DNA of 48,896 nucleotides from contig JAZRAG010000073.1 in NCBI GenBank assembly GCA_045634445.1, positions 1-48,896 on the forward strand. Reading direction: 5' to 3'. Of the stretch, positions 1 to 48,896 are shown one piece after another. Numbering within the stretch: the first letter of the stretch is position 1; each line of letters begins with the position of its first letter. The position numbers and the translations under genes were made by a program. Origin of the DNA: Candidatus Spyradenecus sp. (GTDB lineage: Bacteria > Verrucomicrobiota > Kiritimatiellia > RFP12 > DVOR01). Below the pieces are notes generated by a model. It saw only the letters and a list, made by a program, of their open reading frames with translations. It had not been told where the DNA came from and made no database searches.

Positions 1-70
1 ACTCTGCTTGAGTTTCCCGCCCAGCCCCCCGCAGATCTCACCCCTTACCTAGCCTAACCCGCGCCTCATA

Positions 71-116
71 AAAACAACAAACCGCCGCTTACAAAGGCAA
101 GTGGCGGTTTTTGTTT
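71..116. terminator. Intrinsic terminator-like hairpin (possibly bidirectional)
   Basis: AAACCGCCGCTT...AAGTGGCGGTTT stem with A-rich and T-rich flanks. Confidence 0.65.
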
Positions 117-192
117 AAAATCGCTTCGCGTTAACGCAGTCGGAAGGAGTAGCCCGAACCCAAAAACTGCACGGCTTGACGAATCCAGAAAC

Positions 193-520
193 TTATCCCA
201 TCTGTACAATCGTAATATTCTCAAGCGTTCCATTGCTCTGAAGCATATCCACTATAGCACCATTGGCATTAAGGTCGCCCGCCACCACAATAGTAGCATC
301 TTCAAACGTAGTTCCCAATGCCGCAGAACCGCCTTTAAGCGTAATCGTATGGCCCTGAGCATCCACCGTGCTCGTAAGGCTGCTCCCTTCTTACGAATCG
401 TCTTGATGGAGTTGTAAGAGTACATGTAATTACCCTGCCAAAAGGTATCCACCGAGTCCACATACTGCGGAAAGAAGTAATAAATCCAATCGCACCCCAT
501 CTGCAGCCACGTCAAAGTTT
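193..520 (-). pseudogene. Frameshifted C-terminal remnant of an unknown (surface-type) protein
   Basis: One frame reads ...TWLQMGCDWIYYFFPQYVDSVDTFWQGNYMYSYNSIKTIRK. A shift near 390 continues EGSSLTSTVDAQGHTITLKGGSAALGTTFEDATIVVAGDLNANGAIVDMLQSNGTLENITIVQMG* (TAA 193-195). No credible start codon. Confidence 0.45.
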
Positions 521-530
521 TCTCTTCGCT

Positions 531-564
531 AAAAAAAACACACAGCCAAAATTTTGGCTGTGTG
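531..564 (-). terminator. Intrinsic terminator of the large BspA-like gene
   Basis: Palindrome CACACAGCCAAAATTTTGGCTGTGTG (539-564) followed on the minus strand by T8, 30 nt after the stop. Confidence 0.8.
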
Positions 565-594
565 CGTTTCACTATCTTTCAAAGAGTCGCCTTA

Positions 595-3500
595 TTAGTA
601 TTTCCACAAGGTTCCCTCAACATAGTCGTCATAATCTCCCTCAGAGAAGAAGATTGTGCCGCTATCATCAATGGTTAAGAAGAGCGTAGTCTTACCATCT
701 GGCTTTCCTTGTTCGTTATACCAAGCAACGTTCACCTTGACAGTATACTCCGATTCCGACCTTTCAGTAATAATACCCTTACCCGAAATCTCGCCAGAGG
801 CATTATCGTCAAAGTCCATAGAACCCGTTACAACGCCATCACCGCCGATTGTAATCCAAGCAAAACCATAAACAGTCACCCAATCATTCCAATCATAATA
901 GTCGTTCCTTACGTCACCGTAATAGGTGCCAAGACTCCAAGTTGGCAGTGCCGTCACAGTCATGACCATTTCGGAGGTAACCTTACTGCCAGCAGCCGTT
1001 ATCATAGTCAAAGAGACCGTGTAAGTACCAGCCTTCGTTGGCACGCCCACAATCTGCCACTCGCCGAGCTCATTCTTCACAAGCTTCAATCCTGCAGGGA
1101 GACCCTTCGCAGTGAGAGACTTCACAGAAGAATGTGCCCAAAGACCAAGCGTGATTTCTTGACTCGGACCACCTACGTAGACATCCATTTCTGCTAATTC
1201 CGTGGGATCGGGCAAATCGATCTCAGCATCTTCAGCTTTAACTTCAATCTCATGCACAAAGGTCTTTACCACGCCAATCTCTGTTGTAACCGTAGCGCAA
1301 ACTTTATACGACCCAACCTTCGTAGGCATGCCTGTTATAGACACAACCCCATCTACCAACTTACCGGCCTCCAAACCTGTTGGCAGACCTGCGATCTTCA
1401 CCGATTTAATTTCAGATTCAGCGGCAGTAAACTCAAGCGTTTTAGACACTTGGTCGCCAACCATCATCTGTTCGGGTAAAGATTCAAGAGTCGTCCCAAC
1501 CAATTCAACCTTAAACCTTGCAATGATTGAAATCGCCTTGGAGGATTCCACCCATTCCGTTGTCATCGTGTCAACATACTTTGGAGAATCCCCCAAGTCT
1601 CTTGAATTGGTTTCATCATACCACCCTAAGAAGGTTGCATACTTCGGCACCGTGGCAGTTAAGGTAAACGCCTTGCCCACCAAATAAGTCCCCGCGCCCT
1701 TCACCTTACACTTATCATCCCCACCTTCAACCTTAATGGAGATGGTCGGAATTTCTGTAGCTTCATAGCGTAGGAGAACGAGGTCTCCCTTATTGTTAAA
1801 GAGAACCGAGTCATAGACTCCAGGTTTCGTGAAGGTCGCAGCCAAGCACTCTTTCTTGGCATCTAACTTAACTCCCGTAGCCGCCGTAGCAAGCGTGTAT
1901 CCCTTCACTGAGATTTCAACTTTTTCACCTGGCACTATTTCATCTACTTCGTTGGGTTGGCAACCAATAAAGGCGCCCTTACCCACTGTCTTAACCGTAG
2001 AGGGGAAATAGACATAACTTATCTGCAGATTACTACACCCAGCAAAGGCATTCGCACCGATTGTTGTTACACCATCAGGGATCCAGACAGATTCAATCAA
2101 CAAATCATCTTTAAACGCATTTGCCGCGATCTCCGTCACGGGCACGCCGTCAATGTCTTCAGGAATTTCTAAGTCAATATCTGTATTGTAGATCGTGCGA
2201 CCAGTAATCGTTACCTTATCCTTAGAGACTTTATACGTCCAACGATCAATTGTCGTCATTGATGTCGGGTATCCACACCATAAGCCGTTGTGAATCTCAT
2301 CCTCCCAATATTCAGCATTTTCTTCTAAATACTGAACATTCACATCAAAGTCAAGGAGCCACTCCTCCCCAGTCCAGTCATCATATTGCCATTCAGAAAA
2401 TCCGCAAAAATCCGGAGGTTCGCCCATGAAAGTCATCGTCAAAGGCGCCTCACTCTGATAAGCAGATTCACTAATGCTATCTACTCCAGCAGGGATAACC
2501 ACCTGCCCTTTCTTAGCGGGAATAGCAAAGAGGTAATCCATTGAATCATTATACAATACGCCATCGATGGACTTGCAGTAAGGATTACCAGCCTCAACAT
2601 TAATCGCAGCGAGGTTGGCGCAATTACGGAACATATAATTACCTTCCATGTTGCAATTCTTGGGAATTGTCACCTTCGTAATTGCGGGAGGAACGGCAGC
2701 AAGATAAAGCATTTCTTCGTCATCCCACCATTCGACCCAATACAACACGCCATCAATGGACTTGTAGTAGGGATTACCAGCCTCAACATTAATTGTGGTG
2801 AGCTTAGAGCAATTACGGAACAAATAATCACCTTCTCCAACGGATTCGCAATTCTTGGGAATTGTCACCTTCGTAATTGCGGAAGGAACGGCAACAAGAT
2901 AAAGCTCCCCTTCGAAACAATACAACACGCCATCAATGGACTTGTAGTAGGGATTACCAGCCTCAACATTAATTGCCGTCAAATTTGGACAATCTTGAAG
3001 TATTCTTGAAAAGCCCTCACCAACCCACTCACAATCTCTCGGGATTGTAAAGGATTTAATTGTAGGGTCAAGCACAACCACAGGGCAACCATCTTGATAC
3101 AAAATACCGCCGAGGCTCTCATACTCCGCATCCTCATAAAACCACTCTTCATCCTCATAAGGCGTCATGTCTGGTGCCATCCAGAGACCCTTCCACATGC
3201 CCTCGTCATCAATTACCTTCTCCCATTCTGCCGCATATTGGAGAGGATAATAGCCAGACGCATTTGACCCAGAAGCCCCAGTAAACGCACCTGAGTTTAC
3301 TTTTTTAGGCGGTTTGCCTGCGAAATAAACTGAATAAGAATCCCACGACGCGAATGCGTCTGCTTCAATTGTTGTAACCGAGGCTGGAATCTTTACCGTT
3401 GCACCACTCGCAAGAGCATAATCGAATGCCGCCCAATCAATCGTTGTCACGCCTTCATGAAGTATGACCTCTTGTAAACCCCATCCCCCGAAATTACACC

Positions 3501-4545
3501 CACCAAACGTCCACTCATCAATCTTCTTTACCGTTGATGGGATTTCAACTCGTTCTAAGTTGTAACAAGTTGTGAATGCATCCTTACCAATGGTCGTCAC
3601 CCCTTCAGGAATTACAATTGATTCTAAACTCGAACCAGCGAAAGCTGCTTGGCCTATCTTTTTCAGCGTGTTTGGAAGTAGTACACTATAACCCTCACCA
3701 TAACAACCACAAAATGCACCAGGCACAATTTCAGTGATGCCCTGCGGTACCACTTCGGACTGAAGTGGATATGGAGCAGCAATTAGTTGTGTACCCTTCT
3801 TATTGCACAAAAATCCATTTTTGACACAAAGATTGGGGTTATTTTCAGCAACTTCAAATGAACTAATCTTTGCATCACAAAATACATTCCATCCATCAAT
3901 CAAACCTTTAACGGTGGAAGGAAGGGATACCGTTAAATTCTCACAACCACCAAACGCATCCCTACCAATTGATGTAACACCTTCAGGAATAATTACCTTT
4001 GTCAAATTTCTGCATCCGCTAAACGCCATGCTTCCAATGGCAGTCACAGGCATACCATTAATCTTGGCAGGAATACTTAGTACACCTTCCGTATCCGTTG
4101 GGATTGCGGCTGTGCGTTCAATACAGTAGTCCCCCTTACCACCACACTGCTCGCACCCAGACTGCGGGCTATTGTAAGGCGGGTACTCCCCACTACACCA
4201 ATAAACGGCCTTACCAATAATTGTGATCTTACCACCCACAATTATGTAATTAATCCCCACATCCTCTTGCGCAGACGTTTCCCCATAAATCCAAACATCC
4301 GTATCAACGACAGTTCTCCCATTCTCTTCATACTCATCTTCAAAGGTGTACACCTCCAATCCGTCAGGCAAACCTTCTGCCCAAACGTAATAATACGAAT
4401 CACCTTCTTCAATTTCAAATGCTTTGACGTTACATGGACGATCCTTTACGAACCCAAGCAATGTCGGTGTCTCCTCCACGGTCAACCTAGCTAATGCCAT
4501 AAACGAATAACAAAGCGCAAACGCTAACAATAGTAATCGTTTCAT
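595..4545 (-). CDS. Large secreted BspA-type leucine-rich repeat (LRR_5) surface protein with putative Ig (He_PIG-like) and B-repeat-like domains
   Basis: Signal peptide MKRLLLLAFALCYSFMALA (ATG 4545); many IPxGVTxIGxxAFxxC repeats; GLPxGL...GxPTKxGxY Ig-like motifs; GAGTY...FLGWYD B-repeat-like segment. Confidence 0.9.
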   Translation of the reverse strand: MKRLLLLAFALCYSFMALARLTVEETPTLLGFVKDRPCNVKAFEIEEGDSYYYVWAEGLPDGLEVYTFEDEYEENGRTVVDTDVWIYGETSAQEDVGINYIIVGGKITIIGKAVYWCSGEYPPYNSPQSGCEQCGGKGDYCIERTAAIPTDTEGVLSIPAKINGMPVTAIGSMAFSGCRNLTKVIIPEGVTSIGRDAFGGCENLTVSLPSTVKGLIDGWNVFCDAKISSFEVAENNPNLCVKNGFLCNKKGTQLIAAPYPLQSEVVPQGITEIVPGAFCGCYGEGYSVLLPNTLKKIGQAAFAGSSLESIVIPEGVTTIGKDAFTTCYNLERVEIPSTVKKIDEWTFGGCNFGGWGLQEVILHEGVTTIDWAAFDYALASGATVKIPASVTTIEADAFASWDSYSVYFAGKPPKKVNSGAFTGASGSNASGYYPLQYAAEWEKVIDDEGMWKGLWMAPDMTPYEDEEWFYEDAEYESLGGILYQDGCPVVVLDPTIKSFTIPRDCEWVGEGFSRILQDCPNLTAINVEAGNPYYKSIDGVLYCFEGELYLVAVPSAITKVTIPKNCESVGEGDYLFRNCSKLTTINVEAGNPYYKSIDGVLYWVEWWDDEEMLYLAAVPPAITKVTIPKNCNMEGNYMFRNCANLAAINVEAGNPYCKSIDGVLYNDSMDYLFAIPAKKGQVVIPAGVDSISESAYQSEAPLTMTFMGEPPDFCGFSEWQYDDWTGEEWLLDFDVNVQYLEENAEYWEDEIHNGLWCGYPTSMTTIDRWTYKVSKDKVTITGRTIYNTDIDLEIPEDIDGVPVTEIAANAFKDDLLIESVWIPDGVTTIGANAFAGCSNLQISYVYFPSTVKTVGKGAFIGCQPNEVDEIVPGEKVEISVKGYTLATAATGVKLDAKKECLAATFTKPGVYDSVLFNNKGDLVLLRYEATEIPTISIKVEGGDDKCKVKGAGTYLVGKAFTLTATVPKYATFLGWYDETNSRDLGDSPKYVDTMTTEWVESSKAISIIARFKVELVGTTLESLPEQMMVGDQVSKTLEFTAAESEIKSVKIAGLPTGLEAGKLVDGVVSITGMPTKVGSYKVCATVTTEIGVVKTFVHEIEVKAEDAEIDLPDPTELAEMDVYVGGPSQEITLGLWAHSSVKSLTAKGLPAGLKLVKNELGEWQIVGVPTKAGTYTVSLTMITAAGSKVTSEMVMTVTALPTWSLGTYYGDVRNDYYDWNDWVTVYGFAWITIGGDGVVTGSMDFDDNASGEISGKGIITERSESEYTVKVNVAWYNEQGKPDGKTTLFLTIDDSGTIFFSEGDYDDYVEGTLWKY
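2551..3060 (-). repeat. Three in-frame ~180-195-bp tandem units inside the BspA gene
   Basis: 58-bp block identical at 2738-2795 and 2918-2975, with a diverged third copy from 2551; 35-bp block identical at 2653-2687 and 2848-2882; protein motif INVEAGNPYxKSIDGVLY x3. Confidence 0.9.
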
Positions 4546-4629
4546 CTTTCCCATCCTTTCAATATTTGAGGTTAAAATCACACCTCAATCGTTCTTTGCG
4601 ACACGATCCATCGTGCTAACCCTACTCAT

Positions 4630-4658
4630 AGTATATTCCTCCATACTTTAAAACGCAA
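4630..4658 (-). promoter_or_regulatory. Sigma70-type promoter of the BspA gene
   Basis: TTGCGT-17bp-TATACT on the minus strand. Confidence 0.6.
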
Positions 4659-4708
4659 GGGCTTTTTAAATCACCACCCTCTTAAAAAAGAAAATCCCAC
4701 TTTATCTA

Positions 4709-5444
4709 TTATCATTTTTTCAGATGATTGTACTATTTTTGGGGAGCCGTTTTGCATTCATATGTAATTGATTTCTAATAGCTTATTTCGGGGCTAAATT
4801 GCATTCCAAAAAATTAGTATGGGATTATGCATTTTGTACTATTGCATTTCTCCAAAATTAGTACAAAAGTGGAATAAATTCATAAAGGGTTAAGTTGCGA
4901 TTCAGTTTGAATCAGATGGAGATTGAATTTGAATCAAACTGATTCTTAATTTGAATCTTTCATTTCTTCAATACTTTGTACCATATTTGCCGTGCCATAA
5001 CTTATTCATTTACAATAACTTATCTTGAATATTTTATGACGGGCAATTTTAGGCTTAAAATCAGTACAAATTGTACTATTCATGCAAAATTTAAACAGTA
5101 CAATTTTTGGTGGGGCCAATTATTTGAAGGGGAAATTTCCGCTCGGGAAGAAATCTTAAACAGTACAATTTTTGGCCGGGGACTTTTTAGACCTGTCTAG
5201 AAAATTCTAGAAAATAGTACGAAGCTCTGAAGAAGTGAAACCATTGGAATTGAAACTTAAAACCAATGGTATTAATTTTCCGTGTTTTTGTACTAATTTT
5301 CTAGAAATGCAATAGTACAAAATGCATTGCCCCATACTAATTTTTTGGAATGCAATTTAGCCCCAAAATAAGCAATTGGAATGCAACGGCATACGGGGAA
5401 AATGCATCGCGGGTGTCATAGTACATTTACTGAAAAATTGATAA
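4709..5444. mobile_element. MITE-like or inverton-like AT-rich element: ~165-bp inverted arms (4709-4874 and 5278-5444) around a ~400-bp core
   Basis: 4781-4868 matches the reverse complement of 5286-5373 at 82/88 nt; weaker homology extends to TTATCA (4709) and TGATAA (5444); no credible gene inside. Confidence 0.7.
4958..5256 (+). repeat. Dispersed ~300-bp AT-rich element, copy 1
   Basis: Colinear with 47777-48074 and with the reverse complement of 11564-11846; shared blocks TAACTTATCTTGAATATTTTATG, GTACTATTCATGCAAAATTTAAACA, GTACAATTTTTGGCCGGGGACTTTTTAG. Confidence 0.95.
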
Positions 5445-5460
5445 CTTAAGACGTAAAACA

Positions 5461-5778
5461 GTGCATCGAGCCTTACGATCAATTGTGAAAGAAACCTCCG
5501 AGGAAGGTATTACAATTACCCATATTTTAACCGATAATGGAACAGAGTTCACGGACACCAAGAAGGTTGAGAAAATTACACGAGCAATGCTCTTTTATAC
5601 ACATGCATGTGCAGCCTGGGAAAAGGGATACATTGAGAACTCTAATCGCCTTATCCGTCGCTTCTATCCAAAAACCACCGACTTTTCTCGATTAATAGCC
5701 AAAGACATCGCGATTCTCCAGTATAAACTCGCACATTACCCACGTTCATCACAACTCAAACAAAAAGGTGCTGCATGA
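5461..5778 (+). pseudogene. IS30-family transposase, C-terminal fragment
   Basis: LTDNGTEF...FYTHACAAWEKGYIENSNRLIRRFYPKTTDF...YPR matches the IS30 integrase-core pattern; N-terminal HTH and first catalytic Asp are missing; truncated just right of the inverted arm. Confidence 0.85.
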
Positions 5779-5830
5779 AAATTTTCAATGTTTTTCCCTC
5801 CCGCCTGCGCAATTTGTCTTGCATTTCACC

Positions 5831-5845
5831 TTTTAGCCATCGAGC
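5831..5845 (+). repeat. 15-bp direct repeat, left copy (probable IS30 end)
   Basis: TTTTAGCCATCGAGC, identical at 11341-11355; lies ~55 bp after the transposase stop. Confidence 0.75.
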
Positions 5846-6410
5846 CGAGCGCCTGCGGCGTGGTACGGTGTGAAGTGGCCGCCCCTTCGGGGCTAGGGCG
5901 CCTGCGGCTGTAGAGGACCACGCGGGGCGTGGTAGAGGACGGGCTGACGCCCGTTGAAGACCGCTACGCGGTAGAGGGCGCTCTGCGAGCGCGGGAATTA
6001 CGGGCCGATGGCCTTGTGGATTAGCGCCTGCACCGCAGGCGACATGCGGAACGCTTAATAGCACAACGCTTAAAGCGGTCTGCGCCCTGGCAGACGTCAA
6101 ACGCTCCGCGTAGCCTCCTCGGGAAGCGGATGCGAAGCGAACGCTTCTTGCGCCGAGGGGCAAGCGGAGTAAGACTTGCGTTCTTGCGGAAATGCGAAGC
6201 ACCCGTCCTCGTCGTCCTACCGCGTAGCGCTCTCTTAACACTTGAGGTGAGGCGGCCTATGGCCGCAGTTGATGGTTGTCAGTTATCAGTTGACAGCGAT
6301 TGTCGTCCTCGCTGCGCTCGAGTTAGAGGATTCTTGAAGCCCTGCGCTTCCGCGGGGCGTGGGGGTGCGCAGCCCCCACATCTCCACGCCTTACACTCCT
6401 GCCGCGCACG
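5846..6410. repeat. GC-rich REP-like palindrome cluster
   Basis: CGCCCCTTCGGGGCTAGGGCG hairpin; repeated GTAGAGG starts; IR CGCTACGCGGTAG (5962-5974) / CTACCGCGTAGCG (6217-6229); heptamer run GTTGTCA-GTTATCA-GTTGACA near 6276-6296. Confidence 0.6.
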
Positions 6411-6415
6411 TCCCT

Positions 6416-7531
6416 TTACGGATGGACATAGATGGGGAGCACCGTGGTGTCGCGGTCAACCCGAAGGTGTCGCCCATTGGGAAGGATGAAGCAGGCTTTC
6501 AGCGAGACTTTTTCATTACCCGTCGCCAAGACTTTCTCGTTTAAGAAAAAGGTCGTACTGGGAGAAGGGTTCCCATCGATATACCCTACGGGTTTATCCT
6601 TAAAAGTGAGCGGGACCGTGGTTTGGTCATTGATGGTAATCTGCGCCGGACGATTGGCATCACAGCAGAGCATTACATAGTCACGAACGGCGTTTGGATA
6701 AAGGAGAAGCGAGAGCAATTGCTCTTTTTTCTTCCCTTGCAAGCGCGTGCTCAATGAGAAATAGATTCCGAAGTCGTCAGTGGAGAGCATGGGGTGCGAG
6801 GCCCAGTCTTGACAGGGCGCTGCAATCTGCAGTTTTTCCTGAGGGGTGGCGCTCCTTGGGTAAAAGACATGACGCGTGTGTTCCACGGGGACCGAGAGGG
6901 TGAAAAGGTGAGCCTTCCCATTGACAAAGACTGGCGTAATGACCGTAAGCGGCCCCTTCTCTACCTCGTTTTTGATAGGTGACTTGGAGCCCGCCGTCCA
7001 CTGATAGGTGACGCTTTCATTCGGCTTTAACGTCGTTAATGGGAGTTTGTAGTTCATCAGCGTACCCGAAACTTCCAACAACGCGTCGGTATGAGGGTTT
7101 TTGATTGTTACCTCTACCATCTTTTTGTCTGCCTGCCACGTATAGGCGACGACATCAGCAGAGATGGCGCTCGGCTCAAGCGTAAGGGAGCGTTGCGCGG
7201 CGAGGCTTTGTAGGAGTGTCCACACGTTATTGTAGGAGTTCACCGCGCCATGCCGAATCGTTTCCTTTGAACCGTAGTATTGGCAAAAACGTCGCACCGC
7301 GCGTTCGCAATAGGTTTCTCCTGAAAACTGCTCCAGCGCTTTAAGGTCCGCTTCTGGCAAGAACTGCAAGATCAAGGGTACGAAGCACGGGCGTAAGTGG
7401 TCGGGGATTTCATTACTCCAGCGTCCACTCGGCGTGAAATACTCTTGGCCGAAGCGCAGTGTAATCGTTGGCAATTCTGCAAATAGGGTGCTCACACAGA
7501 GGAGCAGACTCAACATTAAAAGACGTTTCAT
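6416..7531 (-). CDS. Secreted hypothetical protein with beta-rich, Ig-like segments
   Basis: Signal peptide MKRLLMLSLLLCVSTLFA; ATGA-coupled to the upstream gene; VEVTIKNP...LKPNESVTY segment. Confidence 0.8.
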   Translation of the reverse strand: MKRLLMLSLLLCVSTLFAELPTITLRFGQEYFTPSGRWSNEIPDHLRPCFVPLILQFLPEADLKALEQFSGETYCERAVRRFCQYYGSKETIRHGAVNSYNNVWTLLQSLAAQRSLTLEPSAISADVVAYTWQADKKMVEVTIKNPHTDALLEVSGTLMNYKLPLTTLKPNESVTYQWTAGSKSPIKNEVEKGPLTVITPVFVNGKAHLFTLSVPVEHTRHVFYPRSATPQEKLQIAAPCQDWASHPMLSTDDFGIYFSLSTRLQGKKKEQLLSLLLYPNAVRDYVMLCCDANRPAQITINDQTTVPLTFKDKPVGYIDGNPSPSTTFFLNEKVLATGNEKVSLKACFILPNGRHLRVDRDTTVLPIYVHP

Positions 7532-9426
7532 TCTTCACCCTCCAATACGCGAACAACTTTAAAGGTGCCTGGCAATGTTTTGGGGAATGTAATCGGAGGT
7601 ACGCGGACTTTCCAATCGAGGCGATAGCCGCCCTTTTGATTGTCAATTAACACATCAAAGGAGTCACTCACCCAATACGCTTGTCCACGGTTGTAGAAGA
7701 CCTTTGAGCGCGCATCACTATTGGGCATCATCCAGTCGGGATCCTTAGGGGTAAATTGCACTAAGAACGTCACGCACGACTCTGGTGGTACCACGACACG
7801 CTCAATAAGAAGGTGCTGTTTATGCCAATTTACGGCCTCTTGCCACGCTTCTCGGATTGGTAGCTGGAAGTTCTCAAAGGTGTACGTAGTGTGCTTATCT
7901 TTATTCTTCATCTTCAGCAACACGTGATGCGGTTGCTTCGCAGGATAGAATTGGATTTCAAAGGGCAAGCCTTCCCCATAAGGAGCAATCCCCTGCTGCG
8001 CACGCATTTCAATCGTGAGCGATTGAACGGTGAGTTCGCGCGACTGATTGTCATCTGGCCAAATCGCATTTAATTCTTCCAACAAGTTGACCAATATAGG
8101 CGACGCCACGCCATTGGCGCTTTCAACCCGTTTACGCACGACATCGCGGAAGGTTTCGCCATTGGCATTACGTTGGCGCGGGTCTGCGCCACAGGCCAAC
8201 ATCCAACGCACCTTATCTGCCGCATTTTTATCATCTAATTTGACTTTAAACAAATCCAGTTTGAGCTGTTCGCCACTTTCTTTTGCGAAGGATAAAATCA
8301 AATCCAAGGACTCTTTATCGGCCCCTTTAGCGTATGTCCAGACCCAAAGAATATTGTTCACTTCATGGCTTACATGATGATAGGACTTACCTGCAGAATC
8401 CGTGCCGATTTGAACTGAAGTCGGCACTTTAGCATTACGAAGAACGCGCAGGGTATTGGCGCTACCAGGGCGCTGCAACGCATCATCGTACAAGTTTGCG
8501 CCATCCTTACTCAAGTCAAAGAGATTGAGCGAAAGGGCATACTCCAAGCACTTGTAAGAGTGGTGCTTGGCCATAGAGATCAAGGCCCAGGGCGTTTTCG
8601 TTATTTGAAGCCCTACTCCAGCCTCCACCAACAATTTCAAACAGTCTGCGCTATCTTGATAATACTTCCAATGCGTAAAATCTGCCGCCGTCCATCCGTC
8701 AACACTCTTCGCATGTTTATCCACCCCGCTGGCAAGCAAGAGTTTGACGCAGCGAACCGCGTTCTTTTCTGCGGCAGTCATGAGCGCCGTTTTCTTATAT
8801 TGCGGTTCTGCCTTATTGATATCAGCGCCATGCTCAATTAAGACGGCTAAGACGTCATCGCGGTCATGAAACGCCACTGCTGCAGCAGGAAACCACCGCG
8901 TCGTGCTCATGTAATTCACATCGGCGCCCAATTCAAGCAGCGTCTTCACCGCCTCAACCTGGCCAAACTCTGCAGCCGCTAGCAAAGGATTCGTGGTTCC
9001 CATCGCGATAGGTTTATTCACATCAGCGCCAGCTTTCGCCAACACCCGAATCATCTCCACATAACCGCGACGCGCCGCATACACCATCGGAGTGTCTCCG
9101 CGCTGCGAAAAGAATTCTGGATCAAAGCCCTTCTGAATTAACACCTCCAAACACTTTGGACGGTTGTTTTCAATCGCATAACAGGCCATCGTCATGCGAA
9201 TGTAGGGAATCATCGAGTCTGCCGTATACGTATTTTTTAACAATTCAGCATCGTCATTCTGCAAAATCGTCAAATCTCGCGAATATTGGTCAAAGACAAG
9301 ATCTGGACGATCATGTTGGTCCGTGTATTCCAAGACTTCCTCCCACGGAATCACTGGCGGGCGCGCCTGTTCAGCCCAGAGGCCAACGCTCAGGGAGAGC
9401 GCCGACAAAAGTAACATCTTCTTCAT
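7528..9426 (-). CDS. Secreted ankyrin-repeat protein with C-terminal beta-rich domain
   Basis: Signal peptide MKKMLLLSALSLSVGLWA (ATG 9426 overlaps upstream TGA); GDTPMVYAA, NPLLAAAEFG, KTALMTAA, GADVN ankyrin motifs. Confidence 0.9.
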   Translation of the reverse strand: MKKMLLLSALSLSVGLWAEQARPPVIPWEEVLEYTDQHDRPDLVFDQYSRDLTILQNDDAELLKNTYTADSMIPYIRMTMACYAIENNRPKCLEVLIQKGFDPEFFSQRGDTPMVYAARRGYVEMIRVLAKAGADVNKPIAMGTTNPLLAAAEFGQVEAVKTLLELGADVNYMSTTRWFPAAAVAFHDRDDVLAVLIEHGADINKAEPQYKKTALMTAAEKNAVRCVKLLLASGVDKHAKSVDGWTAADFTHWKYYQDSADCLKLLVEAGVGLQITKTPWALISMAKHHSYKCLEYALSLNLFDLSKDGANLYDDALQRPGSANTLRVLRNAKVPTSVQIGTDSAGKSYHHVSHEVNNILWVWTYAKGADKESLDLILSFAKESGEQLKLDLFKVKLDDKNAADKVRWMLACGADPRQRNANGETFRDVVRKRVESANGVASPILVNLLEELNAIWPDDNQSRELTVQSLTIEMRAQQGIAPYGEGLPFEIQFYPAKQPHHVLLKMKNKDKHTTYTFENFQLPIREAWQEAVNWHKQHLLIERVVVPPESCVTFLVQFTPKDPDWMMPNSDARSKVFYNRGQAYWVSDSFDVLIDNQKGGYRLDWKVRVPPITFPKTLPGTFKVVRVLEGEE

Positions 9427-11297
9427 TTGGCCCCCCATTCCATCACATCGGCAGCCTCAATTTCAACCGCCTTACAACCACGTTTGTAGAGAATTTCAAG
9501 CGGCGGCAACTCCTCCTGCGAATACGCAACCTGCTTGCCATATCCACCAGAAGACCACTCTAAATGCGTTCCCTTGGGGAAATTCAATGTTGTCAGCACC
9601 GCGTCTCCATCTTCATTCCCTTCGCCACCATCCAAACGGAAGTGTGCGTAAGCCTCCTGCAGAGGCGCTGCGACCAATTCAAAGGGCGGCAACACCAACT
9701 GTTCATTCTCGCCCACTTGCAACGTCAGCGCCTTTACAGACATTGAAAGGTTACCCGTTGTAGAAGGATTCTTCAAGCGAATCTCTAATGCCGCCGGGCC
9801 TTTCGCGGGGACGTGAAGCGTTAAGATGGGGTCAATCTTTCCGACCACGCTCACCTTAGAAACATCTGTAATCGGCTTCACCCAATTCGTTAAAATGCTA
9901 TTCAAACGCTCCTCTGCATAAATCTGCGCAATACGCTTGACCACGCGGTCATAACGCGCAGTCCCAAATCCTGGCACAGACTTATCAAGCGCCAATTTGT
10001 CTAAAAGCGTCCACCCCTTCTCATTACGCACCATCAAATTCGCACGACGCCCCTTTAAAACGCGAAAACGTGAAAAGGCGCGTTCGCTATCCGTAAAGTC
10101 TAAATCAACCACCTTCCATACGAGCGGTTTGAATTCACCCGCTGTGCGCGCGCACGTTTCAATCGCAGTAACAATGTTATCGCGTGGAGCACCCTTCTGC
10201 AGCCAAAAGGCTTGTAAAGCCGCAACATCCCGCTGTTCTACTGGAATTAAATTCCATAAGGGCAGAACCATACTGGCATTGGCAGCCCCCTCAGGCGCAT
10301 TCTGAATCGCACACCGCAAAGCAGGCCACACATCTTTTGGGAGCAATTGGCGTTCCTTTAAAAAGTCAATCAACGTAGGCGACCCAGCCGCCAGAACTTT
10401 ATTGAGTGCATCATCTTGGAGAGTAGCCCCCTTCGCACACAATTCGTCAAATAAGGCATAAGCCTCCTTCTCAAGCGCGATGGACAACACCGTTTCGCCT
10501 GAACGATTCGCAACAGTGACATCCGCACCCTTTTCAAGCAATGTCTTAACCATCTGCTTCGCATTGCACCGTACAGCCAACAAGAGTGGCGTATCGCCTG
10601 TACGCTTGGATGCACGGTTAATCTCCGCACCCGCCTCAATCAATGCGTTTAACGCAAAATCCTTCTCCGCGCACATCATCAGCGGCGTAATGCCATCAGC
10701 ACCCTCAATATTCACATTAGCGCCAGCTGCAATTAAACGGTTCACACAGGCCGTCTGCCCCTTCGCGACCGCGATCATCAGCGGCGTACGCATCCGCATC
10801 CCATCCCACGCATCAACCTGCGCCTTCTGTTCAAGCAAGACCTCCATCACCTCAGTATTGCCACGAAATGCCGCGTAATGCAAAGGCGTCTGCCCTTGAA
10901 AATCCTGCATCATCACATCCGCACCCATTTCAATCAAACCCGCGATACAGCCCACGCGCTCCTGAGAAATCGCCTCCGCAAAAATCACATCTAACGCATT
11001 TGGTGCGACTTTCTCAGCCAAGAGTAAGTCACTCAATGCGCCAAAATCATCCGCAGCCAAGTGAGACAATACATCCTCGCGAATCTCCGCAGGAATATCC
11101 CCAAACACACGAAATGCCGCACCCGAATCTTGACCAAGATTCATCGAATACTGCAAATCCGACAAATCTCCCAAATCAAAGACAAAATGCGCTTCACCTA
11201 AAGCAGACGAAGCCGCCATTAACATAAAAACTGCACCTATCCAACCTTTCATACCCAACATCCCTTCAAAAACACGTCGTAAAATAAAACTACTCAT
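9423..11297 (-). CDS. Secreted ankyrin-repeat protein with C-terminal beta-rich domain
   Basis: GQTPLHYAA, RTPLMIAV, GITPLMM, GDTPLLLA ankyrin repeats; signal-like MKGWIGAVFMLMAASSALG (true start may be a downstream Met). Confidence 0.9.
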   Translation of the reverse strand: MSSFILRRVFEGMLGMKGWIGAVFMLMAASSALGEAHFVFDLGDLSDLQYSMNLGQDSGAAFRVFGDIPAEIREDVLSHLAADDFGALSDLLLAEKVAPNALDVIFAEAISQERVGCIAGLIEMGADVMMQDFQGQTPLHYAAFRGNTEVMEVLLEQKAQVDAWDGMRMRTPLMIAVAKGQTACVNRLIAAGANVNIEGADGITPLMMCAEKDFALNALIEAGAEINRASKRTGDTPLLLAVRCNAKQMVKTLLEKGADVTVANRSGETVLSIALEKEAYALFDELCAKGATLQDDALNKVLAAGSPTLIDFLKERQLLPKDVWPALRCAIQNAPEGAANASMVLPLWNLIPVEQRDVAALQAFWLQKGAPRDNIVTAIETCARTAGEFKPLVWKVVDLDFTDSERAFSRFRVLKGRRANLMVRNEKGWTLLDKLALDKSVPGFGTARYDRVVKRIAQIYAEERLNSILTNWVKPITDVSKVSVVGKIDPILTLHVPAKGPAALEIRLKNPSTTGNLSMSVKALTLQVGENEQLVLPPFELVAAPLQEAYAHFRLDGGEGNEDGDAVLTTLNFPKGTHLEWSSGGYGKQVAYSQEELPPLEILYKRGCKAVEIEAADVMEWGAK

Positions 11298-11305
11298 ACA
11301 CTCAT

Positions 11306-11334
11306 ATCATACAACACATCTCCGCAACTGTCCA
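11306..11334 (-). promoter_or_regulatory. Candidate promoter of the ankyrin operon
   Basis: TGGACA-17bp-TATGAT on the minus strand, next to the 15-bp repeat. Confidence 0.45.
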
Positions 11335-11340
11335 CTCTAT

Positions 11341-11355
11341 TTTTAGCCATCGAGC
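11341..11355 (+). repeat. 15-bp direct repeat, right copy
   Basis: TTTTAGCCATCGAGC, identical to 5831-5845. Confidence 0.75.
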
Positions 11356-11563
11356 TGAAAAGTGCACAATGTATTTGCGCAGGGAAAAAGGTGAAGTCAA
11401 GAAAGAGAGTTCAACAGTCAAGGAAAATGAAGGGAGATATCTCTACGCCCCTCGGGGGGCGGCGCACCAAGATGAAAAATGTCAGTATTCCTGCTATGAT
11501 TTGTGTTGCGAAAAACAAACAAGAGCGGAGTACTGACGTGCAAAAGAATACCAAATCTAAACA

Positions 11564-11846
11564 CATTGTTTTCACTTCTTCGGCCTTTCGTACTATTTTC
11601 TAGAATTTTCTAGACAGGGCTAAAAAGTCCCCGGCCAAAAATTGTACTATTTAAGATATCTTCCCGAGAGGAAATTTCCCCTTAAAATAATTGGCCCCCA
11701 AAAAATTGTACTGTTTAAATTTTGCATGAATAGTACGAATTGTACTGATTTCAAGCCTAAAGTTGCCGGCCATAAAATATTCAAGATAAGTTACTGTAAA
11801 TGAATAAGTTACGGCTGGGCAAATATAGTACGGAATAATGAAGAAT
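11564..11846 (-). repeat. Dispersed ~300-bp AT-rich element, copy 2 (inverted)
   Basis: Reverse complement is colinear with copies 1 and 3; extra perfect 14-bp IR AATATAGTACGGAA (11822-11835) / TTCCGTACTATATT (11876-11889). Confidence 0.95.
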
Positions 11847-11946
11847 TAATACCTAATGATTTCACTTTCCAATATTTCCGTACTATATTGAAAACTGAAA
11901 TATGTTATGGCGCAAAAAGATTTGGGCACGGCAAAGACAAGTGTCT

Positions 11947-12076
11947 ACTACTCTATTGCAACATACTCACGAGCACTCTCATACCCACACACGAACATAC
12001 ACATGGTAAGGACAATTCAAATCACGAACATCCTCACGGAGAAATGCCGCATAACCATTTACATTTGAATGAGTAA
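11947..12076 (+). pseudogene. Frameshifted His-rich C-terminal tail remnant (resembles tails of some EamA/DMT or metal-binding proteins)
   Basis: TTLLQHTHEHSHTH, a frameshift near 11988, then HEHTHGKDNSNHEHPHGEMPHNHLHLNE*; no upstream gene body. Confidence 0.55.
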
Positions 12077-12153
12077 TGCATTTTCTTATATACATTAATC
12101 TAGCGCCACTTTTTAGTCTTTACAATTCTCTGTTTTAGGCAATTTTTAATCAT

Positions 12154-12219
12154 TTTTGAAAACAGGTTGTTTTGACCTTTAAAAAGGCTTGTTTTGATTT
12201 TGAAAACAGGTTGTTTTGT
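12154..12219 (-). repeat. 3 x 22-bp iteron-like tandem repeat (TCAAAACAACC family)
   Basis: TTTTGAAAACAGGTTGTTTTGA / CCTTTAAAAAGGCTTGTTTTGA / TTTTGAAAACAGGTTGTTTTGT. Confidence 0.85.
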
Positions 12220-12258
12220 TTTTTAGTCATAAAAGGCGCTTTCTCGCGCGTATGCGTG

Positions 12259-12287
12259 TAGACAAGCGCGCGTGCGTTTGCTATAAT
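12259..12287 (+). promoter_or_regulatory. Promoter of the folP-ligA operon (extended -10)
   Basis: TAGACA-17bp-TATAAT with TG at 12279-12280; ATG is 7 nt after the -10. Confidence 0.75.
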
Positions 12288-12294
12288 GTGCGTT

Positions 12295-13170
12295 ATGAGT
12301 CAGGCAGTAAAAGTAAAGTCTTGGATGTGTGGTGGGCGAACCCTTTCTTTGGGTTCGCCGCTTGTAATGGGCATTCTGAATGTGACGCCTGACTCGTTTT
12401 TTGAGGGGAGCCGTGTCGCAGAGGTGGATGCGGCGGTGGCACGTGGGGTGGCTTTTTATCAGGCGGGGGCCGCGCTTTTGGATGTGGGCGCAGAATCAAC
12501 GCGTCCAGGCGCGACGCCGCTTTCGGTGGATGAGGAATGTGATCGTTTAATTCCCGTCATCTCTGCTTTACGTGCGGCTTTGCCAAACGCTTTACTCTCT
12601 GCTGATACGCGCCATACCGTAACGGCGCGTGCGGCTTTAGAGGCGGGCGTGGATATCATCAATGATGTCTCTGGGTGCGCTCCTGATGAGGGCATGTTAC
12701 AACTCGTCGCAACTTCTGGCGTTGGTTATGTTTTGACGCACGCGATGGGTAGTGCTTCCGCTGGCACGCTTTTAGATGATCCGCAGAGATGCACGGATAC
12801 GGTGATTGCTGAATTGCTCACGGCAGCGCATCACGCTGAATCAATCGGTGTGAAGCCCGAACAGATTCAACTTGACCCTGGGCTTGGCTTTGCCAAAACG
12901 GCGGCAGTGTCTACGCAGTTGCTCAAAGATACGGCGCGCTTTTGTGCGCTCCCCTACTCTGTGATGATTGGCGCTTCGCGAAAGCGCTTCTTAGGTGAGT
13001 TGACAGGGCAAACGGATGCGACTGCGCGTGGTGCGGCAAGTATTGGGGCAGCGCTTTTGGCTGCAGCTGCGGGCGCAGATGTGATTCGTGTGCATGATGT
13101 GCGCGAAACGGTAGATGCTTTAACGGTTTTTTCGCTTTTGAATCAAACAACGCAAACTGAGGGCAATTGA
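12295..13170 (+). CDS. folP: Dihydropteroate synthase
   Basis: MGILNVTPDSF, DVGAESTRPG, DIINDVSG, DPGLGFAK, GASRKRF, IRVHDV motifs. Confidence 0.95.
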   Translation: MSQAVKVKSWMCGGRTLSLGSPLVMGILNVTPDSFFEGSRVAEVDAAVARGVAFYQAGAALLDVGAESTRPGATPLSVDEECDRLIPVISALRAALPNALLSADTRHTVTARAALEAGVDIINDVSGCAPDEGMLQLVATSGVGYVLTHAMGSASAGTLLDDPQRCTDTVIAELLTAAHHAESIGVKPEQIQLDPGLGFAKTAAVSTQLLKDTARFCALPYSVMIGASRKRFLGELTGQTDATARGAASIGAALLAAAAGADVIRVHDVRETVDALTVFSLLNQTTQTEGN

Positions 13171-13171
13171 C

Positions 13172-14038
13172 ATGTTTGAAGGTTGGTGGCCAAGTTTAAT
13201 GGACGCGCTCCAGATTTTACTTCTGGCGACGGGGATTTATTATCTCTTTCGTTATTTGAGGGGCACGCGCGCGGCACAGATTCTCTTAGGGGTGGCTGTC
13301 TTATTGATTGCAATCTTCTTAGCGACAACGTTGTTGGAACTCGATGTGATTGGCGTGTTATTGCGTTGGGTTACGCTCTTCTTACTTGTGGCGTTAGTGG
13401 TGGTCTTCCATCCAGAACTCCGTCGCGTGTTGTCCATCTTTGGGCGCAATACCTACATTCAGCTTCTGCAGGGGCGTGTACCTGAAACGCCGGCAGAACG
13501 CGTTGTGCGCGCAACGCGTAGTTTGGCGCAACGCCGTTTAGGGGCCTTGATTGCAATTGAACGTTCGGTTTCGTTAGACCGTTGGCGTGAGACAGGCGTA
13601 GAATTAGATGCGTTGTTAAGTGAAGAATTAATGATTTCCATCTTTACGCCCCCATTGCCGCTGCATGATGGCGGCGTGATCCTCTATAGGGATCGTATTC
13701 GCGCAGCGCACTGCATCTTCCCGCTTGATAACGAATTGAGCATTGAAGGCGTGGGCACGCGCCATCGTGCCGCATTGACACTCTCGGTGGAGTGTGACGC
13801 AATCGTCCTCATCGTCTCGGAAGAACGTGGTCAGATTTCTGTAGCGCGCGATGGTTACTTGATTCGCAATCTCTCAGACCGACAGCTTGAGCGTATTTTA
13901 CGCGCAGCCTTTGTGCCAGAAAACGAACAGCGTAACTTCTTTAAGGCGGTTTTTGGTCAAAAGATCCACATTCCGTGGTTATTGCGCCCCTTTATTTCGC
14001 TAAAGTCGATTCAGAATCAGGAGGACGCCAATGCGTAA
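13172..14038 (+). CDS. cdaA: Membrane-anchored diadenylate cyclase (CdaA/DacA)
   Basis: Three N-terminal TM helices, VVFHPELRR, GALIAIER, PLHDGG and GTRHRAA DAC motifs, VSEERG. Confidence 0.93.
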   Translation: MFEGWWPSLMDALQILLLATGIYYLFRYLRGTRAAQILLGVAVLLIAIFLATTLLELDVIGVLLRWVTLFLLVALVVVFHPELRRVLSIFGRNTYIQLLQGRVPETPAERVVRATRSLAQRRLGALIAIERSVSLDRWRETGVELDALLSEELMISIFTPPLPLHDGGVILYRDRIRAAHCIFPLDNELSIEGVGTRHRAALTLSVECDAIVLIVSEERGQISVARDGYLIRNLSDRQLERILRAAFVPENEQRNFFKAVFGQKIHIPWLLRPFISLKSIQNQEDANA

Positions 14039-15014
14039 TCCTTTACCCATTATCTTCAACAACTGGCTATGGAAGCTCGTTGCACTCGGATTGGCGGTGA
14101 TTGTCTTCTCGGCAGTGCGCCGCACAATCAGTTATCGTCAAACATTAACCCTCACTGTGGAAGCCGAAACCGTTGAAGGCGCCCAAGCTTTAACAGGGTT
14201 TGAGCCAGGTGTGGTTACGGTAACCTTCCGCGGATCTGAATCCACTATTCGTAAACTTGCATTAGCAGGTAGTGATGCGCCGCGCCTGCGTGTGAAATTG
14301 CGCAACTTACCAGATGACACCTCTACGATGCCAGTGAAACTCTCTCGTAGCGATGTAAAGTGCGAAAGCGGATTACGCGTTGTTTCCATTGAGCCTAATA
14401 TCGTGGAAGCCTCGTTTGACACAAGTGCCACGCGTAAGATTGACGTAGCTGAGCCCATTGTCAATGGCATGCCGAATAACGCCTCGGTTTTGGTGGAAAT
14501 CGAACCCAAAACCGTGGAAATCACTGGTTCTCGCATGTTGCTTGAAGAACTTGAAGCCGCGCAAACACAGTTAGCTACGGCGATTTTGGATGTTTCGGGG
14601 CGCTCTGAAGGGTTTCACACCGTGCTAAAAGTGCTCCCGCCTGACAATCGTGGCGGGTGGACACTCAAGCCAGACACTGTTCAAGCGAAGGTCCGTTTCG
14701 TGCGTGAAGACATTGAAAAAACCTTTAAGAAGGTACCCGTGCGCCTTTTCCAATCGGCCAAGAACTTGCATTACGCTTCAGAAACTGAAACAGTGGAAGT
14801 AACCGTGCAAGGTGCACGCCGTGACTTACTCGCGATTGAGCCAACCTCAGTTTTCGTAATGGTGGGCGACAGTGAAAATGTAACATCCAATGATGCACAG
14901 CGTCTTGAATGTGAACCTCTTGTCGTACTCCCCTGTACCAATCGTGTGAACCGCGTGGAAGTTTCACCTCCGCGTATTTGGTTAACCCCCATTTCTAAGG
15001 ATGCTACGCTATGA
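14031..15014 (+). CDS. cdaR: YbbR-domain protein (CdaR-like regulator)
   Basis: N-terminal NWLWKLVALGLAV TM segment; repeated PxxVxVxG YbbR-type motifs; directly after cdaA. Confidence 0.85.
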   Translation: MRNPLPIIFNNWLWKLVALGLAVIVFSAVRRTISYRQTLTLTVEAETVEGAQALTGFEPGVVTVTFRGSESTIRKLALAGSDAPRLRVKLRNLPDDTSTMPVKLSRSDVKCESGLRVVSIEPNIVEASFDTSATRKIDVAEPIVNGMPNNASVLVEIEPKTVEITGSRMLLEELEAAQTQLATAILDVSGRSEGFHTVLKVLPPDNRGGWTLKPDTVQAKVRFVREDIEKTFKKVPVRLFQSAKNLHYASETETVEVTVQGARRDLLAIEPTSVFVMVGDSENVTSNDAQRLECEPLVVLPCTNRVNRVEVSPPRIWLTPISKDATL

Positions 15015-16402
15015 GATTAACCCCTTCGCAACGGCGTTGGATTTTCTGCGCCACGCTTTGTGCCGTTTTAGCGACGACTGCGGCAGTCTTGATTGACGCA
15101 CTTCTCACCCAATGGCGCCCATCTTTGAGCCTAAACACGCTCTACGCAGAAGGTGCACTCTCCGAACGAAGCCGCGCCACGCTCTCTGAAACAACGGGTG
15201 TCATCTCGGTAGATAGCCTCTTACCCGAAGATTCGCCGGCAGCACGCCCCGTGGGACAACTCTTACGTCGGTTTGAGATTGCGTCCCACGAATTGGCAGG
15301 TGCAAATCTTGAGATTACGTATATTGATCCGCGCGTCTCTCCGCAAGATGCGGCACGCTTAATGGCTCTCGGCGCACGTGGCACTGGTATTTTGATTCGC
15401 CAAGCAGGACGTCATGCCTTTGTGCCTGAGCATGCCCTTCTCTCCGAAAATGGCGCTTACCATGCTGCAGATGCAGAAGAAGCGATTGCAGCAGGATTTG
15501 CGCGTTTGTCACGTAAAGATGGCGTACAGATCGGTTGGCTCACTGGTCATGGCGAACCCTCCTATGCGCTCACCGACCCCTTAGACGGCTTCTCTGGTTT
15601 CCGTCGTGCTCTTGAAAACGAAGGTTGCCAATTGCGCGATGTGCAGTTGCCCCCTAATCCACAAACGAGTGATATTCCCTCCGATGTGAGCGTTTTAGCC
15701 ATCGTGGCCCCCCGCTTCCCCATTACCGAAGCCGAACGTGCCACGCTCTCCGATTGGTTAGATCGTGGTGGTCGTATTATGTGTTTCTTGCCAGCTGGAG
15801 ATGATGCAGGTTTGGCAGCACTCTTAGAACAGTGGGGTGTACGCGTAGGTGCAACGCCACGTGTGGGCTTAACCACCACCGCTGGCGGCGCCTCGGCCAC
15901 CGACCTCTTGGATAAACGTCACCCCGTGACCAACGAATTAGCAGGTGCTGCATCGGTCTACTTCAGCGCGCCACGTTTGCTTTACCCCTTTGACGTGCGT
16001 GGCATTCGCACCACAGACCTTGTACAACTGCCGTTGCAGCCGCTCTATGACCGCCTTGTTTTAGGTCCACCAGAGATGGGCACCGTAATTTTGGCTGCCG
16101 AACGTGGAAGTACCGTAGCCGATGACTTAGGCTTCCGCCCTGGCCGTTTACTCGTCGTGGGTGACGCCACCTTTATTACCAATCGTTACCTTCTGAATCA
16201 CGCCTCTGCCAATCGTGACTTAGCAATCAATACAGTCCGTTGGCTCACAGGCCTCTCTGGTAGCGGTGCACGCGGCGCAACAAATGTCCTAAGTTTGGAT
16301 ATTAGCCAACGTCATTGGCGCATTCTTTATCTTGTAATGGGCGCATTACTGCCCTTAGTCTTCTGCATTGTGATTCGCCTTTTACTCTGGAGGGGCATAT
16401 GA
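15011..16402 (+). CDS. GldG-like / ABC_transp_aux membrane-anchored protein
   Basis: N- and C-terminal TM helices; WLTGHGE; LAIVAP...WLDRGGR; GRLLVVGDATF...ANRDLAINTVRWL. Confidence 0.82.
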   Translation: MRLTPSQRRWIFCATLCAVLATTAAVLIDALLTQWRPSLSLNTLYAEGALSERSRATLSETTGVISVDSLLPEDSPAARPVGQLLRRFEIASHELAGANLEITYIDPRVSPQDAARLMALGARGTGILIRQAGRHAFVPEHALLSENGAYHAADAEEAIAAGFARLSRKDGVQIGWLTGHGEPSYALTDPLDGFSGFRRALENEGCQLRDVQLPPNPQTSDIPSDVSVLAIVAPRFPITEAERATLSDWLDRGGRIMCFLPAGDDAGLAALLEQWGVRVGATPRVGLTTTAGGASATDLLDKRHPVTNELAGAASVYFSAPRLLYPFDVRGIRTTDLVQLPLQPLYDRLVLGPPEMGTVILAAERGSTVADDLGFRPGRLLVVGDATFITNRYLLNHASANRDLAINTVRWLTGLSGSGARGATNVLSLDISQRHWRILYLVMGALLPLVFCIVIRLLLWRGI

Positions 16403-18216
16403 GATTTGGCAGAAATATCACCATTTTAACATTATTGGTGTTGGTACTCGCAGGAGTGCTCATTGGGAATCGTTGCATCAATCCAACGCGCCGCATTCTC
16501 GCAGGCGACCGCATCTTCCCAATGTTGGCAGACTCCATCACCTCGATTCAGTGGGATGTTCAAGACGAGGATGGCAAACCGCTAACCGTCCAGTTAGCAC
16601 GTCAAGGCACCTTCTGGAAAATGGAAGCGCCTTACAATGGAATGCTCTGCGACCGTGCCGCTATTAATGCACTCTTGGATCAAATCCAAAACCTCAAGGT
16701 CGCAGCAGTTGTTGACACCCCAGCAGCGCAACACTTTGTGGATGCTCGTACCCTTGTTGTCGCCACGCCTGAAAAACGCATCTCCTGTGCGTTTGGTGAA
16801 AAGCCCACAATGGAACTCACCCAACAGCTAGCCCATTGCGACAATCGCGTGATTGCCGTCAAGACTGCAGACATTGATGACTTCCCTACCTCGGCACACC
16901 AACTCTTTGGTCGCGAGATTTTACCCTTACCTGCAGAACGCATCACCGCAATTGAATGGCGTTCAAGCGGCAAGCCCTTCGTTAGCGCCCAAAAGAAGAA
17001 TGACGCCATCTGGACTGTTACCCAGCCCTTCGCCTTCGAACCCAATCCCGACGAAGTTGCACGCGTCTTGAAGTTGCTCACCAATCCTCAAACAATTACG
17101 GCTTACATTCGTCCGGCACCCAGTGAAAACAGCTTGGCGATGCTCTCAGAAACGATGTTGGCCCCCTACGGATTAGACGAAGAGTACGCGATTCGCGTGG
17201 TGATTCGCCTCAAAGGCTTTAGCGAACCTCTGCAGTTGCGCTTTGGTAAGCCCGATTCAATGCGTCCCAATCACGTTTACTGTTTGCTGAACGATCGCCA
17301 GTCTGTGGTATCCGTTTCGGAAAAGATTCAACACATCTTCACAGAAGAAGGCCCCTTTGTTGCGAGCCATGAAGATTTGCCCCTCTTAGGCGATGTTTCA
17401 AACCCGACCTCCATTAAGATCATTGGCCGCAGCGCAGATGAAGTAACACAACTCACCAAAAAGCAGTCCATTTGGGAAATCGCCACCCCCACCATTTTGC
17501 CTGCAGACCCCATTGCCACCGAAACCCTCTTACAATCCATCTTGGCCTTAACAGGTGACTTGACTGAATCGCAGGAATTAATGGACTCTGCACGCATCTG
17601 CACTGTTGAATTAGGCCGCCCCAAAGATAACAAGATGGCCCAGCTCGTCTTCTATCGCGGCAAAACTGCAGGCGAACTCTTTGCCTTCCGTCCGGAATCT
17701 GGGCGTTTGTATGTGCTCCCTGAAGCCGCATTGCCCACGGCGTTATTCGCAGAAGCTGGCGCACGTAATCGCACCTTATTAGACCGCACCATCCTTGCGA
17801 TTCCTGCAGAAAACATCCGACGTATCACGGTTCACTTCGCAGACGAACTCGTCGAAACCGTAGGACGTGCGCCTAAAGAAGAAACTTGGCAAACCGAATT
17901 CCCGCAAGGTGCCTACGTTAAGTCTCTCTTAATAAAGGACTGGACTGCACTCTTTGCAGATCTCAAAGCTGTGGCCGTCCTTGAAAGCGCCGCATCCTTC
18001 CTCGAGATGAAACGTTACGGGCTAACGCATCCCGCCATGAAGATTACCCTTGATCTCAATGAAGAAGCCAACGCATTACGCCGCATCTTATTGATTGGTC
18101 AAGAAAAGAATGGCAAAGTACCCGTGATGATTCAAGGCCGACCCTTGATTTACGAACTTGCACCTGAAACGGTTAGACTTCTCCAAACCTCCTTAACCAC
18201 TTCTGAAGAAGAGTAA
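16399..18216 (+). CDS. DUF4340-like exported protein with multiple repeats
   Basis: N-terminal TM/signal; WKMEAP, YGLDE and YGLTHP motifs; typical partner of GldG-like genes; ATGA overlap with the upstream gene. Confidence 0.75.
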   Translation: MRFGRNITILTLLVLVLAGVLIGNRCINPTRRILAGDRIFPMLADSITSIQWDVQDEDGKPLTVQLARQGTFWKMEAPYNGMLCDRAAINALLDQIQNLKVAAVVDTPAAQHFVDARTLVVATPEKRISCAFGEKPTMELTQQLAHCDNRVIAVKTADIDDFPTSAHQLFGREILPLPAERITAIEWRSSGKPFVSAQKKNDAIWTVTQPFAFEPNPDEVARVLKLLTNPQTITAYIRPAPSENSLAMLSETMLAPYGLDEEYAIRVVIRLKGFSEPLQLRFGKPDSMRPNHVYCLLNDRQSVVSVSEKIQHIFTEEGPFVASHEDLPLLGDVSNPTSIKIIGRSADEVTQLTKKQSIWEIATPTILPADPIATETLLQSILALTGDLTESQELMDSARICTVELGRPKDNKMAQLVFYRGKTAGELFAFRPESGRLYVLPEAALPTALFAEAGARNRTLLDRTILAIPAENIRRITVHFADELVETVGRAPKEETWQTEFPQGAYVKSLLIKDWTALFADLKAVAVLESAASFLEMKRYGLTHPAMKITLDLNEEANALRRILLIGQEKNGKVPVMIQGRPLIYELAPETVRLLQTSLTTSEEE

Positions 18217-18217
18217 G

Positions 18218-19654
18218 ATGAGCACTCCTGCGTTGACGCTTGATGCCCTTTACGAAGCCGCCTTTTTGACGGATGCCAACTTTCGGATTACGCATTGCAA
18301 TGCGCGAGCCGTGACAGTCCTTCGTGCCGCCTCTGCAGAAACGTTGATTGGGCGCAATCTCAATGACATCCCTTCGGATAACGCCCCTGGCGCAGACTTT
18401 CCTACTTATCTGCAAGAACGTCTTACGGCTGTACCATTCGTAATGATGGAACTACGCGTAACACGCGACGATGGTTCCGTCTTTTGGGCAGAAACCGTTG
18501 CCCATCGCCTTTCAAACGAGGCGCATTTGATCACTTTACGTGATGTAACAGCGCGCGTGGAGAGTTTGCAACGCGCAGAAGAAGCCAATGAACGCTTACG
18601 TGCGGCGATTCGTGACCGTATGGAGTTTGTTTCCAATGTTTCGCATGAATTACGCACGCCCTTAACGTCGATGTCCTATGCGCTCACCAATATGTTGCGC
18701 GGGATTTGCGGGACATTGCCAGAGAAGGCTGTAGGATATCTTGAGCGATTACATGTGGATGTTAAACGCTTAATGACGACGGTTAATGACTTGTTAGACT
18801 TGCGACAGATGGAAAACGGCACGTTGAAATTACATCGTACGCGTGTCCCCTTATTCCATTTGTTAAACGAAGTCGCACGCGCACTGATGATTCAGGCCGA
18901 AATGAAACATCAACGTTTAATCGTTGAGCCGTTAGCGTGCGAACATTACATTTATGCCGATCGTCATAAAATTGAACGTGTCTTCTTTAACATCATCTCA
19001 AATGCGATCAAGTATACCCCTGAAAACGGCTTTATTACTGCGCGCATTCGTACGGTTGATAATCACGTCTTCATTGAAGTAGACGATACAGGAATTGGGA
19101 TTCCGGCAGAAGCGCTCCCACGTATTTCCCAACGTTACTTCCGTGTGGGTGAACATGTCGCAGGAACAGGGCTCGGCCTTTCCATTGTCCGCGAAATTAC
19201 AGAATTGCACAATGGACACTTCCGTGTTGAATCCCCAGTCCCGAAGACTCCACTCGGCACGCGCATAACACTTGAATTCCCGCTGGAAACGCCCCCACGT
19301 GTCTTGGCTATCACCCACGATGCCGCCTTTAAAGAAGCGCTCACAACTGCGCTTACGCCCATTTGCCGTTTGGACGTGGTGGAGCTCCATAAAGACTTTA
19401 TCAATGAAACCGACGAGGCCCAGCGTCCTGTACGGTTTATCTTTGATGGTGCACTTTCAGAAATAGAACTCTGTGACGCCATTTGTCGGATTCGTCAAAT
19501 GCCCACCTTTGCACGTACCCCTATCCTATTGATGACCGCATCAATGGGCCCACACTTAAAACGTGAATGTGCGCGATGGAGAATTGATGTGCGTCCCAAA
19601 ACAATCTCAACCGTAGACTTACGCAACCTTATGACTACCCAGGAGGCGCTTTAA
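18218..19654 (+). CDS. Cytoplasmic PAS-domain sensor histidine kinase with atypical C-terminal receiver
   Basis: PAS-like N-terminus; H-box SHELRTPL; N-box NAIKYT; DTGIGI; GTGLGLSI; C-terminal RVLAITHD...FIFDG...PILLMTA. Confidence 0.9.
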   Translation: MSTPALTLDALYEAAFLTDANFRITHCNARAVTVLRAASAETLIGRNLNDIPSDNAPGADFPTYLQERLTAVPFVMMELRVTRDDGSVFWAETVAHRLSNEAHLITLRDVTARVESLQRAEEANERLRAAIRDRMEFVSNVSHELRTPLTSMSYALTNMLRGICGTLPEKAVGYLERLHVDVKRLMTTVNDLLDLRQMENGTLKLHRTRVPLFHLLNEVARALMIQAEMKHQRLIVEPLACEHYIYADRHKIERVFFNIISNAIKYTPENGFITARIRTVDNHVFIEVDDTGIGIPAEALPRISQRYFRVGEHVAGTGLGLSIVREITELHNGHFRVESPVPKTPLGTRITLEFPLETPPRVLAITHDAAFKEALTTALTPICRLDVVELHKDFINETDEAQRPVRFIFDGALSEIELCDAICRIRQMPTFARTPILLMTASMGPHLKRECARWRIDVRPKTISTVDLRNLMTTQEAL

Positions 19655-20709
19655 TGTTTGACCCACCCATACTCTCGGGTTTTAGGACAATAGAACATCT
19701 CTTAGAAACACCCACTTGTTCCCTTTGGCGTGCTATTCAAGAGACGCTTGATCGACCAGTTATTCTGATTGAAATTGCGCCCGAAATTTGCGTAAACACG
19801 GTTTATTTGCAGACTATTCTGAAGTCTTTGCGCACACTCACGCAATCCAGAAGCCAACTTTTTCCCGATGTGATTGACGTTCTCACTAAGAATCGTCGCG
19901 ATTACATCATCCTCGAGGATGCGAATATCCACTCCCTCTTCTCGCTCCTCAAGGGAAGACGGTTGAATGCCGAACAACTCTTAACCCTTGCAGACCAAAT
20001 CGCCGAAGGTTTTGCCCAACTTCAATCGCAAAACGTCGTCTATAACGTCTTTTCGCCGCAGCGCCTCTTCTTGACCGAAGACTATGCGCCCATTTTGCCA
20101 GACGTGACACCCGCAATTTTCGGCAACACCTTTACGCTTGATCACCCTGCATTAGCGCTTGATTCTATGGATGTCATTTGGCGTGCGCCAGAACAGTGTT
20201 CTTACAACACCTATCTCATTGATGCCCGCGCAGACATCTTTGCTGTGGGCATGACGCTTTACGCATTTGCCACTGGCCAAGCGCCGTTCGGCAGTTTAAC
20301 CCCTGAAGCGATTCTTGAGGCCAAGCTCACCACAAACATCCCCTCCCCGTGTGACATTAGCCCCAATTTCCCACCCGCGTTGGCTGCGATTCTCTCCAAA
20401 ATGACGCAGCGTGACCTTGATTTGCGTTATTCGGATTGGGACGAAATTCGCTTTGACCTCTATCACGCACGTCAAGGCGTAGTGCCACCGATTCATTCGC
20501 CTGAAACATCAGTGATTGCGCCTCCGAATCCTAGTGCTAAAAAGTTCGCAGGGACAACCATTCGCCTCTCAGTGAAAGATCTTAAGGCCTATCGTAGCCG
20601 TCATGAAGCAAAGAAACGTCCCATTCCGTGGTTAACGCTTCTCATTGGTTCGCTCATTGCGCTCATTCTTATCACTCTCGGTCTCTTTATTTGGGTAACC
20701 TACTTATGA
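19654..20709 (+). CDS. Hanks-type Ser/Thr kinase-fold protein, probable pseudokinase, with C-terminal TM
   Basis: C-lobe motifs WRAPE, DARADIFAVG, TGQAPF retained; Gly-rich loop, VAIK Lys, HRD and DFG are degenerate. Confidence 0.8.
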   Translation: MFDPPILSGFRTIEHLLETPTCSLWRAIQETLDRPVILIEIAPEICVNTVYLQTILKSLRTLTQSRSQLFPDVIDVLTKNRRDYIILEDANIHSLFSLLKGRRLNAEQLLTLADQIAEGFAQLQSQNVVYNVFSPQRLFLTEDYAPILPDVTPAIFGNTFTLDHPALALDSMDVIWRAPEQCSYNTYLIDARADIFAVGMTLYAFATGQAPFGSLTPEAILEAKLTTNIPSPCDISPNFPPALAAILSKMTQRDLDLRYSDWDEIRFDLYHARQGVVPPIHSPETSVIAPPNPSAKKFAGTTIRLSVKDLKAYRSRHEAKKRPIPWLTLLIGSLIALILITLGLFIWVTYL

Positions 20710-23096
20710 ACATCGCCGAACGAGCCAAGGAACTCCGTGAAACAATCTTGTATCACGACCGTCTCTACTATGTAGAGGCACGCCCCACCATCTCGGATGT
20801 TGAGTATGACCGCCTTTGGACGGAGCTTGAGCAACTCGAACGCGATCATCCCGAGTTGATTACGCCTGATTCACCCACGCAACGTGTCAGCGGCGAACCC
20901 ATCTCTGGCTTTGAGAAAGTACGTCATGACCCGCCCATGCGAAGCTTGGACAAGACTTACGAAAAGAGCGAACTCTTACAATTTGATGCCTTTTTGCGTG
21001 ATAAGCTGCCCGATGCTGTTTGGGATTATACTGTAGAGCCCAAAGTTGATGGTCTTTCACTCTCTCTTCTCTATCGCGATGGCGTGCTCGTGCGCGCTGC
21101 TACACGTGGTAATGGTGAAGTGGGTGATGACATCACCGCGAATGTCAAAACGATTCGTTCAATCCCCTTGCGCATTGCCACCGATGCCCCCTTGGTTGAA
21201 GTACGTGGCGAAATCTATATGACGCGTGAAGGATTCGCAGAACTCAATCGCCGCGAAGAGGAAGCTGGACGTGAACCCTTTGCCAATCCGCGAAATGCGG
21301 CCGCAGGCTCCATCAAACTGCTTGATCCTCGCGAAGTAGCCGAACGTCCATTAGATGCTGTGCTCTATGGCGTTGGCGCACTTACAGGCGTTACCTTTAA
21401 CACACATACTGCGATGTTGCGCACGCTCGCGGAATGGGGCTTTAGGACGCCACCGTGGCAACGCCTCTGCATGGATATCAACCAAGTCCTTTTAGCAATT
21501 GAAGAACTCGGTTCGCGCCGTCACACTTTCCCCTTTGAAATTGATGGCGCAGTGATTAAGGTCAATCAACGCTCCCTTTATGCAAGTCTCGGGAGTACTG
21601 CGCACGCGCCACGCTTTGCTCGCGCGTACAAGTATGCCCCAGAGGTCGCAGAGACGCGTTTGAATGACATCACCATCCAAGTGGGACGCACGGGCGTACT
21701 GACCCCAGTTGCAGAATTAGAATCCGTTCATTTAGCTGGTTCTGTTATCTCGCGCGCCACGTTACACAATGCAGACATGATCCAAACGAAGGACTTTCGT
21801 ATTGGTGACCGCGTCTTAATCTCCAAACATGGCGATGTTATTCCTGCCGTAGATGCTGTGGTAATTGAAAAGCGTCCACCTGAAGCTGTCCCCTATCAAT
21901 TCCCCACTCATTGCCCTGTTTGTGGCGAAAAGGCCGAAAAATTAGAAAAAGAAGTCGCCACGCGATGCGTGAATCCCGACTGCCCAGCCCAACGCGTTGG
22001 ACGTCTTGAGCTCTTTGTTTCACGAAATGCCTTAGATATTTCTGCCATCGGCGGACGCATGGCAGAAGCGCTTGTGCAGGCAGGTCTCGTCAAACGTCCG
22101 CTAGACCTCTTTACCTTGCCGCCTGAAACCTTAGCCTCATTCAAACTCATTGCAGATGATGGTTCAGAGCGTCGTTTCGGTAAAAAGGCTGAAGATGTAG
22201 CCGAAGCTCTTAACCAAGCAGCGGCATTACCCCTTCATCGTTGGATTACCGCACTCGGCATTCCTGGAATTGGTGAAACCGCGGCACGTACACTCGCTAC
22301 GCACTTCTCTTCGCTTTCCGCAATGAAGGACACCACGCTCATCCAGAAGGTCCTTGCCTTCTATGACGCTACGAAGCGTTCACTTGAAAGTACAGATGAT
22401 CGTGACCTCTTTGCCGGCGAAATCATTGATCGCGCCAACGAACTTGCTGCTTATGGACTCATTCAGCGCGATGACCCCGAAAGTCCCATTCGTAAGCGCT
22501 TCCTGCTCACGATTAAGCCCGATATGGCGAAAGAACTCCTTCAGTTCGTTCAATCTCCCTACGCAAAGGATCTCTTTGAACGCCTTGAAACGCTTGGCAT
22601 TGACCCCAAGCCTGAGTTACCGCAAACCTCCACGACGACGCTCGCAGGGCTATCGTTTGTCATTACAGGATCCCTTTCGCAACCGCGTGAAGTCTTTGAA
22701 AAGCTCATCCGTGAAAATGGTGGTACTGTCCAAACAAGCGTAAGTAAGAAAACCTCCTACCTGCTCATTGGCGACAATCCTGGCGGTAGTAAGTACAACA
22801 AGGCCCAGGCGCTTGAAATCCCGATGCTCTCGGAAGCAGACTTTATGTCTAAGATTGGGCCTCATGATAACCAGACGTTAGAAGCGGTTCCTACGACTCA
22901 ACCCCCAGCAGAGCCGCTCATACTTGAGCCACCCTTCTCTTTGGAGGCGTTGCCCGTGACGAACTCTCCTTCGTTAGCCTCAAAAGCAACGCTCTTTGAT
23001 CTGCCGCCTGAAACCATTCCTGCTACGAAAAAGAAGGCAAAGACCAAGAAGCATTCGACGTCTACCGCTGAATACATCCAAGAGGATCTCTTTTGA
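20706..23096 (+). CDS. ligA: NAD-dependent DNA ligase with extended C-terminal tail
   Basis: EPKVDG, TRGNG, NPRNAAAGS, QVGRTG, C4 zinc finger, BRCT domain; ATG 20706 overlaps the upstream TGA. Confidence 0.97.
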   Translation: MNIAERAKELRETILYHDRLYYVEARPTISDVEYDRLWTELEQLERDHPELITPDSPTQRVSGEPISGFEKVRHDPPMRSLDKTYEKSELLQFDAFLRDKLPDAVWDYTVEPKVDGLSLSLLYRDGVLVRAATRGNGEVGDDITANVKTIRSIPLRIATDAPLVEVRGEIYMTREGFAELNRREEEAGREPFANPRNAAAGSIKLLDPREVAERPLDAVLYGVGALTGVTFNTHTAMLRTLAEWGFRTPPWQRLCMDINQVLLAIEELGSRRHTFPFEIDGAVIKVNQRSLYASLGSTAHAPRFARAYKYAPEVAETRLNDITIQVGRTGVLTPVAELESVHLAGSVISRATLHNADMIQTKDFRIGDRVLISKHGDVIPAVDAVVIEKRPPEAVPYQFPTHCPVCGEKAEKLEKEVATRCVNPDCPAQRVGRLELFVSRNALDISAIGGRMAEALVQAGLVKRPLDLFTLPPETLASFKLIADDGSERRFGKKAEDVAEALNQAAALPLHRWITALGIPGIGETAARTLATHFSSLSAMKDTTLIQKVLAFYDATKRSLESTDDRDLFAGEIIDRANELAAYGLIQRDDPESPIRKRFLLTIKPDMAKELLQFVQSPYAKDLFERLETLGIDPKPELPQTSTTTLAGLSFVITGSLSQPREVFEKLIRENGGTVQTSVSKKTSYLLIGDNPGGSKYNKAQALEIPMLSEADFMSKIGPHDNQTLEAVPTTQPPAEPLILEPPFSLEALPVTNSPSLASKATLFDLPPETIPATKKKAKTKKHSTSTAEYIQEDLF

Positions 23097-23199
23097 TTAA
23101 ATAGGAACTGAATTGATTTGAAAAGAAATGCCACAATAGCGTCACTTTGATTCAATTCAGTCTCCCCGCCCTTTACAACCCGCTTGCACAGTAACGTCT

Positions 23200-23370
23200 A
23201 TGAAAAAAGCACTCATCGCCTTTGGTTGTCTTGAAACAATTCTGATCCTCGCATTTGTACTCTTCGTGTGTACAAATCGATACGCTTGGCTCTATCCGCT
23301 TTTACTCACCCTCATCGGCGCCTCCACTGTTGCGGGAATCGCCCTCCTCATTTTCGGCAAGAAACGCTAA
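23200..23370 (+). CDS. Small two-TM membrane protein (56 aa, absent from the ORF track)
   Basis: MKKALIAFGCLETILILAFVLFVCTNRYAWLYPLLLTLIGASTVAGIALLIFGKKR*: two hydrophobic helices with basic termini. Confidence 0.6.
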   Translation: MKKALIAFGCLETILILAFVLFVCTNRYAWLYPLLLTLIGASTVAGIALLIFGKKR

Positions 23371-23513
23371 TTCTCCGCGTTTTGCTTTCGAATCAGATAC
23401 TGCACTCTCTTTTAGGGAGTACAGATTATTTGAGCCGTCACCCCTCTATTTTAAGTCTCTCTACCTTCTTTAGGAACGATTAGTTTTCTACCAAACTTAA
23501 TAGCGTTTCCTAA

Positions 23514-23573
23514 AACCCATCAATGTTATTCAGAATCCATTGATATTATTCAGAACCCATCCGCATTATTTGG
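23514..23573 (+). repeat. 3 x 20-bp tandem repeat
   Basis: AACCCATCAATGTTATTCAG / AATCCATTGATATTATTCAG / AACCCATCCGCATTATTTGG. Confidence 0.7.
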
Positions 23574-23593
23574 GGAAGATTTGCTTTATTTAC

Positions 23594-23626
23594 AAAAAAA
23601 AGACCCACCATAAGGCGGGTCTTTTT
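23594..23626 (-). terminator. Terminator after rpsG (bidirectional-type)
   Basis: A8-GACCCACC-ATAA-GGCGGGTC-T5. Confidence 0.85.
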
Positions 23627-23652
23627 ATTACAAGCAGCGGAGCTGCCAAGGC

Positions 23653-24120
23653 TTAGAATGCGTAGTGAGCGAAAGCCTTGTTAGCCTGAGCCATCTTGTG
23701 GGTATCGTCGCGCTTCTTGAGAACGTTACCGGTGTTGTTGTAAGCATCGATAATTTCAAGAGCAACGGCGCGAGGCATCGGAACGCCACGACGAGCGGAA
23801 GCGTACTGAGCCATCCAACGGAGAGCGAGTGCGAGCTGACGGCCAGGGCGGATTTCCACCGGCACAGGGTAAGTAGCACCACCCACGCGGCGGGACTTAA
23901 CTTCCACTTTCGGCTTCATGTTGTTGATAGCAGCATCCATCACTTCGAGAGGATCCTTGCCCGTTTCGCGAGCGAGTTCGTCGATTGCACCGTAAACGAT
24001 ACGTTCTGCGGTGGTCTTCTTACCGGACTTCATGAGGGTGCGGACAACCTTAGCGACCAATTCGCTGTTGAAGCGAGGGTCGGTCATGTGCACGCGCTTA
24101 ATAGCTTGACGACGACGCAT
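23653..24120 (-). CDS. rpsG: 30S ribosomal protein S7
   Basis: GKKTTAERIVY, EVKSRRVGGATYPVP, THKMAQANKAFAHY. Confidence 0.98.
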   Translation of the reverse strand: MRRRQAIKRVHMTDPRFNSELVAKVVRTLMKSGKKTTAERIVYGAIDELARETGKDPLEVMDAAINNMKPKVEVKSRRVGGATYPVPVEIRPGRQLALALRWMAQYASARRGVPMPRAVALEIIDAYNNTGNVLKKRDDTHKMAQANKAFAHYAF

Positions 24121-24134
24121 GTTTCATTCCCTCC

Positions 24135-24530
24135 TTATTTCTTCTTACCAGTGTTAGCAGCAGCGTCCTTCTTGACGCCGTACTTGGAGCGGGAACGGCC
24201 ACGGCCATTGACGCCGAGGGAGTCAAGGCAGCCACGGATGATGTGGTAACGCACACCAGGCAAGTCCTTCACACGACCGCCGCGGATCAACACGACAGAG
24301 TGTTCCTGGAGGTTGTGGCCTTCACCAGGGATGTAAGCGGTCACTTCGTAACCGGAGGTGAGGCGAACACGAGCGACCTTACGCAATGCCGAGTTCGGCT
24401 TCTTAGGGGTCTGAGTCTTAACCACGGTGCAAACACCGCGACGCTGGGGGCATGCAACGAGCGCGGGAGACTTGCTCTTCTTGCGCTGCGGGGTGCGGCC
24501 CTTGCGCACCAGCTGATTGATAGTAGGCAT
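24135..24530 (-). CDS. rpsL: 30S ribosomal protein S12
   Basis: [11 protein letters not shown] start at 24530; [11 protein letters not shown]; [13 protein letters not shown]. Confidence 0.98.
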
Positions 24531-24707
24531 GTACTTAATCCTTCTAAAGGATACGTTAAGTTCTATGTCCGCACTTGCGGACGCGGCTCTCTCAGCCAGA
24601 AGGTCGGGACGGGGCTCTCGTCCTCTAAGCATCGGAGATTAGCTACAAACTCCGGTTTCTGCACTGAAATGTCCCTATAAAATAGCAAATCTCTCTTTTC
24701 TTTGCAA
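24531..24707 (-). promoter_or_regulatory. rpsL promoter and structured 5' leader
   Basis: TTGCAA (24707-24702)-17bp-TATTTT with TG; ~140-nt leader with hairpins GTCCGC/GCGGAC and GGACG/CGTCC. Confidence 0.55.
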
Positions 24708-24749
24708 GCGGTTTCTCTGCTATTTGTGTACTTTTTTACACTTTTCTTT

Positions 24750-25225
24750 AGGATGACGGGGGGTGGGTGGCCACGCCACAGGACTGCGTAGTGGATTTGC
24801 ACCTGCGGTGCTGCGACTCGTGGCGAGTGTTTTCAACACTAAGGACACTAGGATGCGTTGATCTTTTCGTAACACTAGGCTTCGCCCACGAAAAGCCAAC
24901 GCATCTCGTGACGTGTCTGTCGCCCCTTTTGGGCTGGGCGGGCAGGATAGATGAGACAGGCAACGGCCTGTCGCTCAGATAAATGAACCAACCGACGGGG
25001 ACGCTGCGCTCCCCGTACCCCTAACTGGCGCAAAGCTCACGCTGTCGGAGCACGGTAACGTGCCCGTGCGACGCAGCGGGGCAACGGTGAGGGCCCGCAG
25101 TAGGACGCAGTCCGTAGCGAGGAGCACCGAATCCGTCGGCCATCTCCGTAAGGAGTGGCAGAGAGCGGTAGCGAACGTCAAGACCAGTGCGACTCGTGGA
25201 GAATAGCGAAGGCGCTCAAGGGGGT
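24750..25225. other. GC-rich multi-hairpin intergenic island (REP cluster or structured RNA candidate)
   Basis: Nested stems GATGCGTTG/CAACGCATC and CTTTTCGT/ACGAAAAG, plus GACAGGC/GCCTGTC, CCGACGG/CCGTCGG and CTCC-GTAA-GGAG; no credible ORF. Confidence 0.5.
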
Positions 25226-25229
25226 AAAT

Positions 25230-25258
25230 AAAAAAAGACCCGCGGGGCGGGTCTTTTT
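25230..25258 (-). terminator. Terminator after carB (bidirectional-type)
   Basis: A7-GACCCGC-GGG-GCGGGTC-T5. Confidence 0.85.
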
Positions 25259-25277
25259 CATAGCAGCGGGGCTGCGA

Positions 25278-28200
25278 TTATTCGTAGCGAATGGAGGCGT
25301 GGTATTCCTGAATGGATTCCACTTCGCCCTTACCGATTTCACGAACGGCCTTGACGCCCTTGACAGCCATGGAGGCGGCAGCGAGGGTAGTCATGTAAGG
25401 AATCTGATACTTGAGCGCGGCCTTACGGATGGAGGAGCCATCTGCGTGTGCGTCACGGCGCGGGCTGGGAGTGTTAATCACCAACTGCACCTGATTGTTC
25501 AAAATCAAGTCCAAGACGTTCGGGCGACCCTTGCCAATCTTTGCCACGGAGGTACTGGGGATACCGAAAGGATCCAAGAAGCGCTTCGTGCCAGGGGTGG
25601 CGTAGAGTTTGAAGCCGAGATCGGTGTAAGCCTTAAGCACTTGAGCAGCTTCTTCGTTCTTCACGGAGAGCGAAGCGAGCACTGCGCCAGCGTGCGGGAG
25701 GGCTGCGTTAGCGGCTTCCTGACTCTTGCAGAAGGCAAGTGCAGAGTCGCGTGCGAGGCCGAGCACTTCGCCCGTGGAGCGCATTTCAGGTCCGAGCACG
25801 GGGTCCACTTCCGGGAACTTATCGAAGGGGCAAACTGCTTCCTTCGCGCCGTAGTAAGGAATTTCACCATGCTTGAGACCGATGGAGTCCATAGGTTCGC
25901 CAAGCATCAAACGGGTGGCTGCGGAGGCCATCTGGATGGCGCAGACCTTGGAGACTAAGGGAACGGTACGGGAAGCGCGGGGATTGGCTTCGAGCACGTA
26001 GACCTTATCCTTTTCAATGGCGTACTGCATATTCATCAAACCGCAGACCTTAAGTGCTGTCGCAATCTTCTGCGTGTACTGACGAATGGTTTCGAGGCAG
26101 GATTCAGGAATGTTGGCCGAGGGGAGGATGCAAGCGGAGTCACCAGAGTGAACGCCAGCGAGTTCGACGTGTTCCATCACGGCAGGAATGAAGACGTCCT
26201 TACCGTTACTGACGGCATCAGCTTCGCATTCCAAAGCGTGCTGCAAGAAGCGGTCCAAGAGGAGCGGACGATCTTCGGTGACGCCCACAGCCTTAGCCAC
26301 GTATTCGCGCAACATGTTTTCATCGTAGATAACTTCCATGCCGCGACCGCCCAAGACGAAGCTGGGGCGAATCATCAAAGGATAGCCAATTTGGTTAGCG
26401 ACGGTGATAGCTTCATCAATATTGATGGCCATGCCGCTTTCAGGCATCGGGATTTCAAGCTGATCCATCATCTGACGGAAGAGATCGCGGTCTTCTGCGA
26501 TATCGATCGAGTCAATCGAGGTACCGAGGATGTTACAACCTGCGTCAGAGAGTTCGCGTGCGATGTTAAGCGGGGTCTGACCACCGAACTGCACGATAAT
26601 GCCGTAGGGCTTTTCCTTACGATAGATCTGAAGCACGTCTTCCACAGTAACAGGTTCGAAGTAGAGACGATCAGACGTATCGTAGTCGGTAGACACGGTT
26701 TCAGGGTTGCAGTTCACCATCACGGTTTCGTAACCCATTTCGCGCAAGGTGAACGCAGCGTGACAGCAGCAGTAGTCGAATTCAATACCCTGGCCAATGC
26801 GGTTCGGACCACCACCGAGAATCATGACCTTCTTGGGGTTTTCCTTGATGACGAGTTCGTCAGGAGCATTATAGGTAGAGTAGTAATATTCCTTACCTTC
26901 CACGCCAGAGACGGGTACTGCGTGCCAACCTTCCACCACGCCGATAGCTTCACGACGTTCGCGGATGGTCTTTTCAGGAATACCGAGCAACTTTGCCAAG
27001 TAACGGTCAGAGAAACCGTCCTTCTTAGCCTGCGTCAAGAGTTCGTCAGAGGGGAGATTGCCCTTACAAGCGATAATCTGCTCTTCGAGCTGCACCAATT
27101 CGCGCATCTGCTGCACGAACCATGCCTTCACAGCGCATGCTTCAAAAATCTGGTCATCCGTAGCACCCTTACGGAGGGCTTCGTACATGATGAAGTGCGT
27201 TTCGCTGCTGGGCGTGCGGAGCTTATCCAAGAGTTCCTTGAGCGAGTAGTTTTCCCAACCAACCCAACCGAGGCCGTGGCGGCTCTTTTCAAGACCACGA
27301 ATTGCCTTCTGGAGAGCTTCCTTGTAGTTTTTACCGATGGACATCACTTCGCCGACAGCCTTCATCTGGGTGCCGAGCTTATCTTCCACTGCGCGGAACT
27401 TTTCAAATGCCCAACGTGCGAACTTCAACACCACATAGTCACCCGAGGGAGTGTACTTTTCAAGGGTTCCATCGCGCCAGTAAGGAAGTTCGTCCATCGT
27501 CATGCCTGCTGCGAGCTTAGCGGAGACAAGTGCGATGGGGAAACCAGTCGCCTTAGATGCGAGTGCAGAAGAACGGGACGTACGGGGATTGATTTCAATG
27601 ATGACCACGCGGCCAGTGCGAGGATCGTGCGCGAACTGGACGTTGGTGCCGCCAATCACACCGATAGCTTCCACAATCTTGAAGGCCATCTGCTTGAGAC
27701 GTTCTACGGTTTCAGGGGCGATGGTGAGCATCGGAGCAGCGCAGAAAGAGTCACCCGTGTGCACGCCAACAGGGTCAATGTTTTCAATCGTGCAGACGCA
27801 AATCATCTGGTTCTTAGCATCGCGCACCACTTCGATTTCAAGTTCTTCCCACCCCTTAATGGATTCTTCCACCAAGATTTGGTGCGTCATCGAGAGGTCC
27901 AAGCCCTTACGTGCGATCGTGTGGAGTTCTTCAATGTTGTAGACGAAGCCACCGCCTGCACCACCCATCGTGTAAGCCGGGCGAATCACCATCGGGAAGC
28001 CGATTTCTTCAGCGATCTTTTCAGCTTCTTCCATGTTGTTGGCGATGCCAGAACGCGGGGTGTCGATGCCGAGTTGTTCCATCGTGTGCTTGAAGATATC
28101 GCGGTCTTCACCACGTTCAATTGCTTCAAGGTTCACACCGATGACCATCACACCGTACTTATCCAAAATGCCAGCCTTAGCCAAAGCAGAGGACATATTC

Positions 28201-28484
28201 AAACCGGTCTGACCACCGAGGTTCGGCAAAATGGCATCGGGACGTTCCTTAGCAATAATCTGCTCAAGGCGTTCCAAATTCAAAGGTTCGATGTAGGTTG
28301 CATCCGCCATCGTGGGGTCAGTCATGATTGTGGCGGGGTTAGAGTTCACAAGTACGATTTTGTACCCGAGAGCGCGGAGTGCCTTACAAGCCTGTGTACC
28401 AGAATAGTCAAACTCACAAGCCTGGCCGATCACGATAGGACCAGAGCCAATAATCAGCACTTTTTTGATATCCGAACGCTGCAT
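25278..28484 (-). CDS. carB: Carbamoyl-phosphate synthase large subunit
   Basis: IGSGPIVIGQACEFDYSG, duplicated ATP-grasp domains, GGGPNRIGQGIEFDY, MGS domain; carA is not adjacent. Confidence 0.98.
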   Translation of the reverse strand: MQRSDIKKVLIIGSGPIVIGQACEFDYSGTQACKALRALGYKIVLVNSNPATIMTDPTMADATYIEPLNLERLEQIIAKERPDAILPNLGGQTGLNMSSALAKAGILDKYGVMVIGVNLEAIERGEDRDIFKHTMEQLGIDTPRSGIANNMEEAEKIAEEIGFPMVIRPAYTMGGAGGGFVYNIEELHTIARKGLDLSMTHQILVEESIKGWEELEIEVVRDAKNQMICVCTIENIDPVGVHTGDSFCAAPMLTIAPETVERLKQMAFKIVEAIGVIGGTNVQFAHDPRTGRVVIIEINPRTSRSSALASKATGFPIALVSAKLAAGMTMDELPYWRDGTLEKYTPSGDYVVLKFARWAFEKFRAVEDKLGTQMKAVGEVMSIGKNYKEALQKAIRGLEKSRHGLGWVGWENYSLKELLDKLRTPSSETHFIMYEALRKGATDDQIFEACAVKAWFVQQMRELVQLEEQIIACKGNLPSDELLTQAKKDGFSDRYLAKLLGIPEKTIRERREAIGVVEGWHAVPVSGVEGKEYYYSTYNAPDELVIKENPKKVMILGGGPNRIGQGIEFDYCCCHAAFTLREMGYETVMVNCNPETVSTDYDTSDRLYFEPVTVEDVLQIYRKEKPYGIIVQFGGQTPLNIARELSDAGCNILGTSIDSIDIAEDRDLFRQMMDQLEIPMPESGMAINIDEAITVANQIGYPLMIRPSFVLGGRGMEVIYDENMLREYVAKAVGVTEDRPLLLDRFLQHALECEADAVSNGKDVFIPAVMEHVELAGVHSGDSACILPSANIPESCLETIRQYTQKIATALKVCGLMNMQYAIEKDKVYVLEANPRASRTVPLVSKVCAIQMASAATRLMLGEPMDSIGLKHGEIPYYGAKEAVCPFDKFPEVDPVLGPEMRSTGEVLGLARDSALAFCKSQEAANAALPHAGAVLASLSVKNEEAAQVLKAYTDLGFKLYATPGTKRFLDPFGIPSTSVAKIGKGRPNVLDLILNNQVQLVINTPSPRRDAHADGSSIRKAALKYQIPYMTTLAAASMAVKGVKAVREIGKGEVESIQEYHASIRYE

Positions 28485-28692
28485 ATTTAAATACCTTCCC
28501 TGTTAGAAGTCGAGCAGTGAGAATAACTCACCTAAACCGAGGCTATATGTTACCACAAATCACCCCATTAGTAAAGATAAATAGCGGAGATATTTACAGA
28601 AAATTGTCGCATTTTTGTTCGTTAGTGTCATACAACGCAAGACACTCGCGTAGCAAACGAATAAGACGCACATCATCAACCCCACAACAACG

Positions 28693-28721
28693 AAAAAGCG
28701 CTCCCTGCGAACAGAGAGCGC
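28693..28721 (-). terminator. Terminator after the BspA pair
   Basis: Minus strand GCGCTCTCTG-TTCG-CAGGGAGCGC-TTTTT. Confidence 0.8.
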
Positions 28722-28759
28722 CAACGAATCATAAATAACAAAAGGGATATTGGATTACC

Positions 28760-30355
28760 TTATTCACCTTTCACCACTTTGTAAAAGGCGGCATTGGAAG
28801 TTCCCTTCATTCGAACAGGGATTTCCTTGGATCCCGCTTCTTGCCATTGGCCCTCTAAGTCGGTCACCTTCTGGATGGCGATTTTGACCGTGGCGTAGCT
28901 GTCCTTTACTTTGACTAAAGGTGCTCCCTCTGCTAAGCCCTTGAGCCCTTCCTCGGTGTAGATGTCCTTGGCATCAAGGAGTTCTTGCTTCGCATCGTTT
29001 TTAGGCATAAGCTTACGCGCCTTGATATAGGCGTTTAATTGAAGCGTAGAGGTGAAGCACGCAGTGAGCGTAGTAACATCCTGTGCAGGCATTGTAAAGG
29101 TATAAGTGGGCTCTGCACTGACCATTTTACGCGTACTCGGATCGTACCAACCGCTAAACGTGTAATCTTCATCTGGATAGGCTTCAACCGTCACCGTAGC
29201 GCCAGCTTCATATGGTCCAAGACCACCAACGAGACCGCCACCAAAAATGTTTGTGGTCACATTGTAGATCGTCGTTGTATCTTGTTTTAACTTAACAAAA
29301 TTGACAACACTACGAACTTTTGCCGCCGTTCCCCAATAATACGTGCCAGAAGCATTATGAATGAGTTTAGGAGAAGCCTGCAACCAGCTCATCATATAGT
29401 CTTCATTAATGCGAATAACCGAATATTTGTTGTACTGCGGGAATGAATTTTCAAAAACCGTAAAACCATTGGTATGCTCAAAGTTAATAACAACCTTACA
29501 GAGTGTTGATTCAAAAACATGTTCACCAACATACTTCACCGTATTAGGCAGCGTCACATAACCTAAACTTGAACAGTTATAAAAGGCGCCCGCTTTAATC
29601 GTCTCAAGACCATTATTAAAGTTAACAGTGCTCAAGAGTCGAGCACTTTGAAAGGCATGCTCACCAATGGTCTTAACTGACGCAGGAATCGTGATAGCGG
29701 TCAATTTGGTTTCTTTAAAGGCCTCATCACCAATCTCCGTCAAACCCATAGGAAGGGTAATTGATGTTAAAGAAGCATTGCCATTAAACGCCCCGCCACT
29801 GATTTTTGTAAGTGAGCCAGGGAGCGTAAGCGCGCCCTCAAGGTTATACGTTGCTGCGATAAGGGTTGTATGATCTTTTGTGAGTAAGAGCTTCCCACCC
29901 TCTGCCGTAACAAAACCCGCACCTTCATCGACAATAAACTGTGTTAAAGACTTACAACCAGCAAAAGCAGATTCGCCAATCGTCTGTACGGTCGGAAGAA
30001 TTTCAATGGAGGTGATGTTTGTATTTGCGAAAGCCTTCGCGCCAATCTTCTTAATTGCGTAGTTAGCTACGCCACCAGTAAAATGGATCTCCTTCAACGA
30101 TGGGAATTCCGAAAAGGCATTCTCAGCAAATTCAGAGACCTGGACACCATCGAGATAGGGCGGGAAGTAGATGGTATTATAGCGTTCACCTTCGTCCAAA
30201 GGATACACTTTGTCAACGCGCGCCATACCATCGTCTAAAACAGTGTATTCACATCGCGCGCCAACAGCAGGCTCAACGCCTTGCCACGAGAGCACATCCG
30301 CCTTTAGTGAGAACGCACAAAAGGCACTCAAGAGAATCATTAAATACTTTTTCAT
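28760..30355 (-). CDS. Secreted BspA/LRR_5 protein with B-repeat-like domain and C-terminal sorting-like domain
   Basis: Start MKKYLMILLSAFCAFSLKA with GGAGG RBS; LRR_5 repeats; YEAGATVTVEAYP...FSGWY; ends NAAFYKVVKGE. Confidence 0.9.
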   Translation of the reverse strand: MKKYLMILLSAFCAFSLKADVLSWQGVEPAVGARCEYTVLDDGMARVDKVYPLDEGERYNTIYFPPYLDGVQVSEFAENAFSEFPSLKEIHFTGGVANYAIKKIGAKAFANTNITSIEILPTVQTIGESAFAGCKSLTQFIVDEGAGFVTAEGGKLLLTKDHTTLIAATYNLEGALTLPGSLTKISGGAFNGNASLTSITLPMGLTEIGDEAFKETKLTAITIPASVKTIGEHAFQSARLLSTVNFNNGLETIKAGAFYNCSSLGYVTLPNTVKYVGEHVFESTLCKVVINFEHTNGFTVFENSFPQYNKYSVIRINEDYMMSWLQASPKLIHNASGTYYWGTAAKVRSVVNFVKLKQDTTTIYNVTTNIFGGGLVGGLGPYEAGATVTVEAYPDEDYTFSGWYDPSTRKMVSAEPTYTFTMPAQDVTTLTACFTSTLQLNAYIKARKLMPKNDAKQELLDAKDIYTEEGLKGLAEGAPLVKVKDSYATVKIAIQKVTDLEGQWQEAGSKEIPVRMKGTSNAAFYKVVKGE

Positions 30356-30368
30356 AGGTCCACCTCCC

Positions 30369-31997
30369 TTACGCTGCAGGTTGCTGTTCTTCTTCGGTTT
30401 CTTCTTCCGGCGTTTCGGCGGGGACATCTTCTGGCGCTTCTTCCGCTTCATCGCCCACGACAATAGCCTTGTAGAAGGCGGTCGTTTCATCATCGGCGCG
30501 TGTAATTTCAACCTTATCGCTTTGGAAGTTGTGTTCGTCTGGATCGGAGACAGCCACGATCACCAAGACTTTGCCATTTTCCACGCTCTTCACTTCAGGC
30601 GTTTCCAACACAAAAGTCTTTAAGCTGTCAGCGGTATAATATTCTTTACTCTTCAGGAGTTCGTCCTTGGCGGCCTCCTTGGTCATGAGCGCATTCGCCT
30701 GTACGTGTCGGTCGAGCGCAACTGTAGAAGTAAAGTATGCCAAAACATTCATCCCCGAATTTGGCATTGTAAAGGTGAAGGTAAACGCTTCCCCTTCGCC
30801 CGTATACCACTCGTCTGGATCCTTAGACCAACCGCAAAGTGTATAACCTTCGCTAGCATAAGCCGTCATCGTGACAGTTTCGCCTGGTTCATACCAACCC
30901 GAACCTCCGACGATACCTTCACCTACAATATGAACGTAGACAAAGTACTTTTGAGGCATCTCCGCGTCAATTTCCTCCATCTTGTGGAAGCCTAATTCCT
31001 TGTCACCCCCCTCGTAAGTTGTGAAGTATGTCTCCCAAGCCGTGGCATTCTTCTTAAGATAGTAACCACACGCAGTCGATTGAGTAGGAAATGATGACCA
31101 CGGATGACCGAGAGTTGGCGGATTTCCTTCAAAAGTCACAGACAGATTTGAACTATCGAAAAACGCATATTTACCAATGTCTGTAACGCTCGCGGGAATC
31201 GTAATTGTGGCCAACTTAGGGCATTGAGCAAACGTCCACTCTTCAATAATTTTTAACCCATCTGGGAGGGTTGCCTCTCTCAAGTCAGAGCAATGATTAA
31301 ATGCAGCATCCTCAATTGTTTCCACATTCCTAGGGATAGAGACCGAGGTTAATGCTGTGTAAGCAAAAGCGCTAGAGTGAATCGTTTTCACGGAACTTGG
31401 AATTACCACCGAGGTAAAAGAGCGATTATGACTTAAAGCACTGGTAGCAATGCCATTTATGCCCTCTGGCAACGTCAAGCACCCCGTCTCATCTGTCGCC
31501 GTTTCAAGCGCGGCCACCACTTCACACTTTGCACCGTTATTATCTGTGCGAATTAAGCAGCCGTCCTTCATTGAATAGCACGGATTCTTTATGTCAATTT
31601 CAACGTCTGTCAAGCTTGTGCACCCTTCAAACAACATTGGTGCAATCCACGTAAGCGTGCTCGGAAATGTTACACGTTTCAAACCCGTACATTCCAAAAA
31701 CGCACTATTATTAATGGTAGTGACACCTTCTGGAATTGACATTGAGGTAATTTCTGCGCTATTGGGGCTTATCGATCGGAAAAATGCCTGCGTACGAATA
31801 CGTCTCACGGGCTTCCCGTTGATGCTTGCAGGCATATCCAAATCGCCCTTGCCCGCGGTACCATCTATCTGAACTACAGTAGACTCGCCATCCTGATAGG
31901 TGCTATAGTACCAAGTAACACCGTTAATGTTAATCTCTGCGGCTTCAAGTAGCGTAACGCAAATAGTCGCGCACATTAAGAGAAAGACTTTTTTCAT
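30369..31997 (-). CDS. Secreted BspA/LRR_5 protein, paralogue of its neighbour, with acidic tail
   Basis: Signal MKKVFLLMCATICVTLLEA; LRR_5 repeats; GSGWYEPGETVTMTAY; TAFYKA followed by an E-rich tail. Confidence 0.9.
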   Translation of the reverse strand: MKKVFLLMCATICVTLLEAAEININGVTWYYSTYQDGESTVVQIDGTAGKGDLDMPASINGKPVRRIRTQAFFRSISPNSAEITSMSIPEGVTTINNSAFLECTGLKRVTFPSTLTWIAPMLFEGCTSLTDVEIDIKNPCYSMKDGCLIRTDNNGAKCEVVAALETATDETGCLTLPEGINGIATSALSHNRSFTSVVIPSSVKTIHSSAFAYTALTSVSIPRNVETIEDAAFNHCSDLREATLPDGLKIIEEWTFAQCPKLATITIPASVTDIGKYAFFDSSNLSVTFEGNPPTLGHPWSSFPTQSTACGYYLKKNATAWETYFTTYEGGDKELGFHKMEEIDAEMPQKYFVYVHIVGEGIVGGSGWYEPGETVTMTAYASEGYTLCGWSKDPDEWYTGEGEAFTFTFTMPNSGMNVLAYFTSTVALDRHVQANALMTKEAAKDELLKSKEYYTADSLKTFVLETPEVKSVENGKVLVIVAVSDPDEHNFQSDKVEITRADDETTAFYKAIVVGDEAEEAPEDVPAETPEEETEEEQQPAA

Positions 31998-32195
31998 GTA
32001 ATATTACCTAATTTTAAGCTCAAAACTGGCGAAATTATAGCAAAAACCATACCAATGATAAAAGTGTTATTTAGCACCAAAACGCCTTACCTCCACACCG
32101 ATTAAACACTGGAAAACATCTGTGTATAAATACTTTAATGCTATCATTCTTCCCCTACCTTTTGGGGTTATTCACTAAAAGGCTTGAATCCAATT

Positions 32196-32261
32196 TCAAA
32201 ACAACTGCTTTTAAAGTTCAATTGAGGTTCAATTGAAGCGCAAAACAACCCTTTTTCAAAT
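32196..32261 (+). repeat. TCAAAACAACC-family units 44 bp apart with a TTCAATTGA palindromic spacer
   Basis: TCAAAACAACTGC at 32196 and GCAAAACAACCCTTTTT at 32240. Confidence 0.6.
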
Positions 32262-32334
32262 TCGCTTAAAAGCGGTTGTGTAGATGAGCTTAAAACAGTT
32301 AATGTGTTAGAATGATAGCGGAAGGATTTTGATT

Positions 32335-32790
32335 ATGTTTTTACTCTTTGTTTGCCATGGGAATATTTGCCGTTCAACGATGGCTGAGAGCGTGATGGCA
32401 CATCTTTTATCGAAAACGTATTTGGCGCAAACGGTACGCGTTGATTCTGCCGCCACGAGCACTGAGGAGATTGGCAATCCCCCACATTATGGAACGCAAC
32501 GCGAATTAGCGCGTCGTGGGGTACCCTTACGTCCGCATCGTGCACGTCGGATTACGCTTGAGGATGCCAAACAGGCCGATTGGATTTTGGCAATGGATGA
32601 AGCGAATGTGCGCAATCTGAAACGAATGTTACCCGCGTCTGAACATCCCAAAATTCGGCTTTTACTCTCTTTTACAGGGCGCGAAGAAGAAATCGCAGAT
32701 CCGTGGTATACGGGCAATTTCGCAATTACGTATGAAGACGTTCTCGAAGGATGTCAAACGCTTTTAAAGCAATTGCTCAAGCACGTTTAA
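32335..32790 (+). CDS. Low-molecular-weight protein-tyrosine phosphatase
   Basis: P-loop FVCHGNICRS, VDSAAT, IADPWY. Confidence 0.93.
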   Translation: MFLLFVCHGNICRSTMAESVMAHLLSKTYLAQTVRVDSAATSTEEIGNPPHYGTQRELARRGVPLRPHRARRITLEDAKQADWILAMDEANVRNLKRMLPASEHPKIRLLLSFTGREEEIADPWYTGNFAITYEDVLEGCQTLLKQLLKHV

Positions 32791-33875
32791 CGGCTCAACG
32801 TAAAGAGGGTGAGTTCGGTCGTGTAACAGAGTCTAAAGGGAAAGCCAATCCAAGTCGCACTTCCAGGTGCCACAAAGAGTGTCATCCCGTTGGGAAGCGT
32901 ATAGTTTCCGCGCACATAGCCATCGTTGAAGCGTTCCATCAACATCGCAAGGCCCGGAAATTGGCCGCCATGCGTATGACCTGAGAATTGAACGTCTACA
33001 CCGAGTGTATCGGCATCCTGCGCGATTGCAGGTTTATGAGCAAGCAAAAAGGTGCAGGCCGCAGCGGGGGAATGTTGCATCAACCCTTGTAAGCGTGGTA
33101 ACGTTTCGGAATTAGTGAGCGAACGCGAGTCTGGCACGCCCAGCAAGGTAATACCATTACAGTCTGCGCTTTTACCATCAAGCACTTCTAATCCAAGACT
33201 TTGATAGATGGCGAGATATTCCTCTACGCCAAACATAAATTCGTGATTACCGCTCACTAAAAACTTACCATAAGGCGCGACAATCTTCGCAAGTGGGGCA
33301 AGGTCGGCCATACGTAAGATCGGCTGACCATCAGCTTGGTCACCTGTAAAGAGCACCACATCGGGACGCGCCTCATTCAAACGCGCCACAAAACGTTCGC
33401 ACCATTCTTTACCGCGCAAACAATCAATGTGAAGATCCGCCACCACTGCGACACGCATGCCCTGAGCAGACGCCGGCAAGTCACGCACAGTAAGTGTACG
33501 TTCTACGATTGGGGGTTGACGAACGCCCAACCAGAGCATCACCGCTCCAAGCGCCATGCCACTTAACGGCGGTAACCAAGGCGAAACGTGCACGCGACAA
33601 AGGCGTAAAACCACCCACGCGATAGAGAAAAGCCCCATCAGCAAGGTAGCAATATCGCCCCATTTCGCTAGAATCAACAAGACTGTAGGCAATCCGTCTG
33701 GACACATTACTGGAAGATCAAGCAATTTCTGCAAGAGATATCCTTGCGCCGTGGCAAACGCACAAAAGCCCAATACCACACGTAACCACGTTGGCAACGG
33801 CAACTTTCGAATCGGTCCAAACGCAGTTAGTAATGCTAAACCGCAATAAATTACCCAAATCACTCGCATATGCAT
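32787..33875 (-). CDS. Membrane-bound metallophosphoesterase (YkuE/YaeI-like)
   Basis: N-terminal TMs; ADLH, TGD, SGNHE, AHKP, SGHTHGGQ. Confidence 0.92.
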   Translation of the reverse strand: MHMRVIWVIYCGLALLTAFGPIRKLPLPTWLRVVLGFCAFATAQGYLLQKLLDLPVMCPDGLPTVLLILAKWGDIATLLMGLFSIAWVVLRLCRVHVSPWLPPLSGMALGAVMLWLGVRQPPIVERTLTVRDLPASAQGMRVAVVADLHIDCLRGKEWCERFVARLNEARPDVVLFTGDQADGQPILRMADLAPLAKIVAPYGKFLVSGNHEFMFGVEEYLAIYQSLGLEVLDGKSADCNGITLLGVPDSRSLTNSETLPRLQGLMQHSPAAACTFLLAHKPAIAQDADTLGVDVQFSGHTHGGQFPGLAMLMERFNDGYVRGNYTLPNGMTLFVAPGSATWIGFPFRLCYTTELTLFTLSR

Positions 33876-33923
33876 TCAATTCCCCTAACAGTCAACTCAA
33901 AACAGTCACCTGACAACTAACGA

Positions 33924-34787
33924 TTATTGCGGCGTGACGTACGCCTTAATACGACCCCAAACGCCCGAGCTATTGCTTGGCGCAGACGCTACTTTGCCGC
34001 GTTTCTGACGGAAAATCCACTTAATCACCGCACGATCTTGGAGCGCACGCGTCCAGACATTATGACCCGCATTCGGATATTCGGTATACTTCGGTGTACC
34101 GCCCGCCTTCGTCATGGCAGCCACCATACGACGCGAACAATCCACAGGGACATTCACATCCTTCTCGCCATGAAACACCCAAATAGAGGTCGTCATCGCG
34201 TTTTTGATTTGCTCTTCTTGCAAAGAGCCCCCACTACAAATCGGCACCGCAGCCGCAAAGTAGTTGGGCCAACGCTGGATTGCATCCCACGTGCCAAAGC
34301 CCCCTAACGACAGCCCTACGATGTAAATCCGATCAGGGTCAGCGATACCCTCTGCCACCAATTGATCCAAATACTCCTTCACCGTACGCAAAGCAGGCGC
34401 AGGATAACGCGGAGCACGATAATCCTCCTTGAAGGCAATCGTACGCACCCAGGCATTACGTTGCGTACACTGTGGCACCAAATACAACGCTGGCGGAATA
34501 TCATCGTCAATTAAAGCCTGACGATGAATCGGCGCGAAAGGAGGAAGTTGCTTCGCATTCTCTTGACCGCACTCGCCACTGCCATGCAGCATCACCAAAA
34601 CTGGCACTGGCAAGTCACGCTTCTTGTAATTACGCCACACGCGGACAGGCATCGTTTCATTCATGTGGTTGGTGATGGCCGCAGGGACAAACATCTCTTG
34701 GATAGAGAATTGAGCTTGCAACGGCACTGCCGTCACAAGCCCAAACAATACGGTCAAGCACAAGGATAGCCGTAAGCGCAGGCTCAT
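33924..34787 (-). CDS. Secreted alpha/beta hydrolase (esterase/peptidase-like)
   Basis: Signal peptide; LHGSGE, GLSLGG nucleophile elbow, FHGEKD, AGHNVW. Confidence 0.9.
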   Translation of the reverse strand: MSLRLRLSLCLTVLFGLVTAVPLQAQFSIQEMFVPAAITNHMNETMPVRVWRNYKKRDLPVPVLVMLHGSGECGQENAKQLPPFAPIHRQALIDDDIPPALYLVPQCTQRNAWVRTIAFKEDYRAPRYPAPALRTVKEYLDQLVAEGIADPDRIYIVGLSLGGFGTWDAIQRWPNYFAAAVPICSGGSLQEEQIKNAMTTSIWVFHGEKDVNVPVDCSRRMVAAMTKAGGTPKYTEYPNAGHNVWTRALQDRAVIKWIFRQKRGKVASAPSNSSGVWGRIKAYVTPQ

Positions 34788-35608
34788 CGGCGCACCTCAA
34801 CCTTACCCCATTCCTCAAGTTTCGAGGCGATAAAGTCCACACACTGCGCCTGTGCCTCCTTCGCATTCTCACGCGTCACACGAATTGCAGGACCGCAAGC
34901 AAAGCGTACCGGCACAGAGGTATCAATCGGACCAAAGTCCTTCGTATACTTACCCACGCCAAGGAAAGAGGTCTGACCCGCCACCGGCACAATGCAAACG
35001 CCGGCATTCTGTGCCAATTTCACACCAAGCGTGTTGAACTTACGGCAGTCAAAGAACGGCTGACGTGTACCCTGAGGATAGAGCAACACCGAAGCCTTAT
35101 CTTCACGAATGTAACGTTCGCCCTGTTCCAACACCGCCTTGAGGTCCGCACGCGGATCAGAACGGCCCAAAGCAATCGTCTTGAGCGTCGAGAAGGTCTG
35201 ACCCAAAAGCGGCACGCGAAGGAGCGACTCCTTCAACACGATTGCCACATCGGTAAAAGCGCGCATCAAAGGCGGGAAAGCAAAGGTTTCATAAAGGCTC
35301 ATGTGGTTACTCACCACCACACAAGGACCCGCTTCCTTTAAGTTCTCAAAGCCCTCAATGATGACTTCCGTACCCAAGCGTTCGGTTTCCCACAACAAGT
35401 GCAAGCCGCACTCTGCCCAACGCTGCACATCAAACTTACCTTGGTGCGACAACCACGTTGCGCGCAACATCGAGCCCCCTAACCCACGGAAATTGTAGGT
35501 CAAAGAGGTCAACAAGCCATTCTTATGTGGCTTACCCAAAGCTTCTGCAGGGGTACGGTAAGAACCCGTCTGCTTAAATGCTTCCAAGAAATCTGCTACT
35601 TCACGCAT
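34784..35608 (-). CDS. Lysophospholipid acyltransferase (PlsC family)
   Basis: VSNHMSLYE (HX4E variant), LKESL, YPQGTR. Confidence 0.85.
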   Translation of the reverse strand: MREVADFLEAFKQTGSYRTPAEALGKPHKNGLLTSLTYNFRGLGGSMLRATWLSHQGKFDVQRWAECGLHLLWETERLGTEVIIEGFENLKEAGPCVVVSNHMSLYETFAFPPLMRAFTDVAIVLKESLLRVPLLGQTFSTLKTIALGRSDPRADLKAVLEQGERYIREDKASVLLYPQGTRQPFFDCRKFNTLGVKLAQNAGVCIVPVAGQTSFLGVGKYTKDFGPIDTSVPVRFACGPAIRVTRENAKEAQAQCVDFIASKLEEWGKVEVRR

Positions 35609-35629
35609 GATTCATATCCTTCCTAAAAC

Positions 35630-36451
35630 TTACTTCTGAAGCGACGCGGGACGCGTAGGGAAATAACCGCGTAATGCCTTCTCCGCTACCGAACGCGTAT
35701 CTTCAGGAAAATCACTCTTAATCATCCACTTCAAAAAGGCCTTGCCGTCTGGCACCTTGTCATTAGCCAAGTCCACCAACTTCGTGCCCTTCTTCTTGCC
35801 GAAATTAACGCATACTTCGCCATTAATCCAGCGCCAGCGCCCCATGCGGTCCACATTCAAGGGATCTAATGGGTTAAACATCTTGTCCAACGCATCCATA
35901 TCACGCGGAAGATCCTCGTAACGCTTAAACTGGCCAATCAAAACCTCAAGCGTCGCACGCGTATCTGCCATCGCACCATGCGCCTGATCACCCAAATCCT
36001 TGCCGCAATAAAACTTCAAAGCTGCCGTCAAATCACGCGGTTCGCGCTTATGATAAATCTTCTGCGCATCCAACAAACGACGACCTTCTGGATGGAAATC
36101 AAGGATGTCGCAACGCAAAAATTCTTCATTCAAAATCTGAGCATCAAAATAACCTGCAGAATAGCCCGCCAAATCACAACCTTCAAAGAAGGTGTAAATC
36201 TCGAAAGCCACTTCTGCAAATGTCGGGCAAAACGCCACATCCTCATTCGTAATATGATGAATCGCCACCACCTCTGGCGGGATCTCAATCTGCGGATTCA
36301 CACGCCACAACTTCTCATCGCGCGTACCATCCACATTCAAACGAATCGCGGCCAATTCCACAATGCGATCCGCGCGCGGCGACGTTCCCGTCGACTCAAT
36401 GTCAAAGACAACCAAAGGGCGATTTAATTTAACTGGAAAATCAAACTTCAT
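35630..36451 (-). CDS. DEDDh 3'-5' exonuclease (DnaQ/Pol III epsilon-like)
   Basis: VFDIESTG, YFD, AHGAMAD; C-terminal FGKKKG...FLKWM; start MKFDF at 36451. Confidence 0.9.
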   Translation of the reverse strand: MKFDFPVKLNRPLVVFDIESTGTSPRADRIVELAAIRLNVDGTRDEKLWRVNPQIEIPPEVVAIHHITNEDVAFCPTFAEVAFEIYTFFEGCDLAGYSAGYFDAQILNEEFLRCDILDFHPEGRRLLDAQKIYHKREPRDLTAALKFYCGKDLGDQAHGAMADTRATLEVLIGQFKRYEDLPRDMDALDKMFNPLDPLNVDRMGRWRWINGEVCVNFGKKKGTKLVDLANDKVPDGKAFLKWMIKSDFPEDTRSVAEKALRGYFPTRPASLQK

Positions 36452-36847
36452 AACGCCCCCTATTTTACCACAAAAACACGCCAAGCGCCTACTCTAAATC
36501 TACCATCCCCTCTCACTTATCAACCGTACACACCCCCAAAGCGACAAAACAACTCCCCTACACACTTAACCTCTCTCCCGCAAGACCGCTCCCATCCACT
36601 TCTTCCCTAATCCATAGTCCACATCTTTAGCGACGTCTCAAAGCCAAGTTTCCCTACAATTACTTTCTCAAAACCACAATTCACACGCTTAACACAGGTC
36701 TCTCAAAGACACCGAAGCCCCTCTTTACACGTTTCGCCCCTACGTAGCACATACTACACCTTACCCTCCGCTATGCCGAAAATAGACCCAAACGCAAGCT
36801 TTTACGCCTTTTATATTAATTTAGGTACAATTTTGCCATTTATTAAT

Positions 36848-36876
36848 TTGCATTTTGCGAGGTTATGTGGTATTTT
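36848..36876 (+). promoter_or_regulatory. ppdK promoter
   Basis: TTGCAT-17bp-TATTTT with extended -10 TG. Confidence 0.55.
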
Positions 36877-36967
36877 ATTCCTTTCACCCCGAATGGGGAG
36901 ACAAGTCTTTTTTGTCTAAGAATTTCGAATGCCTTCTATAGTGCACTAAGGAAGAAAGAAAGAAAAA

Positions 36968-39763
36968 ATGAGTAAGGAAAAATACGTTTATTTCTTCGGC
37001 GGCGACGCCTCTGAAGGAAACGGTTCGATGAAGATGCTCTTGGGCGGTAAGGGTGCTAACCTCGCCGACATGGCATCAATGGGCCTCCCCGTGCCCCCCG
37101 GCTTCACGATTACTACTGAAGCTTGCGGTAAGTATTACGAAATCGGCGAAGAACAGCTCTTCGCTAAGATCATGCCTGAAGTTGATGTCGCATTGGCTAC
37201 CCTCCAGGAAGTGACCGGCAAGACCTTCGGTAAGGGTCCCAATCCCCTCTTGGTCTCCGTCCGCTCTGGCGCTGCAGTCTCCATGCCCGGCATGATGGAC
37301 ACCGTGCTCAACCTCGGTCTCAACCCCGAAACCGTGGAAGCAATGATCGTCAAGACGGGCAACAAGCGCTTCGTCATGGACAGCTACCGCCGCTTCATTC
37401 AGATGTTCGGTAACGTTGTGATGGGCATGGAACACCACGACTTCGAACACGAACTCGAAACCGTCAAGGCCACCAAGGGCGTTAAGCTCGACACCGAACT
37501 CTCCGCTGAAGACCTCGAAGAAGTGATCGCTCGCTACAAGAAGGTCATCAAGGCTCAGCTCGGAAAGGACTTCCCCACCGACGCTTACGAACAGCTCAAG
37601 ATGGGTATCCGCGCTGTGTTCAGCTCCTGGAACAACCCCCGCGCTATCAAGTATCGCGAACTCAACGACATCCGTGGTCTCGCTGGTACCGCAGTGAACG
37701 TCCAAACGATGGTGTTCGGTAACAGCGGTAACAACTCCGCTACCGGCGTGGCATTCTCCCGCGACCCCTCCACTGGTGACAACTCCTACTTCTACGGCGA
37801 ATACCTCATCAATGCACAGGGTGAAGACGTTGTGGCTGGTATCCGTACGCCTCAGGAAATCACCATCGCTGGTTCCCGTGAATGGGCTAAGCGCGCTGGC
37901 ATCTCCGAAGAAGAACGCCTCGCTAAGTACCCCTCTCTCGAAGAAGCAATGCCTGAAGTCTTCAAGGAATTCGACGCTATCCGCGCAAAGCTCGAACTCC
38001 ACTACAAGGACATGCAGGACATGGAATTCACCATCGAAGATGGTCGTCTCTACATGCTCCAGACCCGTAACGGCAAGCGCACCGCTGCAGCAGCTGTTCG
38101 TATCGCAACCGACCTCGTGAAGGAAGGCCTCATCGACGAACAGACCGCAGTGCTCCGCGTCGAACCTCAGCAGCTCGATCAGCTCCTCCACCCCGTGTTC
38201 AACGCTGTGGCAGAAAAGAACGCTAAGACCATCGCTACTGGCCTCCCCGCATCTCCTGGCGTGGCTACCGGTAAGGTTGTCTTCACCGCTGAAGACGCTG
38301 AAACTTGGGCTAAGCTTGGCAAGAAGGTCATCCTCTGCCGTGCAGAAACCTCTCCTGAAGATATCGCTGGCATGGTCTCCGCTCAGGGTATCCTCACCGC
38401 TCGTGGTGGTATGACCTCCCACGCAGCTGTGGTGGCTCGCGGTATGGGTAAGTGCTGCGTGGCTGGTTGCGGTGACGCACTCATCGACGCTAAGGCTAAG
38501 ACCATCAAGATCGGCGACGTTGTTCTCCGTGAAGGCGATTGGATCTCCCTCAATGGTTCCACCGGTAAGGTTTACGAAGGCCGCATCGAAACCCGCGACC
38601 CTGAACTTACTGGTCCCTTCGCTGAAATCATGGCCCTCGCTGACAAGTACCGCACCATGGGCGTCCGCACCAATGCTGATACTCCCCGTGACACGCAGGT
38701 CGCTGTTCGCTTCGGCGCTGAAGGTATCGGCCTCTGCCGTACCGAACACATGTTCTTCTCCGAAGACCGCATCATCGCTTTCCGCCGCATGATTCTCGTG
38801 GCTGAAAAGGTGAAGAAGCTCAAGGAAGCCCTCGCAATGGCCGCTTCCGACGCTGAAAAGGCAGCCATCCAGGCACAGCTCGAAGCTCCTCTCGCACAGT
38901 ACAATGCTGCGCTCGAAACGCTTCTCCCCTTGCAGCGCTCTGACTTCGAAGGCATCTTCCAGGCACTCGACGGCCGCGAATGCACCGTCCGCTTGCTCGA
39001 CCCGCCCTTGCACGAATTCGTCCCGCACGACGAAGCTGGCCAGGCCGAAATGGCCAAGGTCATGGGCATCTCCGTGGAAGAAGTCAAGCAGCTCGTGGAA
39101 GAACTCCATGAATTCAACCCGATGCTCGGTCACCGCGGTTGCCGTCTCGGCATCTCCTACCCTGAAGTCACCGAAATGCAGGTCCGCGCTATCTGCGAAG
39201 CTGCTGCCAACGTCCAGGGCGCTCGCCCCGAAATCATGGTTCCGTTGGTCGGTAACGTCAAGGAACTCCTCTCTCAGAAGCAGATCATCGTTGACACGAT
39301 CGCTGCAGTTGAGAAGGAACGCGGCATCAAGCTCGAAGTGCTCATCGGTACGATGATCGAAGTGCCTCGTGCAGCTCTCACCTCCGACGAAATCGCTAAG
39401 GAAGTTGACTTCTTCTCCTTCGGCACGAACGACCTCACGCAGACCACCTGCGCCTTCTCTCGTGACGACGCTGGTAAGTTCCTCCGCGACTACGTCTCCA
39501 AGGGCTTCTACGAATACGATCCCTTCATCGTGCTCGACCAGGCTGGCGTTGGTAAGTTGATGAAGTTCGCCGTTTCCCAGGCTAAGGAAGTCAACACAGG
39601 CATCCGCCTCGGCATCTGCGGTGAACACGGTGGCGAACCCCGCTCTGTGGAATTCGCTAACACCATCGGCTTGACCTATGTGTCCTGCTCTCCTTACCGT
39701 GTGCCGATCGCACGCCTCGCTGCAGCTCAGGCTGCAATCAAGGCTGCTCGCGCTGCTAAGTAA
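36968..39763 (+). CDS. ppdK: Pyruvate, phosphate dikinase
   Basis: LGGKGANL, SVRSGA, GGMTSHAAVVARG (phospho-His), GLCRTEHMF, SFGTNDLTQ, ICGEHGG; strongly biased codons. Confidence 0.98.
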   Translation: MSKEKYVYFFGGDASEGNGSMKMLLGGKGANLADMASMGLPVPPGFTITTEACGKYYEIGEEQLFAKIMPEVDVALATLQEVTGKTFGKGPNPLLVSVRSGAAVSMPGMMDTVLNLGLNPETVEAMIVKTGNKRFVMDSYRRFIQMFGNVVMGMEHHDFEHELETVKATKGVKLDTELSAEDLEEVIARYKKVIKAQLGKDFPTDAYEQLKMGIRAVFSSWNNPRAIKYRELNDIRGLAGTAVNVQTMVFGNSGNNSATGVAFSRDPSTGDNSYFYGEYLINAQGEDVVAGIRTPQEITIAGSREWAKRAGISEEERLAKYPSLEEAMPEVFKEFDAIRAKLELHYKDMQDMEFTIEDGRLYMLQTRNGKRTAAAAVRIATDLVKEGLIDEQTAVLRVEPQQLDQLLHPVFNAVAEKNAKTIATGLPASPGVATGKVVFTAEDAETWAKLGKKVILCRAETSPEDIAGMVSAQGILTARGGMTSHAAVVARGMGKCCVAGCGDALIDAKAKTIKIGDVVLREGDWISLNGSTGKVYEGRIETRDPELTGPFAEIMALADKYRTMGVRTNADTPRDTQVAVRFGAEGIGLCRTEHMFFSEDRIIAFRRMILVAEKVKKLKEALAMAASDAEKAAIQAQLEAPLAQYNAALETLLPLQRSDFEGIFQALDGRECTVRLLDPPLHEFVPHDEAGQAEMAKVMGISVEEVKQLVEELHEFNPMLGHRGCRLGISYPEVTEMQVRAICEAAANVQGARPEIMVPLVGNVKELLSQKQIIVDTIAAVEKERGIKLEVLIGTMIEVPRAALTSDEIAKEVDFFSFGTNDLTQTTCAFSRDDAGKFLRDYVSKGFYEYDPFIVLDQAGVGKLMKFAVSQAKEVNTGIRLGICGEHGGEPRSVEFANTIGLTYVSCSPYRVPIARLAAAQAAIKAARAAK

Positions 39764-39777
39764 GAATCAGCTAAAAG

Positions 39778-39817
39778 CAAAAACAAAGAGCACCGTTCGC
39801 GGTGCTCTTTGTTTTTT
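39778..39817 (+). terminator. ppdK terminator
   Basis: AAAGAGCACCG-TTCG-CGGTGCTCTTT-GTTTTTT. Confidence 0.9.
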
Positions 39818-40074
39818 ACAATACTTACGCGATAGGCTGAAAGTCCCCATTACTTATTTGAAACGCTAGACTCTAAGACTTTTCAGCTTTAATGCAGTCA
39901 TCCTCGTGAATACTAACGCTCGCGTATTGAATTAGAATCAATCTAACGCAAACCTATAGTGTCCGAATAGACAACACAAGAAATAAAGTATGAAAACATT
40001 TAATAAAAGCAATCTCATTCAATAGCGGGAAAAGCCCACCACTGAATGAGAACTAATAAATAACGAATGCGTCG

Positions 40075-42039
40075 TTAGAAATCAATGTAATCGCGCAAAT
40101 GCACTGCGAGAGCATGAGCATTGACCGCGTCAAGACGTTGCAAGACACAACGCCAACGGTAAGCCATGGACCCGTTTTCATCCAATTGATGATCTCGGAA
40201 GAGGGTGTCAAACCCTGCACGATGCTCGCGATACATACGCTGAATACGCGTTAATTCGTCCTCAAAGGCATTCACGTAGATGCGTACAATTGATTCGAAG
40301 TTGCGAATCAAATGTTTACGCTTATTGAGCGCTTTTGCGTAATCGGCGATAGTTTCGGTGTAAGCACGACGATAGTTACAGAATGAGCCTGTTGGTTCTG
40401 AGAGCACAAGGCGTTCTGGGAGACCAAGAGCATTCATTAGTACAACTTCGTCACCATCGTCAAAGATGGTCTTCCCGCTCTCAACAGCAGCGCGTCCCAC
40501 AACAAGATTGGGCGCAGCAGCTTGTCCAAGTAGGCGGAAGAAACATTGACAGAAGGCATCGGAGGCGTAGAGATTTTCTGGAATCTTATCGGTGGCGCAC
40601 CCTGCGATGTAGTCGCGTTCGAAGTAGCCGGTCCAGACGTGATGGCAACACCCACTGCGGTCACAAACGGTTTCGCGGAAGGTGCGCGGAATCATTGAGG
40701 AGGGCAAGTGCATGCCGAGCTGGCGGGCACCGAGGCGACGGTCCATGACGTAGTCGGTGTAGTCCTCTGCCTCTAACATTGCCTGCAGGAGGGGTTTACC
40801 TTCTGCCAAATGTGAAGCCACAGTCCAACGTTGGATACGGATAATCTTCACTTGGGGTTGCGGGCGGTGCTTTTCCTTCATCTCAACGATGTAGACGAGC
40901 GCGCGCGGACCTTGGCCCTTACGACCAGAGAGCGAACGGCGTGTACGGCCAATATTGACGTACTCAATCTGGGAGTATTCGCGCAAATAGTTAAAGAGGA
41001 TAGCGCGTGCACGGTGGTCACACATACGGCGAAGCTGCTCATCTTCCGGATGGGCATCTGCTTCAGCAAAGACGGGGTCAAAAAAGAGTTCGCCCTCAAC
41101 CACACGACCGCCTGGCAACCATTCAATCTGCATGAAGAATTCTGGCGAGAGGCCTTCAATCACAGCCGAAACGCCCGTTTCATTGGCCTTCTGCACGAGG
41201 ACGGCGGTTAATGCCTTACGCCAACCTGGGTCATCGGGGTCATCGCGCATGAGGCAGACCTCATGGACGGAGGATTCAAAGGTCGCTAAGAGGCGTTCGT
41301 AGGCGAGGCGTAATGCCGTAGCATCAAGATTTTCAAAGTCGTATTTGCTAAAGGCATCCGAAGGAAGCGCGCCACGCGGGAGGAGGTCGATTTCGGGATT
41401 GGCAAAGCGATTGCGCAATACAATATTCTTCGCGATTTCAACCAAATGTAAGCGCAGTTCATCATCGGAGAAAGCCCCTAACGAACGGAAGTTACCGAGC
41501 GTTAAGAAGCGCGTACCCGTCAAATGATTGTAGAAGTAAATCGGGCGTCCACTAATGCCAACACGCGAATTTTCAATCATCGTACGGATTTCTTCTTCGA
41601 ATCGCGGCACTGGCGCCATTCGCCATGCTTCACCACGGGTACGAAGCGCATCACGAACGAGTTGGTTTTGAATGTTCAAGTAGCGAATCTTACGCTTTGA
41701 AACGAATTGTTGCAAGAATTCATCACCGCGCAATGCCAATGGCATATTTCGCGGATCAGGACGAATCAAAGCAAAGTTTTCGTCAAAGAGTAAGTCAACG
41801 CTCTCTGCGATTTCGGCCTCAACTTCAGCCTCTGTCAAGGGCGGCTCGCCCTGCTCTTCACGACGACGATTCAATTCGTCAATAAAGGCCATGCGTTGCA
41901 TCGCATGAATGCCTTTGGTTGTGATAAAACCAGGCGTACGTAAGAAAATTGTACCGATACGAGAAGCAAGCAGACCCTTCGCATCGCGTGCAAAGGGTTC
42001 TGGGCCTAATCGAATAATGCCACTTTCGGATGTTGTCAT
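40075..42039 (-). CDS. Hypothetical 654-aa cytoplasmic protein, coupled to folD
   Basis: Long ORF with genome-typical codon use; ATGA overlap with the folD stop; no family recognised with confidence. Confidence 0.85.
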   Translation of the reverse strand: MTTSESGIIRLGPEPFARDAKGLLASRIGTIFLRTPGFITTKGIHAMQRMAFIDELNRRREEQGEPPLTEAEVEAEIAESVDLLFDENFALIRPDPRNMPLALRGDEFLQQFVSKRKIRYLNIQNQLVRDALRTRGEAWRMAPVPRFEEEIRTMIENSRVGISGRPIYFYNHLTGTRFLTLGNFRSLGAFSDDELRLHLVEIAKNIVLRNRFANPEIDLLPRGALPSDAFSKYDFENLDATALRLAYERLLATFESSVHEVCLMRDDPDDPGWRKALTAVLVQKANETGVSAVIEGLSPEFFMQIEWLPGGRVVEGELFFDPVFAEADAHPEDEQLRRMCDHRARAILFNYLREYSQIEYVNIGRTRRSLSGRKGQGPRALVYIVEMKEKHRPQPQVKIIRIQRWTVASHLAEGKPLLQAMLEAEDYTDYVMDRRLGARQLGMHLPSSMIPRTFRETVCDRSGCCHHVWTGYFERDYIAGCATDKIPENLYASDAFCQCFFRLLGQAAAPNLVVGRAAVESGKTIFDDGDEVVLMNALGLPERLVLSEPTGSFCNYRRAYTETIADYAKALNKRKHLIRNFESIVRIYVNAFEDELTRIQRMYREHRAGFDTLFRDHQLDENGSMAYRWRCVLQRLDAVNAHALAVHLRDYIDF

Positions 42040-42929
42040 GACTTCACCTGAAGGGTGCGAACTGCTGCTTGATAGGTATTTTCAAGAAGCATCGTAATCG
42101 TCATTGGACCCACGCCGCCAGGAACAGGCGTCAATTTCGAAGCCACCTGTGCGACGGAGTCAAAGTCACAATCGCCACAGAGGCGATATCCAGTCTTGAT
42201 GCCTTCACAAGGCACGCGATTGACACCCACGTCAATCACCACTGCGCCAGGCTTTACCATATCGCCTGTCACGGTATTCGGGCGGCCAGAGGCCACAACT
42301 AAGATGTCTGCTTGGCGTGTGTAGGTCGCGAGGTCACGCGTAGCAGTATGACAGAGCGTCACGGTAGCATTGCCACCAGGGGCCTTACGGGCGAGCAACT
42401 GCGCGACCGGCTTACCCACGATATTACTGCGACCAATCACCACTGCGTGTGCACCTGCGGTTTCCACACCAGAACGTAAAAGCATTTGAATCACACCATG
42501 CGGTGTGCACGGCAAAAAACAGGGTTCGCCAATAACCATTTTACCGACATTCACGGGCGTAAAGCCATCCACATCCTTTTCGGGGGCGATTGCGCGAATC
42601 ACTTCAGCCTCGTCCAAGCCCTTCGGGAGCGGCAATTGTACGAGAATGCCATGCACGTTTGGATCTGCATTTAAACGATCAATCACGGCCAATAATTCAG
42701 CTTGAGTCGTAGTAGCAGGCATACGGATATCCACAGAGTGCATGCCTGCAGCTTCAAGGGCTTGTTCTTTTGCCGTTACATATGAACGCGAGGCCGGGTC
42801 ATCACCCACGAGCACTACGCCTAATCCAGGAACTACGCCAGTATCTTCTTTAAGTGCGATTACTTTTTGACGAATTTCTTCACGCATTTCGGCGGCTAAT
42901 GCCTTACCATCAATTAATTCTGCTGCCAT
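42036..42929 (-). CDS. folD: Methylenetetrahydrofolate dehydrogenase/cyclohydrolase
   Basis: GILVQLPLP, KDVDG, PCTP, GRSNIVGKP, TPVPGGVGPMT. Confidence 0.97.
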   Translation of the reverse strand: MAAELIDGKALAAEMREEIRQKVIALKEDTGVVPGLGVVLVGDDPASRSYVTAKEQALEAAGMHSVDIRMPATTTQAELLAVIDRLNADPNVHGILVQLPLPKGLDEAEVIRAIAPEKDVDGFTPVNVGKMVIGEPCFLPCTPHGVIQMLLRSGVETAGAHAVVIGRSNIVGKPVAQLLARKAPGGNATVTLCHTATRDLATYTRQADILVVASGRPNTVTGDMVKPGAVVIDVGVNRVPCEGIKTGYRLCGDCDFDSVAQVASKLTPVPGGVGPMTITMLLENTYQAAVRTLQVKS

Positions 42930-43147
42930 TTTAATAAACTCCGTAGCAACGTTTTAGCAATCTTGCCTATACATTAACACATATAGCGTTTTTTCGCAAT
43001 GGCAAATCTCTCTAAAAACACACTAAACAGACGCTTTTTTCACTTCCCAAAGCTCCTTTCAATCTCGCCCTTACGTTGACTTCGCCCAAACGCCGCCTCC
43101 CCTCTCCCTCCTCTGCAAACTTTTTTCAACAATTTTCAAAAAAGTAC

Positions 43148-43176
43148 TTGCATTCAAGAAACGCATTTGGCATAAT
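43148..43176 (+). promoter_or_regulatory. tRNA promoter
   Basis: TTGCAT-17bp-CATAAT with TG at 43168-43169. Confidence 0.7.
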
Positions 43177-43196
43177 ATGTCGCGTTTTACGTTTAT

Positions 43197-43270
43197 TGCC
43201 TCATTGTGTAACGGTAGCACAACTGACTCTGGATCAGTTTGTCAAGGTTCGAATCCTTGTGAGGCAACCA
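43197..43270 (+). tRNA. tRNA-Gln (anticodon CTG)
   Basis: Acceptor stem TGCCTCA/TGAGGCA; anticodon arm ACTGA-CTCTGGA-TCAGT; T-loop GGTTCGAATCC; encoded CCA. Confidence 0.97.
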
Positions 43271-43278
43271 TCTGAAAG

Positions 43279-43313
43279 AAAGTCTGTAGAGCGCGTCTCT
43301 GCGGACTTTTTTT
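43279..43313 (+). terminator. Terminator after tRNA-Gln
   Basis: AAAGTCTGTAGAG...CTCTGCGGACTTTTTTT. Confidence 0.7.
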
Positions 43314-43335
43314 GATTTAGGGAAGGAGCCCAACC

Positions 43336-43818
43336 ATGGTTGAAAGTCTTTTGGATATTCTGCGTTCCAATGCAAAGGAATCGCCTGAAAATATGGCGCG
43401 TTTGCTTGGTGTAGACGTTGCTGAAGTGGAAGCTGCCATTGCGAAGTTAGAAGAAGATGGCGTCATCCGCGGCTGGCAGGCCATCATCAATGAAGACCTC
43501 CTCCCCCATGATTACGTTACTGCAGCCATTGAAGTGCGTGTCACCCCTGAACGCGATGGCGGCTTCAACCGCATTGCCGAAGAAGTCAGCCGCTTCGAAG
43601 AAACCGAAGCTGTCTACTTGATGAGCGGCGCCTATGACCTTCTTCTCTTCGTCAGCGGCAAGAACCTCCTCTCCGTGGCACGTTTCGTGAGCGAAAAGCT
43701 CTCCACCATCCGCGGAATCATCTCCACCGCTACCCACTTCCGTTTGAAAACTTACAAGCAGAACAACGTCTTGATGGCAAAGCCCCAGGACGATGGTCGC
43801 CTTGTTGTGAGCCCCTAA
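43336..43818 (+). CDS. Lrp/AsnC family transcriptional regulator
   Basis: N-terminal HTH...LEEDGVIRG; YLMSGAYDL; STATHF. Confidence 0.92.
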   Translation: MVESLLDILRSNAKESPENMARLLGVDVAEVEAAIAKLEEDGVIRGWQAIINEDLLPHDYVTAAIEVRVTPERDGGFNRIAEEVSRFEETEAVYLMSGAYDLLLFVSGKNLLSVARFVSEKLSTIRGIISTATHFRLKTYKQNNVLMAKPQDDGRLVVSP

Positions 43819-43819
43819 T

Positions 43820-44986
43820 ATGGATCCACACGACTATTTAGCCCGTCATATCGTGGATTTGCCAAAGAGTGGCATCCGCGAATTCTTTGACATCGTTAGC
43901 ACGCGCACAGGCGTGGTCTCCCTCGCAATTGGCGAACCCGACTTTGACTCCCCTTGGCACATTCGTGAAGCCGCAGCGAAGTCCTTAGACCGCGGTTGCA
44001 CCCATTACACTGGCAATGCTGGCTTAATGGAGTTGCGCACCGCTATCGCAGGCTATGTCAAAGACAACTTCGGTGGCACCTATGACCCCGCCACCGAAAT
44101 CCTCATCACCGTGGGCGCGTCCGAAGGTCTTGATATTGCCCTTCGCGCCATCTTAAACCCCGGCGATGAAGTACTCTATCATGAGCCCTGCTTCGTGAGT
44201 TATGGCCCCGAAATCGCCATGGCACACGGCGTACCTGTGCCCGTGGAAACGCGTGTAGAAGACAACTTCCGCCTCTCGATTGATGCTTTGGAAGCCAAGG
44301 TCACCCCGCGCACCAAGGCCATCATGCTCAACTTCCCCAACAATCCCACAGGCGCCGTCTTGGAACGCGCCGATGTGGAGGCCATTGCAGCCTTCGCCAT
44401 TCGTCACAATTTGATTGTGATCTCTGACGAAATCTACGCAGAAATGACTTGGGGTGGCAAAAAGCACGTTTCTTTCGCATCAATCCCTGAATTGCGTGAC
44501 CGCCTCATCTTGCACCACGGCTACTCCAAGTCTTGGGCAATGACTGGCTTCCGCATGGCCTATGTCTGCGCTCCCAAGTGGATGATGGATACCATCTTGA
44601 AGATTCATCAGTACGCTATCATGTGCGCGCCCACCACCTCACAGTACGCTGCACTTGAGGCTATGCGCCACCCCGCAGAAGACATGAAGCCCATGCTCCA
44701 GGCCTACGAACAGCGTCGCAACTTCCTGCGCGCCGCCTTCGCAGACGCAGGCATCCCGATGCACAATCCCGCGGGCGCCTTCTATGCCTTCCCGCAGATT
44801 GAAAAGTTTGGTCTTACCTCGCGCGAATTTGCCGTGCGCCTCCTTGACGCCGAAAATGTCGCGGTCGTTCCTGGCACCGCCTTTGGTGCTTGCGGCGAAG
44901 GCTTTGTACGCTGCTCCTACGCCACAGGCCTTGAGCAACTCAAAGAAGCCGTCACCCGCATTGCGCGCTTCGTCAAAACCCTTTAA
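43820..44986 (+). CDS. PLP-dependent aminotransferase, class I/II
   Basis: GEPDF, PNNPTG, SDEIY, GYSKSWAMTGFR, VVPGTAFG. Confidence 0.95.
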   Translation: MDPHDYLARHIVDLPKSGIREFFDIVSTRTGVVSLAIGEPDFDSPWHIREAAAKSLDRGCTHYTGNAGLMELRTAIAGYVKDNFGGTYDPATEILITVGASEGLDIALRAILNPGDEVLYHEPCFVSYGPEIAMAHGVPVPVETRVEDNFRLSIDALEAKVTPRTKAIMLNFPNNPTGAVLERADVEAIAAFAIRHNLIVISDEIYAEMTWGGKKHVSFASIPELRDRLILHHGYSKSWAMTGFRMAYVCAPKWMMDTILKIHQYAIMCAPTTSQYAALEAMRHPAEDMKPMLQAYEQRRNFLRAAFADAGIPMHNPAGAFYAFPQIEKFGLTSREFAVRLLDAENVAVVPGTAFGACGEGFVRCSYATGLEQLKEAVTRIARFVKTL

Positions 44987-45006
44987 TTACGGAGACACTT
45001 CACACT

Positions 45007-45900
45007 ATGCCTCCTCCTACCACCACTAGCAAGCCCAAAATCGCCATCGTCACTCGCGATGAAGAAGGCATCTCTTTACAAGACTTCCTCGCCGGCCGCC
45101 TCAATGTGACAAAGCGCGCCGCAAAAACGATGATTGATGCACGCGTTGTTTGGGTCAATCGCAAACTCGTCTGGATCGCACGTCACGTGCTCAAGCCCGG
45201 CGACAAAGTTGCCTTCGTGGTCCAACGTAGCACTGGTGCTAAGCAAGATAAATCCACCGAAACACGCCCCCACATCCGCGTGCTCTGGCAGGATGAATGG
45301 TACCTCGCTGTTGACAAACCCGCAGGCGTTCTTACACAGGGTCGTAACTCCGCAGAAGAAATTCTTCGCGTACAAGAGCACAATCCGCAGATCGCAGCCG
45401 TCCACCGACTCGACCGCGAGACCTCTGGCGTCATTCTCTTCAGCAAAAACGAAGAAGCACACGAAGCCGCCATTGCGATGTTCAAGACCCACCGCGTCAT
45501 TAAGTTCTATAACGCCATCGCCTCCGGCAGTGTTGACCGACTCTCCTCGACCCTCACCGAAACCCTCGATGGCGAACGCGCCGTCACCCATATGCGCCGT
45601 TTGCAGGCCACGGCAGACGCCACCTTCCTCTCTCTGCGCATTGAAACGGGTCGTACCCACCAGATTCGCCGACACCTCTCTGGCATCCGCCACCCCGTGA
45701 TTGGCGACCGTCAATACGGCATGAAGCACTCCGATGACCCCCGCGTTCTCTCGGTGACCCGCCAAATGCTTCACGCGAGCGAAATTGAGCTCCCCCACCC
45801 CATGATTACGGGCGTGCACATCAAAGCACACGCCCCTCTTCCCGCCGACTTCCGAGCCGCCCTCAAACTCTTTGGCCTCGGCAAGCGTGGTAAAAAGTAA
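45007..45900 (+). CDS. RluA-family pseudouridine synthase
   Basis: VDKPAG, HRLDRETSG, TGRTHQIR, QMLHA. Confidence 0.93.
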   Translation: MPPPTTTSKPKIAIVTRDEEGISLQDFLAGRLNVTKRAAKTMIDARVVWVNRKLVWIARHVLKPGDKVAFVVQRSTGAKQDKSTETRPHIRVLWQDEWYLAVDKPAGVLTQGRNSAEEILRVQEHNPQIAAVHRLDRETSGVILFSKNEEAHEAAIAMFKTHRVIKFYNAIASGSVDRLSSTLTETLDGERAVTHMRRLQATADATFLSLRIETGRTHQIRRHLSGIRHPVIGDRQYGMKHSDDPRVLSVTRQMLHASEIELPHPMITGVHIKAHAPLPADFRAALKLFGLGKRGKK

Positions 45901-45917
45901 GCTCAAGTCGCACAACT

Positions 45918-45950
45918 AGAAAACGCCCTCCACCAGGGCGTTTTTCTTTT
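45918..45950 (+). terminator. Terminator after the RluA-family gene
   Basis: AAAACGCCCT-CCACC-AGGGCGTTTTTCTTTT. Confidence 0.85.
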
Positions 45951-45980
45951 ATCCCGTCATCCCAAAAATATACCTCATTA

Positions 45981-46063
45981 AAAGACTGCCCATGTCGAAA
46001 GTAAAGACTGCCCATGTTGAGGTTAGACATGGTCAGTCTTTTATTTGAATACAGCCAGTCTTT
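45981..46063. repeat. 22-bp-period direct and inverted AAAGACTG array
   Basis: AAAGACTGCCCATGT at 45981 and 46003; inverted ACATGGTCAGTCTTT at 46027 and CAGTCTTT at 46056. Confidence 0.8.
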
Positions 46064-46084
46064 TAGCCGAAAAATAGCCCCAAA

Positions 46085-46172
46085 TGAAAACAAGCCTTTT
46101 TGAACCTCAAAACAACCTCTTTTCAATTTCAAAACAACCTGTTCTGAACTTCAAAACAACCCTTTTTGTAAT
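46085..46172 (+). repeat. 4 x 22-bp iteron-like tandem repeat (TCAAAACAACC family)
   Basis: Units start at 46085, 46107, 46129 and 46151; reverse complement of the 12154-12219 family. Confidence 0.85.
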
Positions 46173-46630
46173 ATCGTGAATAATGAATAAAATAAAGGAG
46201 TGAACTCAAAAAAAATAAAAGTACGGAAAGGCTCAATAATTTAACCCCGTAGCAGACGTCCTAAATGCCTCTTTGCATAATTTCTTGAAGCAAAGAGAGA
46301 TTTCATTTTCAAACCCAATGAGTTTAGCGGCGAGGATGCTTGGATTCGGACGACATCGGGCTGAGTTGGGTGCGAAATCGCGTGGGATGTGACGGACGTT
46401 TACGTTGTGTTCCCCTTCAAAAGACGGAAGGAACTACGACTGATTAAACCACGAATAGTGCAAATTCACACGAATGGTGCGAGAACGATTACAAAGTCCT
46501 TGCTTGTGATAGGGAAAAAGGTGTAGGATAGTGGTGTCCTTGGAGAATTGGGGTGATTGGATGAAAGAATATTGATGAGAACCAACCGGACTTCTGACGA
46601 CTTGATGTTTTGATTTAGTAGAGGAAAGAA

Positions 46631-47620
46631 ATGGCATCAATGATCAAGTATTCTCTTGTTATCTTTTTTGTTTATTGGGTACATCTCTGTGCCTTTTCAT
46701 TAACGTTAGGCGAAGCACGGTATTTAGCGAGCGAACGCGCATCTGCTACATTATGGAACGAACTTGAGAAGTCTAAGAAATTAAGCAACTATAGTGCCTT
46801 AAAAGAGATTTATGACAAAAAATTCTCGCCCTTAGAATATCTCATTTCACATGAACAAGAATTGTCGCCAGAAGCATTAAACAGTGCCTATGAAGATGCC
46901 ATTTTGACGGCGGCGGCAATGAGAGATTCCGAATTAGAATTAGCGATTTTGGCTCGCTGGAAGCAGAGACAAAATCGTAATGATTTCCACATCAGGCTCT
47001 TTGAAAACGGATATCGTAATCGAACGATTTCTTTTGAGAACACCTTGTTTCAATGGATTCTTCCAGATAATGGTAAAGTAAATAGAAAAGAACTCTTGAA
47101 CCATTACGATATTTTACGCGAAGAGCAGTGTCATGATATGTCGTCAAGTTTCTGGCAACAGCACCACGATTGTAATGAGAATGGTTTATGCAACAAGGTG
47201 CAGTACCATGAGAGTTCAAAAACGATCACTACATTGTATTTGCGTGACCGTGATAACGGATTGACGCACAAGTTATTTGAATTTGAACATAATTACTACG
47301 GGCAGCAACTTTTTGTCTTACCATCATCGGATGGCAAGAAACTTGCACTTCTCCATGCAAGCATAAATAAATTGGGCGTTAAGATCGTAAAAGAGAGAAT
47401 CGGAGGCGTGGAATGCGCTGTACCTCAGTTGATTTCAGAAGATGTTTTAGAACTTTATGTAGTCGATCTTCAAGCACCAAAAACTCAGACTAAATATGAC
47501 GTTTTACAAAAATGGAATGCTTCATTTTTAAAGAAAAACAATTTAAAGCGATTTAGTTGGCCTAATAGTTCTCAAACACCAATCGTAGATTTTGCACCTT
47601 CCAATCGCTGTTTTGAATGA
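46631..47620 (+). CDS. Secreted hypothetical protein (low GC)
   Basis: 329-aa ORF, GAGG RBS, hydrophobic N-terminus; AT-richer than the core genes. Confidence 0.75.
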   Translation: MASMIKYSLVIFFVYWVHLCAFSLTLGEARYLASERASATLWNELEKSKKLSNYSALKEIYDKKFSPLEYLISHEQELSPEALNSAYEDAILTAAAMRDSELELAILARWKQRQNRNDFHIRLFENGYRNRTISFENTLFQWILPDNGKVNRKELLNHYDILREEQCHDMSSSFWQQHHDCNENGLCNKVQYHESSKTITTLYLRDRDNGLTHKLFEFEHNYYGQQLFVLPSSDGKKLALLHASINKLGVKIVKERIGGVECAVPQLISEDVLELYVVDLQAPKTQTKYDVLQKWNASFLKKNNLKRFSWPNSSQTPIVDFAPSNRCFE

Positions 47621-47776
47621 ACGAAGAGGTGGGAACGAACACGATTCCTGCGTCTCTTGGAATGTACGATAGAAACACGGCCAAACGCGTTCTCTCGGAA
47701 AACGCCACGTATTCTATTGCACTTTTGCGTTGAATAACACGGTAATCCAAATGCGATTGCCACCAACTTTCGGCGA

Positions 47777-48074
47777 TTTCATTTCTTCAATACTTTGTAC
47801 TCTATTTGCCTGGCCGTAACTTATTCATTTGTAATAACTTATCTTGAATATTTTATGGCGGGTAATTTTAGGCTTAAAAACAGTACAATTTGTACTATTC
47901 ATGCAAAATTTAAACACTATAAAATTTTACGGACCAACACTTTAAAAGGTAAACTTCCTCTCGGGAAGCAATCTTAAATCGTACAATTTTTGGCCGGGGA
48001 CTTTTTAGACCAGTCTAGAAACCTTTAGAAAATAGTACGAAAGGCCGAAGAAATGAAACCAATGGTTTTGAAAC
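47777..48074 (+). repeat. Dispersed ~300-bp AT-rich element, copy 3
   Basis: Colinear with 4958-5256 from TTTCATTTCTTCAATACTTTGTAC to TTGAAAC. Confidence 0.95.
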
Positions 48075-48177
48075 GTGATTACGGCTGAATTGAAAAATAA
48101 GAGTGGCTATAGTGTGGATTAATGTGACTTGTGATGGGCATAGAGACAAGTAAACTCGCTTACAGATAACGAGGGCA

Positions 48178-48400
48178 CCACGGGCTAAAAGTCCGTGAAA
48201 TGGGTGGCGTAGCGCTCCTGCTAACATACGCTGCGCGTGGTAAGGCGAGATGCCCTTCGGGCAGAGAAGAGTGAGGAGAACGGAGAAAGAAGTGAGATGC
48301 GCCTATGGCGCAGTGAGGAGTGAGGAGAAAGAAGTGAGGAGAAAGAGGTAAGGGATGTCTGGGTTGGGAGGTGCTGCGAATAGGACTGCGTGCAGTCCCG
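48178..48400 (+). repeat. REP-like hairpins and purine heptamer repeats
   Basis: CACGGGCT-AAA-AGTCCGTG, TGCCCTTCGGGCA and TGCGCCTATGGCGCA hairpins among AGTGAGG/AGAAAGA units; GGACTGC-GT-GCAGTCC. Confidence 0.6.
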
Positions 48401-48517
48401 TTATCTCTTATCTCCCTTGGCCCCTTTGGATGACCGTCTCACGTATTCCCCTCCTCTTCGGCCTTAATGTCCTTGTAATAAAATAGAGCAGCCATGGTAA
48501 CGACTGCTGTAGGTTAA

Positions 48518-48880
48518 TCACTCAGCGATGCCTTGACTTACTTGCGTTGTATCAGCCACACCGCCGCCTGCCATTTCTAACGCACGCATCCGACGACGTC
48601 GCAAGTACAAGGTCAGAAACACCGCCGGCAACCAAAACACTAATCCTAAAAAGGCAATCCACTCGCAGCCACTCAACGTACTCAAAGGGTGATCAATAAA
48701 ATTAAAAGATCCTCGCATAATTGTCACCCAAAGCAACCAAAGAGCTTTGATTACGAGCAGCACCTTCAAAAAATAGCCTTGCGACAAATAAGACCAACAC
48801 CAAAACGTGCGCAGCACCGTCCAATACGCCACAATCGGCAACGTCCAATCAAACGTATCAGGGATCCATTGAAAGGCCAT
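48518..48880 (-). CDS. Hypothetical membrane protein
   Basis: 120 aa with about three hydrophobic segments followed by RRRR; upstream context cut by the window edge. Confidence 0.6.
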   Translation of the reverse strand: MAFQWIPDTFDWTLPIVAYWTVLRTFWCWSYLSQGYFLKVLLVIKALWLLWVTIMRGSFNFIDHPLSTLSGCEWIAFLGLVFWLPAVFLTLYLRRRRMRALEMAGGGVADTTQVSQGIAE

Positions 48881-48896
48881 AATATGTTCGTGCGAC

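Follow-up and report, generated by a model that had tools for sequence, protein, structure and literature searches.

The three dispersed repeats in the window, by which we mean the whole 48,896-nucleotide stretch of DNA from Candidatus Spyradenecus sp., are most likely copies of one orphan MITE, a non-coding and non-autonomous DNA transposon of 283 bp that would be moved by a transposase supplied in trans, and of which two copies may move as a composite together with the DNA between them. A sequence-only reading of the window had proposed three copies, and all three were recovered, 282-283 bp long, 86-90% alike and with sharp ends (copies A and B share 90% identity, copies A and C 86%). The positions given there pointed to the right copies; the right ends were drawn about 16 bp too long, and copy B was shifted by about 6 bp because of its variant left end. 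The copies and their parts are as follows.

4958..5240, + strand: MITE copy A, 283 bp, ends taken from 17 aligned genome copies with their flanks
4958..4984, + strand: left terminal inverted repeat of copy A, consisting of TTTCAYTTCTTC, five bases and TTYGTACTAT
4998..5023, + strand: paired TAACTTAT boxes of copy A, 18 bp apart, conserved in 60 copies
5063..5222: AGTAC(A/G)A sites of copy A, at 5063 (+), 5071 (-), 5097 (+), 5162 (+) and 5216 (+)
5214..5240, + strand: right terminal inverted repeat of copy A, consisting of ATAGTACGAA, five bases and GAAGAARTGAAA
11570..11851, - strand: MITE copy B, 282 bp, whose left end is a variant (TATTAATTCTTC, running downward from 11851)
11852..11889, - strand: fragment similar to the right end of the element, with an 8-bp spacer (TCATTAGG), directly adjacent to copy B at its left end
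47777..48058, + strand: MITE copy C, 282 bp, with an end branch of 0.16 the most diverged in the genome

To define the ends of the element, we aligned the 17 full copies of the window's genome (G000) together with their flanking DNA. These copies, which range from 280 to 284 bp, align end to end, and their similarity breaks off sharply on either side. The terminal inverted repeats are imperfect and about 27 bp long, and the left-end motif recurs inverted at the right end in every full copy. In G000, the end motif was found only as pairs 280-284 bp apart or within deleted copies. The G+C content of the element is 32%, compared to 50% for the genome. The repeated AGTAC(A/G)A motifs that had been pointed out earlier are indeed strongly enriched: the window holds 28 of them, whereas 7.26 (sd 2.87) were expected and none of 100 shuffles reached this number. 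Fourteen lie inside the three copies and five in a related repeat beside copy A. Six sites are conserved in the element. Two point inward from the left end, three point inward from the right end, and the sixth forms the left half of a central palindrome in the same orientation as the three right-end sites. In copy A, the first two sites make up the palindrome AGTACAA-A-TTGTACT. The paired boxes, also reported before, account for six of the seven TAACTTAT occurrences in the window (0.96 expected). Among 60 distinct copies from six genome sets, the most invariant columns were those of the inverted repeats, the six GTAC cores and the TAACTTAT region.

When copy A was used as query, we found 29 matches in G000 (2.06 Mb), namely 17 full copies and 12 partial matches that represent about 8 partial copies. 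A high genome-wide number had been anticipated in case the window's density held; this density would predict about 100 copies, which was not borne out. G012 and G023 gave 18-21 matches each. The element was present in 7 of the 28 genomes of the genus and absent from all 16 genomes examined in other families of this order; in a scan of species representatives all 45 loci fell in Kiritimatiellae or 'Ca. Spyradenecus' MAGs. All genomes compared are MAGs, and most copies outside G000 come with only about 1 kb of flank. Neither plasmid records nor Rfam gave a match to the element, and within these searches no known IS end or Rfam family was encountered, in line with what had been noted before. In the tree of copies we counted 26 genome-label changes (minimum possible 5, shuffled mean 32.2), indicating that copies from different genomes are interleaved. 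Between species the copies are 85-94% alike, whereas ordinary genes there are 67-73% alike. Two species have copies at corresponding positions, one upstream of folP and one next to an orphan gene; these copies belong to different subfamilies and are therefore not conserved orthologues.

Exact direct repeats of 6-8 bp were found beside 8 of the 60 single copies, compared to about 1.25-2.5 in shuffles. These duplications (AATCTTTA, GGATGA, CCATGC, TGCCTGC and CAATAGG, the last four times) are mostly 7 bp long and unrelated in sequence. The other 52 copies had no flanking duplication, even with one mismatch permitted. This is a low yield for a median end branch of 0.064 among single copies, and it needs composites or flank exchange. 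We also searched for split duplications, in which the left 7-mer of one copy equals the right 7-mer of another. Such matches amounted to 41/882 within genomes versus 10/2,658 between genomes, with a chance match between random sequences expected about once per 16,000 comparisons. Seven within-genome matches fall outside the common CMAWWGG type: TGTTACA, GGTACCA, CCCCTTG, GCGCTTG, CCTATTG (twice) and the C45 tandem. Composites, with one duplication outside a pair of copies, are exemplified by TGTTACA in G023 and by GGTACCA and CCCCTTG in G000. Copies A and B do not form such a pair, as their outer flanks, TTGAATC and CCTAATG, differ. Together with the inverted repeats, the sharp ends, the presence in 7 of 28 congeners and the lack of coding capacity, the 6-8 bp duplications support the earlier proposal of a non-autonomous mobile element.

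The element prefers the centre of short REP-like palindromes as its target. Half of such a palindrome was found at 22 of 120 flanks, compared to 1.2% of random positions, and the arms of the favoured palindromes start and finish like the tips of the element (TTTSAAA / TTTCA). Among the 60 copies, the motif was present at the left flank in 11, at the right flank in 12 and at both in 4, which is close to independence. In addition, junctions of a right end, a spacer of 6-8 bp and a left end occur in the C45 tandem (with TGCCTGC) and in the fragment left of copy B, and further ones lie ahead of a cassette in G023 and in runs X3 and X6. For one copy with an 8-bp duplication an empty site was sought across the genus. 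Here the neighbouring gene alone matched (about 70%) and the intergenic DNA was too diverged, so that the junction was uninformative; a clear pair of empty and filled alleles of the element itself was thus not found.

The surroundings of the three copies contain accessory genes, remains of other mobile DNA and two cassettes, listed here by position.

595-4581: BspA-type LRR gene
4709..4885, + strand: copy of fam2, a second repeat family of about 176 bp with the same end type (TATCATTTTTTC..GTACTAT)
5241..11219: cassette with fam2, an IS30 fragment, two orphan ORFs and two ankyrin genes
5270..5444, - strand: inverted fam2 copy, the first part of the cassette common to G041
5428..5821, + strand: 3' portion, with the right end, of an insertion sequence of the IS30 family
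7528-11297: ankyrin genes
11355..11569, + strand: left end of the same IS30-family element, cut off by copy B; IS homology reaches 11569
12150..12220: REP-like palindromic units, with 100-143 other matches in the genome
46295..47774, + strand: 1,480-bp cassette with an orphan 329-aa gene, ending at the left tip of copy C
46631-47620: orphan gene without Pfam match

The BspA, ankyrin and orphan neighbours thus lie where they had been described. The gene debris noticed beside copy A (5428-5834) is the 3' part of the IS30-family element, of which a full ORF is present in G023 (435 aa, 124.6 bits on NCBIfam NF033563), and the REP-like DNA noted in the same context is the unit array at 12150-12220; half-units of this kind adjoin many ends of the element. 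The proposed link to secreted accessory genes holds in the window and is looser genome-wide. Among the 29 ORFs flanking the 17 G000 copies, only 3 were BspA, InlB-repeat or ankyrin genes, 14 had no Pfam match and the remaining 12 had other domains, mostly housekeeping. The nearest ORF on the right side of the 60 copies was on the + strand in 26 cases, on the - strand in 26 and absent in 8, so there is no orientation bias.

Both window cassettes are 98-99.7% identical to DNA of other species, whereas most genes are 67-73% identical. These recently exchanged cassettes end within 12-31 bp of the tips of the element, and the adjoining copies are only 83-90% alike, with different subfamilies beside the same cassette. 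For instance, the cassette at 5241..11219 differs from that of G041 at 17 of 5,979 bases, while the adjoining copy A differs at 29 of 283. The 1,480-bp cassette opens with a sequence like the left end of the element (46301, TTTCATTTTCAA), and an allele without this cassette is present in one public run (X1), the evidence being restricted to the parts of the stretch that contigs cover. Cassettes were also seen to change next to single copies. The earlier idea of a recombination platform at cassette hot spots therefore stands as a description of the effect rather than of a dedicated recombination mechanism, on the basis of the two 98-99.7% cassettes and the X1 allele. The orphan 329-aa protein was considered as a transposase and rejected. 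It was found in G000 and G023 only, its N-terminus is hydrophobic and no Pfam family matches it; it is therefore treated as cargo.

The sequence-only reading had suggested looking for a transposase or recombinase gene flanked by the same motifs. Pattern scans of G000 revealed no transposase gene between ends of the element type, only MITE-sized pairs, and no such gene was found in the carrier relatives G012, G023, G015, G013 and G005. Viral contigs gave 10 single unpaired end matches, none with MITE homology, and no partner. Of 83 loci in metagenome contigs, 18 had MITE homology; all paired ends were MITE-sized and again no partner was found. Two wider pairs were inspected. The one on G015:C2 spans 1.8 kb and contains a full copy, a 408-aa exported ORF without Pfam match and a truncated copy, and the one on G012:C16 (7 kb) contains BspA genes together with a single ORF that matches GIY-YIG weakly and has no counterpart elsewhere. 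The apparently unpaired ends in G012 are diverged copies, and ends of the TTTCAYTTTTTCAAYC type belong to other MITE-like repeats of 160-320 bp. IS30-, IS481-, IS4- and IS256-type elements were rejected as parents, as their ends are unlike those of the element. Derivation from the IS30-family element of this genome was discarded as well: its ends are GGTGAAATGCAAG.., its duplication is about 14 bp (CTCGATATCGTTTT), and it showed no sequence similarity to the MITE. The large repeats of G000, also considered as transposases, are BspA, RHS, DUF1232 and BNR paralogues.

We also searched the 28 genomes of the genus with seven Pfam families (six of transposases, and tyrosine recombinases), none of which tracks the 7 carriers: DDE_Tnp_1 was present in 9/28, rve in 16/28, Transposase_mut in 3/28, ISL3 in 5/28, IS1595 in 0/28, IS110 in 5/28 and Phage_integrase in 28/28, the last mostly with two matches per genome. 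A derivative of the IS110/IS1111 type was rejected, as PF01548 occurs in 5/28 genomes and 2/7 carriers, and the element has inverted repeats and duplications, which this type, with its DEDD transposase, lacks. An integron attC or gene cassette system was rejected too, the element being 283 bp long as compared to 57-141 bp for the imperfect attC palindromes, which lie next to promoterless genes and are served by an IntI integrase, and no tyrosine recombinase being carrier-specific. A short dif-like consensus had 8 matches versus 15 for the reversed control and so yielded nothing usable. The enzyme is probably not encoded in the assembled carrier genomes, and probably either it resides on an unbinned or rarely present vector, or the family no longer moves in these genomes.

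For an orphan MITE, we envisage that a transposase supplied in trans would bind the inverted repeats and the AGTACRA sites and would make staggered target cuts of 7 bp. If the enzyme acted on the outer ends of two copies, the intervening DNA could move as a composite. Dispersed copies and short end-like sequences may then serve as points of breaking and joining at which accessory cassettes can be acquired or lost and transferred from one species to another.

It is conceivable, though rather unlikely, that the element and its low-copy relatives of the same end type are the cis ends of a genus-wide cassette-exchange system, served either by a vector-borne transposase or by a host recombinase acting on a 12-7-12 site. 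If this were true, the system would load, unload and pass on genes of secreted and orphan proteins between gut Kiritimatiellae species that are elsewhere only about 70% identical. It would function like integron or dif-module systems, but with MITE ends and REP-like palindromes as its building blocks.

We consider it unlikely that the element moves by site-specific recombination, as an integrative module without genes. Its joined 12-bp tips and a 7-bp spacer would form a 12-7-12 core site, the internal AGTACRA motifs would act as arm-type sites or as sites of accessory proteins, the REP-like palindromes would provide the partner sites in the chromosome, and recombination between sites would swap the DNA beside the tips. 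The junctions of right end, 6-8 bp spacer and left end speak for such a module, and so do the palindromes whose arms resemble the tips, the 52 copies without a duplication and the near independence of the left and right flank motifs. The cassette boundaries at the tips, with adjoining copies from other subfamilies, and the failure of the searches in carriers, viral and metagenome contigs to find a transposase are also in its favour. However, the unrelated duplications (AATCTTTA, GGATGA, CCATGC, TGCCTGC, TGTTACA, GGTACCA, CCCCTTG and GCGCTTG) fit staggered cuts better than an overlap that must match, and the tyrosine recombinases, found in 28/28 genomes, are not carrier-specific. Moreover, joined ends are also created by DDE elements that transpose via circles or dimers.

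That the AGTACAA sites recruit a host regulator or nucleoid protein, and that the copies are kept for this purpose, appears very unlikely. The GTAC sites and several internal blocks are more conserved than the rest of the element, copies are 85-94% alike across species with ordinary genes 67-73% alike, and two species have copies at corresponding positions next to the orphan gene and upstream of folP. However, if transposition-competent copies alone leave descendants, their cis sites are expected to be conserved, and the copies at corresponding places are of different subfamilies. Sharp ends, inverted repeats, duplications and a patchy distribution (7 of 28 species) are typical of mobile DNA, and the absence of an orientation bias relative to neighbouring genes speaks against a promoter or 5'-UTR role.

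Finally, the element had been described as lacking a conserved ORF, and this mostly holds. One frame is free of stops for 50-83 codons from the left end in 49 of the 60 copies, with variable end points and no evident start context or ribosome-binding site; the longest stop-free run of a copy is 45-83 codons. Within a stretch of 24 codons, third positions vary more (permutation p = 0.023). Compared with shuffles, single copies fold far better, with z = -5.0 for the + strand and z = -7.7 for the - strand; the good fold appears on both strands and is due to the DNA palindromes. At -23.15 kcal/mol the consensus fold is weak, and covariation gave no support for it, with a covariation term of -0.64 kcal/mol and compensatory changes in 2 of 46 predicted pairs. 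At the gathering threshold Rfam returned tRNA only, and the best matches of an E-value scan were far under their cut-offs. Given stems that derive from DNA palindromes, a fold without support, no Rfam match, a frame with varying ends and no orientation bias, a small structured RNA or small peptide encoded by the element is highly improbable.

As an orphan MITE, the element compares well with bacterial MITEs. Those treated in the review PMC10969869 and in the survey PMC11602168 are likewise small, non-coding and intergenic, have terminal inverted repeats and target duplications, include many diverged and internally deleted copies and depend on a transposase in trans. It is unlike typical MITEs in that no parent insertion sequence was found, most single copies have no duplication, and one 7-bp motif occurs six times at internal or subterminal positions. 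Chunjie of Geobacter uraniireducens, whose full-length element is 235 bp according to PMC10969869, is of similar size, and its copies varied in size and sequence; compared by description rather than by sequence, it has other ends and another duplication length. 'Kiritimatiell' and 'Verrucomicrob' each occur 0 times in the main text of PMC11602168, and the literature searched contained no description of the family in this phylum.

In MITE-bounded composite transposons, as here, a pair of copies brackets cargo with one target duplication outside; there the cargo is resistance genes, here it is genes of secreted and orphan proteins. Some insertion sequences (IS110/IS1111-type and others) and MITEs land in REP-type palindromes, and the element shares this preference for short extragenic palindromes. 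It differs from the IS110/IS1111 type by its clear terminal inverted repeats and 7-bp duplications, and it is much longer than REP units, the short palindromes that go with a single-copy Y1 transposase (RAYT) in REP/REPIN systems and that appear here to be its targets. Lambda-type attP sites and gene-less integrative modules are about 250-280 bp long, with a palindromic joined core and repeated arm motifs. The element resembles them in size, in the palindromic core that its joined ends would form and in the protein-site motifs in both arms, but no dedicated integrase was found and its flanking repeats vary in sequence.

As selfish DNA the element would be of an ordinary kind; it was found in some uncultured gut Kiritimatiellae only. 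It provides a defined repeat family, with consensus, ends and target preference, for the annotation of these bacteria, whose assemblies are interrupted by repeats of this type, which may also be taken wrongly for regulatory or RNA elements. The family further indicates where surface and secreted accessory genes (BspA-type, ankyrin and orphan) are gained and lost, and near-identical cassettes are common to species whose ordinary genes are about 70% identical. Identification of the enzyme would show how genes flow in this little-known phylum from the animal gut, and interest in the system would extend further if the enzyme proved not to be a classical transposase.

The three stretches taken for copies of one dispersed element in the sequence-only reading proved, on sequence comparison, to be genuine copies of one repeat. 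When the window's own genome (G000; 2.06 Mb in 136 contigs, 50% G+C) was searched with the element, we found 29 matches, of which 17 are full-length, with 85-94% identity, and 12 are partial, the latter representing roughly 8 partial or internally deleted copies. The high genome-wide number expected from the density in the window was not borne out, as 3 copies in 49 kb turned out to be a local excess. To define the ends, the 17 G000 copies were aligned together with 100 bp of flank. Because similarity begins and ends abruptly in this alignment, the bounds of the element (280-284 bp in length, 32% G+C) and its window coordinates could be fixed:

4958-5240, + strand: copy A of the MITE
11570-11851, - strand: copy B of the MITE
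47777-48058, + strand: copy C of the MITE

Both ends carry, in inverted orientation, TTTCAYTTCTTC followed by five variable bases and TTYGTACTAT, and the terminal inverted repeats are imperfect and ~27 bp long. A variant left end, TATTAATTCTTC, is present in 8 of 60 copies, copy B among them. The interior harbours two TAACTTAT boxes with a spacing of 18 bp, the palindrome AGTACAA-T-TTGTACT and TTAAAYAGTACAATTTTT as two direct repeats, while the right-end site is ATAGTACGAA. The element contains six AGTAC(A/G)A sites, the left-repeat site included: two point inward from the left end, three point inward from the right end, and the sixth, which is the left half of the central palindrome, has the same direction as the right-end three. 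The two motifs reported earlier are no chance impression, with AGTACRA found 28 times in the window compared to 7.26 expected (none of 100 shuffles reached 28) and the TAACTTAT box seven times compared to 0.96 expected. Among the 60 distinct copies (17 from G000, 22, 10, 2 and 1 from the relatives G012, G023, G013 and G015, and 8 from JAFYWN01 records), the most invariant columns are the AGTAC(A/G)A sites, the interior boxes and the tips, and the stretches between the conserved sites come in several versions that are interchangeable.

Beside 8 of the 60 copies we found exact direct repeats of 6-8 bp, compared to ~1.25 in shuffles. Their sequences are AATCTTTA, GGATGA, CCATGC, TGCCTGC and CAATAGG (four times). 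Allowing one mismatch revealed no further duplications (8 observed, 2.5 in shuffles), so that 52 of the 60 single copies lack one, a low rate of duplication given the family's median end branch of 0.064. The scarcity would be explained by the main rival to transposition, site-specific recombination at a joined-end site in which two 12-bp tips are separated by a 7-bp spacer (12-7-12); against this model, the duplication sequences that do occur are unrelated to one another. In part, duplications are scarce beside single copies because they are often split between two copies. The left 7-mer of one copy equals the right 7-mer of another in 41 of 882 comparisons within genomes and in 10 of 2,658 comparisons between genomes. 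Of the matches within genomes, seven lie outside the common target type: TGTTACA (G023, loci L039 and L040, 7 kb apart), GGTACCA (contigs C35 and C78 of G000), CCCCTTG (C59 and C83 of G000), GCGCTTG (L054 and L068), CCTATTG (two cases) and one case in the C45 tandem. When rejoined, the halves are small palindromes, for instance AATAT-GGTACCA-TATT. The simplest reading is that a pair of copies and the intervening DNA were inserted as one unit; flank exchange between copies would give an identical picture.

A REP-like half-palindrome (CMAWWGG, then TTTSAAA) was found beside 22 of 120 ends, compared to 1.2% of random positions, and the target 7-mer alone beside 11/60 left and 12/60 right ends on a background of 1%. 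As such half-units stand beside many MITE ends, the repeat looks like a favoured landing site. The half-units are parts of a very abundant short repeat, for which the stretch 12150-12220 of the window has 100-143 other matches in the genome. The same short palindromic repeat is also seen at 46080-46170.

We also searched for a partner enzyme. In G000 the end motif occurs in MITE-sized pairs only, with no transposase gene between the ends, and in the five carrier relatives searched it was likewise found in MITE-sized pairs only. Viral contigs yielded 10 end-motif loci, all single and unpaired and without homology to the MITE. Among 83 end-motif loci on metagenome contigs, 18 showed element homology and every end pair was MITE-sized. 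Across the 28 genomes of the genus, no Pfam family among the seven searched follows the seven carriers, and the lack of a recombinase specific to the carriers also speaks against the site-specific model. The large repeats of G000, considered as transposases, are paralogous surface-protein genes. The insertion sequences present (an IS30-family element, an IS481-like element, an IS4 element and IS256-type remnants) were rejected as parents since their ends differ from those of the MITE. Several other low-copy repeats of 160-320 bp have ends of the same type as the element, T[TA]TCAYTTYTTC..YGTACTA:

4709-4885: copy of a second small repeat family (fam2) with the shared end type
5270-5444: second fam2 copy in the window, with the shared end type
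G000 C83:6353, C80:15228 and C130:18129, and loci L218-L221: other repeats with the shared end type

This common end type suggests that a putative single enzyme serves a small superfamily.

What had been described as gene debris beside the copies consists of IS30-family fragments, at 5428-5821 and 11355-11569. A complete IS30-family copy is present in G023 (C43, L122 1105-2367), where its 435-aa ORF scores 124.6 bits on NF033563; this element makes a duplication of ~14 bp, in G023 at the near-palindromic target CTCGATATCGTTTT. In the window (5428-5836 and 11341-11569), its right part lies on one side of the ankyrin cassette and its left part on the other, both facing the cassette and each adjoined by the 15-mer TTTTAGCCATCGAGC in direct orientation, an 'inside-out' arrangement. 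The IS30-family element is also the stopping point of many contig ends in G000 and G023. The IS481-like element is common to G000 (C78:16391-17675) and G023 (L222 2064-3470) at 91% identity. It is shortened in G000, with an ORF of 284 aa compared to 468 aa, and a MITE copy lies 1 kb away.

Three other readings of the element fared less well. The coding reading concerns one frame that, in 49 of the 60 copies, stays free of stops from the element's first base through 50-83 codons. Across 24 codons that follow an internal ATG, variation is higher at the third position (permutation p = 0.023), but the end point differs from copy to copy, and the frame, though unexplained, was not taken as a gene. 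An RNA element was rejected given that Rfam at gathering thresholds returned only tRNA and no match to the element, and a permissive scan of 4700-5500 gave nothing near any cut-off. On both strands, single copies reach far better folds than shuffled sequences do (z = -5.0 and -7.7) because DNA palindromes produce such folding; taken together, the 60 copies give a weak consensus fold (-23.15 kcal/mol, with a covariation term of -0.64) and compensatory change in 2 of 46 predicted pairs. A promoter module was dismissed, since by a crude rule (nearest ORF of at least 100 aa, 60 copies) orientation is unrelated to the neighbouring ORFs, which are on the + strand, on the - strand or absent in 26, 26 and 8 cases to the right and in 19, 25 and 16 cases to the left.

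The element is carried by 7 of the 28 genomes of the genus (G000, G005, G012, G013, G015, G023 and G041) and by none of 16 genomes searched from other families of the order. When one genome per prokaryotic species was scanned for the exact pattern, 45 loci were obtained, all of them in five MAGs from the guts of ruminants and other animals that bear the title Kiritimatiellae bacterium or Candidatus Spyradenecus sp. In the literature searched, we found no account of such repeats for Kiritimatiellae; the supplements of a MITE survey (PMC11602168) could list the family. In a maximum-likelihood tree of the 60 copies, whose branch supports are rough as the bootstrap had not settled (correlation 0.892), the genomes are interleaved, with 26 label changes, where at least 5 are needed and shuffled labels average 32.2. 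Ordinary window genes share 67-73% DNA identity with G023, G041 and G012, with values of 78-86% for carB and 84-95% for the S12/S7 and pyruvate phosphate dikinase genes, whereas element copies are up to 94% alike between species and can therefore only have spread long after the species split. The pyruvate phosphate dikinase gene (36968-39763; region 36866-39789) is 94-95% identical in DNA to G041 and G023, with only 72-73% identity in the genes on both sides, which suggests that this housekeeping gene is under very strong constraint or was exchanged recently.

Beside copy A, window positions 4958-11219 align with G041 without gaps. Copy A differs from the G041 copy at 29 of 283 bases (89.8% identity), the last difference lying 12 bp from the right tip, whereas 5241-11219 shows 17 differences in 5,979 bases (99.7%). 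This cassette contains fam2, an IS30 fragment, two orphan ORFs and two ankyrin genes, and nearby housekeeping genes are 69% identical to G041. The shared stretch ends exactly at an ATG in the ankyrin gene. Over the 90 bases compared, the G041 copy has the sequence of row L057:901-1183, whose clade (99/98 in the roughly supported tree) excludes copy A; the two species thus carry different subfamily members beside the same cassette. G041 contigs C33 and C2 (L215 and L216) are identical over >9 kb including both cassette flanks, and therefore represent one locus assembled twice, not two insertions. To the left of copy A, the BspA-type gene at 580-4658 is 88% identical to a gene on another G041 contig (C15), so the two sides of copy A have different histories.

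Beside copy C, positions 46300-47776 contain an orphan 329-aa gene found only in G000 and G023 (97% amino-acid identity). The stretch is ~98% identical to G023, whereas copy C and its counterpart show ~43 differences, the first 31 bp inside the element. In G023 the cassette lies between two element copies of the same orientation and is preceded by a right tip and the spacer CAATGG. G000 has no left copy here. The cassette itself starts with TTTCATTTTCAA, a sequence very similar to an element left tip. Logan contigs from four public gut-metagenome runs were placed on 44000-48896 at 90% likeness. In run X1, one contig (depth 5.6; shorter side of 52 letters) passes straight from 46294 to 47775, which shows that an allele without the 1,480-bp cassette exists, with the same flank abutting the left tip; the joint is contig-level with its right side in a repeat, and shows the allele's existence, not its frequency. 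As in G023, contigs of runs X6 and X3 show a right tip followed by a short spacer and the start of the cassette. Over the element (47772-48099), contig depths in X1 and X6 add up to 380-1000, compared to 4-12 on the flanks, which reflects the presence of many copies in a large number of genomes; the family is thus highly abundant in the gut metagenomes concerned. In G015 (C2; L084 1029-2863), a 408-aa ORF lies between a full copy and one truncated at its 5' end; the encoded protein has an N-terminus resembling a signal peptide and matches no Pfam family.

Such tip-precise cassette boundaries, and the joined-end remnants, are also explained by site-specific recombination. Even so, the element is best classified as an orphan MITE with 7-bp duplications and a preference for small palindromes, often acting in pairs. 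Cassettes may have moved by composite transposition, through deletions between repeated tips, by conversion of whole elements from one copy to another, or by 12-7-12 site-specific recombination. Of the ORFs closest to the 17 full copies in G000 (29 in all), 14 lack any Pfam match, three encode BspA, InlB-repeat or ankyrin proteins, and the remaining 12 carry different domains, among them folP, guanylate kinase, semialdehyde dehydrogenase, a Xer-like recombinase and a sigma-54 activator; by these raw counts, which may include ORFs of 90-130 aa that are not genes, copies seem to sit mostly between housekeeping and orphan DNA. The proposal of a recombination platform at cassette hot spots stands as a description of the effect, with cassette boundaries at the tips: tips and tip-like sequences are points at which accessory cassettes are gained, lost and passed between species.
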